A stretch of 63,379 bases of DNA, filler included, from Neolecta irregularis DAH-3 (lineage: Eukaryota), in assembly GCA_001929475.1 (NCBI GenBank). It is 11 parts of 11 records of this genome, joined end to end, with 100 filler letters (N's around TTAATTAATTAA, not from the genome) between each part and the next. Parts side by side here need not be neighbours in the genome. Positions count along the whole stretch, not along the records: positions 6,707 to 22,360 come from LXFE01000561.1; positions 22,461 to 31,849 come from LXFE01004116.1; positions 31,950 to 36,287 come from LXFE01000563.1; positions 36,388 to 37,851 come from LXFE01004120.1; positions 37,952 to 39,509 come from LXFE01000565.1; positions 39,610 to 44,396 come from LXFE01000567.1; positions 44,497 to 54,964 come from LXFE01000568.1; positions 55,065 to 60,573 come from LXFE01004144.1; 3 more parts are not named here. One strand, 5' to 3'. Below, one piece after another: positions 1 to 63,379 of this stretch (within the stretch, counting starts at the first letter, position 1; each line of letters begins with the position of its first letter). The notes beneath the pieces are model-generated. The model was not told the DNA's origin and did not search any database. It saw nothing but the letters and a program-made list of their open reading frames with translations. Made by a program: the position numbers and the translations under genes.

Positions 1-288
1 AACCAATTTTTTGAATCGTTAGCAGCAGACAACACGACTTTCCTTAAATGATAAAGATGAATATTATAATAGCAGAAATTCTAAGCCAACATAAATAAAG
101 GGAATGAAGAAGACAGAGAAAAAGAAATGAAAACACCCTGTGCAACCGATGAAGTGATCCAACACTCCCCCGCGCGGGAATGATGCGAATAATAGAGAAC
201 GTGAAATATGATGTAATAATCCGTCTTTTTGAATACCAAAGCCATAAAGTATCTCACTTGCCCGGAAAATTTTGAGCTGGAAAAGTGT

Positions 289-3200
289 CTATGCAGTGAA
301 GTATTTTGGCCAATCGATGCTAACGCGAGGTGTTTCGACAAGACGATTCTCGGAAACTCCTTCGTATCGTCGACGAGCAAAGAAGCGCTCGCAATCTCCA
401 ATGATGACTGCCCATTCAGCAAGAGCTCGACCAACCAAGTTTGATCGAATACTGGAGTGATCACCAATCTTGGGTAACTTGGTGAGGTCCGGCATTGATA
501 TATTTCTTTGTGACATGAAAAATTCCTCAGCAAAGGTAGGTAGTAATCGACCATCGATTACGCGAATGCCAGAAGAATGCCAACTAGGTCCAAGTTGATG
601 AGTTTCCCAGGGAAACCGCGGTGCAATTGGCTCGAGACTGAATTTAAAAGTAAGACGTGGAACGGACGGTCGATAGGAATTTGAAATACTCCGCGGAGGA
701 CTGGGAGATTTCTGGGATGCCCGTTTATCCATTTCCATGATATCAGCGTCTCCAAAATCAGGATCGTCATCTTCGTCATCGTCTCCGCGGAACACAGCAT
801 TACGAAGTCGATCCCATCGTTTCTTAAGTGCCCCGCCAATTGTCTCAAATGGTTTCAGGGACTCTAGTGATGTGATAGAACTGACATCTTCGTCAACCTC
901 CATAGACGACGCAGGTGGCGGTTCCGTTGTGGAAGCTGGCACTATATTATCGAAACTGCTCAAAAATTGATCTTCTAACGAAGAATGCGAAGAAGCAGGT
1001 ACAATAGCTAAGCGCTTTCGAGGAGCTGGAGTAAGGGGTTCTGACATCAGCAATTGCAGTTCAATATGGAGATACCTAATGTAGGCGGCACCGCCTGAAA
1101 TGCGAGAGCTTCGTTAACAAGTCTGATGTGATGATTTCTGAGTGTATGCAAGCGAAATCGCAACAAACCGAGAACCTCGCTAAATTTCAATAAAAAGTGA
1201 GCTGCAACCATACCTCTCAAGACATCCATCTTCATCTGCATCTTCTAATCTAATGATTCTCCAGCATACCAAAATCATAAAATAACATCGAATCATGGAA
1301 CTCCAATGCATGAACATGCGATCCCATACAGGAGCGCCGAGTAACCAGAGGGCAGCTTGTTTTCTCATAGGGTTATTCCATATGGACCATATGACATATA
1401 TAAAACCCAAAGCCCGAACCTCGGTAATGCAATTTTCACTTTTAAACATTGCTTTTAACACGTTGAGCCAAAATTCCCACTCAATCTGACGGTACTGGGA
1501 AAGTGTGCCAAGAAGACTTTCAGACACGTCGCATAGGGTGAAACACCCTTCTGCATCCCAAAGGCTTGTCCGTTTTGCAGCGGCTCGAAGTACTGCATCA
1601 AAAATTTCGGCGAATCCTGAGCTGTGCAGCGGTGATTGACGGCGAGCAGATTCGAGGCATGACCTTATTCCGTCATTCAATTTTTTACTTGCTGTTTCGA
1701 CAGCATGAGGACGTCCACCACCGGCACTCATCAAGATGGACATTGTCTTGAGGCTATCTTGGGCACCCTGTATATCATGCGACACGCAGCGATTCGCAAA
1801 TCGAGCTTCTGGGGGTGGTAGATGGGGATTCGTTGCGGAGTGGTGTCGATGAACCAAAGCATCCAGGATTGAGAGAAGGTGGGATTGAATGTGTAGATAG
1901 CCAGGTGCAGAGAGATAAGGGAAAAGTGGAGGAATGGTTTTCGCGACGAGAACGTGGTACTGTTGGATAAATGCATAAAATATATCGCCGTCTGGAGCCC
2001 TCCATCGTCGAAGCCAGGGCCCTTGTAAATTGATAATCAACTCAATATCGCCACGGATAAACTGAGCAGCAGTCCGGGATGAATATGCATGATATGAGCT
2101 GAAATTAGTGAGGATAAATCCGCGAAGATGCTTGGGGAATGCTGTCAAGGAAGGATCGGTTTCCTTTGGTAACCTAGAGACATTACTCTCAGCTTTGCGA
2201 GTTTATATACGTTGATTGAACTTCATCTTTGAGACGAATTAAAGTTCCCTTGCTGACATGTAATGCCTGCAACAGATACAGGGCAACTCCGTCGATATGA
2301 TAAAAGCTGAAAGCTAATAATAAGGGTGTGAAGAGAAGGTGGAATTGCACACCCAGTACTTTTCCACAAAATGCCGTCACCGTTGCCGAAATTGTCTTTC
2401 GATTCAGACGTTCAATGGCATATGATAAGGTCTCGCAAAGATTCTGACGAAAAATTCGACAGAGATGAAGGGATCTCTCCGGAAGATTGTCTTGCTCAGA
2501 AAGGTTTCCTAGGGATCAGCGGTAGAGAAGAAAGGATTGATACGAAATTCATCCCAGTCAGAGGATTCAATGACTGCCAAAATACCACCGAGGAAGACTG
2601 CTCGATCTGCCGCGGGCAAAGCGGTCTGATTCATTTCAGTTCGTTGACTCTGTTTAACAGTGGTCAATAAGACCGACCACCATTTAACCAAGATATCAAG
2701 TCGAGCCTGTGTTTCCTCTGTCGACGACGCGGGGCTTGCTGACTGTAGGGTCTGGACAAGACAAGCTCGTATTGCAGCAACACGTTGATGGGCGGATTTA
2801 AGGGCAAATCTAAAATCAAAAGGGGATTTTGGAACTGGATGTACCTCTCAAGTTCAGCGCTGAGGGCAGTGTATTCCTCGCCAGGCCCGCGTGTTTCCGC
2901 GAACGAGTGAGCGTCAACGGACTGTCTCTTTGCTTTATCGACCCCGATGGTATACTTTCGTTCTACAGCGGCAGCACCCTTGAGAGTGTTGTATGCTCGA
3001 GAAAGGCCACTTGGAGGTGCCGAGCTTTTGGAAAACGCAGACGGGCCGGAGAGGGCCGGGGACAGAGTGTAGTTGTCGTCGTCTGTGGAAGGGGAGGGCG
3101 ATCGCGAGCTGCTGGGGGAGGGAGACCAGGCCCGCTTAGCGAGGGTCTTTAGGGAATCAGCCTTCGCAGGGTGTTTTGGGGGGACCGCGAGGAGGGCGGG

Positions 3201-3548
3201 GTCTGGGAGGAGGGGCTTCGCAGGGGCGGCGGGCAGGGGCGAGGAGAGCCTCGCCGGGTGGACAGCCAGGGGCGGAATCTCTGCGGGGCGGCGGAGGGGC
3301 GGCGCGGGACTGGCGGCGATGTCGGGCGGCGCTCTGCGGTGCGGGGCGCTGAGACTCTTTGCCCTGCCGATTCGGCACCAGCGGTTGAGGGCGGTGGGCG
3401 GCGCGAGAGCGGCCTTGGAGTTGCTGCGGGAGCGGAGCCGGCGGCCGTGCTTGTGGTCTGCGGGGATGTCGAGGGAGGTGATGGCAGAGACGAGATCGAG
3501 TTGTTCCTGGGCACAGGAATGCGCGCCGGGGCTGAGGGCCGCAAGCAT
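289..3548 (-). CDS. DUF1765-family fungal protein (multi-exon)
   Basis: Minus ORFs 2664-3548, 2509-2691, 1180-2148 and 289-1053 join into one gene. The motifs WEFWLNVLKAM..SENCITEVRALGFIY, FMHWSSMIRCYFMILVCWRI and C-terminal GRALAEWAVII.DCERF match my recollection of DUF1765 proteins. The start codon is uncertain. Confidence 0.7.
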
Positions 3549-3784
3549 GGGAATGTGGCGGGGCCGGAGGCTGGCGCAGGCAGCAGCGGGCCCGGGAGCA
3601 GCGGCGGCGGAGGCTCACGCTCGACCGCAGCACCGAACGGAAGAGGCCACGGAACCGGCCACTGGCCCACCAAGACACAGCTGTGGCCACAGACCGGACA
3701 GCGGCAATCCACGGGCAGGACGACACAGGCGGCGCTCTCTGCTCAACGGCGCATGCGGCGGTGGAGCGGGCAGTGCAGTTGCCC

Positions 3785-3945
3785 CAGGCAGGCAGGCTGT
3801 AGATAGGGAGGCAGCAGGCAGGCTGTAGAAGGTAGGCAGCAGGTAGGCAGCAGGTAGGTAGGCAGTAGGTAGGTAGGCAGCAGGCAGGCAGGCAGCAGGG
3901 CAGCGGTCACTGGACGGGAGGCAGTGGTCACTGGCAGCAGCAGGG
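3785..3945. repeat. AGGC/AGGT/GCAG low-complexity tandem repeat
   Basis: Visible runs of ggcaggcagg and aggtaggcagc. Confidence 0.8.
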
Positions 3946-5366
3946 AGAGAGACCGGTCCTGGATTCGCGCAGCAGCGGGTGAGCAAGGCCGCCCCGGGGT
4001 TAGCACCACAAACGCTGGCCTCTCTCCACTTTAAGCCCCTCCGCTGCGACAAACACCGCTTCCCACCAGCGCCCCTCATTTCCGGCCCTTGTCTAGTCTG
4101 ACGTGGCTGCTGGCAACGCCTCTGGTCTTGCAGCCGTGACTCTCGCCGCATCTCCGCGCCTGCACTCCGTGCTTCATTGACCTCTCCATGCTCATCCTTC
4201 GCACGAGCTGCCAACCGCAAATTCGCGTTTAGCCTATCCCGCGCCCGTGGCACTCTTCCATCGCTTAGCCCATCGCACAAGCCGCGGACTGTCTGCCCGA
4301 CTCCAGCCGTGAATGACGGATTCTTTGGTGTTTGCTTGCCTCATTTCCTCCAAGCCCATCCCGAACACAAGCAGATCCTTGTTTGCTTGCCTTCTCTGAA
4401 CACACCAATCTCTGGCAGTCTTGATCCTTTGTCCTTGCCATCTTCAGCAAGCTCCAGGCGCTTTACCGCGCCAAATCAATTCGACCAACGGTAAACAGCT
4501 TGGCATTCAGCGATTATAGCACGAAAATAGGTCGGTCAAAAGAGCCATTAGATATATTTGCTATTTAAACAGGCTGCGCAGCCGGTAACCTGTATCTAGA
4601 CAGGCCTTGGCGTCTTGCATTCACCAAATACAACCAATGAAACGCAAAGAAGTTGATGCTAAATAAGAGGAATTGGGTCCTGCTCTCACAGTTTGCCATA
4701 GTCATCCTTGAGGAATACTGTTTGATATCCGTCAAATATAACCCCGGACGATGAAACTCTAGCAAACGTCTCTCATATCCCTACTCTAGCCGCATGATAT
4801 TTAAATCTCAAGACCACGGTTCCGTGGAGAGCTAACTAATACATCTCGACAAGATACAGGAAAGTGTCATATGATTGCAAATAAAAATGGACAAATCGTA
4901 GTGTAAAAGATGTCGACCAATGGTTTGCACTGTAGGACATTGTTGAGTCAATTTCTCAACAATACCGGTCCAAAAGTGGTCCGTTTTCACTCGCCCTAAA
5001 GTAAACTGCACCAATCTCTCAACATCTGCTCTTTAAATGGAAAGAGAACTATCTTTTCATCTTTCGCTCAAACTCCCTTCTTAAAAGATGACTCCAAGCC
5101 TCAACTATGGATACCACGGGCTAGTGTTCATTCCACTTATATGCAGTCTACCCTAATTGCCATGCGATTTACACCGCATGTCATCTGAAACTCGAGGTTT
5201 TTCTCAAATTTAATTACCCATATAATGTTGATATCTTTTATGTATGTTATTTTAGATATATAATTTATTGCTCCACATAAACAATCATGCTACCAGATAG
5301 ACTGACCTTTTTATCCCAATAACCTTGATCCAACTTGACATTGGCCTTGTTGAGATTATTTCTGAC

Positions 5367-6386
5367 ATGCATGTGTTGATAAGCAATGATGACGGTCCTC
5401 CTGGTAACAATTCGAAAACCTATGAATTTTGATTTAGCTTAAACAAAGACATTGCTTCTCCGTATATCTCACAGTTCATCGAAACCTTGAAATCTGAAAC
5501 TGACTGGGACATCAGCGTCGCGTTGCCGAATACCCAGAAATCATGGATCAGCAAAGCCTTTTTGTTGGGAGATTTAATCAAACTTTCTTGGTATAATCCC
5601 CAATCTCAATCTTTTTCGAATTCTTCAAAGAGTAGCGATGATTGGGCATTGCTAGATGGTATATTTTATGCAATCTAGTTAAAGCTTATCTCAAGGAACA
5701 CCTGCATCTTGCGTCAATATTGGCCTACATCATCTCTTCAATTCAAAGCCTCCGATAGATCTTGTCCTGGTCGGCCCCAATTACGGTAGAAACACAACAG
5801 CGGTGTTCGCAATGGGAAGGTAACCCCATTTTACTACGGAAATTTATACTGTAGCGGAACAATCGGGGGGACTATGGAAGCTGCGTTACAAGGACGGAAA
5901 GGTATAGCGTTATCGTTTGCTTTTGATCGGAAGAATCCTGTGACACCGGAAGGACTTCAACTCGCATGTATAAAAACGGTCGAAATCATCAAATATTTAC
6001 ACGAGACTTGGGCTGATCAAGTTGGCTTATACGCAGTGAACGTTCCACTGGGAGGTGATATCACAAAGGCCAAAGTGTTCTACACGCACATTCTACAAAA
6101 TATCTGGGGATCTTGTTTTTCACCTGTTGAGGAGGGTGCCCAAGAAACTGGGCCTAATCAAAATGAGATACAAGTCCGAAAACAGGAGAGTCAAGAATTT
6201 GGATTGGAGAATGAAGCAACTTTGTTCAAGTTTACACCAAAATTCATCACCGTTTATGAAAGTGTTGATCGAGCTAACGATCGGATGAGTGATGGATGGA
6301 TAATAAAAGAAGGTCACATAAGTATAACACCTTTGAAAGCAACGTTTCAGCACGTAAAGGGGCTAGAAGGAGAAATACATCTATAG
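5367..6386 (+). CDS. SurE-like phosphatase/nucleotidase (4 exons)
   Basis: MHVLISNDDGPP (SurE NDDG motif), PNTQKSWISKA, GTPASCVNIG, GPNYGRN, SGTIGGTMEA and ISITPL. Three short GT-AG introns. Confidence 0.9.
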
Positions 6387-6606
6387 AGAAATGAATCATA
6401 TTTCCCGGACCGCGTTCTCTCCAGTCTTCAACTCTGCAGATGATAGTACTCTTGGATAGAAATGGACCATCTTGGCATTACGGAATCCAATTCTACGATA
6501 TATTCAACTGTAGGGATATTTAAGGCATTATTAGCGTACATGTAAGAACATAGGTTCTTACATATGACGTGGATATGTTATTAGTTTAACGGTCATTTAA
6601 GGAACT

Positions 6607-6706
6607 NNNNNNNNNNNNNNNNNNNNNNNNNNNNNNNNNNNNNNNNNNNNTTAATTAATTAANNNNNNNNNNNNNNNNNNNNNNNNNNNNNNNNNNNNNN
6701 NNNNNN
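6607..6706. other. Artificial scaffold spacer N-TTAATTAATTAA-N. Also at about 22361, 31850, 36288, 37852, 39510, 44397, 54966, 60574 and 61815
   Basis: An identical six-frame-stop 12-mer inside ~100-nt N runs, ten times. Confidence 0.98.
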
Positions 6707-6975
6707 CCGCCAAAGTATCGGAACCGGCACAAGCAGCAGCAAGGGTCGCCGATCACCCCAGGCGGGCCAGTCACCGGCATCGCCACCCAGCAGATCGACA
6801 GAAGGGCAGGCAGGCAGGCAGAGGACGGCAGCAACCCATGTGGCGACTCTGTACATAAGTAGCGCCCAGCCAGATTAGCTGGCTGGGCTTTGACCTGATA
6901 TTCAATATACGTAGTTACTCTCTTTAGCAGTATCTACGGCAGCATATCCAACCTAAGTCCACATCAGCGCTCAAC
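6707..6975 (+). repeat. Dispersed repeat family A (unclassified), copy 1
   Basis: Matches the reverse complement of 30555-30890 (tatattgaatatcaggt..gccagcta..ggctgggcgcta..tgtacaga.tcgccacatg), 22005-22055 (ccgccaaagtatcgga..cacaag.agcagcaagg.tcgccgatca) and 55260-55320 (ccaacctaagtccac). Confidence 0.8.
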
Positions 6976-8172
6976 CTAACGTCGCGTGCTGATACCATAC
7001 ATGTATGATGTGAGGCTTAAGTTACAATTAAGACCAGGATATATTTCTAGCTTTGAGTCACGAGAAATCTTCTTGGACATACCGAGCTTTGAGTTATGAG
7101 AAACTTTAGCTAGGTATGTCCGCTTTTCCACGCTAATATGCCAGTCCGCGGTAGATGAACTAATTATGTACTTAGATACAAACTTGATGTATAAATCCTC
7201 CTCTTTATTCTTTTTGAGTGCGTTTTATTACACTTGCTGGGCACGCCCCAAGTCGTATCAGTACTTGCAAAACTTACCCTGCGAAACCCAAGAGTGTCTC
7301 AAGGTCTTGGGGTGCAGCACAGGGGAGAGCTCAACAATGGCTACAAGTCTGTTGAGTGAAAAAGAGATAATAATTTTCAACCCAAGGGCCGGTTTATATA
7401 CATACTACAGCAGAGACCTAAAATTTTATTTTTATCTTTATCCTTTTAAGACACGATGATAGACGTCAATTTCTCCAGATGTAAAGAGTTGAAAGCTGGA
7501 AATATAAAACCTTTGGTTGAGCCTCCCCCCTCAAACGCCTTACTTCACGTTCCGATTCGAGGAGAGGGAAGCTATCGTTTCCACGGACGCATCCGCGAAA
7601 CCGGCGGGCGAGCGCGGCCCCGGTCTCGGGAGGCGGCGGCGGGAAAAGGAATCGCGAGCGAGCACGGCCTTGCAGAGCCTTCGCAGGCGTAGATGTCGTC
7701 GCGGAGGGAGCGGGAGGCGGCGCGAATGAAGGAAGCGGCGAGGACGAGGGAGGCGGTCCGGGGCGAAGAGGGTTTCGATGAGCCCAGGATCTCCGTTCTG
7801 GGCGTTTGCGAAGAGCGGCGGTTCAGCGGCGGCGGGTTCTGCAGCAGCGTGCTGGGCGGCGATGGCGGGGCCGGGCAGGGAAGGCCTTTGTGGAGACGAA
7901 GGTAGCCATTGGTGGGTGGAGAGCGCGGAGGTTGGGAGAAAACAGGATCCGGCCGCCGACCCTGAACCCTCCCTCATACCCCACCAACATCCCCAATCCC
8001 AGCCGCCCTTTCCACCCACGGCACTCCTCCCCCCGGTGTCCTGTGCCGCCCCGCCAGCACCCTCGCACTCTTCTGCCGCTCGCGCAGCATCCTTCCCACT
8101 CCATACCGTACATCCAGCCGACGCAGATCCCTCCTTTATCCCACAGCGGGGACTTATGAAAAGCACCCGAGC

Positions 8173-11100
8173 ATGAATAAAGAGGCAAGTCTGTACTGGA
8201 TTATGAATGTAATATTTAGGTCTACAATCGCGTCGTTGAGAGTGAAAATGACATTACGCACGCAAAGACAGCCACAAATGAATCTCTCCAATCTCAATCT
8301 GAAATAATATCCCATACTGAGATCCAACCTCTGCATAAAGATACTTCACAGTTCCTAACGGCCACACAAGCTTTCGCACTTCTCTCGACCCCCTTGGATC
8401 AGATGACCGAAATTGTCGAAAGATCCCCGTCTCCAAAATCATCTAGTCGATTCAGAGAGCTGGGCCACAAGCCATGCACAACAGGAACCCCTTGTCCCGA
8501 AGGCGGGGATTACTCTCGAGGGACGGTTATTGGCGATAAATCAATAGAACCAACTTCGGAAGAGATCGCAGAAGTTCGTCTTCCCTCGGAAGACCTCCCA
8601 CAACAGTTCGATGCCATGAAACACTCAAGCACGCCTTTAGCAGATTTCGAAGATCTTGATCATGCCAAAGATATGCCTCCGGAGGCATTATTCCATGCAA
8701 AACAGTTACGAGATGAACTTGTAACTACCAATAGTCACCCAGAAGACGCGAAAAACCCTCAACCCGTTTATTCACAAGCCTCGCACTCTGAAAATGGTTG
8801 CTCTAATCAACCAGTCGTTCCACATCAGTCGAGTCCTCGTATCAAGGAAGGATTTACTTCTTTGAAGTTGGAAAAACCTTCGACATCGACCCTATTTGAG
8901 AATATTACCACTCACGACGACTTATTTGGAGGTAGCAATGTAGTCGAGGACTCATTTTTCGACCATTTAGAAACGCCCGTTGGAGAAACCAACTATATTC
9001 AGCCCAGTGAGCAGCAAGGTTATAATACCGGCGGACAACAATATGCTTCGCAAGAGCAACAGTATGCATATTTCCAGCAGGACCAGCCGTCGGCTCAGTA
9101 CAACGATGTGCAATCACATGATCATCAAAATACTCAGCAGCAATACCGCTTCGATGCAAGTTATTCTCAGCCAACCGACTACAATCCTCAACCGATTATG
9201 AATCCTCAATATGGCACATATCAAAACCCTCCTCAGTCGTATGCATTCGGTTCTCAAGAAAGTTTCTATAACCACGCCACCGCCAATCAGTCTTCCCCTT
9301 TGGACCAATCCACTATTTATAGCCAAACTCCTGACTCACAGCCGGTACAACCTGTATATTCACAGCAAGATTCGGGTTATAGACCGGTGCCACCGATAAT
9401 AATGTATAATCAGCAATCCCACACTCAACACGACGAACCCATCATGTCGCCCACGACCGCAAAGCGGTTGTTAAATGGCTATGGGGACCCGCCGAATATA
9501 CCATACAGTATGGATCATAAATCGACTTATGGACATAATCAGAACCAGCAATATTATAACCAGCTGCCTCAGTATAGCGCAGCTTATCAATATCAAAGGT
9601 CGGATCAACATCAGTCTCAACTTGCTCCACCGAAAACTCCAAGTCTTCCTCCGTCGACGTTTGGACCACCGGCTCAACCTCAAAGCCCCCATTTAGCGCG
9701 TCCTCAAGATGCTATTTCTCGGATCCAGCAGATACAGTCTGCTCCCTCAACTTCGGATCTTTATAGTTCCCGACCTACTACACAAGACAGCGGAATCCTC
9801 CACCCTAGACAAACGTCCAATACAAGTTCGAATGGAAGCTACCATGGCCACGAATTTAATAGCGGGTTTTATACTCCAATGTCTTCTACTTTCCCAGCTT
9901 CCCCCTTTTATGGTCCTTCCTCTTACTTGTCCCCAAAACGAGAATCCAAAAATGTCTCTGCAAGCACGTCCTTCGTAGCAGCGAAAGGCGGGTATTCAAG
10001 TCCTTACGATCTTCCACCACAGATTGCGAAGCAAAAACCTCGATCTCTCACAACACCGAGTTCGGCGTTGGCATTCAATAATCCAGTCGTACCCTCATTG
10101 CTACCGCCGCCAAAATCTCTGAAAGCTTTTTCTGATGCAGGATCAGAGCGGGGTGGTTCGACAAACACATTTCCCGGGTCTGAGATGCCGGTCCCTAATC
10201 GTGAACCACAAATATATGCACCAATGGAAGAAAATTATCTACATCAACCCCTACAACCTCTACAACAAGAAAAACAATCTCTGGAATCACCATTCATGCC
10301 ATCAGGAGAAACATTTTCCCCGGTCGTTGCGCAGACTGCTGATGCATTTCCACTCGTCATTAATGAAAGCAACGAAGAAATGTTCAAATCTCCGTTTCCT
10401 TCATCTCAATCAATGAAGAAGGAAATGCCCAAATCAGATTATTACAATCCTCGGCGTCACCGACCCCCTTCAATTAGTGAACCGCAAATAAGACACGGTT
10501 ATCAGGGCGACCCTCCCTTACCGCTTTCGGGTCAGACTGTTGACGATTCTCAAAAAGATCCATCTGAAGGATCCGATTATAAGCCATATGGGCAATATGG
10601 TAATTGCCCTCCGACGACTGCCATGAATACGGCTCTGCAAGCTATCCAACAAAGCCGGGAAAAGAAACAGTCCTTCGGCTCTCCACCTCGAACCTTGCTT
10701 TCTTCGGTTCAAAAGCGTGCAATGATGCGACCTTTATCACCAATCTATACTCCTCCTCCGCAGGCTTCTCAAATAAACCCATATTTAAATTCATACGCTC
10801 TTCCTGATGTTGGATCGCAAGAGCCTCTCACAAATGCGAGACTTGCATCCCCTCAAGGTTTTCCACTCTTTGTAATTCTAATATTTATTATGCATTTAGG
10901 AATTACCGATATCCTCGATGATAGTCCCGGGAAATCATCAAGTGAAGGACCGCAAGCTGTACGTGAGGAAGCAAGAGGGGACACCATTGACGATTACTCT
11001 ATCCCAAATGCCGCAATGGACAGCTATGCTCCTATAACGATAAACCCAAATCCACTCGATGAAGGCGATTTTGCTGGTCACGACTCTCAACTGATCGCAG

Positions 11101-14100
11101 AAGAACTCGCTGACGGTTCAGAAAACAACGGGCGATATACTGAAACGAATGCTTACAAACCACTTATTCCAGAACGCGTTACAAGTCCTACGTACTCTGA
11201 TCATTCAATCCCTTCAGGTCCGCCGAAGCGTTTTGCTTCGCCATACTGTCCGGATTCTTATACAGTCTCTCCAGTTATGTCTCCAAGTATTGTCCCTATT
11301 ACCGTTCTTTCGAAGCCCACATCTCCGCCTCATGCGGCATCGCTCCCTCCCCATATCTCTCAAAAACGACCCCATGCAGGTACAAATCCCAGCAATCCTA
11401 AATCGGCATCTTCCCTCGCCCAAATGCAACGTTCCGTAAGTCCCTATGCGCCCTCGGGGCCATCAACAATCCCTTCATTTCCCACTTCAACATACAACCA
11501 ATCCACATACGAGACTCAACAAAAGAATGATCCTTCCGAATATCATAACTTTGGAACCGGCCATCCCCTCATTACATTTGGGTTTGGCGGTAAAATTATC
11601 ACAATGTTTCCTCATCAAATTCAGCGTTATGCAGCTGATGGCTCCACGATATCAAAGGGGGCTCCTGGTTTAATGAATATCGCGAATCTGAGAGATTATA
11701 TCAAGGCTGAAGATCATACCACATTTCCTGGTCCTGTTTACCAGGTCGGTGCTTCAAAGGGCGCTATGAAGGCGAAAAGAAAGGAATGTTCGGCATGGTT
11801 ACAGAATACCATTAACAAGCTCGATAATGAAACTTTTTATGGAACGGAAGTTGAAAGACAGCATTTCGAGCACATAGTTATTCTGTTCAAATTGTTGAAA
11901 GTTTACACTGATCACGAAACTCCGTTGGATGGGTAAATACTCCACGGCTTATGTTAAAGTATTGATTTGCAAGGTCGACTGAGATTGAGGTTGCTTGTAA
12001 GGAGATTTTGATGCCAGGGCTCTCTACACTAAGTCTGGCAAAAAATGAAGATGCCTCATTCACTGTTGCTGCACATCTTTCACAAGGTCAACATTCTCGG
12101 CAAATTTCCGATGGATCTCCTTTGTCACAATACCCTGTCACAAAAGAATTCATTGCATCAATAGGTCAGTCATTGCTCAGAGGTGATCGGGAAGGCGCTA
12201 TTCGCTCCGCTCTGGATAATCGAATGTGGGCTCATGCAATGTTGATTGCAAGTTGCGTGAGTAAAGACCGATGGAAATCTGTCGTTAAGGAATTCGTTCG
12301 AACAGAACTTGAGAATGCAGGAGAAGGAAGCGAGAGCTTGAAGGTTCTTTATGAAGTGTTTGCGGGTCATGGTAGCGATGCAGGTATGCATCTGCCAATC
12401 ATACGGGTACTGATTTTATAGTTGAAGAGCTACTACCTCCTTCATCGCTGTTTGTGCATTCCAACACTCAGGTCGATATATCTGGCCATCTTGATCGATG
12501 GAGAGAAACGTTGACGATGATTTTAGCGAACAAGACTGCTGGAGACACTGAAGCTATTGCTGCTCTTGGAACTCAGCTCGGTAATTTTGGTTTTACGGAA
12601 GCTTCTCATTCTTGGTATTTCATATTTCAGAGTTCAATTTTCTGATATATATTAGTTATATCCTCAGCCGAGATGTGTCTACTTTCGAGGCCATTGATGC
12701 GCCCAAAAAGAACATGGTTCTGGTCGGAGCAAGCCACGAAAAATACCCATTCGATTTCTATCGTGATCATGATGCAATAAAACTAAGTGAAATATATGAA
12801 CTCGTCAAGTGCAACGGGCCAACTGGAATGCAAGGAATACCGCATCTGCAAGCCTATAAGCTGTACTACGCTTGGATTCTTTCCGATTTTGGAATGACTT
12901 CAACTGCTCAAAGGCAATTCCGCGTGTTGCAAATCTCTGACTTCAAGATACTGCGAAGCTATCGGTAGCATAATACACAAGTCATCCAAGAGCTCGGCAC
13001 ATTATCATCCAGCACTGGTTTCCCAACTACAGGAATTGTCATCGCGTTTGATGGACTCGCCTGATTCGTACGAAGCAAACTCTAAAGGTTGGACTACTAC
13101 ACTTTCGCGGAGCAAATTCGACAAAGTCCTCGGGTCTCTTGAAGGCAAATTTAAAAATTTCGTGTCTGGCGATGAAGAACCTGAGGGTGGACGTCGAAGT
13201 TTTGAGGGTGCAGACACCAAAGGACCATTTGCTAGAATTGCATCAGATACCGGAACAATAACAAAAGTAGCCTCCATGAGTTCATTACGCGAATCGTATA
13301 CTCTTCCGAGTTCGACATATGGGAATGACTCATATCCTATTCCTCACCAGAATCTTACCCGAGCGGTTAGTTATGGTGGACATCAACCAGTCCCTCATTC
13401 ATACCACCCTCCGAATCCCTATGAACCAATGCAACCTACCATTAATGACCCTCCTTCATTGTCGATGACAAGACAAAATGAGTCCTATCAATACGAAACA
13501 CCTCCGACTTGTGCTGGTGGGCATTTACTGAATGTTAATACCCCGGCTGGAACATCCGCCGAAGATGATAATAGTCAGTTCTTGACACCTATGCACGGCC
13601 CACCACTTCCATCTTCTAGTTCACATCAAAACGCGACCGTTGACTCGAAAGAAACAGATTTTGTTGACGACGAGGAAGATGACTTGGGGCTGGGTACAAC
13701 AAGAAAGAAAAAAGTCGAAGTACGAGACAAGGAGGAGAAGGAGATCAAGTCGAAAAAACCTGTTCAAGTGAAGAAAGAAGCAGATGAGTCGGGTACTCCC
13801 ACGGCATGGAAACATGATCTGACTCTTCAAGATAAACCTGCTGCAGGCGGTTGGCTCGGTCGTATTTTTGGTAAAGGTATTGCTAAACAAGATCAAGGGG
13901 GAAAGGTTCATCGAGTCAAGTTGGGAGATGAAATGAAGTTGGTCTACGACGAAAAACTCAAAAGATGGGTCAATCCCAATGTACTTGCCCAATTTTGTGG
14001 CGATAGTAACATGCAGAACAAGGAAGCATATATGGCAGAATCTGCTCTTCCTCCTCCGCCACCAAGGAGTCGATCAGCGACACCGGGTGGGGAATCAACT

Positions 14101-14364
14101 TCTTCGTCAATTGTTCCCCCTTTGAAAACAGAACAAACGGCAAGTTCGACGCTTCCCGGGTTGGGTGGTTCAGCTGTGATGTCTGCGCCTGGTTCCCGAT
14201 CTACATCAACTGTTCCTTCTGTTTCAAGAACTAATTCCGCTCCACTTCGACATCAGGAAAGCATAGATGATTTATTGGGCATACCGGCGATGACCAGAAA
14301 GGGCGGGAATGCTGGGAGAAAAGGCGCAAAGCGTTATGTTGATGTCTTTCAAAACCAATCTTGA
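8173..14364 (+). CDS. SEC16: COPII coat assembly protein Sec16
   Basis: Long P/S/Q-rich N-terminus. Central domain has HPLITFGFGGK..FPGP, LLRGDREGAIRSALDNRMWAHAMLIAS, WRETLTMILAN, HLQAYKLYYAWILSDFG..AQRYCEAI. C-terminus has KLGDEMKLVYDEKLKRWVN and RYVDVF. The 8173 start is tentative and assumes a GC-AG intron at 8185-8219. Confidence 0.92.
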
Positions 14365-14532
14365 TTTATTGATTTTTTGTGTTTGGAATGATTTTATTTT
14401 GCACGAATAGAAGGAAACCCTACTTGCTTGATATATTGAATTTGTTATGATGTAATGAAGAATTATTTTGCATATTTCCGATTTCTAGTGGGGATATTGT
14501 AACGTACGTTGGATAATAGATCCTTTTTATTT

Positions 14533-15130
14533 TTATCTTGGGGTTTCCACCACAAGAGTAAGCTTTGATAACGATCTGAGCTTTGGTCCATAGTACAGGA
14601 AACAAACAGGAATAGGAATCATCTTAGGATTAGCATGAGACCCAAAATCGTGACAGCCCAGTTTATGCCGCATTTTATGAAAAAAGGATCTTACGAATAA
14701 CGGGAATCCGGCAGCCAGAAGACTTCCCAAGAATGTGATTGCAGCAACAGCACTGGCAGAGTATCTGGTATATGTATCGATACAATAGTTGAGTCCTTGC
14801 TGGAACGTCATGATAAAACCACCGCCAAGGACTGCATGGGCAAGAACTGGATTAATCCAGCGATGATCCCGTCCACTGGTCTATGCGAACCAAAAAAGTC
14901 CGATTGGAAGAATGGTGGCGCCTACGATCATGGATGGTAACCAATGTTGAGGTCACTTATTTTTTCGCGAGCGATATCCAGGTTGATATAACCAGCGATG
15001 ACAATTCCCACGAAGAGAGATAAGAAGGGTAATCCTGAAACTACCAGGTTCCAACCTCGTGTTTCTTGATACTCTATTGGAAAGGCTGTGGAGCAGAGAT
15101 ATAGGATAGCGTAAACGAATGATGCATCTG
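14533..15130 (-). pseudogene. MFS drug:H+ antiporter (DHA1-like), 3' fragment with frameshifts
   Basis: FVYAILYLCSTAFPIEYQETRGWNLVVSGLPFLSLFVG and FQQGLNYCIDTYTRYSASAVAAITFLGSLLAAGFPLF. The C-terminus switches frame (IPVCFLYYGPKLR), and the 5' half is replaced by repeat DNA. Confidence 0.8.
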
Positions 15131-15134
15131 TTGG

Positions 15135-15462
15135 GGATGGACCATGGACTTTATCCAGTCCAGGGATTGGATTAGGGAAAAAGTCCAGTCCATCCGGACC
15201 ATGGACCATGGACTGTATCACGTGATAGTAACTAGTAGGGATTTACCCCGTTCTGACACTTGCTGCTATAGCATCAACACAATATCCTTGATTTTCCACA
15301 ACACCCTCACCTGCCATATCAATGTTTGAGTGTGGGAATAATTACTATTTTACAGTCTACTACTACAAAGTATAGATAGCATTTCAATGAATAATACTTG
15401 GCATTGGAAAGCACAAATCAGGAAAATAGTAGTCACATGATATCCATGGACTGGACTACTCG
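15135..15462. repeat. GGACCAT/GGACT-rich element-like sequence at the MFS truncation point
   Basis: ggaccatggac repeated in both orientations at 15135-15215, and ccatggactggact at 15445-15460. Confidence 0.45.
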
Positions 15463-15464
15463 TT

Positions 15465-15608
15465 CTTGCGCGCGCCACCGTCCGGCTATTTGACTGGTCC
15501 CTGAATCAGGGTCTCGGACTGGGAGGGCGCCCACAGCTTGTGGCGTCCTCTATGTCTGACCCGGCTGGGGCGGTTGTGTGGGGGCGGTGGGACTTGATAG
15601 TGTCCACA
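15465..15608 (-). mobile_element. Partial copy of LTR family C
   Basis: Its reverse complement (TGTGGACACTATCAAGTCCCACCGCCCCCACACAAC...GGACGCCACAAGCTGTGG...GGTGGCGCGC) aligns with 44847-45007. Confidence 0.85.
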
Positions 15609-16147
15609 CGATACTTGGGCTTTTGCTACTCCGCAAATCCGATAACCACCAATTGTAATAGCAAAGCTAACTTGTGGAAGAGAAAATAAAAGACGTTGCC
15701 GCAGATATTGACTAAAAGATGTTTATGGTGCGGCTACTAGCAGTCAGACTTGGCCGGTATTGCACGCTTCCATATCTGTTCAAGACAACCACGCAGCACC
15801 TATGTAATGCATATTGGGGTTTTTGGCGTTGAACACATTTGAAACACCGATTGTACCAGAAGGTGATCCTAGGATAAGATGGACTGTCGTGGATTACAAT
15901 AGAGAGCAGATATAAAAGTAGATTTATTAGTAGACCAAGATGTCTCAGGTGGTTGGAGCTTTGCACTTTCTAGTGAACTTGAGCACAACCTGTTTTAATC
16001 AAGACAAATGCTTGCATAGAAAATATGCAAAGAGTCTCGCGCTGCCTTACTATGTCCAGTTGCAAGTATTCGGCTGAAACTGTATTTCTGTGATACCACC
16101 ATCTGATTGAGATGCTTCGTATGCCGTAATACTGCCATATACACCCT

Positions 16148-16842
16148 CTATGGTTGCTTGGGTGGGACGGTTGCAGGATGAGCAGGATCTCCTGTGTTGA
16201 GCTGAACAGCAGCATTGAACAATATTCCCCGAAGTACCATGTCGTCATGAAGTTGCTTTTGATTAGGGGCATTGGTTTCTTTTGGTTGTTTGTAGGAATA
16301 TCCGGTTCTCGCATCCCATTGAACTGCAGAGGATACCTCGTCAAGAGCTTGGGATAGAGAACGCATTGTATTCAACTAGGTGGTAAGCGAGGCTAGATGT
16401 ATGGTAAACCATCCGTGATGAGAGAATCGAATGCAGATCAGGTGCTTGATAAACGTTTTCCCATATCACGAAGTAATATGTAAGAGGAAACGCTACCTAA
16501 TGAATCAAGTTCACCCATATGTACACACCAAGTGTTTCCGAGACCCGGTGTTGTTTTGCAATAATCCAATGTTCTGGTCCTTCTTTTACAACGGCATATT
16601 CAATACCTTTCATTTTGAGTAGATTCTTCTGAAAATCTCCAAAGTCGCTGAACTGGGTCTGCATCTTTAATGCCTGATTATTTGAAGAACGGTCGTAAAA
16701 TGGTGATTGTGAGAAGTACTCGAGGATATTGTAGGTTGATAATCCGCCCATTGCCTATGATTAGCTTTTTAACAATCAAATAGATTAATACGGTTATCCA
16801 TTCAGGCATCCGCCACTGGATTTCACTCAGGTCTTGATTCAT
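16148..16842 (-). CDS. MED6: Mediator subunit 6 (4 exons)
   Basis: MNQDLSEIQWRMPEWI, NILEYFSQSPFYDRSSNNQALKMQ, GIEYAVV..WIIAKQ.R, YYFVIWENVYQAPDLHSILSSRM, W.ARTGYSY. Confidence 0.93.
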
Positions 16843-16883
16843 ATGGATATACGACTGTCGGGGTTTGAATTCCATTATCTCCA

Positions 16884-19800
16884 ATGGTCCACCACCAGAG
16901 CCGGAACCGAATCTCGCTTGGCTCCATGGTCTCGTCTGACGAAAACGACGAGTCACGGCCTATTCGCCTGCAAAGTCTGGATGGGAACAACATTCTGGAG
17001 GACAACGACGATGATGCTTGGGATCAAATCCAGGTAAATAAGGTATTCCTGACCAAGAATGACAAGACTCACTTATAGTTTGAGAGCGGTAATGGATATC
17101 CGAGGAAAATACCAATAGGCCGGAGTATAATTCATAGATCTGCACATGTCTAAAATATAGATTTTGATTTAAAGACGCTGAAAAAGCAGTACCCTTCAAA
17201 TGCCATCTCGAATGCAAAGTACAACGCGTTTACTTTTCTGCCGTTGATCTTGTTCCACCAAGTATGTTTATGACTTTGCAAAAATCTGACGAAAGTTTAA
17301 ATTCTTCTTCAACCTGTACTTTCTTCTGGTCGCCATATCGCAGTTTATCCCACCCTTGAAAATCGGATATATATCGACATACATTTTTCCTCTAGTCTTT
17401 GTTTTGACCATCACTATCGGTAAGGAAGCCTTGGATGATGTCGCCCGACGGAGAAGGGACGAAGAAGCAAATCGAGAACCTTACAAAGTTTTGGGATTTC
17501 CAGGCTTCGTACTTGCCAAAAATCTCGTAGTGGGACAATTCGTTATGTTAGAAAAGGGAAAACGAGTCCCTGCAGATATGGTGCTGCTCAAAACGGGAGA
17601 AAATGACGGAGAGGCATTTATCAGAACAGATCAGCTTGACGGCGAGACGGACTGGAAATTAAGGTGTCGCATAGGCGTTTATCATCATTGACCCTTAGGA
17701 TTGGATGTACAGGAACAATATGCAAAAAGGTCGAAGAGCTTTTGCACGGCAGGATTTTTCTGTATGCAGATAACCCGCTAAAAGACATTACAACATTCTC
17801 GGGGACGCTCAGTCTTGATGGACAAACTTGGCCTTTGACGATTGACAATACAATGTGGGCAAATACCGTCCTCGCAAGCAAAAGTGCGATTGGCGTCGTT
17901 GTTTACACCGGGAGAGAAACTAGGATGGCGATGAATACTTCTAGAGCAGGTTCCAAAGTCGGGTTACTAGATCTGGAAATTAACAATCTAACCAAAGTGT
18001 CTCGACTTTTTTGAATTTTCCTGATCATGTCTAGTTTTTATTTTTGTTGACGCTTGTATTAAGTCTTATTTTGGTCATTGCTGGGGGCATAGACAAGCTG
18101 TGGTATATCACAATCACGAGATACATTATTCTGTTCTCATCCATCATCCCGATATCGTACGCATCATCTAATTTCATTGCTAAATACAGGCTCCGAGTCA
18201 ATCTTGATCTTGGAAAAACAGTTTACGCCCGGCAGATTGAACTTGACCAAGGAATACCGGGGACTCTGGTCCGGACTAGCACAATTCCTGAAGAGCTCGG
18301 TCGTGTAGAGTATCTCCTAAGTGACAAGACTGGAACACTCACGCAGAATGGTCTTTTAAACCTTCTACAATAACAACTGATTTCTAGAGATGGAAATGAA
18401 GAAGCTGCATATTGGAACAGTCAGTTATGCAGGTGAATCAATGGACGAGATTCGAAATTTCATGACTTGCGAGTCCACGACTGGAGCTTGCAGTCGACGA
18501 GAAATCGGATCGCGAGTTCGAGATGCAGTTTTTGCATTGAGTGTCTGCCACAATGTCACACCAACACGAGACGACAATAACGAAATTAGTTATCAAGCGG
18601 CATCGCCAGACGAAATCGCAATAGTCAATTGGACTGAACGCGTTGGGTTGCAGTTAATTCATCGTGAACGAGGGGCAATTACACTACAGCGCGGGTCAGA
18701 AAACCTGGTAGTCCAAGTGCTTCATGTTTTTCCCTTCACCAGCGAATCAAAGAGAATGGGTATCGTCGTTGAATATAATGACGAGATTTGGTTTTTCGAA
18801 AAGGGTGCCGATGTAATCATGAGCGAAATTGTAGTGAAAAATGACTGGCTGGACGAGGAATCCGGGAATATGGCCAGAGAAGGTCTCCGAACACTAATCA
18901 TTGCGCGGAAGCATTTATCGCGTGATACTTATAATGATTTTGCTAAGAAATATCACGCCGCGAGTATCAGTTTTGCGGGTCGCGAAGATAAGATGGCAAG
19001 TGTCGTCCGTGAATATCTTGAGAATCGAATGGAGATGTTGGGGATCACAGGAGTCGAAGATCGCTTGCAAAGAGACGTCAAACGAAGTCTTGAACTTTTG
19101 AGAAATGCAGGAATACGTATATGGATGATCACTGGTGATAAAGTTGAGACTGCACGATGTGTTGGAATCAGTTCAAAATTGGTGGCAAGAGGTCAGTACA
19201 TTCATGTCATTGAGAAAGGTACCTTTAACCTTTACCCTTTGAACCCCATGACTCACCCAAAAGTCGGAAACCTAGATAACGCGATTCAACAACTCGCAGT
19301 AGTAAATGCCAGCAGAGACGCTTGCCTGCTGATTGACGGCAACTCGCTACAACTCTACCTGAACCACCTAGAAAAAGAATTTATACAAGCAACAACAAAT
19401 TTGAGTGCTGTCATTGCATGCCGTTGCTCCCCAAAGCAAAAAGCGCAAATCGCCAATCTCATCCGAAAACACACAGGAAAACGCGTTGCGTGTATTGGCG
19501 ATGGCGGAAACGACGTCAGTATGATCCAAGCCGCAGACGTAGGAATCGGCATCGTGGGCAAAGAAGGGAAGCAAGCAAGTCTCGCGGCCGACTTTTCAAT
19601 CACTCAGTTTTGTCATTTAACGAAATTACTAGGTTTATCCATTCCATTTTGCTTCGCGAGTGCTGAATTTGGGTAGTTTGGCATGGGAGGAACAGTTACA
19701 AGCGGTCGGCAAAACTTGCTCAATTCGTGATTCACCGTGGGCTTATCATCAGTTTTTGTCAAGTGGTGTTTAGCGTAGCTTCGAAATTCGAACCGATAGC

Positions 19801-20495
19801 TCTCTACGAGGTATGTCACCAACCGGACGACCCGTATCTGAAAATTTTAGGGTTGGTTGATGGTCGGCTATGCGTCGTTGTACACAATGGCTCCTGTATT
19901 TTCGTTTGTCCTTGATCGGGACGTGGACGAACGACTTGCCCTGCTCTACCCAGAACTCTATAAGGAAATGAAAGAAAGTAAAAGTTTGAGTTATCTGTCG
20001 TTTTCATTGTGGGTGTTGGTCTCTGTATATCAGGGTACGAGTCTTCTTCCTTCTCATCGTTGTATTTTGACATACTTAGGCGGAATAATCATGATTTTGA
20101 GTATTTTCTTGGTTGGACTAAAGATGCGGCCGAGGTTGGTGATGGTGAGCTACACAGCATTGGTTTTGAATGAGTTGATTATGATTGCTACAGAGATTGA
20201 TACATGGTGCTTTGCAGTGTTTAGGATTTGGCTGATTATCAGGCATCCCATTATGGTGATGATGGAGATTGCAACAGGAGTAACTTACTTGATTTCGATT
20301 CCTTTACTAGGCGACTACTTTGGTGAAATTATGCATGATACATGGCCTAATAATCTAGATTTAAAATACACAATTACGACAGCATTCATATGGAAGACTT
20401 CGCTGATACTCGCAGCTAGTTTTATACCGCCAAATCTCGCCAAATTCCTGCGCCGCAAGATCCGACCCCCAAATTACGCCAAACTCCGGGAATAA
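16884..20495 (+). CDS. NEO1: P4-ATPase phospholipid flippase, Neo1/ATP9 class
   Basis: [88 protein letters not shown] and C-terminal PPNYAKL. Confidence 0.96.
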
Positions 20496-20559
20496 TTTTT
20501 TGGGTTAGCTTGTAGATGTTTTCCGATTCATTTCATTGGGGAGAATGCAAATCATGGTG

Positions 20560-21207
20560 CAATTTCTTTTTTATGGGAAAATTTCTTTCCATGCAGAATT
20601 TTCTGTTTTCGTTGTTAGGGGGTGGGTCTATGTCAGTCAATATTACTTCTATTATTTCGTATAGACTGCGTGTTTGGAGTGCATTTGGAGGGACGGTTGA
20701 CGAGGCCTTGCATTGCGGCCTTGTGTTTTTCTTTCTGATTGTCGAGCAAACGTCTCTTCTTGCTTGGCTGCCAGCGGTTTGTGGTCTGATTCAAGGGGAC
20801 TGTCAGGACTTTATTCGGAAACTGATTTCGAGGCTTCCAGTCAGTTGAACAGTAGTACGACAATCACCCAAGACTGCTGAGACATGGCGATGATCTGGTC
20901 AAAAGATACCGCAGATTCGCGGAGACTACGGCGACGTCCTGTGTCATTTCTAAAAACTAAAAAAATGAAATGCGCAACAGATATACTCATCAACAAAATA
21001 GTAGCTCTTCGGTCTGGATTTCGGGACGAAACTTGGGCAACCTTCTGTATTGCAGCTTGAGTCGTGAAGTCTATCGGAGAAAAGACGAAAACTTTGAAAC
21101 TCGTCGGTCTGTGCAGGTTCTTTGGAGATAACATTAATCGATTCGAAGCGCGGAATAATGGATGAGAGGCGGGCAAGCAGCACGGCGGGTGGCGACTCGG
21201 ATCGCAT
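20560..21207 (-). CDS. Small hypothetical protein, DUF2011-like (multi-exon)
   Basis: The spliced product has FQSFRLFS, RPKSYYF, ESAVSFDQIIAMSQQSWP and QPSKKRR, which resembles my recollection of DUF2011. Both ends are approximate. Confidence 0.55.
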
Positions 21208-21302
21208 AGCAGAGGGATCTTTTTGTGATTGGGGGTTGGTAGGATGTGTCTGGTGGAGCAAATCATCTCGAGGGCAGTGATGACGTCTGGAAATATATAA
21301 TT

Positions 21303-21342
21303 CATGACTTCACGACTTCACGACTTCACGACTTTCATGACT
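21303..21342. repeat. (CACGACTT)n microsatellite
   Basis: About five 8-bp units. Confidence 0.85.
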
Positions 21343-21356
21343 GGCTCAAGTCCGCT

Positions 21357-21640
21357 TGTAACACACAGGTTGCAGTTGTAGAGCTTTGCAGACTTAGATG
21401 ACTTGAATAAAAATGAGAAAAAATGATTGTACGATTCCTTTGCTAGCTGAATAGAGCATTATTCACCAGTCCTACAAACATGTAACATACAGGCTGCAGT
21501 TGTAGAGCTTTGCAGACTTCGTATACTGGATGAATAGAGCATTATTCACCGGTCCTACAAGCAAGCAGCTACAGGTCAACTTATATGGAACGGCAATAGC
21601 CGCATCGGTTATAGAAACCTAGACTTCAACCAAAGGAAAC
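21357..21640 (+). mobile_element. LTR-like repeat family B, two partial tandem copies (TGTAAC starts at 21357 and 21481)
   Basis: tgtaac..cagg.tgcagttgtagagctttgcagactt...gaatagagcattattcacc.gtcctacaa...aatagccgcatcggttatagaaacctagacttc is shared with 44739 and 45306-45546. Degraded copies occur at about 48345-48410 and 50760-50890. Confidence 0.8.
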
Positions 21641-21664
21641 AAACAAGAAACCCCTTTCAATCTG

Positions 21665-21960
21665 TTGAGGGCTGTATGTGTATCCCCTCCTTGGAGCCAA
21701 TCGTTTGCTCATTCAGCCCAATGGAAATATTGCCTATATCGGCGCCGACAGTAGCTTCAATATTGCAAACCGTGTCATTCCTCCTGCTGGAGCTCAAACC
21801 TCAGGGTTTGCTCTGGCCCAGACTTCTGAAGTCTTTGGGGCGCATCTCACTTTCAAAGGATTTGCGCCATTCGGCTGTCCAACCAGTTGTGACGAATCGA
21901 CTCTACAGGCTCTGTATTTCCGGTGATATCTAGGTCTTTTGGATGGTTTCTGGGGGACAC
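21665..21960 (+). pseudogene. Fragment resembling a fungal secreted/cell-wall protein
   Basis: LLIQPNGNIAYIGADSSFNIANRVIPPAGAQTSGF...HLTFKGFAPFGCP. No signal peptide or clear start, and flanked by repeat families B and A. Confidence 0.4.
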
Positions 21961-22460
21961 GACTTTACCCCGACGTCGCAACCCCCACCAGCTTGCCGCC
22001 GCCACCGCCAAAGTATCGGATCGAGCACAAGGAGCAGCAAGGCTCGCCGATCATCGTACGTTAACTTAGGCTAGGTATGTCCCTTTTGTAGAAGTACGTT
22101 TACTGCAAGGGTCAGAGTCACGAAAAAGGATGGATGTAGAGTGACTGTTGAAGGTGGTGAAGGGGAGGGTAGTGACGGATAGGGTTCTTAAAGTTTTGCT
22201 TTTTGATCTTTGATATATTTTTGATGATATGAAAGAGGGGCGGAGGACTAATCTAAATACCTGCAGAACTCAACATACTTCCTTCCAGTACACCCTGTAG
22301 GTTAAAAAAGGAAAAGCTAAGCTAAGCCCCGTTTTATATACGGTGACTCGTCAGCACGCCNNNNNNNNNNNNNNNNNNNNNNNNNNNNNNNNNNNNNNNN
22401 NNNNTTAATTAATTAANNNNNNNNNNNNNNNNNNNNNNNNNNNNNNNNNNNNNNNNNNNN

Positions 22461-25400
22461 ATCAACAACATCCACAACAGTACCCACAGCCCCCACAACA
22501 GTATCCACAGTCTCACCCACAACCACACGACTATACGCATACAGATACGCATACGCATACACTCACAGATGCTACTGTTGCGTCCGACTTTACCGCCATG
22601 CACGTCCACCCAAAGCGAGTCCAGCGCAAATACCACACAGACGAATCCATTCCCGCTGCTCCTCTGGCCTTTTTGCCTGATTCCTACCAGAGCCAGGCCC
22701 TCTCGCCCGGGTTTACTCATCACCACCTCGGTCCGTCTCTTGCCGGCTCCGGCCACGACATCTCCGTCGACAATGTGCCGTCGCCCATCGATGTCCAGGA
22801 AACAGACCAGGAATACTACCGCACCCGGCCCTTCGAGTCCTTCCACACCAAAAACATCGTTCCTCCTCTCGCTACCACAGACTATCTTGCAGTCGACCAG
22901 GGAAACTCCACTCCCAGGTTTTGCAGACTCTCAATGTGCAGCGTCCCAGAAACCGCAGAACTCTTAGCGTCCACAGAGCTGCCCCTATCAATGATCGTCC
23001 AACCCCTCGCAATACAGCGCCCCGAAGAAATGCCAGTCCCCCTCGTCAATTTCGGTGACATAGGACCCCCGAGGTGCCAGCGATGTGGAGCATATGTCAA
23101 TTTCTCCTTCACTTTTGCCCAAGGCGGCACAAAAATGGTCTGCAACATGTGTGCGTTTGCAAGTGAGACCCCCTCAGAATACTACTCTCCCCTTGACCAA
23201 TCCCATCATCGAACAGACCACTCTCATAGACCGGAACTCAACCTGGGCACAATCGATTTTATCGTCCCAAAAGATTATTACGCTCGCGAACCAACCCCAA
23301 TCTCGTACATATTCGCAATAGAAGTCACGGAACGCGCCATCAATTCTGGAATGCTCAAAACTGCTTGCAAAGCTATTAAAAAATCACTCTATGGAGAGGG
23401 AAATGATCAATTGCTGGAAGGCATCAGAATTGGCATAGTTACCTTTGATAATGCTTTACAGTTTTACAATCTCAGTGTATCATACTATGCAGGAAAAGCT
23501 AACGCTAGGACGCTCTCGACGAACCGCCTATGATGGTTGTCTCGGAAACTACAGACGTTTTCGTCCCATTAGCCGAGGGCTTGCTAGTTGACCCTTACCG
23601 CTCAAAGTTTATATCTCTATTGTTTGTTTTTGACTCTAGGGCACAAATCGAGTCGTTGCTCGAAATGATACCGACTTACTTTTCTGAATTCAAGACACCT
23701 GAGCCGTGCCTTGGCGCACTTGTCAAAGCCGCGTTAATGGCACTGGTATATATCTTGCTGATTTAATCTCATCCACCAGGAAAAAATTGGTGGAAAAGTG
23801 TTTATTATGCTTGGCACGTTACCGACCGTTGGTCCTAATCCATTACGCTATCGTGAAGATACTAAACTTTACGATACCGATAAACATCAGTCTTTACTAG
23901 TCCCTGAAAATCACTTTTACGATAACCTGGCGACTCAGTGCTGCGATGCAGGAATCGGTATAGACCTCTTTTTATTCCCGGAATCTCCAATCGATCTTGC
24001 AACAATAGGTACAAGTATCTCTTTGTCCTTTTAATATATAGGAAACCTCGCAACCATAACAGGTGGAAGCCAGTATTTATACAGCAATTTTATTTCTCAA
24101 CGCGATTCACTTAAATTTGTCGGAGAATTTGTTCATTGTGTGACGCGAGAAACGGGGTACCAGGCAATGATGAAAATTCGGTGTTCAACAGGCCTCCAAG
24201 CATCTCAATTCCACGGTTCTTTTTACGAGAAAACGCCATCACAACTCGAATTTGGAATAATCGATAGCGATAAAAGTGTTACCATCATCTTTAAACATGA
24301 CGGGAAATTAGATTCCCGCTTGGACGCTCATTTTCAAAGTGCATTGTTGTATACTTCGACTACCGGACAACGACGTGTTCGGTGTCAAAATATAATGGTT
24401 GGAGTTACCAGCCATATCCGCGAAATATTTTCATGTCTCGATCATGATGTCATCATGGCAACTATAGCTAAAGAAGGTGAATTGTTTTATTAATTTTTCT
24501 TTCTGAGGTATAGCTGCTTCCAAGATTCTCGTGAAACCATTGAAATCCGTTCGAGAAGCGATTAACGATAAAATAATCAAGATACTGGCTTCGTATCGTA
24601 AGAATTGCATGCAGGGCTCCCCGCCGATGACTCTAACTCTCCCTGACCGACTGAAATTGTTTTTGATTCATACTCTCGGGTTACTCAAGACCCGTGCTTT
24701 TAAATGTACGAAATACTTCAAACAGGGATACTAAAATGCTAGCTGGGATGGTGCACAGCGATATGAGGATTCATAGTATGCGATTGATTAAATCAATGGG
24801 CGTTTGTGATCTTAGTGGATACTTGTATCCCCGGATCATCCCTATTCACAATTTAATCAGCACAGTAGGATCGATGTATACCGTAAACTGATTTCGCTAG
24901 GAGGGATTTCCTGACGAGTACGGAATTCTGCGAATGCCGCGTGCCGTACGAGCAACTTTAAAGGCTCTCGAAGTAGGGGGAGTTTACATTTTAGGTTTTA
25001 TATTCTCTCGAGTTCATTGTTAATTATTTAGAAAACGGACAATTCCTTCTTCTGTGGTTTTCGAGAGACGTGTCTCTACTTCTTTTAAAAGATTTATTTG
25101 GCCCGCACGTCAACGCTCTGGAAGATCTTGATCCCCGAAATTCCACGCTACCAGTCCTGGAAACGTTACTCTCTCGACAAGTTCACAATATCATTGCTTA
25201 CTTGCAATCGTTACGGCCTTCTAGACGACTTGTTGTTCAACTTGCTAGACAATCGCTAGATGGTTCTGAGCAGGAATTTATGGCGCAGATGATTGAGGAT
25301 CAAAACGGCGATTTACCAAGTTACATCCAAATGATTCAATTCATACACACACAAGTTCGCAATGAGGTTATTCCTCTCACGAACTACAAATTCTAATATC

Positions 25401-25472
25401 CTCTAGATCGCAGGGAAACGAGGAAACGCTGATGACGGAGTTGTCGCGAGTCTATGGCAAGGCAGATTTTGA
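22461..25472 (+). CDS. SFB3: COPII Sec24-family subunit (Sfb3/Lst1/SEC24C-D type), 5' end in gap
   Basis: DQGNSTPRFCRLS, zinc finger PPRCQRCGAYVN..VCNMC, RPELNLGTIDF, YQAMMKIRCSTGL, FQSALLYTSTTGQRRVR, YLYPRIIPIH, ENGQ..LW. Confidence 0.93.
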
Positions 25473-25540
25473 AAATAGGTTTGGGAGTCTAAATGGACGG
25501 ATAGAGTAGAGTTCTATAGATCGCGCTGTGATTATTATTA

Positions 25541-26028
25541 CTACTGCGGCAGTGCCTTATTCGCTTTCCATTCTGATCCATCTTGATATATCTCCTTTTT
25601 CCAAATTTCTGCTTTTGCTTTTACTTGTTCTAAAATCCATTCTCCCGCTTCCCATGCTTCCCTGCGGTGACTCGAACTAACTGCTATTGCCATACTATCT
25701 TGACCCACCGGAACTGTTCCCAGTCGATGGCATATACTTAATCCATGAAGAGACCATTTTGTCTTTGCTTTTGTAGCGATTTGGTGTAATGTACGAATGG
25801 CTAGTGGTTCATATGCTTCATAATCTAATCGAACAACTTGTCTCCCTGCATTTTTCAAGCAAGAACTTGTAACCGTATACCGTTGAAATTATCCCGAGTT
25901 GACCCGAGAAATGTAACGATCGCCCCAGCCTGATTCGATCTCACAAACTCAATTCCATCAATGATTTGAATTACATCATGGGTAATTTCAATGTGGATAG
26001 TGTTGTCTTGGCTACGGGTTGATGTCAT
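25541..26028 (-). CDS. MOCS2: Molybdopterin synthase catalytic (large) subunit, MoaE family (2 exons)
   Basis: VRSNQAGAIVTFLGSTRDNFNGRQVVRLDYEAYEPLA, HRLGTVPVGQDS.AIAVSSSHR.EA, VKAKAEIWKKEIY. Confidence 0.95.
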
Positions 26029-26075
26029 CGTCTCGAAATTTTGATTTTTTACACTCCACTTATCAACAAATAACC

Positions 26076-26612
26076 ATGTCGGAATTACTACCAATACAAG
26101 CCGATGATTCCGAGCATCCACAAAAAGGACCAGAGGAGAATAAATATCCAGCGGGAGTAGTGCTTGATAGCCATGGAAAGCCTTGTCGAATGTGTACTTC
26201 ATTTAAAGATTGGGCAAAACTTCCTGGGAAGAAAATAGCAGCCACCACAGCTGCTTCAAAGACACCCTTTTCTGAATGTCCACCAGACGTGGAACGCCTC
26301 GGCCATAGTTCATGGACTCTACTTCATTCAATAGCAGCAACGTACCCCGAAACAGCAGATTCTGCAACACAATCTGACGCTAAACTTTTTCTGTCGACTT
26401 TTTCTAGGTTGTATCCCTGTTGGAACTGTGCCGAGGACTTTCGCGGCTGGATGAAACAACATGAGCCAAAGGTAGAAGGTAGAGAGGTCTTTGGACGGTG
26501 GCTATGCGATGCCCACAATGACGTCTCTGAAAAACTCGGAAAGAGAAAATTCAATTGTGATTTATGGCGAGAACGGTGGATTTCAGGTCCTAAAGATGGG
26601 AGCTGTGGGTGA
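26076..26612 (+). CDS. ERV1: Mitochondrial FAD-linked sulfhydryl oxidase
   Basis: GKPCRMC shuttle motif, ECPPDVERLGHSSWTLLH, YPCWNC active site, CDAHNDV..KLGK..FNC, and RW..GPKDGSC. Confidence 0.96.
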   Translation: MSELLPIQADDSEHPQKGPEENKYPAGVVLDSHGKPCRMCTSFKDWAKLPGKKIAATTAASKTPFSECPPDVERLGHSSWTLLHSIAATYPETADSATQSDAKLFLSTFSRLYPCWNCAEDFRGWMKQHEPKVEGREVFGRWLCDAHNDVSEKLGKRKFNCDLWRERWISGPKDGSCG

Positions 26613-26823
26613 TTGCAGGGAGATGGGGTTGATTGCAGGTACAAGGTGCGAGCATTTCTAATTTCGTATGCTTTATGTTTTACCAGTGGGTATGCCGTGT
26701 TTGAAAGAAAGAGAAATCTCCACTCAGGTCTATCTCAACATTTCCTCCGTCTATTCCATCGTAGACTTGATTTCAATAAATCATCGCAAGTTTCATTAAA
26801 TACGCCTTTGTTGTCCAACTCCT

Positions 26824-29599
26824 TTATAATTTCGGGACCGTCGAATTGGGATCATCGGATTCGGATTGACCGACGAGAAGTCCGATTGTTTGGACAACGT
26901 CCACTGGTTCGAGAATATGCCAGGATGCTGCGGTCATTTTGCTAGATGCACCAACGGTTGTTGCGAAACAGTACTTTGGGGGCGGTTCAATCATTCGAAG
27001 AGCTCTAAACATGTCTGATACAAGTCAGCAAACATCATCCATGTCTAAACGAACCTTCGTCAGTTTTATCATCACCGGCACAGAAGATGAATTCCACTGG
27101 ATCAGTCTCTGGAAAAGAGTTTATGAGTTTTTTTACAATTTCTCCCTTGTTGATATGTATTGGCCGAACCTCGAGGTTGGCTTTGCCAGTCAGGACTTCG
27201 ACATCATGCTTGGAGGTGATATTGTTCTCCAGATGATGTTGACATTCATGGGCTTGGAAAGCACCATAGTCTGGATCGGCTCGCCTGTAATGCCAAGTCA
27301 ACGCGCACCGCTTTCGTTCTACAAATGACCCTGATGTCAGTACGAGAACGAGATAACGTCGTGCCTTGGGTTCTTTCTGTGTAATACTGAAAGATCTCTA
27401 AAACATCCTTTTGCCACGACATATCCAAATCTGCAGTCAAGTTCACCCACTCCTCTTCACCTGGATATCGCATAAAACTCCCATGCTCGGCACTGTGTCC
27501 GGGTTATAATGTGAGATTTGGGAAACAAACCTCAAGCCAAGTCTAGGAATATTCCCCATCCAGTCTTCTAGAAACCTTTGATCGCGACCGGAAATTATCC
27601 AGACATGATTATTGCGATCCGCACTTAACAATTTGAGACTTCGTAGCATTCTATCGGTGGGAATTGCAGCACTTGGATCTCGCACGATAGGTGTAAGTGT
27701 ACCGTCGTAATCAAACATGAGTAAACGCTGCCGGGCACTTTTGTAAGCAGATAAAAGTAATGGTTTATCAAGGATGGGTGTCAACTGAGATTGATCGCGA
27801 GCCGAAAGGTTGACTTGAAGCCGTTCAAGAAATCCTCTAGTCCATGCTTGGACAGTATGAGTGGTAATGTGACCAAAGAGTTTGCTTTGTAAACTTCGTT
27901 TCTGATCTTCAGGCATATTAAGAGCGTCGTTGATGGTTTTGGCAACACCCTGATAACATCAGTGGCCGCGTAATGAGGGAAACATGCTCTTCCATCCCAG
28001 GGATTAACCTGGAGTGCGTCGCTTAGACTACCGGCAGTCCCAGTAAACTAGATTTTCAGCAAACATTCTAGTGAAGATTACAAACCTCTGATAAGATTAC
28101 AGGTCCGTTGTGAACATTTTGGCAAACGACGTACTCTAGGCCGGTCGTGTTCATTCCGTCTCGAACAGAGGTTATCAGTCCAATATCAGCAACGCGGAGA
28201 AGTGCAAAGTATTCGTCGGCGTCAAGATATTGATGATAATGGTGTACAGGGGTAAAATCTAACGAACCATAGAGACCGTTGATGTGAGATATCAGCTCCG
28301 ATACTTTTCTTTCGAGCTTGGGTGTTGCAACTGTAGCAGGGGTGGTGACCTGAATCAGAACAACCTGGGAATGAGAAATGAATTAATTAAAGGAGTGCTA
28401 CTTTATGTCTCCATTCGGGATAATGTTCGAGAAAGATCTCAAATGCGCGAAGTTTTTGGAGAACTCCCCGAACTTCATCAAGACAGTCTCGACCAACGAT
28501 GATTTTCTTGCCAGTGTATAATTCTCGAATGGCCTCCATTTTGGGGAGGACGCCGGGTGCTTGAGAATCACGCTCAACACGAGCAGCGTCGATTCCAATT
28601 GGATATACTTCGACTGCCACACGGGCGCCGTAAGCATCAACGCCAGAAGGCGTTGATTCAAAGCCGAGGACTCGGGAACAGCTACTGATGAAATGTCTTG
28701 AATAAGCATAACTTTGAAACCCGATAGTGTTTGCGCCCAGCATTCCCGAGAGAATCTCTTTCCTTCCTATAGATAAGAAGAATATGTATATAGACACTTA
28801 CTGGGCAAGCATCGAAAGTACTCTGAAGAAGGGAAAGGTGCATGCATGAAGAAGCCTATTTTGGCATTTGGTATCCTCTGCCGAAGAATTTGTGGGAGAA
28901 GCATGAATTGGTAATCGTGAATCCAAACTGTTTGTTCAATCAAGGGCGATATAGCGGAGGATTACTAATATCGCCAGGCTTGTGGATTTCCTCAATCTTA
29001 TCCGCAAAAGCTTGATTGAGGCGGATGTAGTCCCTCCACCAGGACTTTTCTTGCCGACCGTCTGTAGCGTCTTCCCAAAGGATGTAATGCAAGAGGGGCC
29101 AGATGACTGCGGATCAGTCCATTGCAGAGCAAGAATATACCTCGCTCGGCGTACATTCTCCACCGGCCCTGGCTCTCTGTTGATCCGAGAACATCGGTGC
29201 CCATCCAGACAGGCACGATTTCTTCCCCGCCCTGTGTATTTACAAGCCTGGCGAAAGCGGACTTGTCCGAGGGTGTGATTTCACAAGTAGCGGCCGGGTC
29301 ATTGGCGTTTCTGGCGAGATCGGGAGCGAGGGCCAATTCGCCCGTCCAGCCGATGAGCTTTGTGTCGAACTCCTTCTGGGCGCCGAGCCACCGGAGACTG
29401 CTGTAGAGCGCCGAGTTCCCGCGGCGCGGCACGATGTCCTGGGAGTGAGGAGGCGCGAAAAGGGCTGAGCAGGTACCCAGGCGCGGTCTGCGGGCGCAAA
29501 AGAGGCCTCGAACGGGACCAGCAGGGTGACCGCGAGGACTCTGGGGCGCGGGGCGCCGTTGGCCGGGTGGAGCAGGGCAGCGCCGTTGGATCCGGCCAT
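26824..29599 (-). CDS. TPS2: Trehalose-6-phosphate phosphatase subunit (GT20 plus HAD domains)
   Basis: RRGNSALYSS, WIHDYQ, FMHAPFPSSEYFRCL, GMLGANTIGFQSYAYSRHF, SVRDGMNTT.LEY, FDYDGTLTPIV, ISGRD, GKANLEVRP, CAGDDKTDEDMF. Confidence 0.95.
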
Positions 29600-29738
29600 A
29601 GACAGAGCAGCGGGGAGCGGGGAGGCAGCGGGAATGGCCGGCGCAATTGCGGGGTGACGTTGGATATTTAACCAGGTAACCAGCAGAAAGGGGTTCTATA
29701 CGGGGCCATCTGTTTAGCCACTCTACGACATCCCACTC

Positions 29739-30340
29739 TCATTCCTCCTTGGCGCCAGACACCTTGACCTTCTCCGCAGCTTTGATCGCTTGAGGCGAGT
29801 CATCCGGCCCAGACGTCCCGCCAAACATGCTCGTGACTTTAAACGGTCGCTTCAAGTCCCCACTGGCCGGCTTCCCAAACAGATGGATCTGGGCAACGTT
29901 GCTCTCCAGCGCCGACTTGAGCGGGAGGATGCTCTGAATGACGAGCGGCTGGGTAAATTTGAACCAAAAGTGCATCACACACATCATCGCAACACCCGTA
30001 AGAGTCCCCTTGATAGCCTTTTGTAGCTCCGACTGATCATAGCCCTTGATGGTGGTTGTAACGAGTTTTGGTTCGTGAGACCCGGACAAAGGGCCTGGGG
30101 TTTCAACGTACTTCAAAGTAGTCATATCTATCGCGTCAGTTAACAAGACGACTGAAAAATACCGTTTTTCTGCTTTATTTTGAGATGAATGATAAAATAC
30201 GAGAGCATGATGAGCGCATTGGACGCGATATACAAGCACCGAAGGTAAAAGACGATATTTGAATCTAGCAAATCTAATTTCTTGACAAGTTGCATCACCC
30301 CAAGGACAATAGCCAAATTTGTGATCTGTGGCGACGGCAT
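29739..30340 (-). CDS. PHO88: Pho88/Snd3 ER membrane protein (2 exons)
   Basis: MPSPQITNLAIVLGVMQ, KNDMTTLKYVE, TTIKGYD, MHFWFKFTQPLVIQSILPLKSALE, HLFGKPASGDLKRPF, GAKEE. Confidence 0.95.
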
Positions 30341-30554
30341 GATATTGTTGATATTAACCAAGGAAAGATGGGGAAGAAGGGGATTGCGGGCCAGGAAGGT
30401 TGCGGTTGAGGTTAGGTACCGTTTGAGCGACGTGGCCGAAAATTGCCATTACCCAAAATATCCCCTCACAAATACATATCCGAGTCTAACTCGTTTAAAA
30501 GTGGAATTAGAATGTACTTTGTTAGTCTATGCGCTAGTCTGTTGTCAGCACACG

Positions 30555-30890
30555 AGGGTGCTGATGTGGACTTGGATTGGATATGCCGACGTAGTTTGAG
30601 TATATTGAATATCAGGTGAAAGCCTCGCCAGCTAGTCCGGCTGGGCGCTATGTACAGATTCGCCACATGCGCTGCCGCATCTACCTGTCTGCCTTCCTAT
30701 TGGGCACGACTGGGATGAGCTGCTGCTCTCTCTCCTTTATTGAGCGGTGGCGGTNNNNNNNNNNGGGCTGGGCGCTATGTACAGATTCGCCACATGCGCT
30801 GCCGCATCTACCTGCCTGCCTTCCTATTGGGCACGACTGGGATGAGCTGCTGCTCTCTCTCCTTTATTGAGCGGTGGCGGTGGCAAGCTG
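30555..30890 (-). repeat. Dispersed repeat family A, copy 2 (internal duplication across a 10-N gap)
   Basis: Reverse-complement match to 6800-6970. Confidence 0.75.
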
Positions 30891-30911
30891 GTGGAGTTGC
30901 GTGGGGTAACG

Positions 30912-31849
30912 TTACCAGACGATATTGAATCAATGATTACGGAACGTAATTCCTACTATGTTTCAAAACGTACAGATGGGACTGCACAGTAGCGCCAGGG
31001 ACACTTGCATGTTAAATCTATTGTTGTAACATACGATTTCAACTGTATCTAAGTTTCTTTAAATAAAAGAGCATATTTAATTTGAAGAGAAACATGACTG
31101 GATTAGTGATTATGTATGATCAGGAATTTAATTCCAGTGGTATGGCGTGTCGTTATACAAGAGCATTCTTTGTGAAATGCGTGACTAGACGTTACTGTTA
31201 CAGCACTCAAACGGAAATTCAAACACGTTACTCTTCCACGCACTTTTCCCTTGCAAATCAAATTTATAGCGGTTATTACGTTACTCTTCCACGCAAATCT
31301 AACCGACCATGCACCAAAACACGGCAATTCTAAATTTATCACGTTGATAATAAAGGTAATAAGTGCAAGACACGGTGTACAAGCTAGTTCCTAGCGTACC
31401 TTTACCTAATTTCAAGGCACTAAATCTGGGAGTGTCCTGACGCTAGGGGTATGACGTAACAGGCGGAGGAACGGAACGACACGAGTTAGTGACGTTTAAT
31501 ATGCCGGAAATTGACATGACACGAAAAAAAGAAACGCAAAAGGCGAAAAATGAGACTGGAAGTGATAGGTGGACGGATAGGTATCTCGCTACTCGTTGGA
31601 GATGGAATAGACCGACGGGATAATAGCCGATGTAATATTGATTGACGCAAATGGAAATTTGGCAGGATTATTAGACGGATGGAAATTTGACAGGATTATA
31701 GACGGATGGAAATTTGACAGGATTATAGACGGATGGANNNNNNNNNNATTACCAGACGATATTGAATCAATGATTACGGAACGTAATTCCTACTATGTTT
31801 CAAAACGTACTGATGGGACTGCACAGTAGCGCCAGGGACACTTGCATGT
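30912..31849 (+). repeat. ~100-bp direct repeat (30912-31011 and 31749-31849) plus a 27-bp tandem repeat (31650-31737)
   Basis: ttaccagacgatattgaatc...gggacacttgcatgt occurs twice with one visible mismatch. The unit gacggatggaaatttgacaggattata occurs about three times. Confidence 0.8.
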
Positions 31850-31964
31850 NNNNNNNNNNNNNNNNNNNNNNNNNNNNNNNNNNNNNNNNNNNNTTAATTA
31901 ATTAANNNNNNNNNNNNNNNNNNNNNNNNNNNNNNNNNNNNNNNNNNNNCCACACCCGCCATCG

Positions 31965-34900
31965 ATGCCGCCCTGCCCGCTCGCGGCTGCCGCAGACCTG
32001 CTGGCCCGCATCGCCTGCGGCGACCCTGTCGATCCTGCCCCTGCCGTCCTCGATGCCCATCCCGCCCTCGCCGCCGCCATCCGCGCCATACACGCCCGCC
32101 TCGCCCCGCAGCCCTCCCTCTGCGCCACCACCCCCTGCATCGCCCCCTCCCTCAACGCCACGGCCTCCCGCAACTCCCGTGATCTCTCCCTCGACACCCT
32201 CCAGCAGGACCTGCATCTCATATTTGCCCGCATGCGCGACGACTGGGCCCTCTCCTCCGCAGACATCGTCGCCCGCTGCTCAGCCCTCCTCTCCCAGGAC
32301 TCCCCCTCCCCCGTCCCCGCGGAAATGGAGGTCGTCCAGCTCAAAAACACAAACGAGGCCTTCACCACTGCCCTCGGCGAGATCATAGAGGTCGTAAAAG
32401 CGGTCGCAAAGGGCGACCTCTCAAAGACCGTCACCGCGGAACACGCAAACCCCATGCTCGCAGAACTAAAGGTCCGCCTTCCCGTATCCCTCTGACCCCA
32501 GGTCACTATCAATGCTATGGTCGGCCATCTCCGCACCTTTGCTTCAGAAGTCACCCGCGTCGCCCGCGAAGTAGGCACCGAAGGCATCCTCGGCGGCCAG
32601 GCTAAAATTGAAGGCGTAGAGGGCACCTGGAGGCAGCTCGCCGACAATGTATGTCCGCACTGGTCGCCCTGACAATAGGTGAACGACATGGCTCGCAACC
32701 TCACAGACCAGGTCCGCGAAATATCCTCCGTCACTACCGCTGTCGCAAGCGGCGACCTGGTGCGTCCATTTGTCGCCCCTCTTACACTAGAGCCAAAAAA
32801 TTGAAGTCCACGCAAAAGGCGAAATGCATGTACCCTTCTCGTCTCTGCTCTAACAGCAGTCTGTTGCTCAAAACCACTATAAACAACATGGTCAATAGAC
32901 TAAATGTCTTTGCCTTTGAAGTCACTCGCGTCGCACGAGAAGTAGGCATAGACGGCAAACTAGGCGTCCAGGCAGAAGTCAATGATGTCCACGGCACTTG
33001 GAAAGAAATTACCTCAAACGTCAATACCATGGCCACAAACCTCACAAGCGTATGCCCCCCTTCTTCTCTGCTGATTTCAGCAAGTAACTATTGCTCTCCT
33101 CTGATGCTCACTCAAGGTTCGGCCTTTCCCCATGTCCCATGCTCACTCAAGGTCCGTGCTTTTGCTCAAATCACCGCTTCAGCTACAGATGGAGACTTTA
33201 CCAGATTCATCACCGTCGAAGCCTCTGGAGGTCGTTCTTCTTTCTTCGATATATTAACAGCAGAAATGGACACTCTTAAAACCAAAATCAATCAAATGGT
33301 GCACAATCTCCGAGACAGTATCCAAAAGAACACCCAAGCAAAAGAAGCTGCCGAGCTCGCTAATAGAGCAAAATCAGAGTTTTTGGCAAATATGTATGCT
33401 GCCTGCTATCCTTTTCCAACTCTAGGTCACATGAAATTAGAACACCCATGAATGGGATAATTGGAATGACCACCCTGACTTTGGAAACCGAATTAACCCG
33501 CGCTCAACGAGAAAACCTGCTCATCGTGCAAAACTTGGCCCATTCCTTGTTGGCCATCATTGACGATATCCTCGATATCTCAAAAAGTGTCCCCTCTGCA
33601 TATTGGACTAACAGTTAGTCGAGGCAAATCGCATGAACGTTGAACAAATCCCCTTTTCACTACGCGCCGCCGTATTTGGAGTTCTTAAAACGCTGGCCGT
33701 AAAAGCTACTCAAAAAGATCTTGCGTTGAATTATGACGTTGATAATAACATCCCTGATCACGTCATTGGAGACCCTCTCCGTCTTAAACAAGTCATTACA
33801 AACTTGGTTGGAAATGCCATTGTACGAGTATTTATTTTCTTTCTGACTGTAGAAATTCACTGACCAAGGCCATGTTGCTTTGAGTGTTCGTATGGAGCAT
33901 AATACAGTCACCGAACCCGGTTCTTTGCTTTTGAAATTTTGTGTTGCTGATACGGGAATCGGTATTCCTCAGGACAAGAAAAAGATCATTTTTGGCACGT
34001 TTGTCCAAGCTGACGGATCCACCACTCGAGTATTTTTCAGATAGTGTTATGCTGATTGTAGAAATTCGGCGGAACGGGTCTTGGCTTGTCGATTTCGAAA
34101 AACTTGGTAGATCTCATGGGTGGCGTAGTTTGGGTCGAAGGAGAATATGGCAGTGGAAGTCAATTCTACTTTACCATTAAATTCAAAGAAGGCGAACTTG
34201 ATATTAACGCTCAAATGCAGCAGATGCAATCATTCCACGGACGGTCAATCTTATTTATTGACGTCCTTCGAGACCAGACTGGGGTCGCTTTAATCATTAC
34301 TAAATTAGGTCTTGTACCACATGTCGTTCATTCAATTGAAGAAGCGAGCAATTTCCCTAAATCGACTCTTTTCGATACGATCATCGTAGATTCGTTGGAA
34401 CCAGCCATGAAACTTCGCGAAGTGCAAAGTCTACGGTATATCCCTGTGGTCCTCTTGGCTCCCTCGATACCAAATTTAAACCTCAAAAGTTGTCTTGATC
34501 TGGGAATTACGAGTTATAGCAATACGCCTACCGACATTGGAGATCTTTCTTCGGCGTTGTTACCTGCCCTTGAAAGTCGAGCATCCCCCTCTAGTTCCGA
34601 GAACCCCAAAACGCTAAATATACTTTTAGCTGAGGACAACGAAGTGAACCAGAAACTAGCTGTAAAGATTCTGGAAAAGTACAAGCACAAGGTTATTGTC
34701 GTTGATAACGGACAAGCTGCTGTTGAAGCAGTAAAGGGCGACCAGGATTTTGACGCAATTTTAATGGACGGTAACGTGATTTTCCAGCATACATGGCTAA
34801 ATACCAGTGCAAATGCCTATTATGGGCGGCTTTGAAGCAACCGGGTTAATTCGAGAATGGGAAAGGGAAAATAATCGTCCGAGTTTACCTATAATCGCTC

Positions 34901-35247
34901 TAACCGCTCACGCAATGCTAGGGGACAAGGTACTTTTCCTTTCCGAGCTAAATACTTACGCTCAGGAAAAATGTTTAGCGGCTTCGATGACCGATTACGT
35001 TCAAAAACCGCTTAAAATCTCCGAACTAGAACGGGCGCTTGCTCGTGTGCAGGAACACCGCGAGTCTCATAGACCATGGGTTACTAAAAACAGTTATGTT
35101 CAGCCTAAATATGACCGAACTGGTCTTGTTACTAGGATTTTGCCGGATATCGATTTAGCGGGTCTTGCTGAGCAGCAGTGTATTTCTAGACCTTGTTCGC
35201 GAAGTGGAGTCGACGATATTAGTCTTGTCATCACTCCATTGATTTAA
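31965..35247 (+). CDS. NIK1: Group III hybrid histidine kinase (Nik1/Os-1 type)
   Basis: Poly-HAMP repeats ([18 protein letters not shown]...GTW), H-box [23 protein letters not shown]-box [15 protein letters not shown] boxes DTGIGI and FGGTGLGL, and receiver [27 protein letters not shown]. Confidence 0.95.
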
Positions 35248-36070
35248 GCAATACGTTCATTCTATTCCTTTCATATTTTCGTTATTTACTGCTGATGTTT
35301 ATCACGGCCTGTTTTGCATCATGTTCTTGTTTTTCTTAGTTACTGCGTTTTTGCTGAGCGTTTTTGTCTTGGTTATTGTCTCAAGAGATTATTTTGTTTT
35401 TTGTGGTTCAATATATGTTGATGGGGCATTGATTATCTGCGATTATCCTTGTATCCTCATCAGTATTATCAACAGTTGCCGGTACAATTTCACAATTTAC
35501 CACCACGCAGTGTCAATTAATTACGGCCTCGTGTTTGCCCTCCTAACCTTTCCCCGTATGTCCTTTGCAGCTTTGTAGAAAATGTCCTCTGGCTGGTATG
35601 AAAATGATATTGTAATCTTTGGAGGATTTGGCTTATTTTAGTCAATGTCTAGATTCTATAACCGATGCGGTGCTGTTTCCTGTTGGGTCTGTAGGCGCTT
35701 GCTTGTAGGACCGAATATGCTTATTCATATAGCAAAGGGTTCTAACCATAGTTATTTCTCGGTTTATACAAGTCATCTAAGTCTGCAAGCTCTGCAATTG
35801 CAGCCTGCGATACTCCCAAGTCGATACCCCCAGAAGTCGACACTGTAAGTATTTACCCTCGTAAAGCTTACCATTACGGAAGGAAGGCTTGCAATAATAT
35901 TGCGGCAATTTAATTTGTATGATATAAAGTAGATAGGCGTTCATTACCTAGCCAAGTTCAGTCACTCAGGTTACAAGATACATATATATAATACAAATTT
36001 AACCACAACCTCTATTTCACACACTGATCTTGTGGAATTGAAATCAAGACTCTGTCCAGTCTACCCTTTG

Positions 36071-36287
36071 CTATTGTGCTTTCTCATTTAGCTTGGTTTT
36101 CCGAATGCCATGTTCAATTGACTTGAACAAGAAATGATCTCGATGATAGCTATTAAACGGTGTGAAGTGATTTTCAACCACTTCTATTTTGGTCGCCTCG
36201 TACAGGCGAACGGATACTTCTTCGTCATCATCTTGTGATTCTTGTGCTGTAGTAATAGGTCGAGGCGGGATGATTTTCATGTCATCT
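36071..36287 (-). CDS. Possible 3' end of a gene truncated by the gap
   Basis: Open frame running into the gap with protein-like composition. No family recognised. Confidence 0.3.
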
Positions 36288-36387
36288 NNNNNNNNNNNNN
36301 NNNNNNNNNNNNNNNNNNNNNNNNNNNNNNNTTAATTAATTAANNNNNNNNNNNNNNNNNNNNNNNNNNNNNNNNNNNNNNNNNNNN

Positions 36388-37300
36388 ATATTTGGGTCAC
36401 GATGGTGGCTGGCAACGCACCCTTGCCCGGCCCATGGGCCTACATGGGCCGAAACGGGCTTTTTCACGTGATATTAAATAATACTACGCAGCCTTCTCCC
36501 AAGTCTCCTCCGTAACTGCTTTCCTACCGGCCTCGCCTGCCCGCCCCGCCTGCCCGCCTTGCCAGTCCATCTCGCCAGCCTCTTCCATCTCACCCTCGTC
36601 GCGCTCTTCTCGCCTGCTTCTCCTGCCTGTCTCGCCTGCCTCTCCCGTCTATCTCTCCTGCCTCTCCTGCCCGTCTCGAGCAGCAGTGCATGGCCAGGGC
36701 GAGTAGCGCATCTGCAACCACAAAGGCGACGCTGCGCCAGGCTGCCGCCGAAGAGTACAACGACGGGTTCGCGGGCGGTGAGCAGCCAGCGTCCACAGCA
36801 GCAGCATGCCAAGCTCCGCGCCCCCAATTGCTGCCGCCGCCCAACGCCGCCGCGTGCAGCAGTTGCGGCCATGCAAGCCCAGGCAGCGCATGCACAAATA
36901 ACACCAGCACCGAGCAGTGCGCGCACCCCGTCCCGCCCGTCTCACCCGTCTCCCGCCTCACGCCTCACTNNNNNNNNNNGTGCAGCAGTTGCGGCCATGC
37001 AAGCCCAGGCAGCGCATGCACAATAACCCCAGCACCGAGCAGTGCGCGCACCCCGTCCCGCCCGTCTCACCCGTCTCCCGCCTCACGCCTCACTCTTGCC
37101 TCATGCCCCCGTCTCACCCTTGCGCGCCCGCCTCATGCTTCTGTCTTGCCGACCTGTCAGTTCCCTTGCCAATATTCAGATAGATATCAAGAATTATATA
37201 CATAATATAGCAATTTATACCAACTTTTTAACATATTCCTGCCCATCTCTGCTCTGCATGCCACCACTCAAAATGGGCCGGGCTTTTTATGCCAACACTG
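36388..37300. mobile_element. Probable non-autonomous DNA element, GC-rich, ending in a hAT-like terminus
   Basis: Ends TGCCAACACTG at 37300, the reverse complement of CAGTGTTGGCA also found at 61749. Subterminal GGGCC/GGCCC motifs. No credible ORF. Confidence 0.45.
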
Positions 37301-37402
37301 CGCTTATTATATCTTTTATTGTGTCGGAATCAGGGGGGTGTGGGTTAAATCGGCGCTGAGCTTAGCGGTCGCATCCCTCAATTCCATCAACATACCAAAA
37401 TC

Positions 37403-37851
37403 ATGTCTGCCTCAATCATTCGAATGATTGAGAATTATTCTGCCTGCGATGTTTCGGATGCGCTTGTCAAAATGGGATATCGAAACGCAGGTTTTTCAGC
37501 AGATTAATCGCAAGTTTAACGCTGATGTGCGAGGGTTGTTACCCCGCATTACACCCGGACATAACAAATGCACAAAAATACACGGACCTGCGTTTACAGT
37601 AAAATCGGTTCCCATTGACGATACCACCAGCCCAAAGATTGAAGGACATTGGATAGATAAAGTGCGACCTGGAAGTGTTATCGTCATCTCTCAGCCTGAA
37701 CCGCATTTTGTCGCTATGGTCGGAGGTATACTTGCCGCTCGAGCGAAATATCTCGGGGCAAAAGGAATCATCATTGATGGTTATTTTCGGGATGTTGAAG
37801 AAATTGAAAATATGGAGATTCCGGTATTTTTATTCTTTGTCCTACAAGATT
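37403..37851 (+). CDS. RraA-like / HMG aldolase family protein, 3' end in gap
   Basis: YSACDVSDAL, IHGPAFTVK, HWIDKVRPGSVIVISQP, AMVGGILAARAKYLGAKGIIIDGYFRDVEEI. Confidence 0.9.
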
Positions 37852-37951
37852 NNNNNNNNNNNNNNNNNNNNNNNNNNNNNNNNNNNNNNNNNNNNTTAAT
37901 TAATTAANNNNNNNNNNNNNNNNNNNNNNNNNNNNNNNNNNNNNNNNNNNN

Positions 37952-38920
37952 GTTGATTCTATAGATGCCAATTGTGGAATAGGTACTGGAGTAGAGTCTG
38001 GTACAAGAGTTGTGAGGATTGGTGGTGTTGATGACAATTTGGTTGAAATACTATCATCAAATTGAGGATTTGGAGATGATCCTGGTTGCATCATAGGAAA
38101 TATTGGAGGTGGGAAGGCTAATTCTCCATTTGTAATGGTTTTGTAGCAAAGCTCATCCAGTTCTTTAAAAAATGGAAGAGTTTTGTGTTTGAAATTAGCA
38201 GCATCAGGATGTTCCTGAATGTAATTATCCCAAATATCATCTGGCACCATCACTACCTCCTTCTGACTCTCCCAACCAAAACCAGAATTCAGTTTAAGTC
38301 TGGTAAATGTTCAATAATCAAGTTTTATTTATATCAAGTTAGCAAATATTGTTTATGAGATAATTGTCCATACAGTACTGAACTTGGATTATATCTGGCC
38401 CAGATCATATACAGTACCATACCTGATATTTAAAATTCCCCAAATCTCTTCCCATATAACTTATTTAAACCTTCTATCTGATATTCTCCCTGTGTAAGCA
38501 TATAAGCTTACATATGCTTACTACATTTCTTTACCTTTGTCCTACATGGTGTTACATTGTACAACGTTGTGTGATATTGGTGTCATGTGTTGCGATGTTT
38601 GTGTGACGTTGCACATCACATGTTCATGAGGGACCTTCCTTTATTATATATAGCTGATGTGGCACCATGCCTAACTATTCTCACTTTGCATCTATTGAGA
38701 TATTAGACTTGTTCATTGTTGCCTAGTACACAGTTGGTGTAACCCGATCACCTTTGTGTAACTCGATTGCCTTTGTGTATCCCGATCGTACTCGTGTAAC
38801 CAGATTGCACCAGTATAACCATCCTATAGAAAGCAACAGGTTACACCCTGCTCTTGCTTCATCAAGCAAGGCATATATCAAGGTTTGTTCTTGATTAACA
38901 TTCCATTTTGCCCTGGTCAT
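37952..38920 (-). pseudogene. Myb/SANT-like DNA-binding ORF of PIF/Harbinger type, disrupted
   Basis: MTRAKWNVNQEQTLIYALLDEARAG / RISDRRFK*VIWEEI..QI*SKF / NSGFGWESQKEVVMVPDDIWDNYIQEHPDAANFKHKTLPFFKELDEL. In-frame stops plus an LTR insertion. Confidence 0.85.
38493..38845. mobile_element. Solo LTR (353 bp)
   Basis: TGTAA...TTACA termini and a perfect 5-bp TSD CCCTG (38488-38492 and 38846-38850). Removing it restores the Myb/SANT reading frame. Confidence 0.9.
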
Positions 38921-39609
38921 TGTTGTTGGATAGATTGTAAGTACAATGCAGGCTTAAAATCTGAATTTACCTGTGGAGTGCACCAAATGTGCCATTAAAC
39001 TTTGAATTTAACAGTAACACTATGAGGTAGAAAACCAGAGTGATACCAAGGTTAAGGAAATAAATGCAGTCTTGAAGAAAAAGCATTACAAGAGCTGGAT
39101 TATAGTTTGGTAAAGTGGAAAAAGAATGCTAGTCATGGAGAAAAAGCATTACAAGAGCTGGATTATAGTGTGGTAGATTGGGAAGTAGGATATTTGTATA
39201 TAAAGATGGAAGTTCCAAAGGAATTGTCTATTTTGTATGAAGGTGAGGTTTGTGAGTATGAGAGGTATAAGGATTTTGTAATGAAGGAAGTTGTAGAGAA
39301 TGAAGAGAAGAGCTGGCACCAATTCACACAGGTTGAATTGATGGATTACTCATGGAGATATCAAGGAAATGAGGTTATAATGGTAATTGCAGTGAAGAGT
39401 AGGGGTTGCAGTGAATAATTGCATTGAAGAGTAGGGGAAATTGTGGAAATGTTTCAGATAAAGGTGATGGTCAGGTGCAGATTAATGAGGTGGATCCAAT
39501 GAGAGTGGTNNNNNNNNNNNNNNNNNNNNNNNNNNNNNNNNNNNNNNNNNNNNTTAATTAATTAANNNNNNNNNNNNNNNNNNNNNNNNNNNNNNNNNNN
39601 NNNNNNNNN

Positions 39610-39720
39610 AGTATCTGATATTTCAAGTTGACTCTGGCAAAGGAGTATCTGATATTTCAAGTTGACTCTGGCAAAAGAGTATCTGATATTTCAAGTTGGC
39701 TCTGGCAAGGAAGTATCTGA
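39610..39720. repeat. 34-bp tandem repeat, about 3.3 copies
   Basis: agtatctgatatttcaagttgactctggcaaagg repeated with no spacers. Confidence 0.9.
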
Positions 39721-39851
39721 GGATTATTTTTATGATACGTCGTCAATAAATACCCCTAATTAGCCTAATCATTCAAACTCCGCCGCCAAATCAGTAAATG
39801 GTGTAAAATGTCGCCCCCTCTTTTCCTCATCACCATCTCATATCATCAGAA

Positions 39852-40621
39852 ATGGGCCGACCAGGAACTACTCTATACGTCACGGGGTTCGGTCCTGGCA
39901 CACGCGCCAAGGACCTAGCATACGAATTTGAAAGGTTGAAGGTTATTCCAAAGCTCCGGGCTTATGGGGTAGATATGGAAGACTTGTGCGATGCGATATT
40001 CCGGCTCCCCGAACACCGAGCGCAAGACCGTACGTACCTCTTTCCTTCTCTTCCTTCGTCCTTGCACTTCTTCGAATCGAGTCGGACGGACGATCGGTCG
40101 GTCGATAATTATCCCTCCATCCCCTTTTCGACGGTAGCTTACCCCACCAAGATTCGCCTTTGTAGAGTACGAAGATCGAAGAGATGCGGAAGATGCATAC
40201 CATCAAATGCACAACCGAAGGATCGACAGCGATATAATAGGCGTGGAAGTATGTCGGCCCCCTCTTTTCAGTTCTCACTTGTTGGCAGTGGGCGCGAAAC
40301 ACCCCTTCAGCATCTTGGAGATTCGACGGAGATCCAGGGGCCAATGCCCCGCCTCCACGAAGAGAATACTCTTCTCGTCCGTCTTATCGCAATGATGACG
40401 ACAGGGGCGAACGCGAATACCGACGAGCGGGCCGAAAATTCGATAGAGAGAGTCAACTATCTAAAGAACGACCAAGAAGCTATTCGCCGCCTGCCCGACG
40501 ATCTCCTTCCCCTCGACCGTATCGAGCAGAAGACAACGGTAACCATGCAGTTGCGACGGACACTTACCCACCGCTAGGGGACAAAAGGTATGATGACGAG
40601 GACAAGGTCCGAGATGAATAG
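39852..40621 (+). CDS. srp1: SR-family splicing factor, single RRM (S. pombe Srp1-like; 4 exons)
   Basis: [57 protein letters not shown]..VEWAR followed by an R/S/D/P-rich tail. Confidence 0.9.
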
Positions 40622-41094
40622 GAATTTCCATTATTTCTTTTCTCTACTGCCTTTGAGAATTTCCCGTCTGGTTGGATTCTTGTCTTTGTGATTGAATTCT
40701 TTGTCGCTAGAATTCTTTCACTCTGGTTGAATGCTTTCTGTGACTGGAATTCAAGGGGCTCATTTCCTCATCCAATCAAAACCCGGAATTAGTCTTGTTC
40801 TGTATACACTTGAGATCGATCGATCGATTTCTTGAAACTTTTTTTTTTGTTTGTGTTCTTTCAGACGAAGCATCAATATAAAGAATCTTTTTGACATGTT
40901 GCAATGGATAGTCGTATTGTCTGTATTCGATATGCATTCGATACTGATACATCTATTTATCTATCGATACATGTATTAATACAGGGTATAGTCGTATATA
41001 TCCACTCGAATATAGAGTATGTATTACAAACCACGATTATCAACAATCTATATCACGCCCAACGTTTTACAAGCAAAAGACTCGAGAAGGGAAA

Positions 41095-41757
41095 TCAAGG
41101 TGAGGGGTATGGGTCTAGAATCTCTGTGATCTTGCAGGCCTCCTCCTTGAGCTCTGCGTCGGTGCCGGCGGCGGCTTCGAACGCAAACATTTCGGCGAAG
41201 CCCAGGACGAGGTCTGCGTAGACGCGCTGCAGATCGTCGAAGTCGGGCAGCACGCGGAAATCGAGGCGGCGGAGCAGCTCTATTTCGAGATGGTTCATTT
41301 CGCGGATGGACACGCCGCCGACCTTTGCATAGTGGCGGTTTGTGGAGAAGATGTCGCAGAGGCCCTGGGGGGGGAGTTAGGGCGGGGGGCGGGGAGCAGG
41401 AGGCAACCTTGCTGGCGACGGTGGTCGCGGCGATGAGGAAGCGGTGGACGGTCAGGTCTGTGACCTCGAAGTCGCTCCAGGCGAGGCGCAGGCGCTGGAC
41501 GTAGACGACGGTGCACAGCAGCGGCGAGATCTCGGTCTCGGCATAGCGCACGATGCGGCCGAGGTAGTCGCCGATGCTGATGGAGGGCGCGGCCTGCGCG
41601 CGGAAGCGGGTGAGGGCGCCGCTGGGCGAGGCCCGCACCAGGCGTTCGAGGTAGTGCGCTGGCTGCGTCAGTGTGCGCGTCGCAGCTGCGCAGTACTTAT
41701 GAGCGCGACGAGGTGCGGCAGCGGGCACGCCGGGAAGGCGCGCGGGAGCGGGATCAT
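41095..41757 (-). CDS. PHO80: Pho80/PREG-family cyclin (3 exons)
   Basis: [85 protein letters not shown]. Confidence 0.88.
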
Positions 41758-41900
41758 TCGCAGGGGCGGTGGAGGCGGGTGGGCGCATGTGTGTTTGGCA
41801 GTCTATATAGATACATCGCCCACTATTTGGCGGTCTATACAGATACTGTGTGGCTATCTATATAGATACATCTGCCCGGCCGCCGCCTCCGCCGCGCCGG

Positions 41901-43317
41901 CTAGTAGCACAGCCCCTGCAGGTAGGCCAGGTTCGCCAGACACGCCCCGGGCTGCGCATAGACCGCCTCCGCCTGCAGCACAGCGGCAAAGTACTCCAGC
42001 CCCGCCTGCAGCTGCGTGAGCGTCGCCCGCAGAACCGCCTGCTCCTCCGCAATGCACGCGTCGTATTCAGAGATCCACTCGTTCGTCAAGGCCGTCAGCT
42101 CCTCGACCCAGTCCGTATGCACGGTCACGAACGCGGGTGTCGCCCATCGGCCTGCTCTATCAGTCCATACTCCAGAAACAAGACCCACTGCAGAACTCGC
42201 CGTAAAATGTCTGGAAGGCGTCGTAGAACGCAGGCAACCTGGGAGGTGCGCTCGGAAAGTAGCAGGACTCACATGGCATAGTCAAAATCTCTTGCGGTGG
42301 GAAACAGCCATTTTCACATGGACTAATCGTTACGGGTACTGCCAATTTCTTTTGTTGCAAGTCGCTGGTGAGATGCACTTGGGCTGGTGTGGGTGGGGCG
42401 ACGCTACTCGTGGTTCTAGCTCCGCTCGTCTGTAGGGGAGGCTTGGCATTTTGAGTCGAGGTTGCAGCTTGAGAAACGGGCTTGGCACCAGTCAAGGATG
42501 CAGCTGGAGAAGCGGACTTGACATTATTCGAGGATGCAGCTAGAGGAGCGGGCTTGGCACCAGTCGAGGATGGAGCTGGAGAAGCGGGCTTGACAGTAGT
42601 CAAGGATGTAGCTTGAGGAACGGACTTGACACCAATCGGGGATGCAGCTGGAGGAGCGGACTTGACACCAACCGGGGATGCAGCTGGAGGAGCGGACTTG
42701 ACACCAATCGGGGATGCAGCTGAAGAAGCGGGCTTGACAGTAGTCGGAGGAACAGACTCGAGACCAATCCGTGATGCAGCTGGAGCAGCGGACTTGACAT
42801 TTCCAACCTGGCCCGTAGCAACAGGAGTGCCTTTGATGGTATTAGCTTCACTTTGGCCCTTAGGTATGACTGGCTTTGGTGATGTCACAACTTTGCTTCC
42901 CTTACCAACCTCGCTTGCACTGGCGGTTGGGCATTCGGTAGTGCCGCCTGGCTTGCACCCTCCGGCTACACCGTTGGTACTGCCTTGACTGACAATGACG
43001 TCGTTATTGTCCAATTCACCGCCTCCAAAACTGTCACCGAATTCATCGCCTTCCTCGCCGATTATACCCATATTGGTCTTTTGACTGATAAAGCCGCTGC
43101 CTGTAATAACCGCATTATTTTCAACAGACTTGATGTCTTGAGCAACATCCTCGCAGAGAGACAAACCTCCGGTTGGGCTTTCGAACAAGTGGACGCACTG
43201 CAATCATTTGGGACCGACGTCGGAGCACCAAGGACTAGAATGTTGAATTCAAAGAAAAAAAGTCGACATACTGGTGGAACCGAAAAGTAACCCAAATAAC
43301 GGTAGTGAATATCGCAT
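41901..43317 (-). CDS. Orphan secreted protein with a Pro/Ala/Ser/Lys repeat stalk and Cys-rich ends (4 exons)
   Basis: Signal-like MRYSLPLFGLLFGSTILGAP. Three GT-AG introns link ORFs 43062-43328, 42160-43203 and 41901-42272. 12-aa repeats VKSAPPAASPIG. Confidence 0.75.
42455..42800 (-). repeat. Coding minisatellite, ~36-bp unit
   Basis: gatgcagctggaggagcggacttgacaccaatcggg and about eight diverged units. Confidence 0.9.
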
Positions 43318-44559
43318 GATGGAAACACAGAGAGTGCGAGACAAATGAGAGGATATCCTCTATCTTTTATAGACTTTGTGACTTTGGGAGAATACCGCTG
43401 TAACGGTACTATTTTCTGTTCTATATTTACTACTCAGCGTCTGGATTTCGGGTTGTAGTAATTCCTTCCAATCAAAAACGATTTCCATTTTTATCACGTC
43501 AAGTTGAACGTTCTAGAAGAATAAAAAAGAATGTTCTTTTTGCGAAAAAAAGCGGGCCATAATGGCCGAATTTAATGTGATGATAGTTGGAACCCTGACT
43601 AATCAAATCAAGTTGCCTTATTACAAGGCAAGAATATTTCAACATAGTATTGGTGTCAAGTAGGGCAAGTTTCTGCACCTGGATCGTGATGGCAAAATAA
43701 GAAGACTGGCAGGCAGAAGACATTACCCACATGACAGGTATCAACTGTTAAAACACCCTGACAGTCATATACAATAAAAAATGGAACACGAAATGCCAAT
43801 GCGAATGATTCATTTTGGAAAGATATTTATATAGATCTTTGTGACGCCGTATTATATCGCCATTGGTTAATTATCCCCCTGTTACCGCACTTGTCTAGAC
43901 TTATCAAGTGAATGCGGCTTGTCATTTCATGAATGGTCTTGCCTGAGAAGCGCCATGTCCATTCGAATATTCCTGCAGAGAATAGTCTGGGAATTATACC
44001 ATAAACGTCAAAGCCAGCACTTTTGTCCGTTTCAACCTGGCTTTGGACAATAGGAATAGCAGCAGTCCAAATTGATATATACGGATAACGAATGAAGACT
44101 TGGCCATCCTCCAATAAAATCGGGAATCACAAGCGCGATAAGTGTTCATAAAAGAACGAGCTAAACAGTCACAGAATGTGAATCGACATTAATTGATTCC
44201 CCTCTGTTTTAGGGTTGATCTATAAATACAAATGGCTTCTACATGCAATGATCAGTACGGCACTTCTAGTCCTTTGTCACGAACTAACCGGGGTTAAATA
44301 TTAGTCAATGACGAGCCTAGAAAATACACTAAGTTCAGAGAAATGGACGTCTCTGAGAGACATGGTAATTGGGTGTGAAAATACTTGCAGGGTGAANNNN
44401 NNNNNNNNNNNNNNNNNNNNNNNNNNNNNNNNNNNNNNNNTTAATTAATTAANNNNNNNNNNNNNNNNNNNNNNNNNNNNNNNNNNNNNNNNNNNNCGTA
44501 TAATAATAGAAAAGCCCATCAGATAACCAGAAAATACTACGTGTACCGTTTTTCTACGA

Positions 44560-44657
44560 CATGTCCAACCGTCTGCCCGCCGGAGGGTTGGGCGGACAGA
44601 TTTCTAAGCCGCCCGCCGGAGGGTCTCAGACGGTTGCGAGCGGGTGGGTGGACATAT
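44560..44657. mobile_element. Short MITE-like inverted-repeat element, related to 62515-62635
   Basis: ATGTCCAACC...GGTGGACAT ends. The internal motif gccgga(g/a)ggtctc..cgg..gcggg.gg.tggaca is shared with 62580-62630. Confidence 0.5.
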
Positions 44658-44738
44658 TGGTTATAGACTGGTTCTAATTTGTCTATTGGTTCGATTGGCC
44701 ATCTCAGTGAAGCAAGCCTGGATGGAATGCTTACTGTG

Positions 44739-45220
44739 TGTAACATGCAGGACACAGTTGTAGAGCTTTGCAGAGGTAGAGGACTTCAATAAATTCAAGA
44801 AAAACAATTGTGATATTCCATTGCTGGTGGATGAATAGAGCATTATTGTGGGCACTACCAAGTCCCACCGCCCCCACACAACGGCACAAGCAGAGTCAGA
44901 CATGGAGGACGCCACAAGCTGTGGCGCCATCCCAGTCCAAGACTTTGGATCCCCTTGTGGGTAGTGTTCCACAGGGACCAGTCAGATGACCGGACAGTGG
45001 CGCGCAAGGATGGGTATTTAGGTAGCGCCCAGCGCGATTAGGGCCTAGGCTTAACACTGTATATTAATACGAACGGTTATTACTACTAACGACCCTCGGC
45101 GACTATATACGACTTTAAGGCTCAGCGGAGTACAGACCAGACCGGTCAAGTACTCACAATTATTCACCAGTACTACAAGCAAGCATCTACATGTGTACTT
45201 ACAGGAAACAGAAATTACAT
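44739..45220 (+). mobile_element. LTR-like family B copy split by a family C solo LTR
   Basis: The family B motif gaatagagc-attat-tcaccagt is interrupted at ATTAT. Confidence 0.8.
44847..45158 (+). mobile_element. Solo LTR family C (312 bp)
   Basis: TGTGGGCAC...GTACTCACA termini and a perfect 5-bp TSD ATTAT (44842-44846 and 45159-45163). Confidence 0.9.
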
Positions 45221-45305
45221 GGATCATTTGGATATTTTGAGGCACATCCTTTCACATCCTTTCATGAGAACCATGGATAATTCTGTCATTTGTGGCAAAA
45301 GGGCT

Positions 45306-45546
45306 TGTAACGCGAAGGCTGCAATTGTAGAGCTTTTCAGACTTAGATGACTTGTATAAACCGAGAAAGAACGATGGTTAGATTCCTTTGCTGGATGAAT
45401 AGAACATTATTCACTGGTCCTACAATAAGCAGCTACAGGTCCGTTTATAGGAAACAGAATAGCCGCATCGGTTATAGAAACCTAGACTTCGACCAAAATA
45501 AAAGCCAAAGAAGAGACTCCTATAAAATATCCTACAAAAGATTACA
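45306..45546 (+). mobile_element. LTR-like family B copy, probably full length
   Basis: TGTAA...TTACA termini and high similarity to 21357-21640. No TSD visible. Confidence 0.7.
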
Positions 45547-46304
45547 AGATCATTTTCGTACCACAGGCTGAACTATCAAAATGATGGTACCCACTCCCAA
45601 CTTCTTGGCTTGCAATTGGCTCTCCTTTGTAACTTTATCATTATGAAAGATGAGGTCCTGAGGATAGACTAAGTCAATGAGATATTTTGTACAAGAAACC
45701 AGATAAGCGCCTGATTGTATATTGACAAATGTTGCTTTATTTGCAATGCTTGATCATCATTACTAGTTTGTGATAAATGCCTTCTTGCAACCTTCCGACC
45801 TGGTTCTTTCACACCCTATTTCTTTACTTGAATTATCCTTGTTATTTTCCAAAAATCACCCGGGAGAAGCGTCTGGATGCCATTTCACTCTGGATCATGG
45901 CGCTTTCGTCAATCCGTCGTGTGATCTGCGATGGAAATTTCCCACTGGTGCAAAACCTCCACTATCTTCCGTTGAGCCGAAGAACAAAGAACAATGGCGC
46001 TTCACCAAGCCTTGCCTAGACCGAGCGATCTTCGTTTTATCCTTTTTAGCCGGTATCAGGCCTCCTGCTATTGCTAAGATCCCGGATCAATAATATCCCC
46101 GACAATGACGGTTGGAAGCATTTCAAACAAAAGGAAACGCTATTAGTCGGTCCGACAACATCGAGCTGGCTGCTGTCCGTCTAGCATGAAACCCAGTCTC
46201 AGCCGCTAGTCTCAGCCTCAGGTCTCAATTTAAAAAACAACTGACCGGCTTTTTACTTATTTGAAGACTGCTCGCCCCGAAAAAACACTTGTGTTATCGT
46301 TAAA

Positions 46305-47604
46305 ATGTCTGCGGCGAATCACTGTCCTTTAAATCCTTCCGCCTCTCCAATTTCGACCTCTGGAGATTACTCCAGGACGCCGGATTATACATATTGTGAT
46401 CGCAAGGCCGAACCTTTATGGCCTCGAATTCGAAGGTCTCTCAGAGAGCCGTTTGCTGAGTTTTTGGGTTGTATGATTGTATGTTTTTTTTTGTTCAACT
46501 TTGTTGTTTAATACGTATAGTTGATCATCTTTGGGACTGGTTCAGTCGCCCAGGTCGTCCTTTCAAAAGAAACCAAAGGCTCTTACCAGTCAATTTCCTG
46601 GGGTTGGGGAATTGGCGTCATGTTTGGAGTGTATGTATCTCCTTATTATGGTTACAGCTGACCCTTTTAAAGATATATTGCTGGTGGAATCAGTGGAGCA
46701 CATTTGAACCCGGCAGTAACACTCGCAAATTGTGTTTTCCGAAAATTTCCGTATAAAAAGTTACCAAGCTACATCGCTGCTCAGGTCCTTGGTTGTTATG
46801 TCGGTGCCGCCATTATATATGGCAACTATCGATCAGCAATTGATCAGTTTGAAGGATATGGAATTCGAAGTGTTCCTCCTAGAGAGACTGCCACCGCTGG
46901 CGTATTCTGTACCTATCCGGCTCCATTCCTCACTCGAACCGGCCAGTTTTTCTCCGAGGTTATCGCAAGTGCCGTTTTGATGATGTGTATTTTTGCCATT
47001 GGAGACCAACATAATAATCCCGCCGGAGGCAATGGCCCGTTGATACTATTTTTCCTTATTTTTGGAATTGGTGCCTGCCTTGGATGGGAAACTGGCTATG
47101 CGATCAATCTTGCTCGGGACTTCGGGCCTCGATTGTTTACTTTTACGGCTGGATACGGTACTGAAGTCTGGTCTTCTGGAAATTATTACTTTTGGGTATG
47201 TTCATAATTTTGGTTCTTGGTCTAATTGTGAGATTCCGATGGTCGCTCCTTTCTTCGGATGCCTTCTCGGTGGCGGTGTCTATGATTTCCTCATTTTCAC
47301 CGGCGATTCACCAGTCAATAAACGCATCTCAGTATCTGCAGATACAGAATCTCGACCTGGCTCCAGCGATATAACTCTGTCCAAGTGTAGTGCTGCGATT
47401 ACAGACAAGAATCTCTCCAAATGTAATACTGCGATTACTGACAAAAATCTTTCTAAATGCAATGCTGCTATTACTGACAAGAATCTCTCCAAATGCAACG
47501 CTGCTATTACTGACAAGAATCTCTCTAAATGCAACGCTGCTGTTACTGACAAGAATCTCTCCAAATGCAACGCTGCGATCACAGACAAGAATCTCCAAAT
47601 GTAA
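46305..47604 (+). CDS. Aquaglyceroporin (MIP family; 4 exons)
   Basis: REPFAEFLG, ISGAHLNPAVT, TAGVFCTYP, GWETGYAINLARDFGPRL (NPA and NLA motifs), YYFWIPMVAPFFG. Confidence 0.96.
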
Positions 47605-47615
47605 TGCGGCTATCG
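47377..47615 (+). repeat. Coding tandem repeat, 36 bp (LSKCNAAITDKN), six units plus a partial seventh
   Basis: Six in-frame units. The seventh has a 2-bp deletion that creates the stop codon. Confidence 0.95.
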
Positions 47616-48562
47616 CCTGGAATTACTATTATTGAGTTGTTTCATGTTTCATTGTTGGGTAGTCATCTGATCTAGGTTAAAGTTTTGTCTTACACTCTTT
47701 TGGAAGAATCAACGACAGGTCGTTTCTCATCACATTTCTAACAGTGTACACGGCTCAGACAGTTCTTTCGGCCTCACGCATTGCTCTAAAGAAATCTCTT
47801 GTTTTGCTATATGCTTCATTAACACCACTACAAATCAGAAGTTTTGTATCTGAGAATGAATGGAGATTTGTTCTGTATCTATAAATGAGAATGTTTTTTA
47901 TACATTTAATACTAAATCCACTATTACTAACAAGACATAAGCGTCCACTTATCACTGTATTTGGCGGTGGTTTGATACACGCTGCGGAGCCAGTGAAATT
48001 TACATAGGTGCAATCCCGAATTCACTAAATAACCAAAATTGCTAATATAAAATGATTTCAATCTGGCCATATCTTTAGTTAGTGCAAGTATGTTGCACAT
48101 GCAAAGTTCACGACGAATCATTGCGATCACATGATCTGCGACAAATCTTGCGAGCAGAATTTAGAGCAAAAGTATACAACCAACCAACGGATTCAAAACG
48201 ACCACTATCGGGTTCAGAATTCAAAGGCGAAACTAAAGATCTGTCAACAAATGTGGGTGACTCAGATCTCTTGGGGGAAGGAGGCAGCTTAGAAATCTGT
48301 CCAACAGCCCGTCTGCCTCACCCTCTCCGGCGGGCGGTTGGACACACTGGCGATAGAGCATTATCCCCCTCCCCACACACACACTACAAAGAGCAGCTAC
48401 AGTGCTAGTTATTGAAAACCAATACAGCCCCATCACCCCTAACAGTTAGACAAGATCAAAGAAAAGAATTGAAAAGAGATTCCTTAGATATCCTTCATAA
48501 AATTAAGTTGTATTATTTCTGTGCCACAGGCTGTAGAGTTTTTGGTGCCCATATGCTAATCA

Positions 48563-50639
48563 CTACATCTTACTAGCGTTTTTTCCTCCCTGGATCTGTA
48601 TAGGGAGCATTCTTCTCAGGATCTTTCCGCTAGGGTTCCTTGGAACAGCATCAATGAGATGCACGCCACCTCTCAGTTGCTTGTATCCCGCCACTCGTTT
48701 ATCGGCCCAACGCTGGATTTCTTTGCATGTTTGCTGATTCCGATCTTCCTCCGCAAGAACAACATAGGCCAGAGGAACTTCAGTTGCTTCCTCAGGACAA
48801 TAATATGCGCAAACAGCGGCATCAAGGACTTTAGGGTGTGTGAGAAGGAGACCCTCAAGTTCAGCAGGAGGAACTTGAAATCTGACCATGCTTAGATAAT
48901 CTCGGCGAAAGGTTAGTCATACCCCTTGTATTTTATTAGCTCTTTCTTGCGGTCAACAACGTAGCAGAGACCGTTTTTGTCGATATAAGCGATGTCTCCA
49001 CTACTGTACCAGCCATCAGAAGACAGCACACCAATATTGTTGAGATCACCAACATAACCCCTGGATTATCGGTCAGTTTCTATTAACAGAGCATACATCA
49101 TGACATTCGGCCCTCGAACCAAGAGTTCCCCAGTTTCGTTAATCCCGAGATCTTTTCCAGTGTTGTCATCAACGATACGAGCTTCCCTAGATATTCAGTT
49201 CAATAAGGGGGAGAAAGGAACATGTTGGGAACCAGCGTCCCGACAGTTCCAGTAAATCCGTGATCAGCAATCCGTTGCAGGTGGGTTACTGGGGAAGCTT
49301 CTGTCATTCCGTACACTGCGATGGCTAAACATATTTCAATGACACAATTTACTTTGAAGAATCCTAGAGCGTGGTAAACGAGCCATAAGCCGTTCCTGGA
49401 GATCCTTCTACGAATATTAGCAGGGAAGGACAGTGATTTGTACCTTGAGTGGTGCAGCAGCGCAAGAAAGGACTTCTAAACTGGACAAGTCATATTTTGA
49501 AACCACTGGTGATGTAGCAAGTGCTAACGCCACTATAGGTGTGAGACGTAGTACCTCATGGTACTGGTACCAGGAGGGACAATATGCTGCCACGTTGCCT
49601 TGTATTTCTCAATTAACTAGTGAGTCACCAACTGCTAAGCACCCTAATACCTGGCAGAGCCTTTCTATCTCAAAAGCATGTAGAGCAATCACTAAATTCC
49701 CAATGTAAGGACATAAGCAGAGTACAATCCCTACGCCATATATATGGCAGACTAGAGTTAACAAATGTTCTTGTGAAAGAGCATACAAGGCTAGATATTA
49801 GCAAGGTATACAGACGAGGAGCAGAACACACAGGAAAGAAGACTTCTCTTGTGCCAGCATGGACCTGTTCTGGGTCTTCCGCAGCAATTTGCATAGAATT
49901 GGCAATCATGTTGTGGTGGGATAGTCGAACGCCCTTAGTGTTTTAGATACAACTAGTTAGTGGATTTATGCTTGCCTTGATAGTCCCCGTTGTGCCGCTG
50001 CTGAGGCCTATGAAAGCCTGGACCTCTCTGTTGTTGGTACATCTGAATGGTGGTGCTCGCTCTTCGCCAATAAATGAGTCTATCTGGGCCTTCAATGAAG
50101 AAATCGGGGAGGTATACGTTTGGATGATGGGCAACGCTGTCGACCAGGATCACGATTTTGGGCGAGATGAAGCTGTTGGTCTTGGATGCAATGGCGAGAG
50201 CCTCCTGGACCTTGTCTAGAGCCAGAGGATGGACGAAGATAAAACCGGGATTTGAAAAGGAGAGAGCATATTCGATTTCCGTGGCGGTGAGTGCCGGGTT
50301 TATGGGACTGTATGCTCTTAGTGAATATTGCTGGTGGAAGATATGATACGCAACAGCTGCTCCGGCCCAGAGCACGCCGTGAGTTGCCAAGAAGAAGTCG
50401 ACGCAGTTTGGAGCAATAATTGCTGCTGCATCACGCTCGCGCAGTCCCGCCGCCTTCAGCCCGGCTGCAAGTCGGGCTGCAGTGTCCCGGACACCTCCAA
50501 AAGTCACCTTCTTGGTGGATAAGGTATCCTCCATGATAACTTTACCTGCATGCACATTATATGGATTGCTTTTGATCAACCACTCTGAGATAGAGCAGTC
50601 TGTGGGAATGGAGATCGTTTGACTGGCCTTGAATATCAT
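48563..50639 (-). CDS. 4-coumarate/phenylacetate-CoA ligase-like AMP-binding enzyme with PTS1-like -SKM
   Basis: [80 protein letters not shown] and C-terminal ASKM. Confidence 0.93.
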
Positions 50640-51283
50640 GTCGGATGGTCAAGGGAAACGGACAAGTAGTAAATTGCGGGGTTCATCACTTGACTCCGAG
50701 AACGTGATTGAGCGGCTACATTAGGCAAGATCTGCGACATTAATCATTAAGAGATAAAAGCTGTAGAGTTTCGAGGATTCTGGGACGGCCTCGAGGAAAT
50801 GAAAAAAACTATTTCTGGGATTCGTGGTGTGGATAGATAAAGAAAGCATTATCCACCGAGTCCTACAAACGGGCAACGAGCTACAGAACTACTTGAAAAA
50901 TAACACAGAAAACGCCACTCCACCAGTAGCAACTACAATGGAACCTGCTGATAATGAATGTGGCGTTCGAGGGTGTTGAGTTCGTTATAAGGCGGATTCA
51001 TTCTAAAGTCAAACCTGGTTACAGTCGAAGCTGGCTATAGGGAACCTCCGTATAACGAATCCAACCATCTACAAAAATTAATTTGTATTGAGAAATATCA
51101 CTCTTCTTTTATTTCCATTAAAACTAGACGAAAATAGCGACAATGATGGATAATAGTCTTTCATTTCAAAAATTGGCGATTGTGTTAGTTGGTTGGTGGT
51201 CACTGTTATTCCCATCGACTCACCGCCAAAAAAGTTTTACTCGACAATTGTTCGAATAACGAATCCGAACGATTCCTCAGAAC

Positions 51284-54200
51284 ATGCCAGTGCCCACGTT
51301 TGACACACTGAGACGCGAGCAATCCTTTAGGCATCCGCCTACAGATGTTTCGGCATTTCCAGCATTACATGAGGCTATCTCGCCCCATATTGATTCATTC
51401 AATGCTATGACCGAGGAAAGACTATTGGAAAAGGCAGTTGAGGACATTGGAAAGAAATGTGCTTTCGACGGTCTAGATGGGAAGCTAGGAAATAAACTTT
51501 CATGCAAGATCCTAGAGCGAACAACACATTGCTAAATAGACAAGTCTGGGTTTCAGAAGTGCAGATATCGAAACCTATGGTCCCCGCAAAAGATCGCGCA
51601 TCAATTAATCGCAAAGTTTATCCTAGCGAGGTATGGAGTAGTTACATTATGCTTTCTCATCACAGTGCCGAGAACGATTAACGTCATATCGCGGTCGATT
51701 AATTCTTCAACTTAAATTACAACTGAGCGATGGGATCGAGCATACCGAAGCTAAAGATGCCGGCCCATTACCTATTCTCGTGCGCTCAAACCGATGTCAC
51801 ACACAAAATCTCCCACCATCAGAACTTGTCTTGCGTGGAGAAGAATCTGAAGAATTAGGAGGTTATTTTATTGTTAACGGGATCGAAAAAGTGGTCCGCA
51901 TGTTAATTGTCACGAAGCGCAATCATCCTTTAGCTATTGTTCGACCTTCATTCGCCAATAAGGGCAAAAATTACTCTCAATTCGGAATTCAAATTCGATG
52001 TGTCAGAGAAGATCAAAGCGGCCAAACGAACACTCTCCACTATCTCACCGACGGGACCGCTGTTTTACGGTTCAGCTGGAGGAAAAATGAATACCTTGTG
52101 CCATTTGTCATGATTCTTAAGGCATGCGTGGACTGCAGCGATAAAGAAATCTTTGACGCAATCGTCGGTACGGAAAAAGACAATACGTTCTTAACGGATC
52201 GCGTGGAATTACTTCTGAGGGGCTACAAGCCGTACCAGTTATATAGCAAGAAGGAAACACTTCAGTTTCTCGGCGAAAAGTTTCGCGTGGTTCTCGCTGT
52301 TGCAGAAGATATGTCAGATGAAGACGTTGGTGGAGAACTTTTACGAAAGATTATACTTATTCATCTAAAGGACTGGAGAGACAAATTTCGTTTATTGATG
52401 TACTCTCACTTTCAACCCTCAGATCTGATACTTAGCTTCACGATTCGCAAATTATATGCCCTTGTTGCTGGAGATTGTGCTGCTGACAGCCCTGATTCCC
52501 CTCAACATCAAGAAATTCTCCTCGGCGGTTTTCTATACAACATGATCATCAAAGAAAAAATCGAAGACTATCTTAATGCTCTGCGACAGCAAATGTTGCA
52601 AGATGTATCCAAGAAAACTGCGAATTTCCACGACAAAAAGTACATTAGTAAAGTCTTTACAAAAGTTAACGCAGATATTGGTTCCAAGTTGACATATTTC
52701 TTGTCTACTGGGAACCTTGTTTCCAATAGTGGTTTAGATTTACAGCAGACGACAGGATACACTATTGTTGCCGAGAAGATTAACTTTTATCGATATCTCA
52801 GTCACTTTAGATGTGTTCATCGAGGTAGCTTCTTTGCTGAACTCAAGACAACAACAGTACGCAAGTTGTTGCCTGAAGCTTGGGGTTTGTTCCTGCTTTC
52901 CAGCCCTGATTTCTTCCCATTCTAGGGTTTTTATGCCCCGTTCACACGCCCGATGGATCTCCTTGTGGTCTTCTCAACCACCTTGCCCATCAGTGCAAAG
53001 TAATTACTTCTCAGCCGGATGTCTCAGCTCTCCCGTCTCTTCTTGTTAATCTCGGAATTTCTAAACCCTCCGTTATTCTCACATCGGCTCATAAAGTCTG
53101 TATACAACTCGATGGGAAGATCATTGGCTGGTGCACACATAACTTGGGAAAACACATTGCGGAAACACTTCGTTATTGGAAAATTAATGACGAGCATAAT
53201 GTCCCGAAAAGTTTAGAAATTGGATATGTGCCTAAAAGTAATGGTGGTCAATATCCAGGTCTCTATCTCTTCTCGACTCCCGCTCGAATGGTTAGGCCAG
53301 TACGACATCTGGCTACCGACAAGGAAGATCTTGTAGGACCTTTTGAACAAGTATATATGGAGATTGCTTGTATGCCTCAAGATATTCACAAAGAAACGAC
53401 GCATATCGAATTTAAACCTTCCAATATGCTCAGTATCATCGCAAATCTTACTCCATTCTCCGATTTCAATCAGAGCCCTCGCAACATGTATCAATGCCAG
53501 ATGGGTAAACAGACCATGGGGACTCCCGGCAGCGCAATAGCTAAACGCACGGATAACAAGATATATCGTCTCCAGACTGCTCAGACGCCTATCGTTCGTC
53601 CAAAGCTTCATGACATTTATGGATTTGATCATTATCCGAATGGAACAAATGCAGTTGTAGCAGTGATAAGTTATACTGGATATGACATGGAAGATGCTAT
53701 GATTCTCAATAAGTCTGCACATGAGCGTGGTTTTGGATACGGCACATTGTACAAGTCCGAAATCGTCGATCTTTCTAAATATGGGAAGGGAACTGTCCAT
53801 TTCGGTTTCGGAACAAACCGCATTGAACGCTGGAGACAGACGTTGGACGAGGACGGGTACCCTATGCTCGGAGCTAAACTCTCCAGCGGTGACCCAGTTG
53901 CTGCATATTGGGATGAAATAACTGGACAAACCAAGTGCGAGACATATCATGGAACCGAAGATGCATATATCGATGAAGTGCGCTTATTAGGTAACGATAC
54001 TGGTGACTCGGAATGTCAGATTATCCACGTTAAACTTCGGATCACTCGATCGCCTACGATTGGTGACAAATTCTCCTCTCGTCATGGACAGAAAGGTGTT
54101 TGTTCTCAAAAGTGGCCAGCGGTCGATATGCCTTTTACGGAGAGTGGAATGCAACCGGATGTGATCATTAATCCCCATGCCTTTCCTTCCCGTATGACTA

Positions 54201-54948
54201 TTGGTATGTTTGTTGAGAGTTTAGCTGGAAAGGCTGGTGCCTTGCATGGGATGTGCCAAGACTCAACGCCATTCACGTACAAAATTATTTAAAGTTTATC
54301 ACCTTTTACAGTTAGATTTAATGAGGAAGATACTGCTGCAGATTTCTTTGGGCATCAACTCGTCAAAGCGGGATATAATTATCGCAAGTGTTTCCAGTTA
54401 GAAATCATCCTTACGATTCAGATGGGAACGAACCTATGTATAGTGGCATCACCGGCCACGAAATGTACGCAGATATCTATATCGGTGTCGTCTACTATCA
54501 GCGTCTTCGACACATGGTCAACGATAAGTTTCAAGTTCGAACAGTTGGTCCCATCCATAATCTCACGCACCAGCCTGTGAAAGGTCGGAAGCGAGGAGGT
54601 GGTATTCGTTTCGGAGAAATGGAACGCGATGCTATCATTGCTCACGGTTCTTCTTTCATTCTTCAAGATCGCTTGCTCAATTGCTCCGATTATACCCAAA
54701 GCTGGATCTGCAAGGCTTGTGGAACATTCTTCGGTATTTGTTCGAGTGTGGGTTTTGATTCTAAAGTTCGTTGTCGTGCGTGCGCAATGACCGCTACCGG
54801 GTTTGAAGACGGGATTTGGGAAGATGGACAGGGAAATAAGTGGGTTGGCGGTGAGGATGTCACCGTTGTTACTCTTCCCTATGTCTTCAAGTATCTTACA
54901 GCGGAATTGGCCGCTATGGGTATCAAACTTTCTGCTAAAATCGAATGA
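51284..54948 (+). CDS. RPA135: RNA polymerase I second-largest subunit
   Basis: FDTLRRE..FRHPP, PHIDSFN, GGYFIVNGIEK, SHFRCVHRGSFF, LCPVHTPDGSPCGLLNHL, NQSPRNMYQCQM, GDKFSSRHGQKG, YYQRLRHMVNDK, RFGEMERD. Confidence 0.98.
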
Positions 54949-55867
54949 TAATTAAAAATTGTTANNNNNNNNNNNNNNNNNNNNNNNNNNNNNNNNNNNN
55001 NNNNNNNNTTAATTAATTAANNNNNNNNNNNNNNNNNNNNNNNNNNNNNNNNNNNNNNNNNNNNATCCTCACGGCCCGATCGATCAAATACTCCGCAAGA
55101 AGAGCTAGTGAGCTCAATGAGGAGATGTACCGAAGGGATGAGGCTCCGTAGAGGAAGGAGCCAATAGGCAGCAGCGAAGCGCGCCTCAAGGAATTACTAT
55201 ACAAGTAGGTCCGCGTCTGACTAGCAGAGGGACTTTAACCGTGTAAATTGATTATAAACGTAGTTACCTTTACTCAAAGTAGCTGCCGTCTTATCAACAT
55301 ACCAACCTAAGTCCACGAGCGACAAAAAGGAACACCTGAACGCTCACATATATGTTAACCAGTCCATCTATCCAATAACATCTAGCAGAGCTGGATCGAA
55401 ATTTTTATCAAGGATGATTTCCTCGACACTTGATTAAAGGAGTCTAGAAGTATATATAGATACATTCCTGTTGACTTGGGATATCAGCGATTTCATCCTC
55501 TCTCTATTCACGAACTGGGGCAAGATCAGCAAACACATCGGAATCCAATGTCGTTCAAAAATTCAGTGCAATGGCCGTTCGATTGAGAACGGATTTGATG
55601 AATGTCAAGAACAGTGTGAGTCTAACATTGTGGATTTATGAATATAACACTATTTGGCATAGGGTCAGATCATTTGAGCAATCAAAGATTGAATTATTCT
55701 CAAAGATGTGTTGGTGAGTTGGGTCTCCATATTGGAGAGTGAAATCCAGAGATAGGCAAGTCGACAGATTAGAGGAGCCACAATTTTGCCGCCAATTTTT
55801 TTCCGGTTCCCTACCACAGGTTATCCCAATTCAAACTACCAATCCATATCTTTCCTTTTCGGATAAA

Positions 55868-56774
55868 ATGTCCGCTTCAATCCAGGTATCCGTTCTACTG
55901 CATCTCTTGTACTCATGATTAAGAATCTGCGATCCAGATTATTCACTAGAGGAATTCGTAAGACGAGACTGCTACAACCAAAATCTCCGAAAACGCCCTC
56001 CCCGCCAGATCCAAAGGTTCCAAAGGTTCAAACCACGGGTAAAACAATCATTTCTGAGATAGTATGAACATGTAGCTTCTTTGATTTCACCCCCACGAGT
56101 GTTAACGACACTTCATGCCTTCCCTTCCCTAAAACCCATGTCGTTTACAACCTACCCTAGCGAATTTCTCGATCTTCGGACGCGTCGGGATATTTTACAT
56201 CGGGCAGTCGTATTTGAAGCAGATGCAGCGAGACAAGGAACGGCAAGTACAAAGACTCGTAGTGAAGTCCGTGGTTCAAACATCAAGCTTAGAAAGCAGA
56301 AAGGCTCTGGAAGAGCTCGAGTTGGTGACCGAAGAGCTCCGCAGAGAAGACATGGTTTGTTGTAATGTTTAGAACGGATCTAACAAGAAAGGCGGTGTTG
56401 TATTTGGACCAAAGCCCAGGGATTTTTCCACCCATTTACCGCGGAAAGTGTACCAGCTAGCATATCGAACGGCTCTCTCGGTAAAATACAAACGAGGCAT
56501 TCTTACTGTACTTGAAAACCATGCAGGAATATCAACATTCAAAACGCAACATATCCTCCAATTATTACAGTTTCATGGATGGACAAAGGAGAATGGAAGG
56601 GTGTTGATTATCACGGACGATCGGCGGAGGAAGATTGAACTTGGGATGCGGAACCTCGGAATGCATGGACATGTCAAGCTCAAAGAAGATATAGAAGTGC
56701 GAGATCTGCTCAAGTACGAAAGGATTATTATAGAACGGAAGGCGTTGGACTGGCTGCAGGAAAGAACAACTTAA
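55868..56774 (+). CDS. YML6: Mitochondrial ribosomal protein uL4m
   Basis: [72 protein letters not shown]. Confidence 0.94.
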
Positions 56775-56898
56775 TGGATGCTCAAGTATATAGCGAGGTA
56801 AAAGAGGGGTCGGAGTTTCCCGGAAAAAAATAAAAAAGTTCACGGTTATTCCTGCCTCATAAACCATCGTCATTTGTTCCACTTTGTGATTGTATCCA

Positions 56899-58215
56899 AT
56901 GACCTCGCTGCGTCCGATCGATCGGTTCCTCCTTTCCTGCTGTTGCAATACCCAGTGGTTTTCACGGCAGTTCTCAGTTCAGCGGTGTCTTCAAAATATT
57001 GCCGCCGAGCTCGCTCCATCAACTGAGCAACCTGTCCTTCTTTCTGTCAAAGCAACAGAGAAAAAGCAAGTAGCGTCATCACCCCAATCATCTACCTCTC
57101 AAACTCTCCCCGAATTCAAGCGAAAATCACCACCATTTCGTTGGCCAAAGACCGGGGTAAATCCAGCATATGATGAAGCCTTGAAAATCTTGGATGAAAA
57201 CAGACTACAAATTGGGAAAAGAATCAAAATTCAACAAACCCGTATTGCGGCGAGGATAAAAAGCAAATTCCCGACGTGAATCATGGTTAATTTGGGGTAG
57301 TAATCGAAACAAGACCAGATAAAGCAGCTACATTGATTGATCTTGAAGAGCATCTCGAAAAACTCAGAGTATTACAGGATAAGGACAATCCCGAGATTCG
57401 TTGGAAATTTTCCAAGGGCTATGGTTTATCAGTTTTATGTGTCGAGCTAATACTAGTGAATTTGGAACGACCTATTTATCGCTATCTATCCCAAGAAAAA
57501 TGGAAGTCGAGAGCTCTTCCTATACTCTTGCAACGTCTTGAAACGATGAACGTCATTCCCGATACGTTGCCATCAATTAAACCTATCGTCGACGTCAAAC
57601 TACGATTTCCTGGTGAAACGTATGAGACTGAAGATGGATGGATGGAGCCGGGTGTTTTCGTGACTACTACCATCGCAGAGAAGATTCCCATACTTGAGAT
57701 TATCCCGTTTATTGAGGGCGAAAAGAAGTATACCATCTGCATGATCGACCCAGGCACGTTTTGAGTAGCTTCAAGAGTCAGTACTGATTTGCATAGATGC
57801 CCCGGATATTGAAAAAGCTGGGTTCACAACGTTGTTACACTGGCTAGTGTATGCCGCCCTGTATATCTACAACCTAATCAAATACAGAACAGACATTCCC
57901 ATCACACATCTGTCGCACGCAGTCAACCTGTCCAACGGCAAAACTCAGCTCCCGTACCTCCCGCCCCATCCATACAAAGGAATGGAATACCACCGATACA
58001 CGCTTTTTGTGTTTGAACAGCCCGCATCAACGCCTGGCCTGCCTGAGGCCCCTCCGCCACCCCGAGAACATTTCGATATCCGGTCGTTTATGGAGGAGCG
58101 GCGACTACAGGCAGTCGGAGCACATATGTTTCGAAGCAAGTACGACGACTATATGCCGCTACTAGTACAAAAGTATGGCCTGGACTGGAAGGCATTTGAG
58201 CGGGAGCAGGCATAG
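56899..58215 (+). CDS. MRPL35: Mitochondrial ribosomal protein mL38 (PEBP domain)
   Basis: NPAYDEAL, NPEIRWKF, PIYRYL..EKW, LQRLETMNVIPDTLP, MIDPDAPD..FTTLLHW, YLPPHPYKG..YHRY, GAHMFR. Confidence 0.94.
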
Positions 58216-58229
58216 AGCTGGTATATGAG

Positions 58230-58312
58230 TATTTGTGCGTATTGCGTATTGTGCGTATTGTGCGTATTGTGCGTATTGTGCGTATTGTGCGTATTGTGCG
58301 TATTGTGCGTAT
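58230..58312. repeat. (GCGTATTGT)n minisatellite in the 3' region of MRPL35
   Basis: About eight 9-bp units. Confidence 0.95.
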
Positions 58313-58632
58313 TTGTAGGCGTGTATACATATTGGACAGGGTTGCGCAATGGATGAGTGTGGCTGCAACGCCCATGCGCTTGGACCTCGTGTCGGGCTTC
58401 GNNNNNNNNNNTGTAGGCGTGTATACATATTGAACAGGGTTGCGCAATGGATGAGTGTGGCTGCAACGCCCATGCGCTTGGACCTCGTGTCGGGCTTCGC
58501 TTGTTTCAAACCTCCACCTCCATCTTCCTCCATATCTCGCTGAATCTAAACTCCATCCGATTTCCTATTTATTAGCCTCGCCTCCTATTAGTTATCTGAT
58601 CTATTTATTGACCATCTCCTTACTATCGCCCT

Positions 58633-60480
58633 ATGGCATCTATGCCAGAAGCTCGCATTATGCGAGGTACCTCTCCGCTTACAGCGGTTCTAAATGTTCA
58701 GTGAAAATCCTTTATACATTTGACGCTGCCCACCAACTCATCTGCATTGCGCGTCCCGCGTCAGAGCTTTTGGCTCATATCATTCCCTCGGACAGCAATA
58801 TACGTGTTGGCCTCGTCGATTTACAGGCATGTGTCTCCGCCATTTGTGTTGCAAGGTATCTCCCGCGTGGAGTTTCGCGTTTTGACGTGTTTTCAGTCCC
58901 GAGCTGATATCTGACCACTGCACAGAGTATACAATTTATTCCAAGGATCTTATCGAGGTTGGTGAGCCATTGACTGGCCATGGCATGCTCAGAAAGGTTT
59001 TGGCTGAAGGAAACGAATTAGTCATGGGAAAGATTGCCTTGATGCCCGAGATGAAGGACGGGCAATGGGCTCAAGTGGAAGTTATCACAATTGGTCTGCG
59101 CTTCTCAAAAGTATGTTCTGGGAGCTGTTGTCAATTGATGGAATCAGGTTGCTATTCCCCCAGAAATTCAAGAACATTCGATCGACCCTGTAACGTGGGC
59201 ATCTTGGCTCCGAACCGTTGCCCATGGCGAAGCTACGCAATTGAAAGCGCGTCCGAAGACAGCTGAAGGGCAAACTGATACCGATTCGCGGGATTCGAGT
59301 GCTGCACCCTCGTCTAGGAGTAGGGGACGATCCAGGTCTCGAATGAAGAATGCAGCGCCTTGTGATGTTGACTTTTCTCAACCCTGGCGAGTCGAACAAA
59401 ATCATGATACACCCGCTGTCAATTCTTCGCCGCCAGTTATTTACGATAGCCCCCAATTGCCTCCATATGCGGAGAACCAAGAGAATACCCCTGATGAACT
59501 GATTCTGCCTTGTGCTGTAGAAGAGGGGAAGAAGGAACCTTTGCAGAAAGCAAACGCTAAAGAGCTAATGAATCCTCGGTCAAAGGACAAGATTGAAGCT
59601 AAACTGATAAAATCCATTGCGGAAGGCATGAGATGTTGAGATGAGACCCAGCTTACAGACAGGTAAGATGCCGATGTTTTGCCATAACTGCGGGACTATA
59701 AGAACAACAGCGTGGAGGAAAGTCAAAGATGACGAGGGAAATGAAATGGTGCTGTGCAACCGTATATATTTCCTTCCACTGCTGTGCTCACTTTTGTCAG
59801 CATGTGGACTTTACAGTGCTAAATGGGGGAAACTGCGACCGCAGAACTTTTGGGAAAAGGATGAAGAGGCGAAACTCAAAGTATCGCGAAAACGAAAGAA
59901 ATGTGATGAGAATGCGGACGGGAATCCACGGGCACGAAAGAAGATGCATACGAGGCCACCGACGATGATGGAATTATTACAACCTTGTAGTCAGCCAAGA
60001 CAGATACAGTCTTCGCCTGTTCGGAGGAAATTTGAAGTGGGGACACCGCGCGAACCTCTATCCGAAATGGATTCTTTTTTCAACAGCCGACACCGAGCAA
60101 AAAAGGTGGCGACGCTTGATAAGGAGAACGAATGTCCTAAAACAGCGGAAGCGAAATCCGAGATTGACGTTCTCTTGCAGACGCCAACCAAGTCGACGGG
60201 CTCGAAAACATCACCTCGAGTGAATCTCTCTCCGTGGCGGACCAGCCTGTTTAGCCATACGAAAATTGCTACACCTCTGACGGTTCGAAAGTCATTTGAG
60301 TCGGCGCTATATAGTTCACCGCCGCAGCTATGCACCGACAAGACCAATTTTTGGAGCGAAACGCCGACGAGTCCAGTTGTGCTTTCTATAGCTGGAACAC
60401 TAGATTTTGAAGAGTTTTTTAAGAATCCTGGTGATGTGCTTGGAAGTGATATTGCCGGATTTTTAGGATCTGAGATGTAG
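58633..60480 (+). CDS. ams2: Ams2/Spt21-like GATA zinc-finger transcription factor
   Basis: N-terminal [42 protein letters not shown], and GATA finger [14 protein letters not shown]...LCNPCGLY..KWGKLRP. Confidence 0.85.
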
Positions 60481-61084
60481 ATAAGGGAATTGGAGTTAGA
60501 TTATAATGTAAGTGGATGTAAGTGAATGTAATTTCGAATGTATTCGAATGTACTGAATTGAATTGAATTGAATNNNNNNNNNNNNNNNNNNNNNNNNNNN
60601 NNNNNNNNNNNNNNNNNTTAATTAATTAANNNNNNNNNNNNNNNNNNNNNNNNNNNNNNNNNNNNNNNNNNNNTGCTTTCTCTTCATAACTAGCATTTAT
60701 TTCCTTTATCTTAGTATCACTTAGGTTTTCCACCTCATAGCGCAAGGAGGATTGAAGGGATATTCTGAAGAGTATGATCTATAGCAGGTTGGATGAGGGC
60801 ACTCAGTACACCTGTAGATCTACAGCTCAACAGGATTCCAAAAAAGATCTCGTACTTTACCATTTGCATATCCAAGTTTGATTATAATATTGCTTTTGAG
60901 TTCATTCTTAAATCGGACAGTCTGGACACCCAAAATTGCTTTGACGATGGTAGACTTTTATTAACATATCCATCCATAAGGTCTACATGACCTATATCTA
61001 TTAGTTTCTATTAAACAGAGAAACAAACCTATAGTCCCGATATTGAAAGTCACTTGTCGATTTTCAATTTAATGATTGATTCTC

Positions 61085-61580
61085 TTCTGACTCATACTTT
61101 GAGGAGAAGGGCAGAAGCAATGGGCGAGAGATCAGGGGGATAGCAGGCGAGGAGGGCAGGTGATAACGGGAAGAGGGCGGGGCAAAGAAGGATGAGGAGG
61201 GGGAGCAGTAACTGGCGAGGTGGACAGGTAGGACGATAGCAGGCGACGAGGGCAGGTGATAACAGGTGGGAAGGTCAGGCGATACTGGGCAATGAGCGCA
61301 GGCATTACCGGATGACGACGAGGAGGGGGAGGGGGAGGGTTAGCTGTGATAATGGGCGTGGAGGGTGGGGCAGGGTGAGGAGGGCAGGTGATGACATGTG
61401 AGAGGGCGGGCGATAATGGGCGAGAGGGTGGGATGAGAAAGGATGAGGAGGGGAAGGGGAGAAGTAGCCGACCAAGGATAAACTAGAGAGGATGAAGGAT
61501 GTGAGTGGGATGGGGGATGATTGGGAGATGTAGGGAGCAAGGAAATGGAGGCTGGCAGGAGGGGTGAAGTTGGGGGCATG
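61085..61580. repeat. Purine-skewed degenerate repeat
   Basis: gagggcaggtgat occurs three times, aaggatgaggagggg twice and aatgggcgagag twice. Confidence 0.65.
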
Positions 61581-62514
61581 AGTTTTGGTAATCGGGAGGT
61601 TGTTGACAATTTGGCTATGTAATTTCATTATATTGTCAATACTACTCTTCAAATGACTTTGAATTCAATATCCTGTATTGCTATTGATCAATTATCAGAC
61701 TCAGAATGTTTTGACCTAAATTCTGAGTTGGTTGAGTCACAGTCCACCCAGTGTTGGCAATAATATGCCAATAAATATGATATATTGTATATCGTGTGAT
61801 ATGATATGGGTTTTNNNNNNNNNNNNNNNNNNNNNNNNNNNNNNNNNNNNNNNNNNNNTTAATTAATTAANNNNNNNNNNNNNNNNNNNNNNNNNNNNNN
61901 NNNNNNNNNNNNNNCAGCATTGTCAAGTGGATCTGGGGCCGCATCCCTGGGAGCATCGTCTCCTGCGAGATCTTTTGCCACAAAAAAGCCGCCCGATCGC
62001 ACCATCCAGACCATTCTCCCCTTCATTAGCCAGGAGCACTACCCCTCGTCCTCTAGTTATTCGAGTTTCTCACAACCATCACCTCAAACAGAGGCTGCAG
62101 CGGCCTCCCTGGAAGCAAAATCTTCCCCTATCTGCTCCTTGTTCACATTTGAGCTCGACAAAGGCTCAGGATGGCTTCTATTCTGGCTTCGAGTCCTTCC
62201 CCAATCAGAGCTGCCTGCTAACCCATCAGCATTGCAAATGCTACCCAGCACATCTTCTTCGCCTAAATGAGATCTATAACCCTCAGATGCTGCTTGCGGT
62301 AATGCAGGTGAAATCTGCTATCCCTCGCCCCGCACTACCGACCAGCTCCACTCCATCTTCAAATCTCCCTGCCCTACCCTCTTCACCCGTTATCGCCGCT
62401 ACAGCCGCTGGAAGAGTGTTTTGTCCCGTCCCCAACATTGGCTGAGTACACGGTAATTCTTCCCTTTTGTCACTTTCCAATGGTGTAGCTCGATGCGAAA
62501 ATTGTCAAAAAAGA

Positions 62515-62770
62515 CGACCCGCCCGCCCGCCTGCCGGAAAGGTTTTGAGCGGCCGACCCTCCCGCCAGAGATTGATTGACCCGCCTGTCTGCCGGAAGGT
62601 CTCCGGCGGGGTCGGGCGGGCGGTGGACACACTATAAAAATCTATCAAGCATGTCCATCCAAGCAAGTCCAAGTATGCAAGTAAAATACCAAGTAAGTCC
62701 AAGCAAGCAACTCCAAAGTCCAGACTTGGAATTGCTTACTTGTTAGAAGTCTGAGTAGGACTAGTTAGTG
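62515..62770. repeat. Element-like ends: CCCG/CGGG-rich block ending GTGGACACACTA, then a CCAAGT/CAAGC array
   Basis: Similar to 44560-44657. Repeated caagt and caagc. Confidence 0.45.
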
Positions 62771-62928
62771 CTAAACCGATCAAGAAATATGTTTCAATAG
62801 CTGTTCTTTATGAATTAAATACTTGTTATACTTGTTGGAAGCGAACTCATTCTACTCAACTCTACAGAAAATCTAAAAATATAGTTGTATAAAATTTCAA
62901 AGCTTGGCATTTGTTCCCCTCCATTGTC

Positions 62929-63379
62929 CTATGTCCCTGCAAAAACATTTAAGGCAAAATAATTCCAGGTTTTTGCCCATAGCTGTGCGGTTTTCAATTG
63001 ATGCACCATGATTGTATCTTTCGCAAAGTCTGCCCTCCAGCCGAGTTTACTGTCGGGATGGTCGGTGACACGAAACCCCAGGTCTAGGAAATTTGTAGTA
63101 TTGATTCCAGATCCTCGTATCCAGTCAGCTGTTAGCCAATCCTCCCTCCCATCACGTTGAAGACTGTTGTTGTGTCCAATGTAGACTACATAGTCCCAGG
63201 ACAAAATATATCCACAGCCGCCCATGAAGAATTTGCCCTCGGGGTCATCGAGCCCTATTGCTCGGCCAATATATGCTCCTTCCCGTGGATATTGAGGCCT
63301 GATAACGTCCAACAATGCTGGAATATTCAAAAATGTATCGTCATCCAACTTCATTGCATAGTCATATGCCCCCTTCTGT
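62929..63379 (-). CDS. GT31-family galactosyltransferase, 3' part (5' end outside window)
   Basis: YDYAMKLDDDTFLNI (DxD motif), YIGR, FMGGCGYILSWD, EDWL, HQLK. Confidence 0.88.
   Translation of the reverse strand, partial: QKGAYDYAMKLDDDTFLNIPALLDVIRPQYPREGAYIGRAIGLDDPEGKFFMGGCGYILSWDYVVYIGHNNSLQRDGREDWLTADWIRGSGINTTNFLDLGFRVTDHPDSKLGWRADFAKDTIMVHQLKTAQLWAKTWNYFALNVFAGT

Follow-up and report, generated by a model that had tools for sequence, protein, structure and literature searches.

Results

GC-AG introns in the window

The window, i.e. the whole 63,379-nt stretch of Neolecta irregularis DAH-3 DNA that was analysed, carries genes for SEC16, TPS2, a NIK1-type histidine kinase, an acyl-CoA-ligase-like protein, RPA135, MRPL35 and a GATA zinc finger protein, in which the following introns were located (exon/intron boundary, length and main support in brackets; posteriors are those of the gene model described below).

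8185..8219, plus strand: probable GC-AG intron of SEC16 after the first four codons, the weakest case (GAG/GCAAGT, 35 nt)
12914..12947, plus strand: GC-AG intron in the central domain of SEC16 (AAG/GCAATT, 34 nt; posterior 1.0)
27331..27364, minus strand: GC-AG intron of TPS2 (AAG/GCACGA, 34 nt; posterior 0.99)
27950..27987, minus strand: GC-AG intron of TPS2 (AGA/GCATGT, 38 nt; top against 40 homologues)
32826..32859, plus strand: GC-AG intron in the HAMP repeats of the NIK1-type histidine kinase (AAT/GCATGT, 34 nt; posterior 0.98-0.99)
49934..49975, minus strand: GC-AG intron of the acyl-CoA-ligase-like gene (AAG/GCAAGC, 42 nt; posterior 1.0)
51504..51544, plus strand: GC-AG intron of RPA135 (CAT/GCAAGA, 41 nt; top against 14 homologues; posterior 0.55-0.97)
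54384..54421, plus strand: GC-AG intron of RPA135 (ATC/GCAAGT, 38 nt; posterior 0.88-0.98)
57263..57300, plus strand: GC-AG intron of MRPL35 (AAA/GCAAAT, 38 nt; colinear with the protein P0278)
57754..57796, plus strand: GC-AG intron of MRPL35 at DP/DAP (CAG/GCACGT, 43 nt; agrees with P0278 at DPDAPD)
59626..59662, plus strand: GC-AG intron before the GATA zinc finger (AAG/GCATGA, 37 nt; posterior 1.0)

On the strands listed all 11 stretches start with GC, end with AG, measure 34-43 nt and leave an open frame after splicing, which bears out the 10 to 11 GC-AG introns that an earlier note on this DNA had counted. The donors carry A at +3 in 11/11 and G at +5 in 9/11 cases and, as the note had likewise stated, most of them (9/11) differ from GCAAGT.

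For the junctions, all GT/GC-AG alternatives were exhaustively enumerated and each was scored against homologues. The GC junction ranked first against full-length homologues at six sites, two each in TPS2, RPA135 and MRPL35. Against the 40 TPS2 homologues it reached 176.7 at 27331 (best GT 155.3) and 120.7 at 27950 (best GT 76.4); at 54384 (16 homologues) it scored 125.4, and a GT at +6, which would add two residues inside GYNYxGNE, scored 115.5. The reference for 57263 and 57754 was P0278 (384 aa, 90% identical), the protein of a relative on a 1326-nt contig that is probably a spliced transcript; the 57263 junction scored 107 versus 82 against it, and for 57754 the range tested offered no alternative of the GT-AG type. 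When the metagenome was queried with P0278, no relative was found among 160 pattern matches. A seventh junction, 12914, was fixed via Pfam: the adjoining SEC16 exons match positions 140-228 and 230-298 of PF12931, so that the split codon fills position 229 exactly. The 32826 junction ranked first against the internal HAMP repeats, with low scores. At 49934, where the intron interrupts what we take to be the SSGTTGxxKGV motif, a GT-AG alternative was sought in the tested range and none was found; scans of Pfam and PDB with the short exons of this gene gave no match, and searching PDB with short exons from SEC16, MRPL35 and the ligase yielded nothing of use. At 59626 an in-frame GT at +9 would leave an intron of 28 nt, the minimum among 1157 confident GT introns being 30 nt.

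A gene model trained without these claims recovered the exact ends of 8/11 window GC introns with a donor matrix shared by both classes and 10/11 with class-specific matrices; the 57754 intron was absent from its output. The intron at 8185, which had been called "probably another", received a posterior of 1.0 from the class-specific matrices and was left uncalled by the shared-matrix model, and SEC16 could instead start at a later Met. In another fungus (locus L128) a GTAAGT intron occupies the identical position and phase as RPA135 51504, which, judging by this match, is an old intron position and the sole GC intron with such a demonstration.

The public models of TPS2 and MRPL35, both of which were checked, are wrong at 4/4 GC introns. 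In TPS2 the 27331 intron is read through and at 27950 a GT 21 nt upstream is used, whereby the conserved NPWD motif is lost; the MRPL35 model likewise uses a GT 21 nt upstream at 57263 and ends at a stop inside the 57754 intron, so that the PEBP half is missing.

Rate of GC donors in Neolecta and in control fungi

With 11 GC introns among approximately 102-103, the window has a GC share of ~10.7% (P = 9e-9 if the rate were 1%, and 0.045 if it were 6%). In 725 kb of Neolecta irregularis analyzed with the self-trained gene model, 91-93 of ~1,460-1,480 introns were of the GC type (6.2%; CI 5.0-7.6%), with 82/1376 (6.0%) outside the window. The window is an upper-tail sample of the wider rate, and the previously proposed ~10% describes the window and gives way to 6.2% in the larger sample. 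About one intron in 16 thus appears to start with GC, ~6 times the fungal norm (mean 1.009%; PMC7072748, Table 1). Each of eight decoy donors yielded 0-6 introns. In terms of expected introns, GC amounted to 90.7 of 1457 and each decoy to 0-3.2, and after the called GC donors had been switched to GT in silico the GC estimate was 0.0. Whole-genome pattern counts against a reversed control were 127 vs 80 for GC, 242 vs 155 for GT and 179 vs 238 for GA plus GG; a 140-kb regex count of donors was discarded for its high noise. At the level of genomic sequence, the GC-AG excess in Neolecta irregularis is confirmed as real.

For comparison, the same code was applied to two other fungal sets and returned 1-2.5% GC introns. 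The first comprised eight metagenome loci picked for short introns (a deep ascomycete soil clade), the second 41 loci from L151-L207 selected by a G+C of 0.47-0.57, seven others being omitted by hand. All control loci are RPA135 neighbourhoods and partly redundant; the remaining 31 of 80 were excluded, and a model pooled over all 80 was unusable, its decoys (0-64) being as high as GC (50). The tree that places the soil clade is a quick one with unresolved deep nodes, an earlier tree having been built without the clade. In this clade the introns are equally tiny (median 35.5 nt), the donors weak (+5G 33%) and AAG and GAG acceptors present (13/100 and 2/100). Its GC share was 1/100 (1/86 without duplicates) where 6.1 (4.8) were expected (P = 0.016; 0.047). 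Consequently, short introns alone are probably not the explanation, and general weakening of donors seems insufficient. The 41 loci held four confident GC donors, all AG/GCAAGT.

Intron architecture and donor strength

Neolecta introns are tiny (median 37 nt, 90% between 33 and 44 nt), with the branch A ~8 nt from the 3' end and 25-35 nt from the donor. The confident GT donors (n = 1157) are very weak: they hold 2.4 bits beyond the GT itself and have G at +5 in 44%, in line with the relaxed 5' splice-site recognition proposed earlier. At +4, 52% of them carry T and 17% carry A, and their -1G and +5G are negatively associated (odds ratio 0.55, P = 1e-6). Acceptors among the 1157 include 202 AAG and 43 GAG, and ~7 TG acceptors and 2-8 GA donors, varying with the model, occur in ~1480 introns. 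GTA is halved within the last 12 exon bases (0.005 vs 0.010), and 39/75 GC introns skip a GT located in the 30-46 nt window.

GC and GT introns are alike in length and phase. High G+C as a cause was ruled out, since the interiors of both classes are equal in this respect (37.6% and 37.0%; window 45%). The YTRAY branch point is present in 78% of 67 GC introns and 58% of the GT introns. Neither an RTATCCTT-type donor nor a CCTTAAC branch point, as expected of U12-type introns, was found, the GC donor matrix being GCAWGN, and by these signals the GC-ended introns are U2-type GC-AG introns. Their donors are closer to U1 than GT donors, with 4.4 vs 2.4 bits and 3.8 vs 3.1 of seven U1 matches (P = 3e-7 for both), which contradicts the earlier view that the rest of the donor does not compensate.

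At the DNA level, the GC share grows with U1 complementarity and reaches the neutral ratio at G?AAGT. From zero to six U1 matches it amounts to 0, 1.2, 2.7, 4.1, 8.5, 16.8 and 29%, and with the shared-matrix model it climbs from 0 to 21% over the same range. In the AAGT class, which is small, GC accounts for 16.4/44 (37%; CI 22-52%) or 14/42 (34%), the neutral C/(C+T) being 38%, whereas the 41 loci of other fungi show 4.1/50.8 (8%) against a neutral 53%. For ATGT, the most frequent GT donor type, the GC share is 9%. In human tests reported in 10.1101/479493, GT>GC was tolerated where the donor's U1 complementarity is stronger.

Splicing machinery

A single U1 gene was found, whose 5' arm is canonical (ACUUACCUG). 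A genome-wide pattern that left the base opposite +2 free likewise retrieved one U1 copy, with A, from this fragmented assembly of 4542 contigs. The gene scores 43.7 bits, under the Rfam cut-off of 69.5, and the U1 body is therefore divergent. The ACAGAGA box of U6 is canonical, the U1C zinc finger, the SNRNP27K Met141 motif and a 370-aa core of Prp8 are conserved (the main Prp8 gene is spread over small contigs, 417 residues being modelled), and METTL16 is present and appears intact. No causal change was found in the U1 arm, the U6 box, the U1C zinc finger, the SNRNP27K motif or the Prp8 core. With these parts canonical or conserved, the idea of altered U1/U6 snRNAs fails, and the alternative suggestions of a change in U1C or Prp8 are not borne out in the parts examined either.

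Discussion

With a probability of roughly 0.5, we favour the reading that these are ordinary U2-type introns in which a GT>GC donor mutation is tolerated, its cost at +2 being nearly only one U1 pair. Old introns would have undergone a GT>GC change at the donor and survived it; C at +2 would cost almost solely one lost U1 base pair, set against a low threshold, and the later U6/Prp8 steps would barely tell U from C at +2 in the Neolecta lineage. The candidate for reducing this later penalty is most likely a difference in a protein, an RNA modification or proofreading outside the examined parts. The underlying cause would be a protein change or drift, and since the sequence statistics reflect population size and cost jointly, a smaller cost and stronger drift are inseparable in them. 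More tentatively, the Neolecta spliceosome may have lost a check on U at +2 downstream of U1, so that its donor code would truly be GY; this might belong to a broader tolerance that takes in the rare GA donors and TG acceptors. If this were true, comparison with GT-keeping short-intron relatives would point to the GT-enforcing factor.

Drift with an unchanged spliceosome, by which a small effective population would fix slightly harmful GT>GC changes where the donor is otherwise good, is rather unlikely but deserves serious attention. It agrees with the unchanged machinery in the parts examined, with the further weak ends (AAG and GAG acceptors, TG acceptors, GA donors) and with the gain of GC donors in mammals (298 GT>GC vs 40 GC>GT; PMC2490688). 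However, full neutrality at G?AAGT demands very weak selection, and the soil clade, whose donors are just as weak and whose AAG/GAG acceptor shares are comparable, has a single GC intron in 100. It is improbable that a ruler suffices, in which short introns are defined by their distance from the branch point, so that little donor sequence is required and GC is let through. The narrow range of lengths and branch-point distances and the depletion of GTA at exon ends speak for such a ruler, whereas the soil clade with its like architecture falls short of the expected GC number, and about half of the GC introns bypass a GT within reach. The ruler may be a necessary background; sufficient it does not seem.

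RNA editing that mends the pairing, whether by a C-to-U change in the pre-mRNA at +2 or by A-to-I in U1 at the base facing it, would yield a GC-specific tolerance with unchanged genes. We regard it as very improbable, because the graded dependence on U1 matches is what an unrepaired mismatch predicts. A variant U1 or U6 snRNA pairing with GC is hardly credible in view of the canonical pairing arm, the A opposite +2 and the canonical U6 box, although the U1 body is divergent and the fragmented assembly may conceal a copy. Algae rich in introners show high GC-AG shares and the assembly consists of many contigs, but a spread of the GC introns by an introner-like element or an artefact of assembly or gene model is largely refuted already and scarcely plausible: compared all against all, the interiors of 67 GC introns resemble one another no more closely than do 67 sampled GT interiors (median best pair score 3; maximum 9 vs 7), lengths and phases equal those of GT introns, decoys are near zero, the two other fungal sets remain low with the same code, and homologues fix six junctions.

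The tolerated GT>GC mutation in ordinary introns may be set against known systems. With the U2-type GC-AG introns of fungi, animals and plants those of Neolecta share the GC..AG ends, YTRAY, donors that fit U1 better and canonical U1/U6; they differ in a rate of ~6% instead of ~1%, in that GCAAGT makes up only 12/67 of the confident donors and AG precedes 33% of them, and in the near-neutral ratio at G?AAGT. According to PMC3033335, GC-AG rates reach 39.6% in Aureococcus, 22.2% in Micromonas pusilla and 7.7% in Chlorella. These algae resemble Neolecta in the large excess and in a canonical U1 5' arm, which argues further against a variant snRNA, and the authors of that paper leave the cause open. 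In contrast, Aureococcus and Micromonas pusilla have 69.5% and 65.9% G+C, and the GC introns of Neolecta show no similarity of a repeat-like kind. The GA/GG donors of Eurytemora affinis and Oikopleura dioica, as described in PMC7072748 and PMC5714493, are another lineage-wide tolerance at +2 that breaks annotation; the Neolecta tolerance is chiefly for C, with GA plus GG at or below ~0.6%, a model-dependent figure.

In the open-access literature, partly judged by title, no account of a GC-AG excess in Neolecta or Taphrinomycotina was found; the main text of the Neolecta genome paper does not contain "splice", "intron" or "GC-AG", and Neolecta is absent from one file of the PMC7072748 supplement. 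At least one GC intron occurs in 71/338 modelled genes of the 725-kb sample, and scaling to 5,546 genes with 4.3 introns per gene gives, by extrapolation, ~1,500 GC introns, so that any domain or gene losses deduced from the Neolecta proteome need to be re-examined. The excess bears on what enforces the GT rule and how lineages escape it with unchanged U1, and since the escape took place in a fungus whose base composition is ordinary and which has nearby a short-intron clade that seems to keep GT, a comparative test is possible.

The negative association of -1G and +5G among GT donors, as for two donor classes, recalls the +4 preference linked to METTL16 and SNRNP27K in Saccharomycotina; +4 T-type donors are described in PMC10581693 as generally incompatible with U6 m6A. 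Neolecta differs in that U is preferred at +4 although both METTL16 and SNRNP27K with its Met141 are retained.

Junctions of the eleven GC-AG introns

All eleven stretches for which the earlier note had claimed GC-AG introns begin with GC, end with AG and measure 34–43 nt in the window sequence. For the junction test, all frame-keeping GT-AG and GC-AG alternatives were listed and then scored against homologues. The claimed junction ranked first at 27331 and 27950 (TPS2), at 51504 and 54384 (RPA135) and, against the reference P0278, at 57263 and 57754 (MRPL35). P0278 has 384 aa, matches the query exon at 90% identity and comes from a contig of 1326 nt, so that it is probably the spliced transcript of a relative. 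Furthermore, intron 51504 is identical in position and phase to a GTAAGT intron in locus L128 of another fungus. The two exons flanking 12914 (SEC16) match positions 140–228 and 230–298 of Pfam PF12931, and 32826 (histidine kinase) and 49934 (acyl-CoA-ligase-like) are upheld by the gene model, weak internal repeats and the lack of a GT alternative. At 59626, before a GATA zinc finger, a GT alternative exists, but the intron would shrink to 28 nt. For 8185 (SEC16) the evidence is the gene model, one of whose two versions called the intron while the other did not. The exon 3' of intron 59626–59662 opens with GTAAG (window 59663), the acceptor doubling as a strong donor-like site.

The public TPS2 model reads through intron 27331; for 27950 it takes a donor GT that lies 21 nt further upstream, and the conserved NPWD motif is thereby deleted. 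For MRPL35, the public model places the donor of 57263 at a GT located 21 nt before it and terminates within 57754 (257 versus 384 aa). A GC intron is present in 71 of the 338 genes modelled in this study.

Frequency of GC donors

One TPS2 exon of the window shows 100% identity to P0151, a protein that bears the label Neolecta irregularis. The Neolecta assembly comprises 14.18 Mb in 4542 contigs; G+C of the window is 45%. A self-training gene model, which permitted GT, GC or eight decoy dinucleotides as intron starts, was applied to 725 kb (~5% of the genome), namely the N-free window pieces and stretches of 11 contigs. The first run yielded 1357.7 GT and 90.7 GC introns, with 0–3.2 for each decoy; class-specific donor matrices gave 92.5 GC among 1477.7 introns (decoys 0–5.9). 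The GC share is thus 6.2% (CI 5.0–7.6%), or 6.0% with the window excluded, and the choice of several long contigs from the GC pattern listing inflates it by a few GC introns at most. The density of 1478 introns in 338 genes matches the published 4.3 per gene, reported for 5,546 genes with RNA-seq support (PMC5309816). Converting the called GC donors into GT in silico brought the estimate for GC down to 0.0. A model-free pattern, searched genome-wide, matched GC 127 times versus 80 for the reversed pattern (net excess 47), GT 242 versus 155, and GA plus GG 179 versus 238; 11 of the 30 GC matches retrieved are model-called introns, consistent with this net excess.

The excess reported for the window is present, but the wider rate is lower: since GC donors account for 6.2% in the 725 kb and ~6% of its part outside the window, the 11 of ~103 window introns lie in the upper tail (P 0.045 for a rate of 6%). 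Table 1 of PMC7072748 lists 1.009% as the mean for fungi. At the DNA level, the GC-AG excess is real and genome-wide, a variation on a known class of introns with about sixfold enrichment. No publication joining Neolecta with GC-AG introns was found in a search of open-access papers and part of the supplements.

Donor composition and U1 complementarity

Confident GT introns (n = 1157) have a median length of 37 nt (5–95% range 33–44), and their donors carry 2.4 bits outside GT itself (+3 A 75%; +4 T 52%, A 17%; +5 G only 44%). The 67 confident GC introns equal them in length, phase and interior G+C. Their donors show +3 A 97%, +5 G 73% and +4 A 37%, although confident calls favour strong donors (soft counts: +3 A 90%, +5 G 64%). 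With 4.4 bits versus 2.4, the GC donors are therefore strong for this genome, yet weak by general standards. GCAAGT accounts for 12 of the 67; for 49 of them no GT alternative keeps the frame open, and no common sequence family was found among the 67.

The GC share rises with the number of matches to the U1 complement (0, 1.2, 2.7, 4.1, 8.5, 16.8 and 29% for 0–6 of 7 matches), and from 0 to 21% when GT and GC donors are scored with a shared matrix. At donors with AAGT at +3 to +6 it reaches 37% (CI 22–52%) or 34%, close to the intron-interior C/(C+T) of 38%; at ATGT, the commonest GT donor, it is 9%. For comparison, 41 loci from other fungi, where introns measure 57 nt, gave 9.3 GC among 365.5 introns, and 4 GC among 269 confident calls, all four AG|GCAAGT; at AAGT their GC share is 8% versus 53% expected neutrally. 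Because the GC share in Neolecta tracks the U1 match and is nearly neutral at AAGT, unlike in these fungi, we infer that C at +2 would cost little above one U1 pair, and near nothing when +3 to +6 are fully paired. In human GT>GC tests (10.1101/479493), tolerance likewise depends on U1 complementarity.

Permitting non-AG acceptors yielded 7.2 TG acceptors (remaining classes 0.2–3.1) and 8.5 GA donors (2.3–3.5 in other runs) among ~1480 introns, which is no more than suggestive of a wider end tolerance. A few confident model calls have GA or GG at the donor, or TG at the acceptor. They lie on contigs C3033, C1807, C313 and C2660; among them are a GA-AG intron of 38 nt (C3033) and three introns that end in TG (C2660).

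Comparison with a short-intron clade

A first reading, in which tiny, length-defined introns render the donor nearly irrelevant, is countered by a control clade with few GC donors. Eight metagenome RPA135 loci (L131, L132, L134, L135, L137, L139, L143 and L170; 60 kb) served as this control. They form a deep ascomycete clade with 100% support in a tree with six of the eight, possibly Archaeorhizomycetes (our guess); the tree leaves its placement relative to Neolecta open, and four RPA135 intron positions are common to both. Introns are as short as in Neolecta (median 35.5 nt) and donors as weak (+5 G 33%). The model found 1.0 GC among 101 introns, and 1.2 even at a fixed GC prior of 7%, whereas the Neolecta context model expects 6.1 (P 0.016); with duplicates removed, 1 of 86 was observed versus 4.8 expected (P 0.047), in a test of modest size. 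Because this clade matches the architecture yet has about one GC per 100 introns, the comparison shows no inflation of GC by the gene-model code. It also suggests a background of short introns and weak donors common to both, with a GC excess particular to Neolecta.

Splicing machinery

The earlier proposal of altered U1 or U6 snRNA found no support, since the U1 arm, the U6 box and the protein regions examined are conserved. The U1 arm is canonical (ACUUACCUG), and a U1 pattern with the base opposite +2 left free matched this U1 only. U6 retains ACAGAGA and is interrupted by an intron:

L002:269-417, minus strand: U6 snRNA gene, with a 50-nt GT-AG intron, branch motif included, directly after AGAAGAUU

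An intron in U6 is also known from S. pombe (PMC10581693). The U1C zinc finger retains YLTHDS, SNRNP27K retains RQYMNR including Met141, and Prp8, over human residues 1307–1676, shows no more than scattered differences, the stretch NQIPNRRFTLWWSP being identical. Luc7 is present, as is METTL16 with its start MHPRN and motif NPPF. The U1 arm of high-GC-AG algae, as described in PMC3033335, is canonical too. With the snRNA pairing regions unchanged, the cause may be a trans-acting change or drift. T leads at +4 (52%, genome sample) despite METTL16 and SNRNP27K Met141 (loci L114/L115 and L116), and +4 T alongside METTL16 runs counter to the Saccharomycotina association outlined in PMC10581693. 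Besides the main Prp8 (contig C2538), partial matches to its U6-binding domain lie on C4303 (L118) and C2568; the piece on C4303 appears broken.

Other features of the window

The gene model and the window sequence showed some further features:

33050-33151, plus strand: three called introns of the histidine kinase gene, with a 3-nt exon and then no exon between them
24825-24900, plus strand: intron pair around a 4-nt micro-exon (gene-model calls)
49752-49831, minus strand: intron pair around a 4-nt micro-exon (gene-model calls)
47240-47605, plus strand: end of an aquaglyceroporin-like gene, with about six tandem 12-residue units

The last two introns at 33050-33151 share their final 13 bases, resembling a tandem duplication; this cluster may alternatively be one longer intron or reflect recursive splicing.

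Follow-up and report, generated by a model that had tools for sequence, protein, structure and literature searches.

According to a model reportedly put forward by Rogers in 1989, introns can be gained by tandem duplication of a segment that contains AGGT. Intron gain by tandem genomic duplication of AGGT-containing segments has been described (PMC3265369, PMC4974935), and about a quarter of the introns in the Neolecta lineage are reported as gained (PMC7940399). Recursive splicing at zero-length exons is described for the ratchet points of large Drosophila introns (bioRxiv 10.1101/006163), and for the fission-yeast SPNCRNA.445 intron, which measures 336 nt in S. pombe (bioRxiv 10.1101/226894). 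The stwintrons (spliceosomal twin introns) of filamentous fungi leave by two consecutive U2-type excisions (PMC5639578); none of the words tandem, abut, zero, or recursive appears in that paper. Tiny exons are represented by the 1-nt exon of Fusarium CYP621A (PMC12940212) and the 3-bp micro-exon of Drosophila homothorax (PMC7392893).

Here we analyze 102 nt (33050 to 33151) in the last HAMP repeat of NIK1, the gene for an osmosensor kinase (a group III hybrid histidine kinase) in Neolecta irregularis, within a 63-kb window (the whole stretch of DNA under study). Splicing out the 13 introns of our gene model (Table 1) leaves 2,826 nt in frame with one terminal stop and none internal, and the product contains an H-box motif and the receiver motif DVQMPIMGG. 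What looked like a frameshift at 32830 is a GC-AG intron and not a gene defect. The public protein (P0121, 970 aa), named "histidine protein kinase NIK1" from Neolecta irregularis DAH-3 at NCBI, was 100% identical to the exon at 34062 to 34769 in a protein search. Its precomputed Pfam domains are HAMP, HisKA, HATPase_c, and Response_reg: tandem HAMP repeats (PF00672 and PF18947) lie N-terminal to the kinase core, and a HisKA H-box domain (PF00512), HATPase_c (PF02518), and a C-terminal receiver (PF00072) are combined in one protein. An earlier sequence-only reading had named the gene a HAMP-repeat histidine kinase, which these domains and the identity to the public protein bear out. In a BLASTP comparison of the read-through translation with Saitoella protein P0122, the NIK1 HAMP repeats aligned with four successive Saitoella repeats.

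The 102 nt follow ...ACA AGC and divide into a 31-nt intron, the codon CAA, and two intron-sized units of 33 nt (u2) and 35 nt (u3). This is base for base the layout of the sequence-only reading, which was also right that the stretch is a multiple of 3 and stop-free and that the preceding repeat reads NLTDQVR (encoded at 32694 to 32714). The 31-nt intron ends in CTGATTTCAG, with its branch A at 33074 (distances of 25 nt to the 5' end and 6 nt to the 3' end). Both u2 and u3 end in CTCACTCAAG, with branch A at 33110 (distances of 27 and 6 nt) and 33145 (29 and 6 nt), respectively. The acceptor of u2 directly abuts the donor of u3 (CTCACTCAAG/GTTCGG at 33116/33117), which places a 3' splice site immediately before a 5' splice site within the stretch that would be removed. 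As predicted here, the mRNA must read ...ACA AGC/CAA/GTC CGT..., with the 31-nt intron spliced out, a 3-nt Gln exon kept, and a further 68 nt removed. For the stretch as a whole we propose, with about even confidence, that the 102 nt are noncoding and comprise a 31-nt intron, a 3-nt exon, and then units of 33 and 35 nt that would be cut out separately, the last arrangement having followed a tandem duplication.

Table 1. Features of NIK1 around the 102-nt stretch (positions along the window)
Feature	Position	Strand	Remarks
NIK1 coding region	31965..35247	+	14 exons including the 3-nt exon; 941 aa plus stop
Upstream exon, 190 nt	32860..33049	+	60% identity to Saitoella P0122 residues 459-521
Intron, 31 nt	33050..33080	+	GTATGC donor, CAG acceptor, CTGAT branch motif at 33071-33075
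Probable 3-nt exon, CAA	33081..33083	+	invariant Gln of NLTSQVR
Intron-sized unit u2, 33 nt	33084..33116	+	GTAACT donor, AAG acceptor, CTCAC at 33107-33111
Intron-sized unit u3, 35 nt	33117..33151	+	GTTCGG donor, AAG acceptor, CTCAC at 33142-33146
Downstream exon, 79 nt	33152..33230	+	starts GTC CGT GCT; 26 residues
Direct repeat, copy 1	33104..33127	+	branch site, 3' splice site, and diverged exon-start copy; reference copy
Direct repeat, copy 2	33139..33162	+	branch site, 3' splice site, and true exon start GTCCGTGCTTT

A repeat search in this region returned two 24-nt copies, identical at 21 of 24 positions (88%), with a period of 35, which is also the length of u3. Identity is unevenly spread, at 13 of 13 positions across the branch site and AG and 8 of 11 (three changes) in the adjoining exon-start part. 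Within the window, the exact 13-mer, ATGCTCACTCAAG, is confined to these two sites, and outside the 24 nt the similarity between copies is at chance level (4/11 or 2/11 by our own count). The repeat ties the 5' end of u3 to the start of the downstream exon and the 3' end of u3 to the sequence upstream of the unit: the first 11 nt of u3 are similar to the exon start, and the last 13 nt of u3 are identical to the end of u2. The 24-nt repeat and its period therefore indicate a local duplication. A duplicated 3' splice region in the last two units had already been proposed; the repeat agrees with this, and the shared 3' ends reach further than had been stated, on into the exon-start copy. It may be observed that u3 is intron-like largely as a duplicate, its branch site and AG being copied and its GT coming from the exon. 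A derivation of u3 from intron 1 (32472 to 32501) was rejected, since its best edit distance, 6, was matched by 102 of 200 shuffled queries. A metagenome scan for relatives, in which 80 of 591 confirmed loci were kept, contained no Neolecta relative, and nearly all loci were uninterrupted bacterial-type HAMP arrays. By our own reading of the BLAST pieces, only two of the 80 (L001 and L002) look eukaryotic; neither is a close relative, and both encode NLTxQVR without any intron.

The 26 introns curated in the window are 30 to 41 nt long (mean, 35.1; SD, 3.05), a range that may be too narrow because they were picked from sequence alone with the shortest frame-restoring candidate preferred. They were curated by eye, guided by ORF junctions, Pfam coordinates, and reading of the sequence; counts of ORF bridging gave flat noise, and a purpose-built Viterbi gene finder strayed into GC-rich sequence. 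Literature searches listed no paper with intron lengths for Neolecta, and the word "intron" does not occur in the main text of the genome paper (PMC5309816); intron statistics may stand in its supplement. A branch motif is present in 24 of the 25 curated introns scored, with its A 24 to 33 nt from the 5' end and 6 to 10 nt from the 3' end. When the NIK1 introns are aligned, the branch motif and AG line up in all 14 units, and the common build is GT, about 20 pyrimidine-rich nucleotides, and CTNAY-NNN-AG, which the 33- and 35-nt units share. A narrow length range of this kind favors two units without proving two units.

Donor scores of the 31-, 33-, and 35-nt units are 7.8, 5.2, and 3.5 bits, all within the leave-one-out range of 0.5 to 8.3; the first is near the top among the 25 curated introns scored and the last is mid-range. 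Their pyrimidine fractions are 0.74, 0.64, and 0.69, versus 0.59 ± 0.07 in introns and 0.51 ± 0.11 in coding sequence. The two halves on either side of the zero-length exon are typical in length, branch distance, and pyrimidine content, and 13% of the exonic GTs in NIK1 score as high as the u3 donor GTTCGG. When the interior of the 102 nt was shuffled 300,000 times with the ends kept, no shuffle parsed as an intron-like unit, CAA or CAG, and two further intron-like units, and 31 parsed as a unit, CAA or CAG, and GT/GC.... The loose pattern for an intron-like unit is common and shows no enrichment in the window (317 matches versus 428 ± 33 in shuffles), so the intron-likeness of a single unit proves little by itself; abutting pairs of loose units number 3 versus a shuffle mean of 1.9. 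Because the coding stretch at 32679 to 32711, which adjoins a real intron, also fits the loose pattern, a two-unit parse can arise without being used.

We propose that the 3' end of an old intron and the exon start behind it were duplicated locally in tandem, with a period of 35. Because the exon begins with GT, the upstream copy of its start could have turned into a 5' splice site, and the outcome would be a second intron lying directly against the first, the exon between them having zero length. If introns of the Neolecta genome are held to 30 to 41 nt, with the branch A 24 to 33 nt from the donor, each unit would for that reason be recognized as an intron of its own. The units u2 and u3 would then be excised in succession and in either order, the remainder after either cut being again a normal-sized intron. 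Such unit-by-unit recognition would also account for the 3-nt exon being kept. Our tentative view, held with slightly less than even confidence, is that introns are locked to ~30 to 41 nt and that a duplicated intron end is processed as a second, abutting intron and not absorbed into a longer one, giving three excisions within 102 nt and exons of 3 and 0 nt.

On balance we favor two steps over one for the departure of the 68 nt, as a choice that stands near even odds. The same mRNA and the same 3-nt exon could quite possibly arise if 33084 to 33151 left in one step through the distal branch site and AG; the internal AAG/GT and the proximal branch site would then be leftovers of the duplication that are not used. 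Removal in one step is the simplest reading and does yield NLTSQVRAF, the u3 donor at 3.5 bits is little above the true exon start scored as a donor (GTCCGTGC, 2.9 bits), and intron-like parses do occur by chance, as in the coding decoy described above. However, a 68-nt intron would lie about 10 SD above the 26 curated introns (maximum, 41 nt), and its branch A would stand 62 nt from the donor, compared with 25, 27, and 29 nt in the three separate units and 24 to 33 nt in the curated set. No RNA structure draws the 68-nt ends together (z = +1.06), and a hairpin that would shorten the distance was rejected (z = +1.06, -0.09, and -0.02). That the proximal 13 nt are identical to the distal copy while the adjoining 11 nt carry changes hints weakly at constraint on both copies (P ~0.08 by our own arithmetic).

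Separate excision of u2 and u3 and one-step removal share the micro-exon. CAA is very probably a genuine 3-nt exon, because the Q is invariant among orthologs and only splicing that keeps CAA restores NLTSQVRAF. We tried 1,071 combinations of up to three GT/GC-AG introns; 44 keep the frame, and only 31 + 68 nt or 31 + 33 + 35 nt around CAA yield NLTSQVRAF. If only the 31- and 33-nt units are removed, 35 nt remain and the frame is shifted, as had been foreseen. In an alignment of 15 hand-picked orthologs, N518, L519, T520, Q522, V523, R524, and F526 are invariant in all 15. A protein search added 113 new proteins, 88 of which cover the region; xLTxQ[VM]R[AG]F is present in 85 of these, at 75 residues (73 proteins), 76 residues (11), or 74 residues (1) before the H-box. 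Orthologs with the motif hold exactly one residue at the site of the 102 nt, an invariant Q, and BLASTP of the read-through against the Saitoella protein opens a 33-residue gap. The micro-exon flanks (TTTCAG/CAA/GTAACT) score 7.5 bits for the 3' site and 5.2 bits for the donor, both inside the curated range. The splice combinations and the ortholog comparison show that the conserved residue and the frame need the micro-exon, and the claim of the sequence-only reading that the Q depends on an exon CAA holds up. A search for transcript-derived peptides among proteins of near length, with the read-through stretch as query, found no Neolecta-like fragment (best match, 75% identity over 51% of the query), and matches to a longer-protein search with the read-through query were swamped by multi-HAMP proteins and uninformative for orthologs.

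The stretch 33050 to 33151 can also be read as one GT...AG intron that keeps the frame (or as 67 + 35 nt), for a protein without the Gln (NLTS-VRAF). This is very unlikely given the Q in 15 of 15 aligned orthologs and the motif-to-H-box spacing, which is fixed in 85 of 88 proteins. At 102 nt the intron would exceed the curated lengths by about 22 SD, and the top-scoring acceptor/donor pair around CAA would be left unused; the chance of such a pair on either side of a CAA or CAG is ~1e-4. An assembly artifact behind the repeat, or a decaying copy of NIK1, is similarly improbable. The genome is a short-contig draft from field-collected fruiting bodies with an N50 of 16 kb (PMC5309816, which also reports sequencing of fruiting-body RNA), but the repeat copies are 88% and not 100% identical, with an exact core of only 13 nt, below usual assembly words, and after correct splicing the gene is open over 941 codons with every kinase and receiver motif kept. 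Least credible of all is that the public model is correct, with the 102 nt translated into 34 extra residues inside the HAMP helix. The stretch has no stop, its length is divisible by 3, and P0121 is annotated so, yet no insert occurs in any of the 85 motif-bearing orthologs, the insert shows intron composition and signals, and the public model is wrong at further sites too.

These errors include the loss of the H-box, where FLANITPMNG stands in place of 11 residues that our model restores, the loss of 11 HAMP residues, and two read-through introns, one of them the 33-nt intron at 33231 to 33263. Because this 33-nt intron is likewise a stop-free multiple of 3 and the public model reads through it as well, that property of the 102 nt is weak evidence for isoforms, and we found nothing in support of the skipped (no Q) and retained (+34 aa) isoforms suggested earlier. 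As the public NIK1 model is wrong at the 102-nt site and several others, comparative studies based on this proteome inherit errors that stem from introns of very small size and from GC-AG introns.

If the two units are cut separately, length-constrained, intron-defined splicing can cope with exons of 3 and 0 nt, recursive-type splicing is not limited to long introns, and a new intron can arise at once when a small tandem duplication spans a 3' splice site. The locus would then show introns packed more tightly than in any described case, would be a natural snapshot of introns multiplying through local duplication, and would offer the long-standing question of intron origin a concrete case that can be dated.

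With the Nik1/Os-1/Tco1 group III kinases, Neolecta NIK1 has HAMP repeats, H-box, HATPase, and receiver in common. Its nearest named ortholog is the "histidine kinase osmosensor" of Saitoella coloradoensis (64% identity over the C-terminal exon), and its N-terminal HAMP array is shorter than that of the Saitoella protein (protein lengths, 941 and 1,160 aa). Like the tiny exons described in Fusarium and Drosophila, the micro-exon is one that pipelines miss and that alone can restore a conserved residue or frame; in Neolecta the introns on either side of it measure only 31 and 33 (or 68) nt. Stwintrons, which need two consecutive excisions, resemble this locus, with its two proposed steps, as complex fungal intervening sequences. 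However, the inner intron of a stwintron interrupts a splice signal of the outer one, whereas the Neolecta units touch and interrupt no signal: in each unit all three signals run unbroken in the DNA, and the units abut and are not nested.

The likeness to recursive splicing lies in an AG/GT inside one annotated intervening sequence, which would allow piecewise removal, and the fission-yeast case comes from the same subphylum as Neolecta. Known recursive cases serve long introns, whereas the whole here is 68 nt and each piece has a normal intron size; the Neolecta site also differs in lying in a coding gene, beside a 3-nt exon, and in being made by a visible duplication. Transcripts support the Fusarium and Drosophila tiny exons, while the Neolecta exon is predicted from DNA, as is piecewise removal of the 68 nt. 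The locus agrees with intron gain by tandem duplication in that the new unit begins with a copy of the sequence after its 3' end and closes with a copy of the sequence before its 5' end, and in that splicing would restore the old mRNA; only 24 of the 35 nt are still recognizably repeated. Unlike the AGGT model, the duplicated AG/GT was an existing intron-exon boundary and not an exonic AGGT, and for that reason the product would be an intron abutting an intron.

The sequence matches exactly the unit layout that the sequence-only reading had proposed for 33050-33151 (table below), and the 102 nt are, as had also been claimed, 3n in length and stop free. The likeness claimed for the 3' ends of u2 and u3 is present and, in a repeat search, longer than had been said: a 24-nt direct repeat (33104-33127 versus 33139-33162, 21 nt identical, period 35) takes in the branch motif and the AG together with the first 11 exon nucleotides. 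An exact 13-mer of the repeat occurs at just these two sites in the window.

Layout of the 102-nt stretch in NIK1
Feature	Position	Strand	Remark
Upstream exon end, ...ACA AGC	directly before 33050	+	
31-nt unit, GTATGC...CTGATTTCAG	33050-33080	+	
CAA	33081-33083	+	between the 31-nt and 33-nt units
u2, 33 nt, GTAACT...CTCACTCAAG	33084-33116	+	
u3, 35 nt, GTTCGG...CTCACTCAAG	33117-33151	+	followed by exon GTC CGT GCT

In a BLASTP comparison of the read-through translation with the Saitoella ortholog P0122, both flanks aligned around a 33-residue gap where the ortholog has one residue, Q. N518, L519, T520, Q522, V523, R524, and F526 are invariant among 15 aligned orthologs chosen by hand for taxonomic spread. 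The motif xLTxQ[VM]R[AG]F is present in 85 of 88 proteins covering the region (113 newly matched proteins, a count that excludes seven matched in a previous search, minus 22 fragments and 3 proteins, including the public NIK1 model P0121, without a recognisable H-box), and it lies 75 residues before the H-box in 73 proteins, 76 in 11, and 74 in 1. Two of the three exceptions keep QVR[AG]F behind non-homologous sequence; among the 88, Q is absent from P0137 only. All ways of placing at most three GT/GC-AG introns (18 to 130 nt each) within 33020-33187 were enumerated. The 1071 combinations included 44 in frame, and only two of these gave NLTSQVRAF: 31+68 and 31+33+35. One 102-nt intron, or 67+35, leaves an in-frame protein that lacks Q. 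The claim that Q needs the exon CAA is thus borne out by the enumeration and the orthologs, which show that the mature message must contain AGC-CAA-GTC. A 3-nt exon CAA, common to one-step and two-step removal of the 68 nt of u2 and u3, is very probable.

Predicted proteins of other fungi (P0137, P0164, P0179, P0184, and P0197) are broken or aberrant near these HAMP residues; examples near this position are NLTIRAF (Acaulospora), GNVQVRGF (Suillus), and fragments in which non-homologous sequence runs into TAQVRAF. These broken predictions suggest that several fungal lineages have introns at or near this HAMP position.

The gene lies in a 4338-nt piece of the window (31950-36287). Its exon 34062-34769, when translated, is 100% identical to P0121, a 970-aa protein named "Histidine protein kinase NIK1 [Neolecta irregularis DAH-3]" at NCBI with precomputed Pfam domains HAMP, HisKA, HATPase_c, and Response_reg; the second-best match is a "histidine kinase osmosensor" of Saitoella coloradoensis (64%). 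P0121 translates the 102 nt, in a read-through ending ...CSLKVRAF, and is erroneous at several other sites. The 33-nt intron 33231-33263 is translated (11 residues), the H-box (MSHEIR) is replaced by FLANITPMNG, VGNAI is missing, 11 residues are lost to a 63-nt "intron" at 32649-32711, and the frame is shifted across 32807-32860. A new model was assembled from GT/GC-AG candidates and has 13 introns when the 68 nt are taken as a single one; its reading frame runs uninterrupted through 941 codons, with all kinase and receiver motifs restored. A frameshift at 32830 was only apparent and disappeared with the 34-nt GC-AG intron 32826-32859 (donor GCATGT), a reading that gives 14 residues, equal in length to GEILELKSTINKMV of Saitoella. 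The 5' third of NIK1 (32001-34000) is GC rich and strongly C skewed (GC 0.52, GC skew -0.21), versus GC 0.42 in the 3' part. The contigs that make up the window are joined by N44-TTAATTAATTAA-N44 spacers (6607-6706, 22361-22460, 31850-31949, 36288-36387, and others), and 10-N runs also occur; neighbourhood across the spacers is meaningless.

All 14 units of NIK1, aligned on their 3' ends, carry CTNAY-NNN-AG. A reference set of 26 introns, 11 from NIK1 (the three tested units excluded) and 15 from other genes of the window, was curated by ORF junctions, Pfam profile coordinates (for a trehalose-phosphate synthase/phosphatase gene), and reading of the sequence. These introns measure 30 to 41 nt (mean 35.1, sd 3.05), in a set picked without RNA and biased toward short candidates. 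Of 25 introns scored, 24 had a branch motif, its A lying 24 to 33 nt from the 5' end and 6 to 10 nt from the 3' end. Where a junction at first seemed to require an intron of 105 to 136 nt, two short introns separated by a small exon accounted for it. No publication giving such short, uniform introns for Neolecta was found in the literature searched, the main text of the genome paper included. The trehalose gene (Glyco_transf_20 plus Trehalose_PPase; 27038-28800, minus strand) has at least five introns of 34 to 38 nt and a 60-nt exon. GC-AG introns make up 3 of the 26, namely 32826-32859 and, on the minus strand, 27950-27987 (GCATGT) and 27331-27364 (GCACGA), each required for an in-frame conserved motif; this share is high against the ~1% usually quoted.

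The three tested units have lengths of 31, 33, and 35 nt, branch A at 25, 27, and 29, donor scores of 7.8, 5.2, and 3.5 bits (leave-one-out range, 0.5 to 8.3), and pyrimidine fractions of 0.74, 0.64, and 0.69 (introns, 0.59 ± 0.07; 33-nt coding windows, 0.51 ± 0.11). Matches to the loose unit pattern are no more frequent in the window than in shuffled sequence (317 versus 428). A coding stretch of 11 residues (32679-32711) fits GT...CTCAC...CAG, adjoins the real intron 32649-32678, is followed by GT, and is wrongly spliced out in the public model; its pyrimidine fraction is 0.45 versus 0.59 for introns. This decoy indicates that in this genome the presence of splice signals is not enough to mark an intron. 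When the interior of the 102 nt was shuffled 300,000 times with the ends fixed, a parse of "unit + CAA/CAG + GT/GC..." arose 31 times and the three-unit parse never, which places the microexon arrangement far beyond chance. Duplication largely accounts for the three-unit parse.

We give even chances to removal of the 68 nt in two steps. Donor and branch site would be paired across ~24 to 33 nt, and each unit would thereby be recognised separately. Donor 33050 would pair with branch 33074, so that CAA would stay in the message with no exon definition required, donor 33084 with 33110, and donor 33117 with 33145. Given the size of the spliceosome, sites 0 to 3 nt apart can hardly be occupied simultaneously, and the cuts would necessarily be sequential. 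Their order would be free: loss of u2 first would regenerate CAA|GTTCGG, and loss of u3 first would bring back what is presumed to be the ancestral intron of 33 nt. Removal of the 68 nt in one step, as a single intron, would give the same NLTSQVRAF and is possible but rather doubtful, since such an intron would be ~10 sd above the mean of the curated lengths, its branch A would lie at 62, and no RNA structure that shortens it was found.

The repeat has the signature that the intron-gain model would predict for a tandem duplication. The 5' end of u3, GTTCGGCCTTT, matches the exon start, GTCCGTGCTTT, at 8 of 11 positions (6 of 9 without the obligatory GT; p ~0.025 by our own arithmetic), its 3' end matches that of u2 at 13 of 13, and its length equals the repeat period of 35. 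Beyond the 24 nt, the sequences are no more alike than expected by chance, whichever register is used (4/11 or 2/11). The duplication may have covered ~24 nt, with 11 nt of filler, or it may be an old one of 35 nt that has kept its identity only in the functional 13 nt. The latter would imply constraint on both branch/acceptor copies, for which the confinement of all three mismatches to the 11-nt part is weak statistics (p ~0.08). Likeness of u3 to intron 1 was not significant.

Zero-length-exon recursion is established in Drosophila (bioRxiv 10.1101/006163), and two instances are described in fission yeast, one in a 336-nt ncRNA intron (bioRxiv 10.1101/226894). Exons of 1 nt (Fusarium, read supported; PMC12940212) and 3 bp (Drosophila; PMC7392893) are recorded, and the birth of introns by duplication has been demonstrated experimentally and in potato (PMC3265369, PMC4974935). 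Neolecta is reported to be intron rich, with ~26% of its introns independently gained (PMC7940399), and stwintrons have an interrupted splice signal (PMC5639578), which sets them apart from the NIK1 units. What is new in NIK1 is the combination and the scale: tiny putative introns of normal size abut within a coding gene, and the duplication can still be seen.
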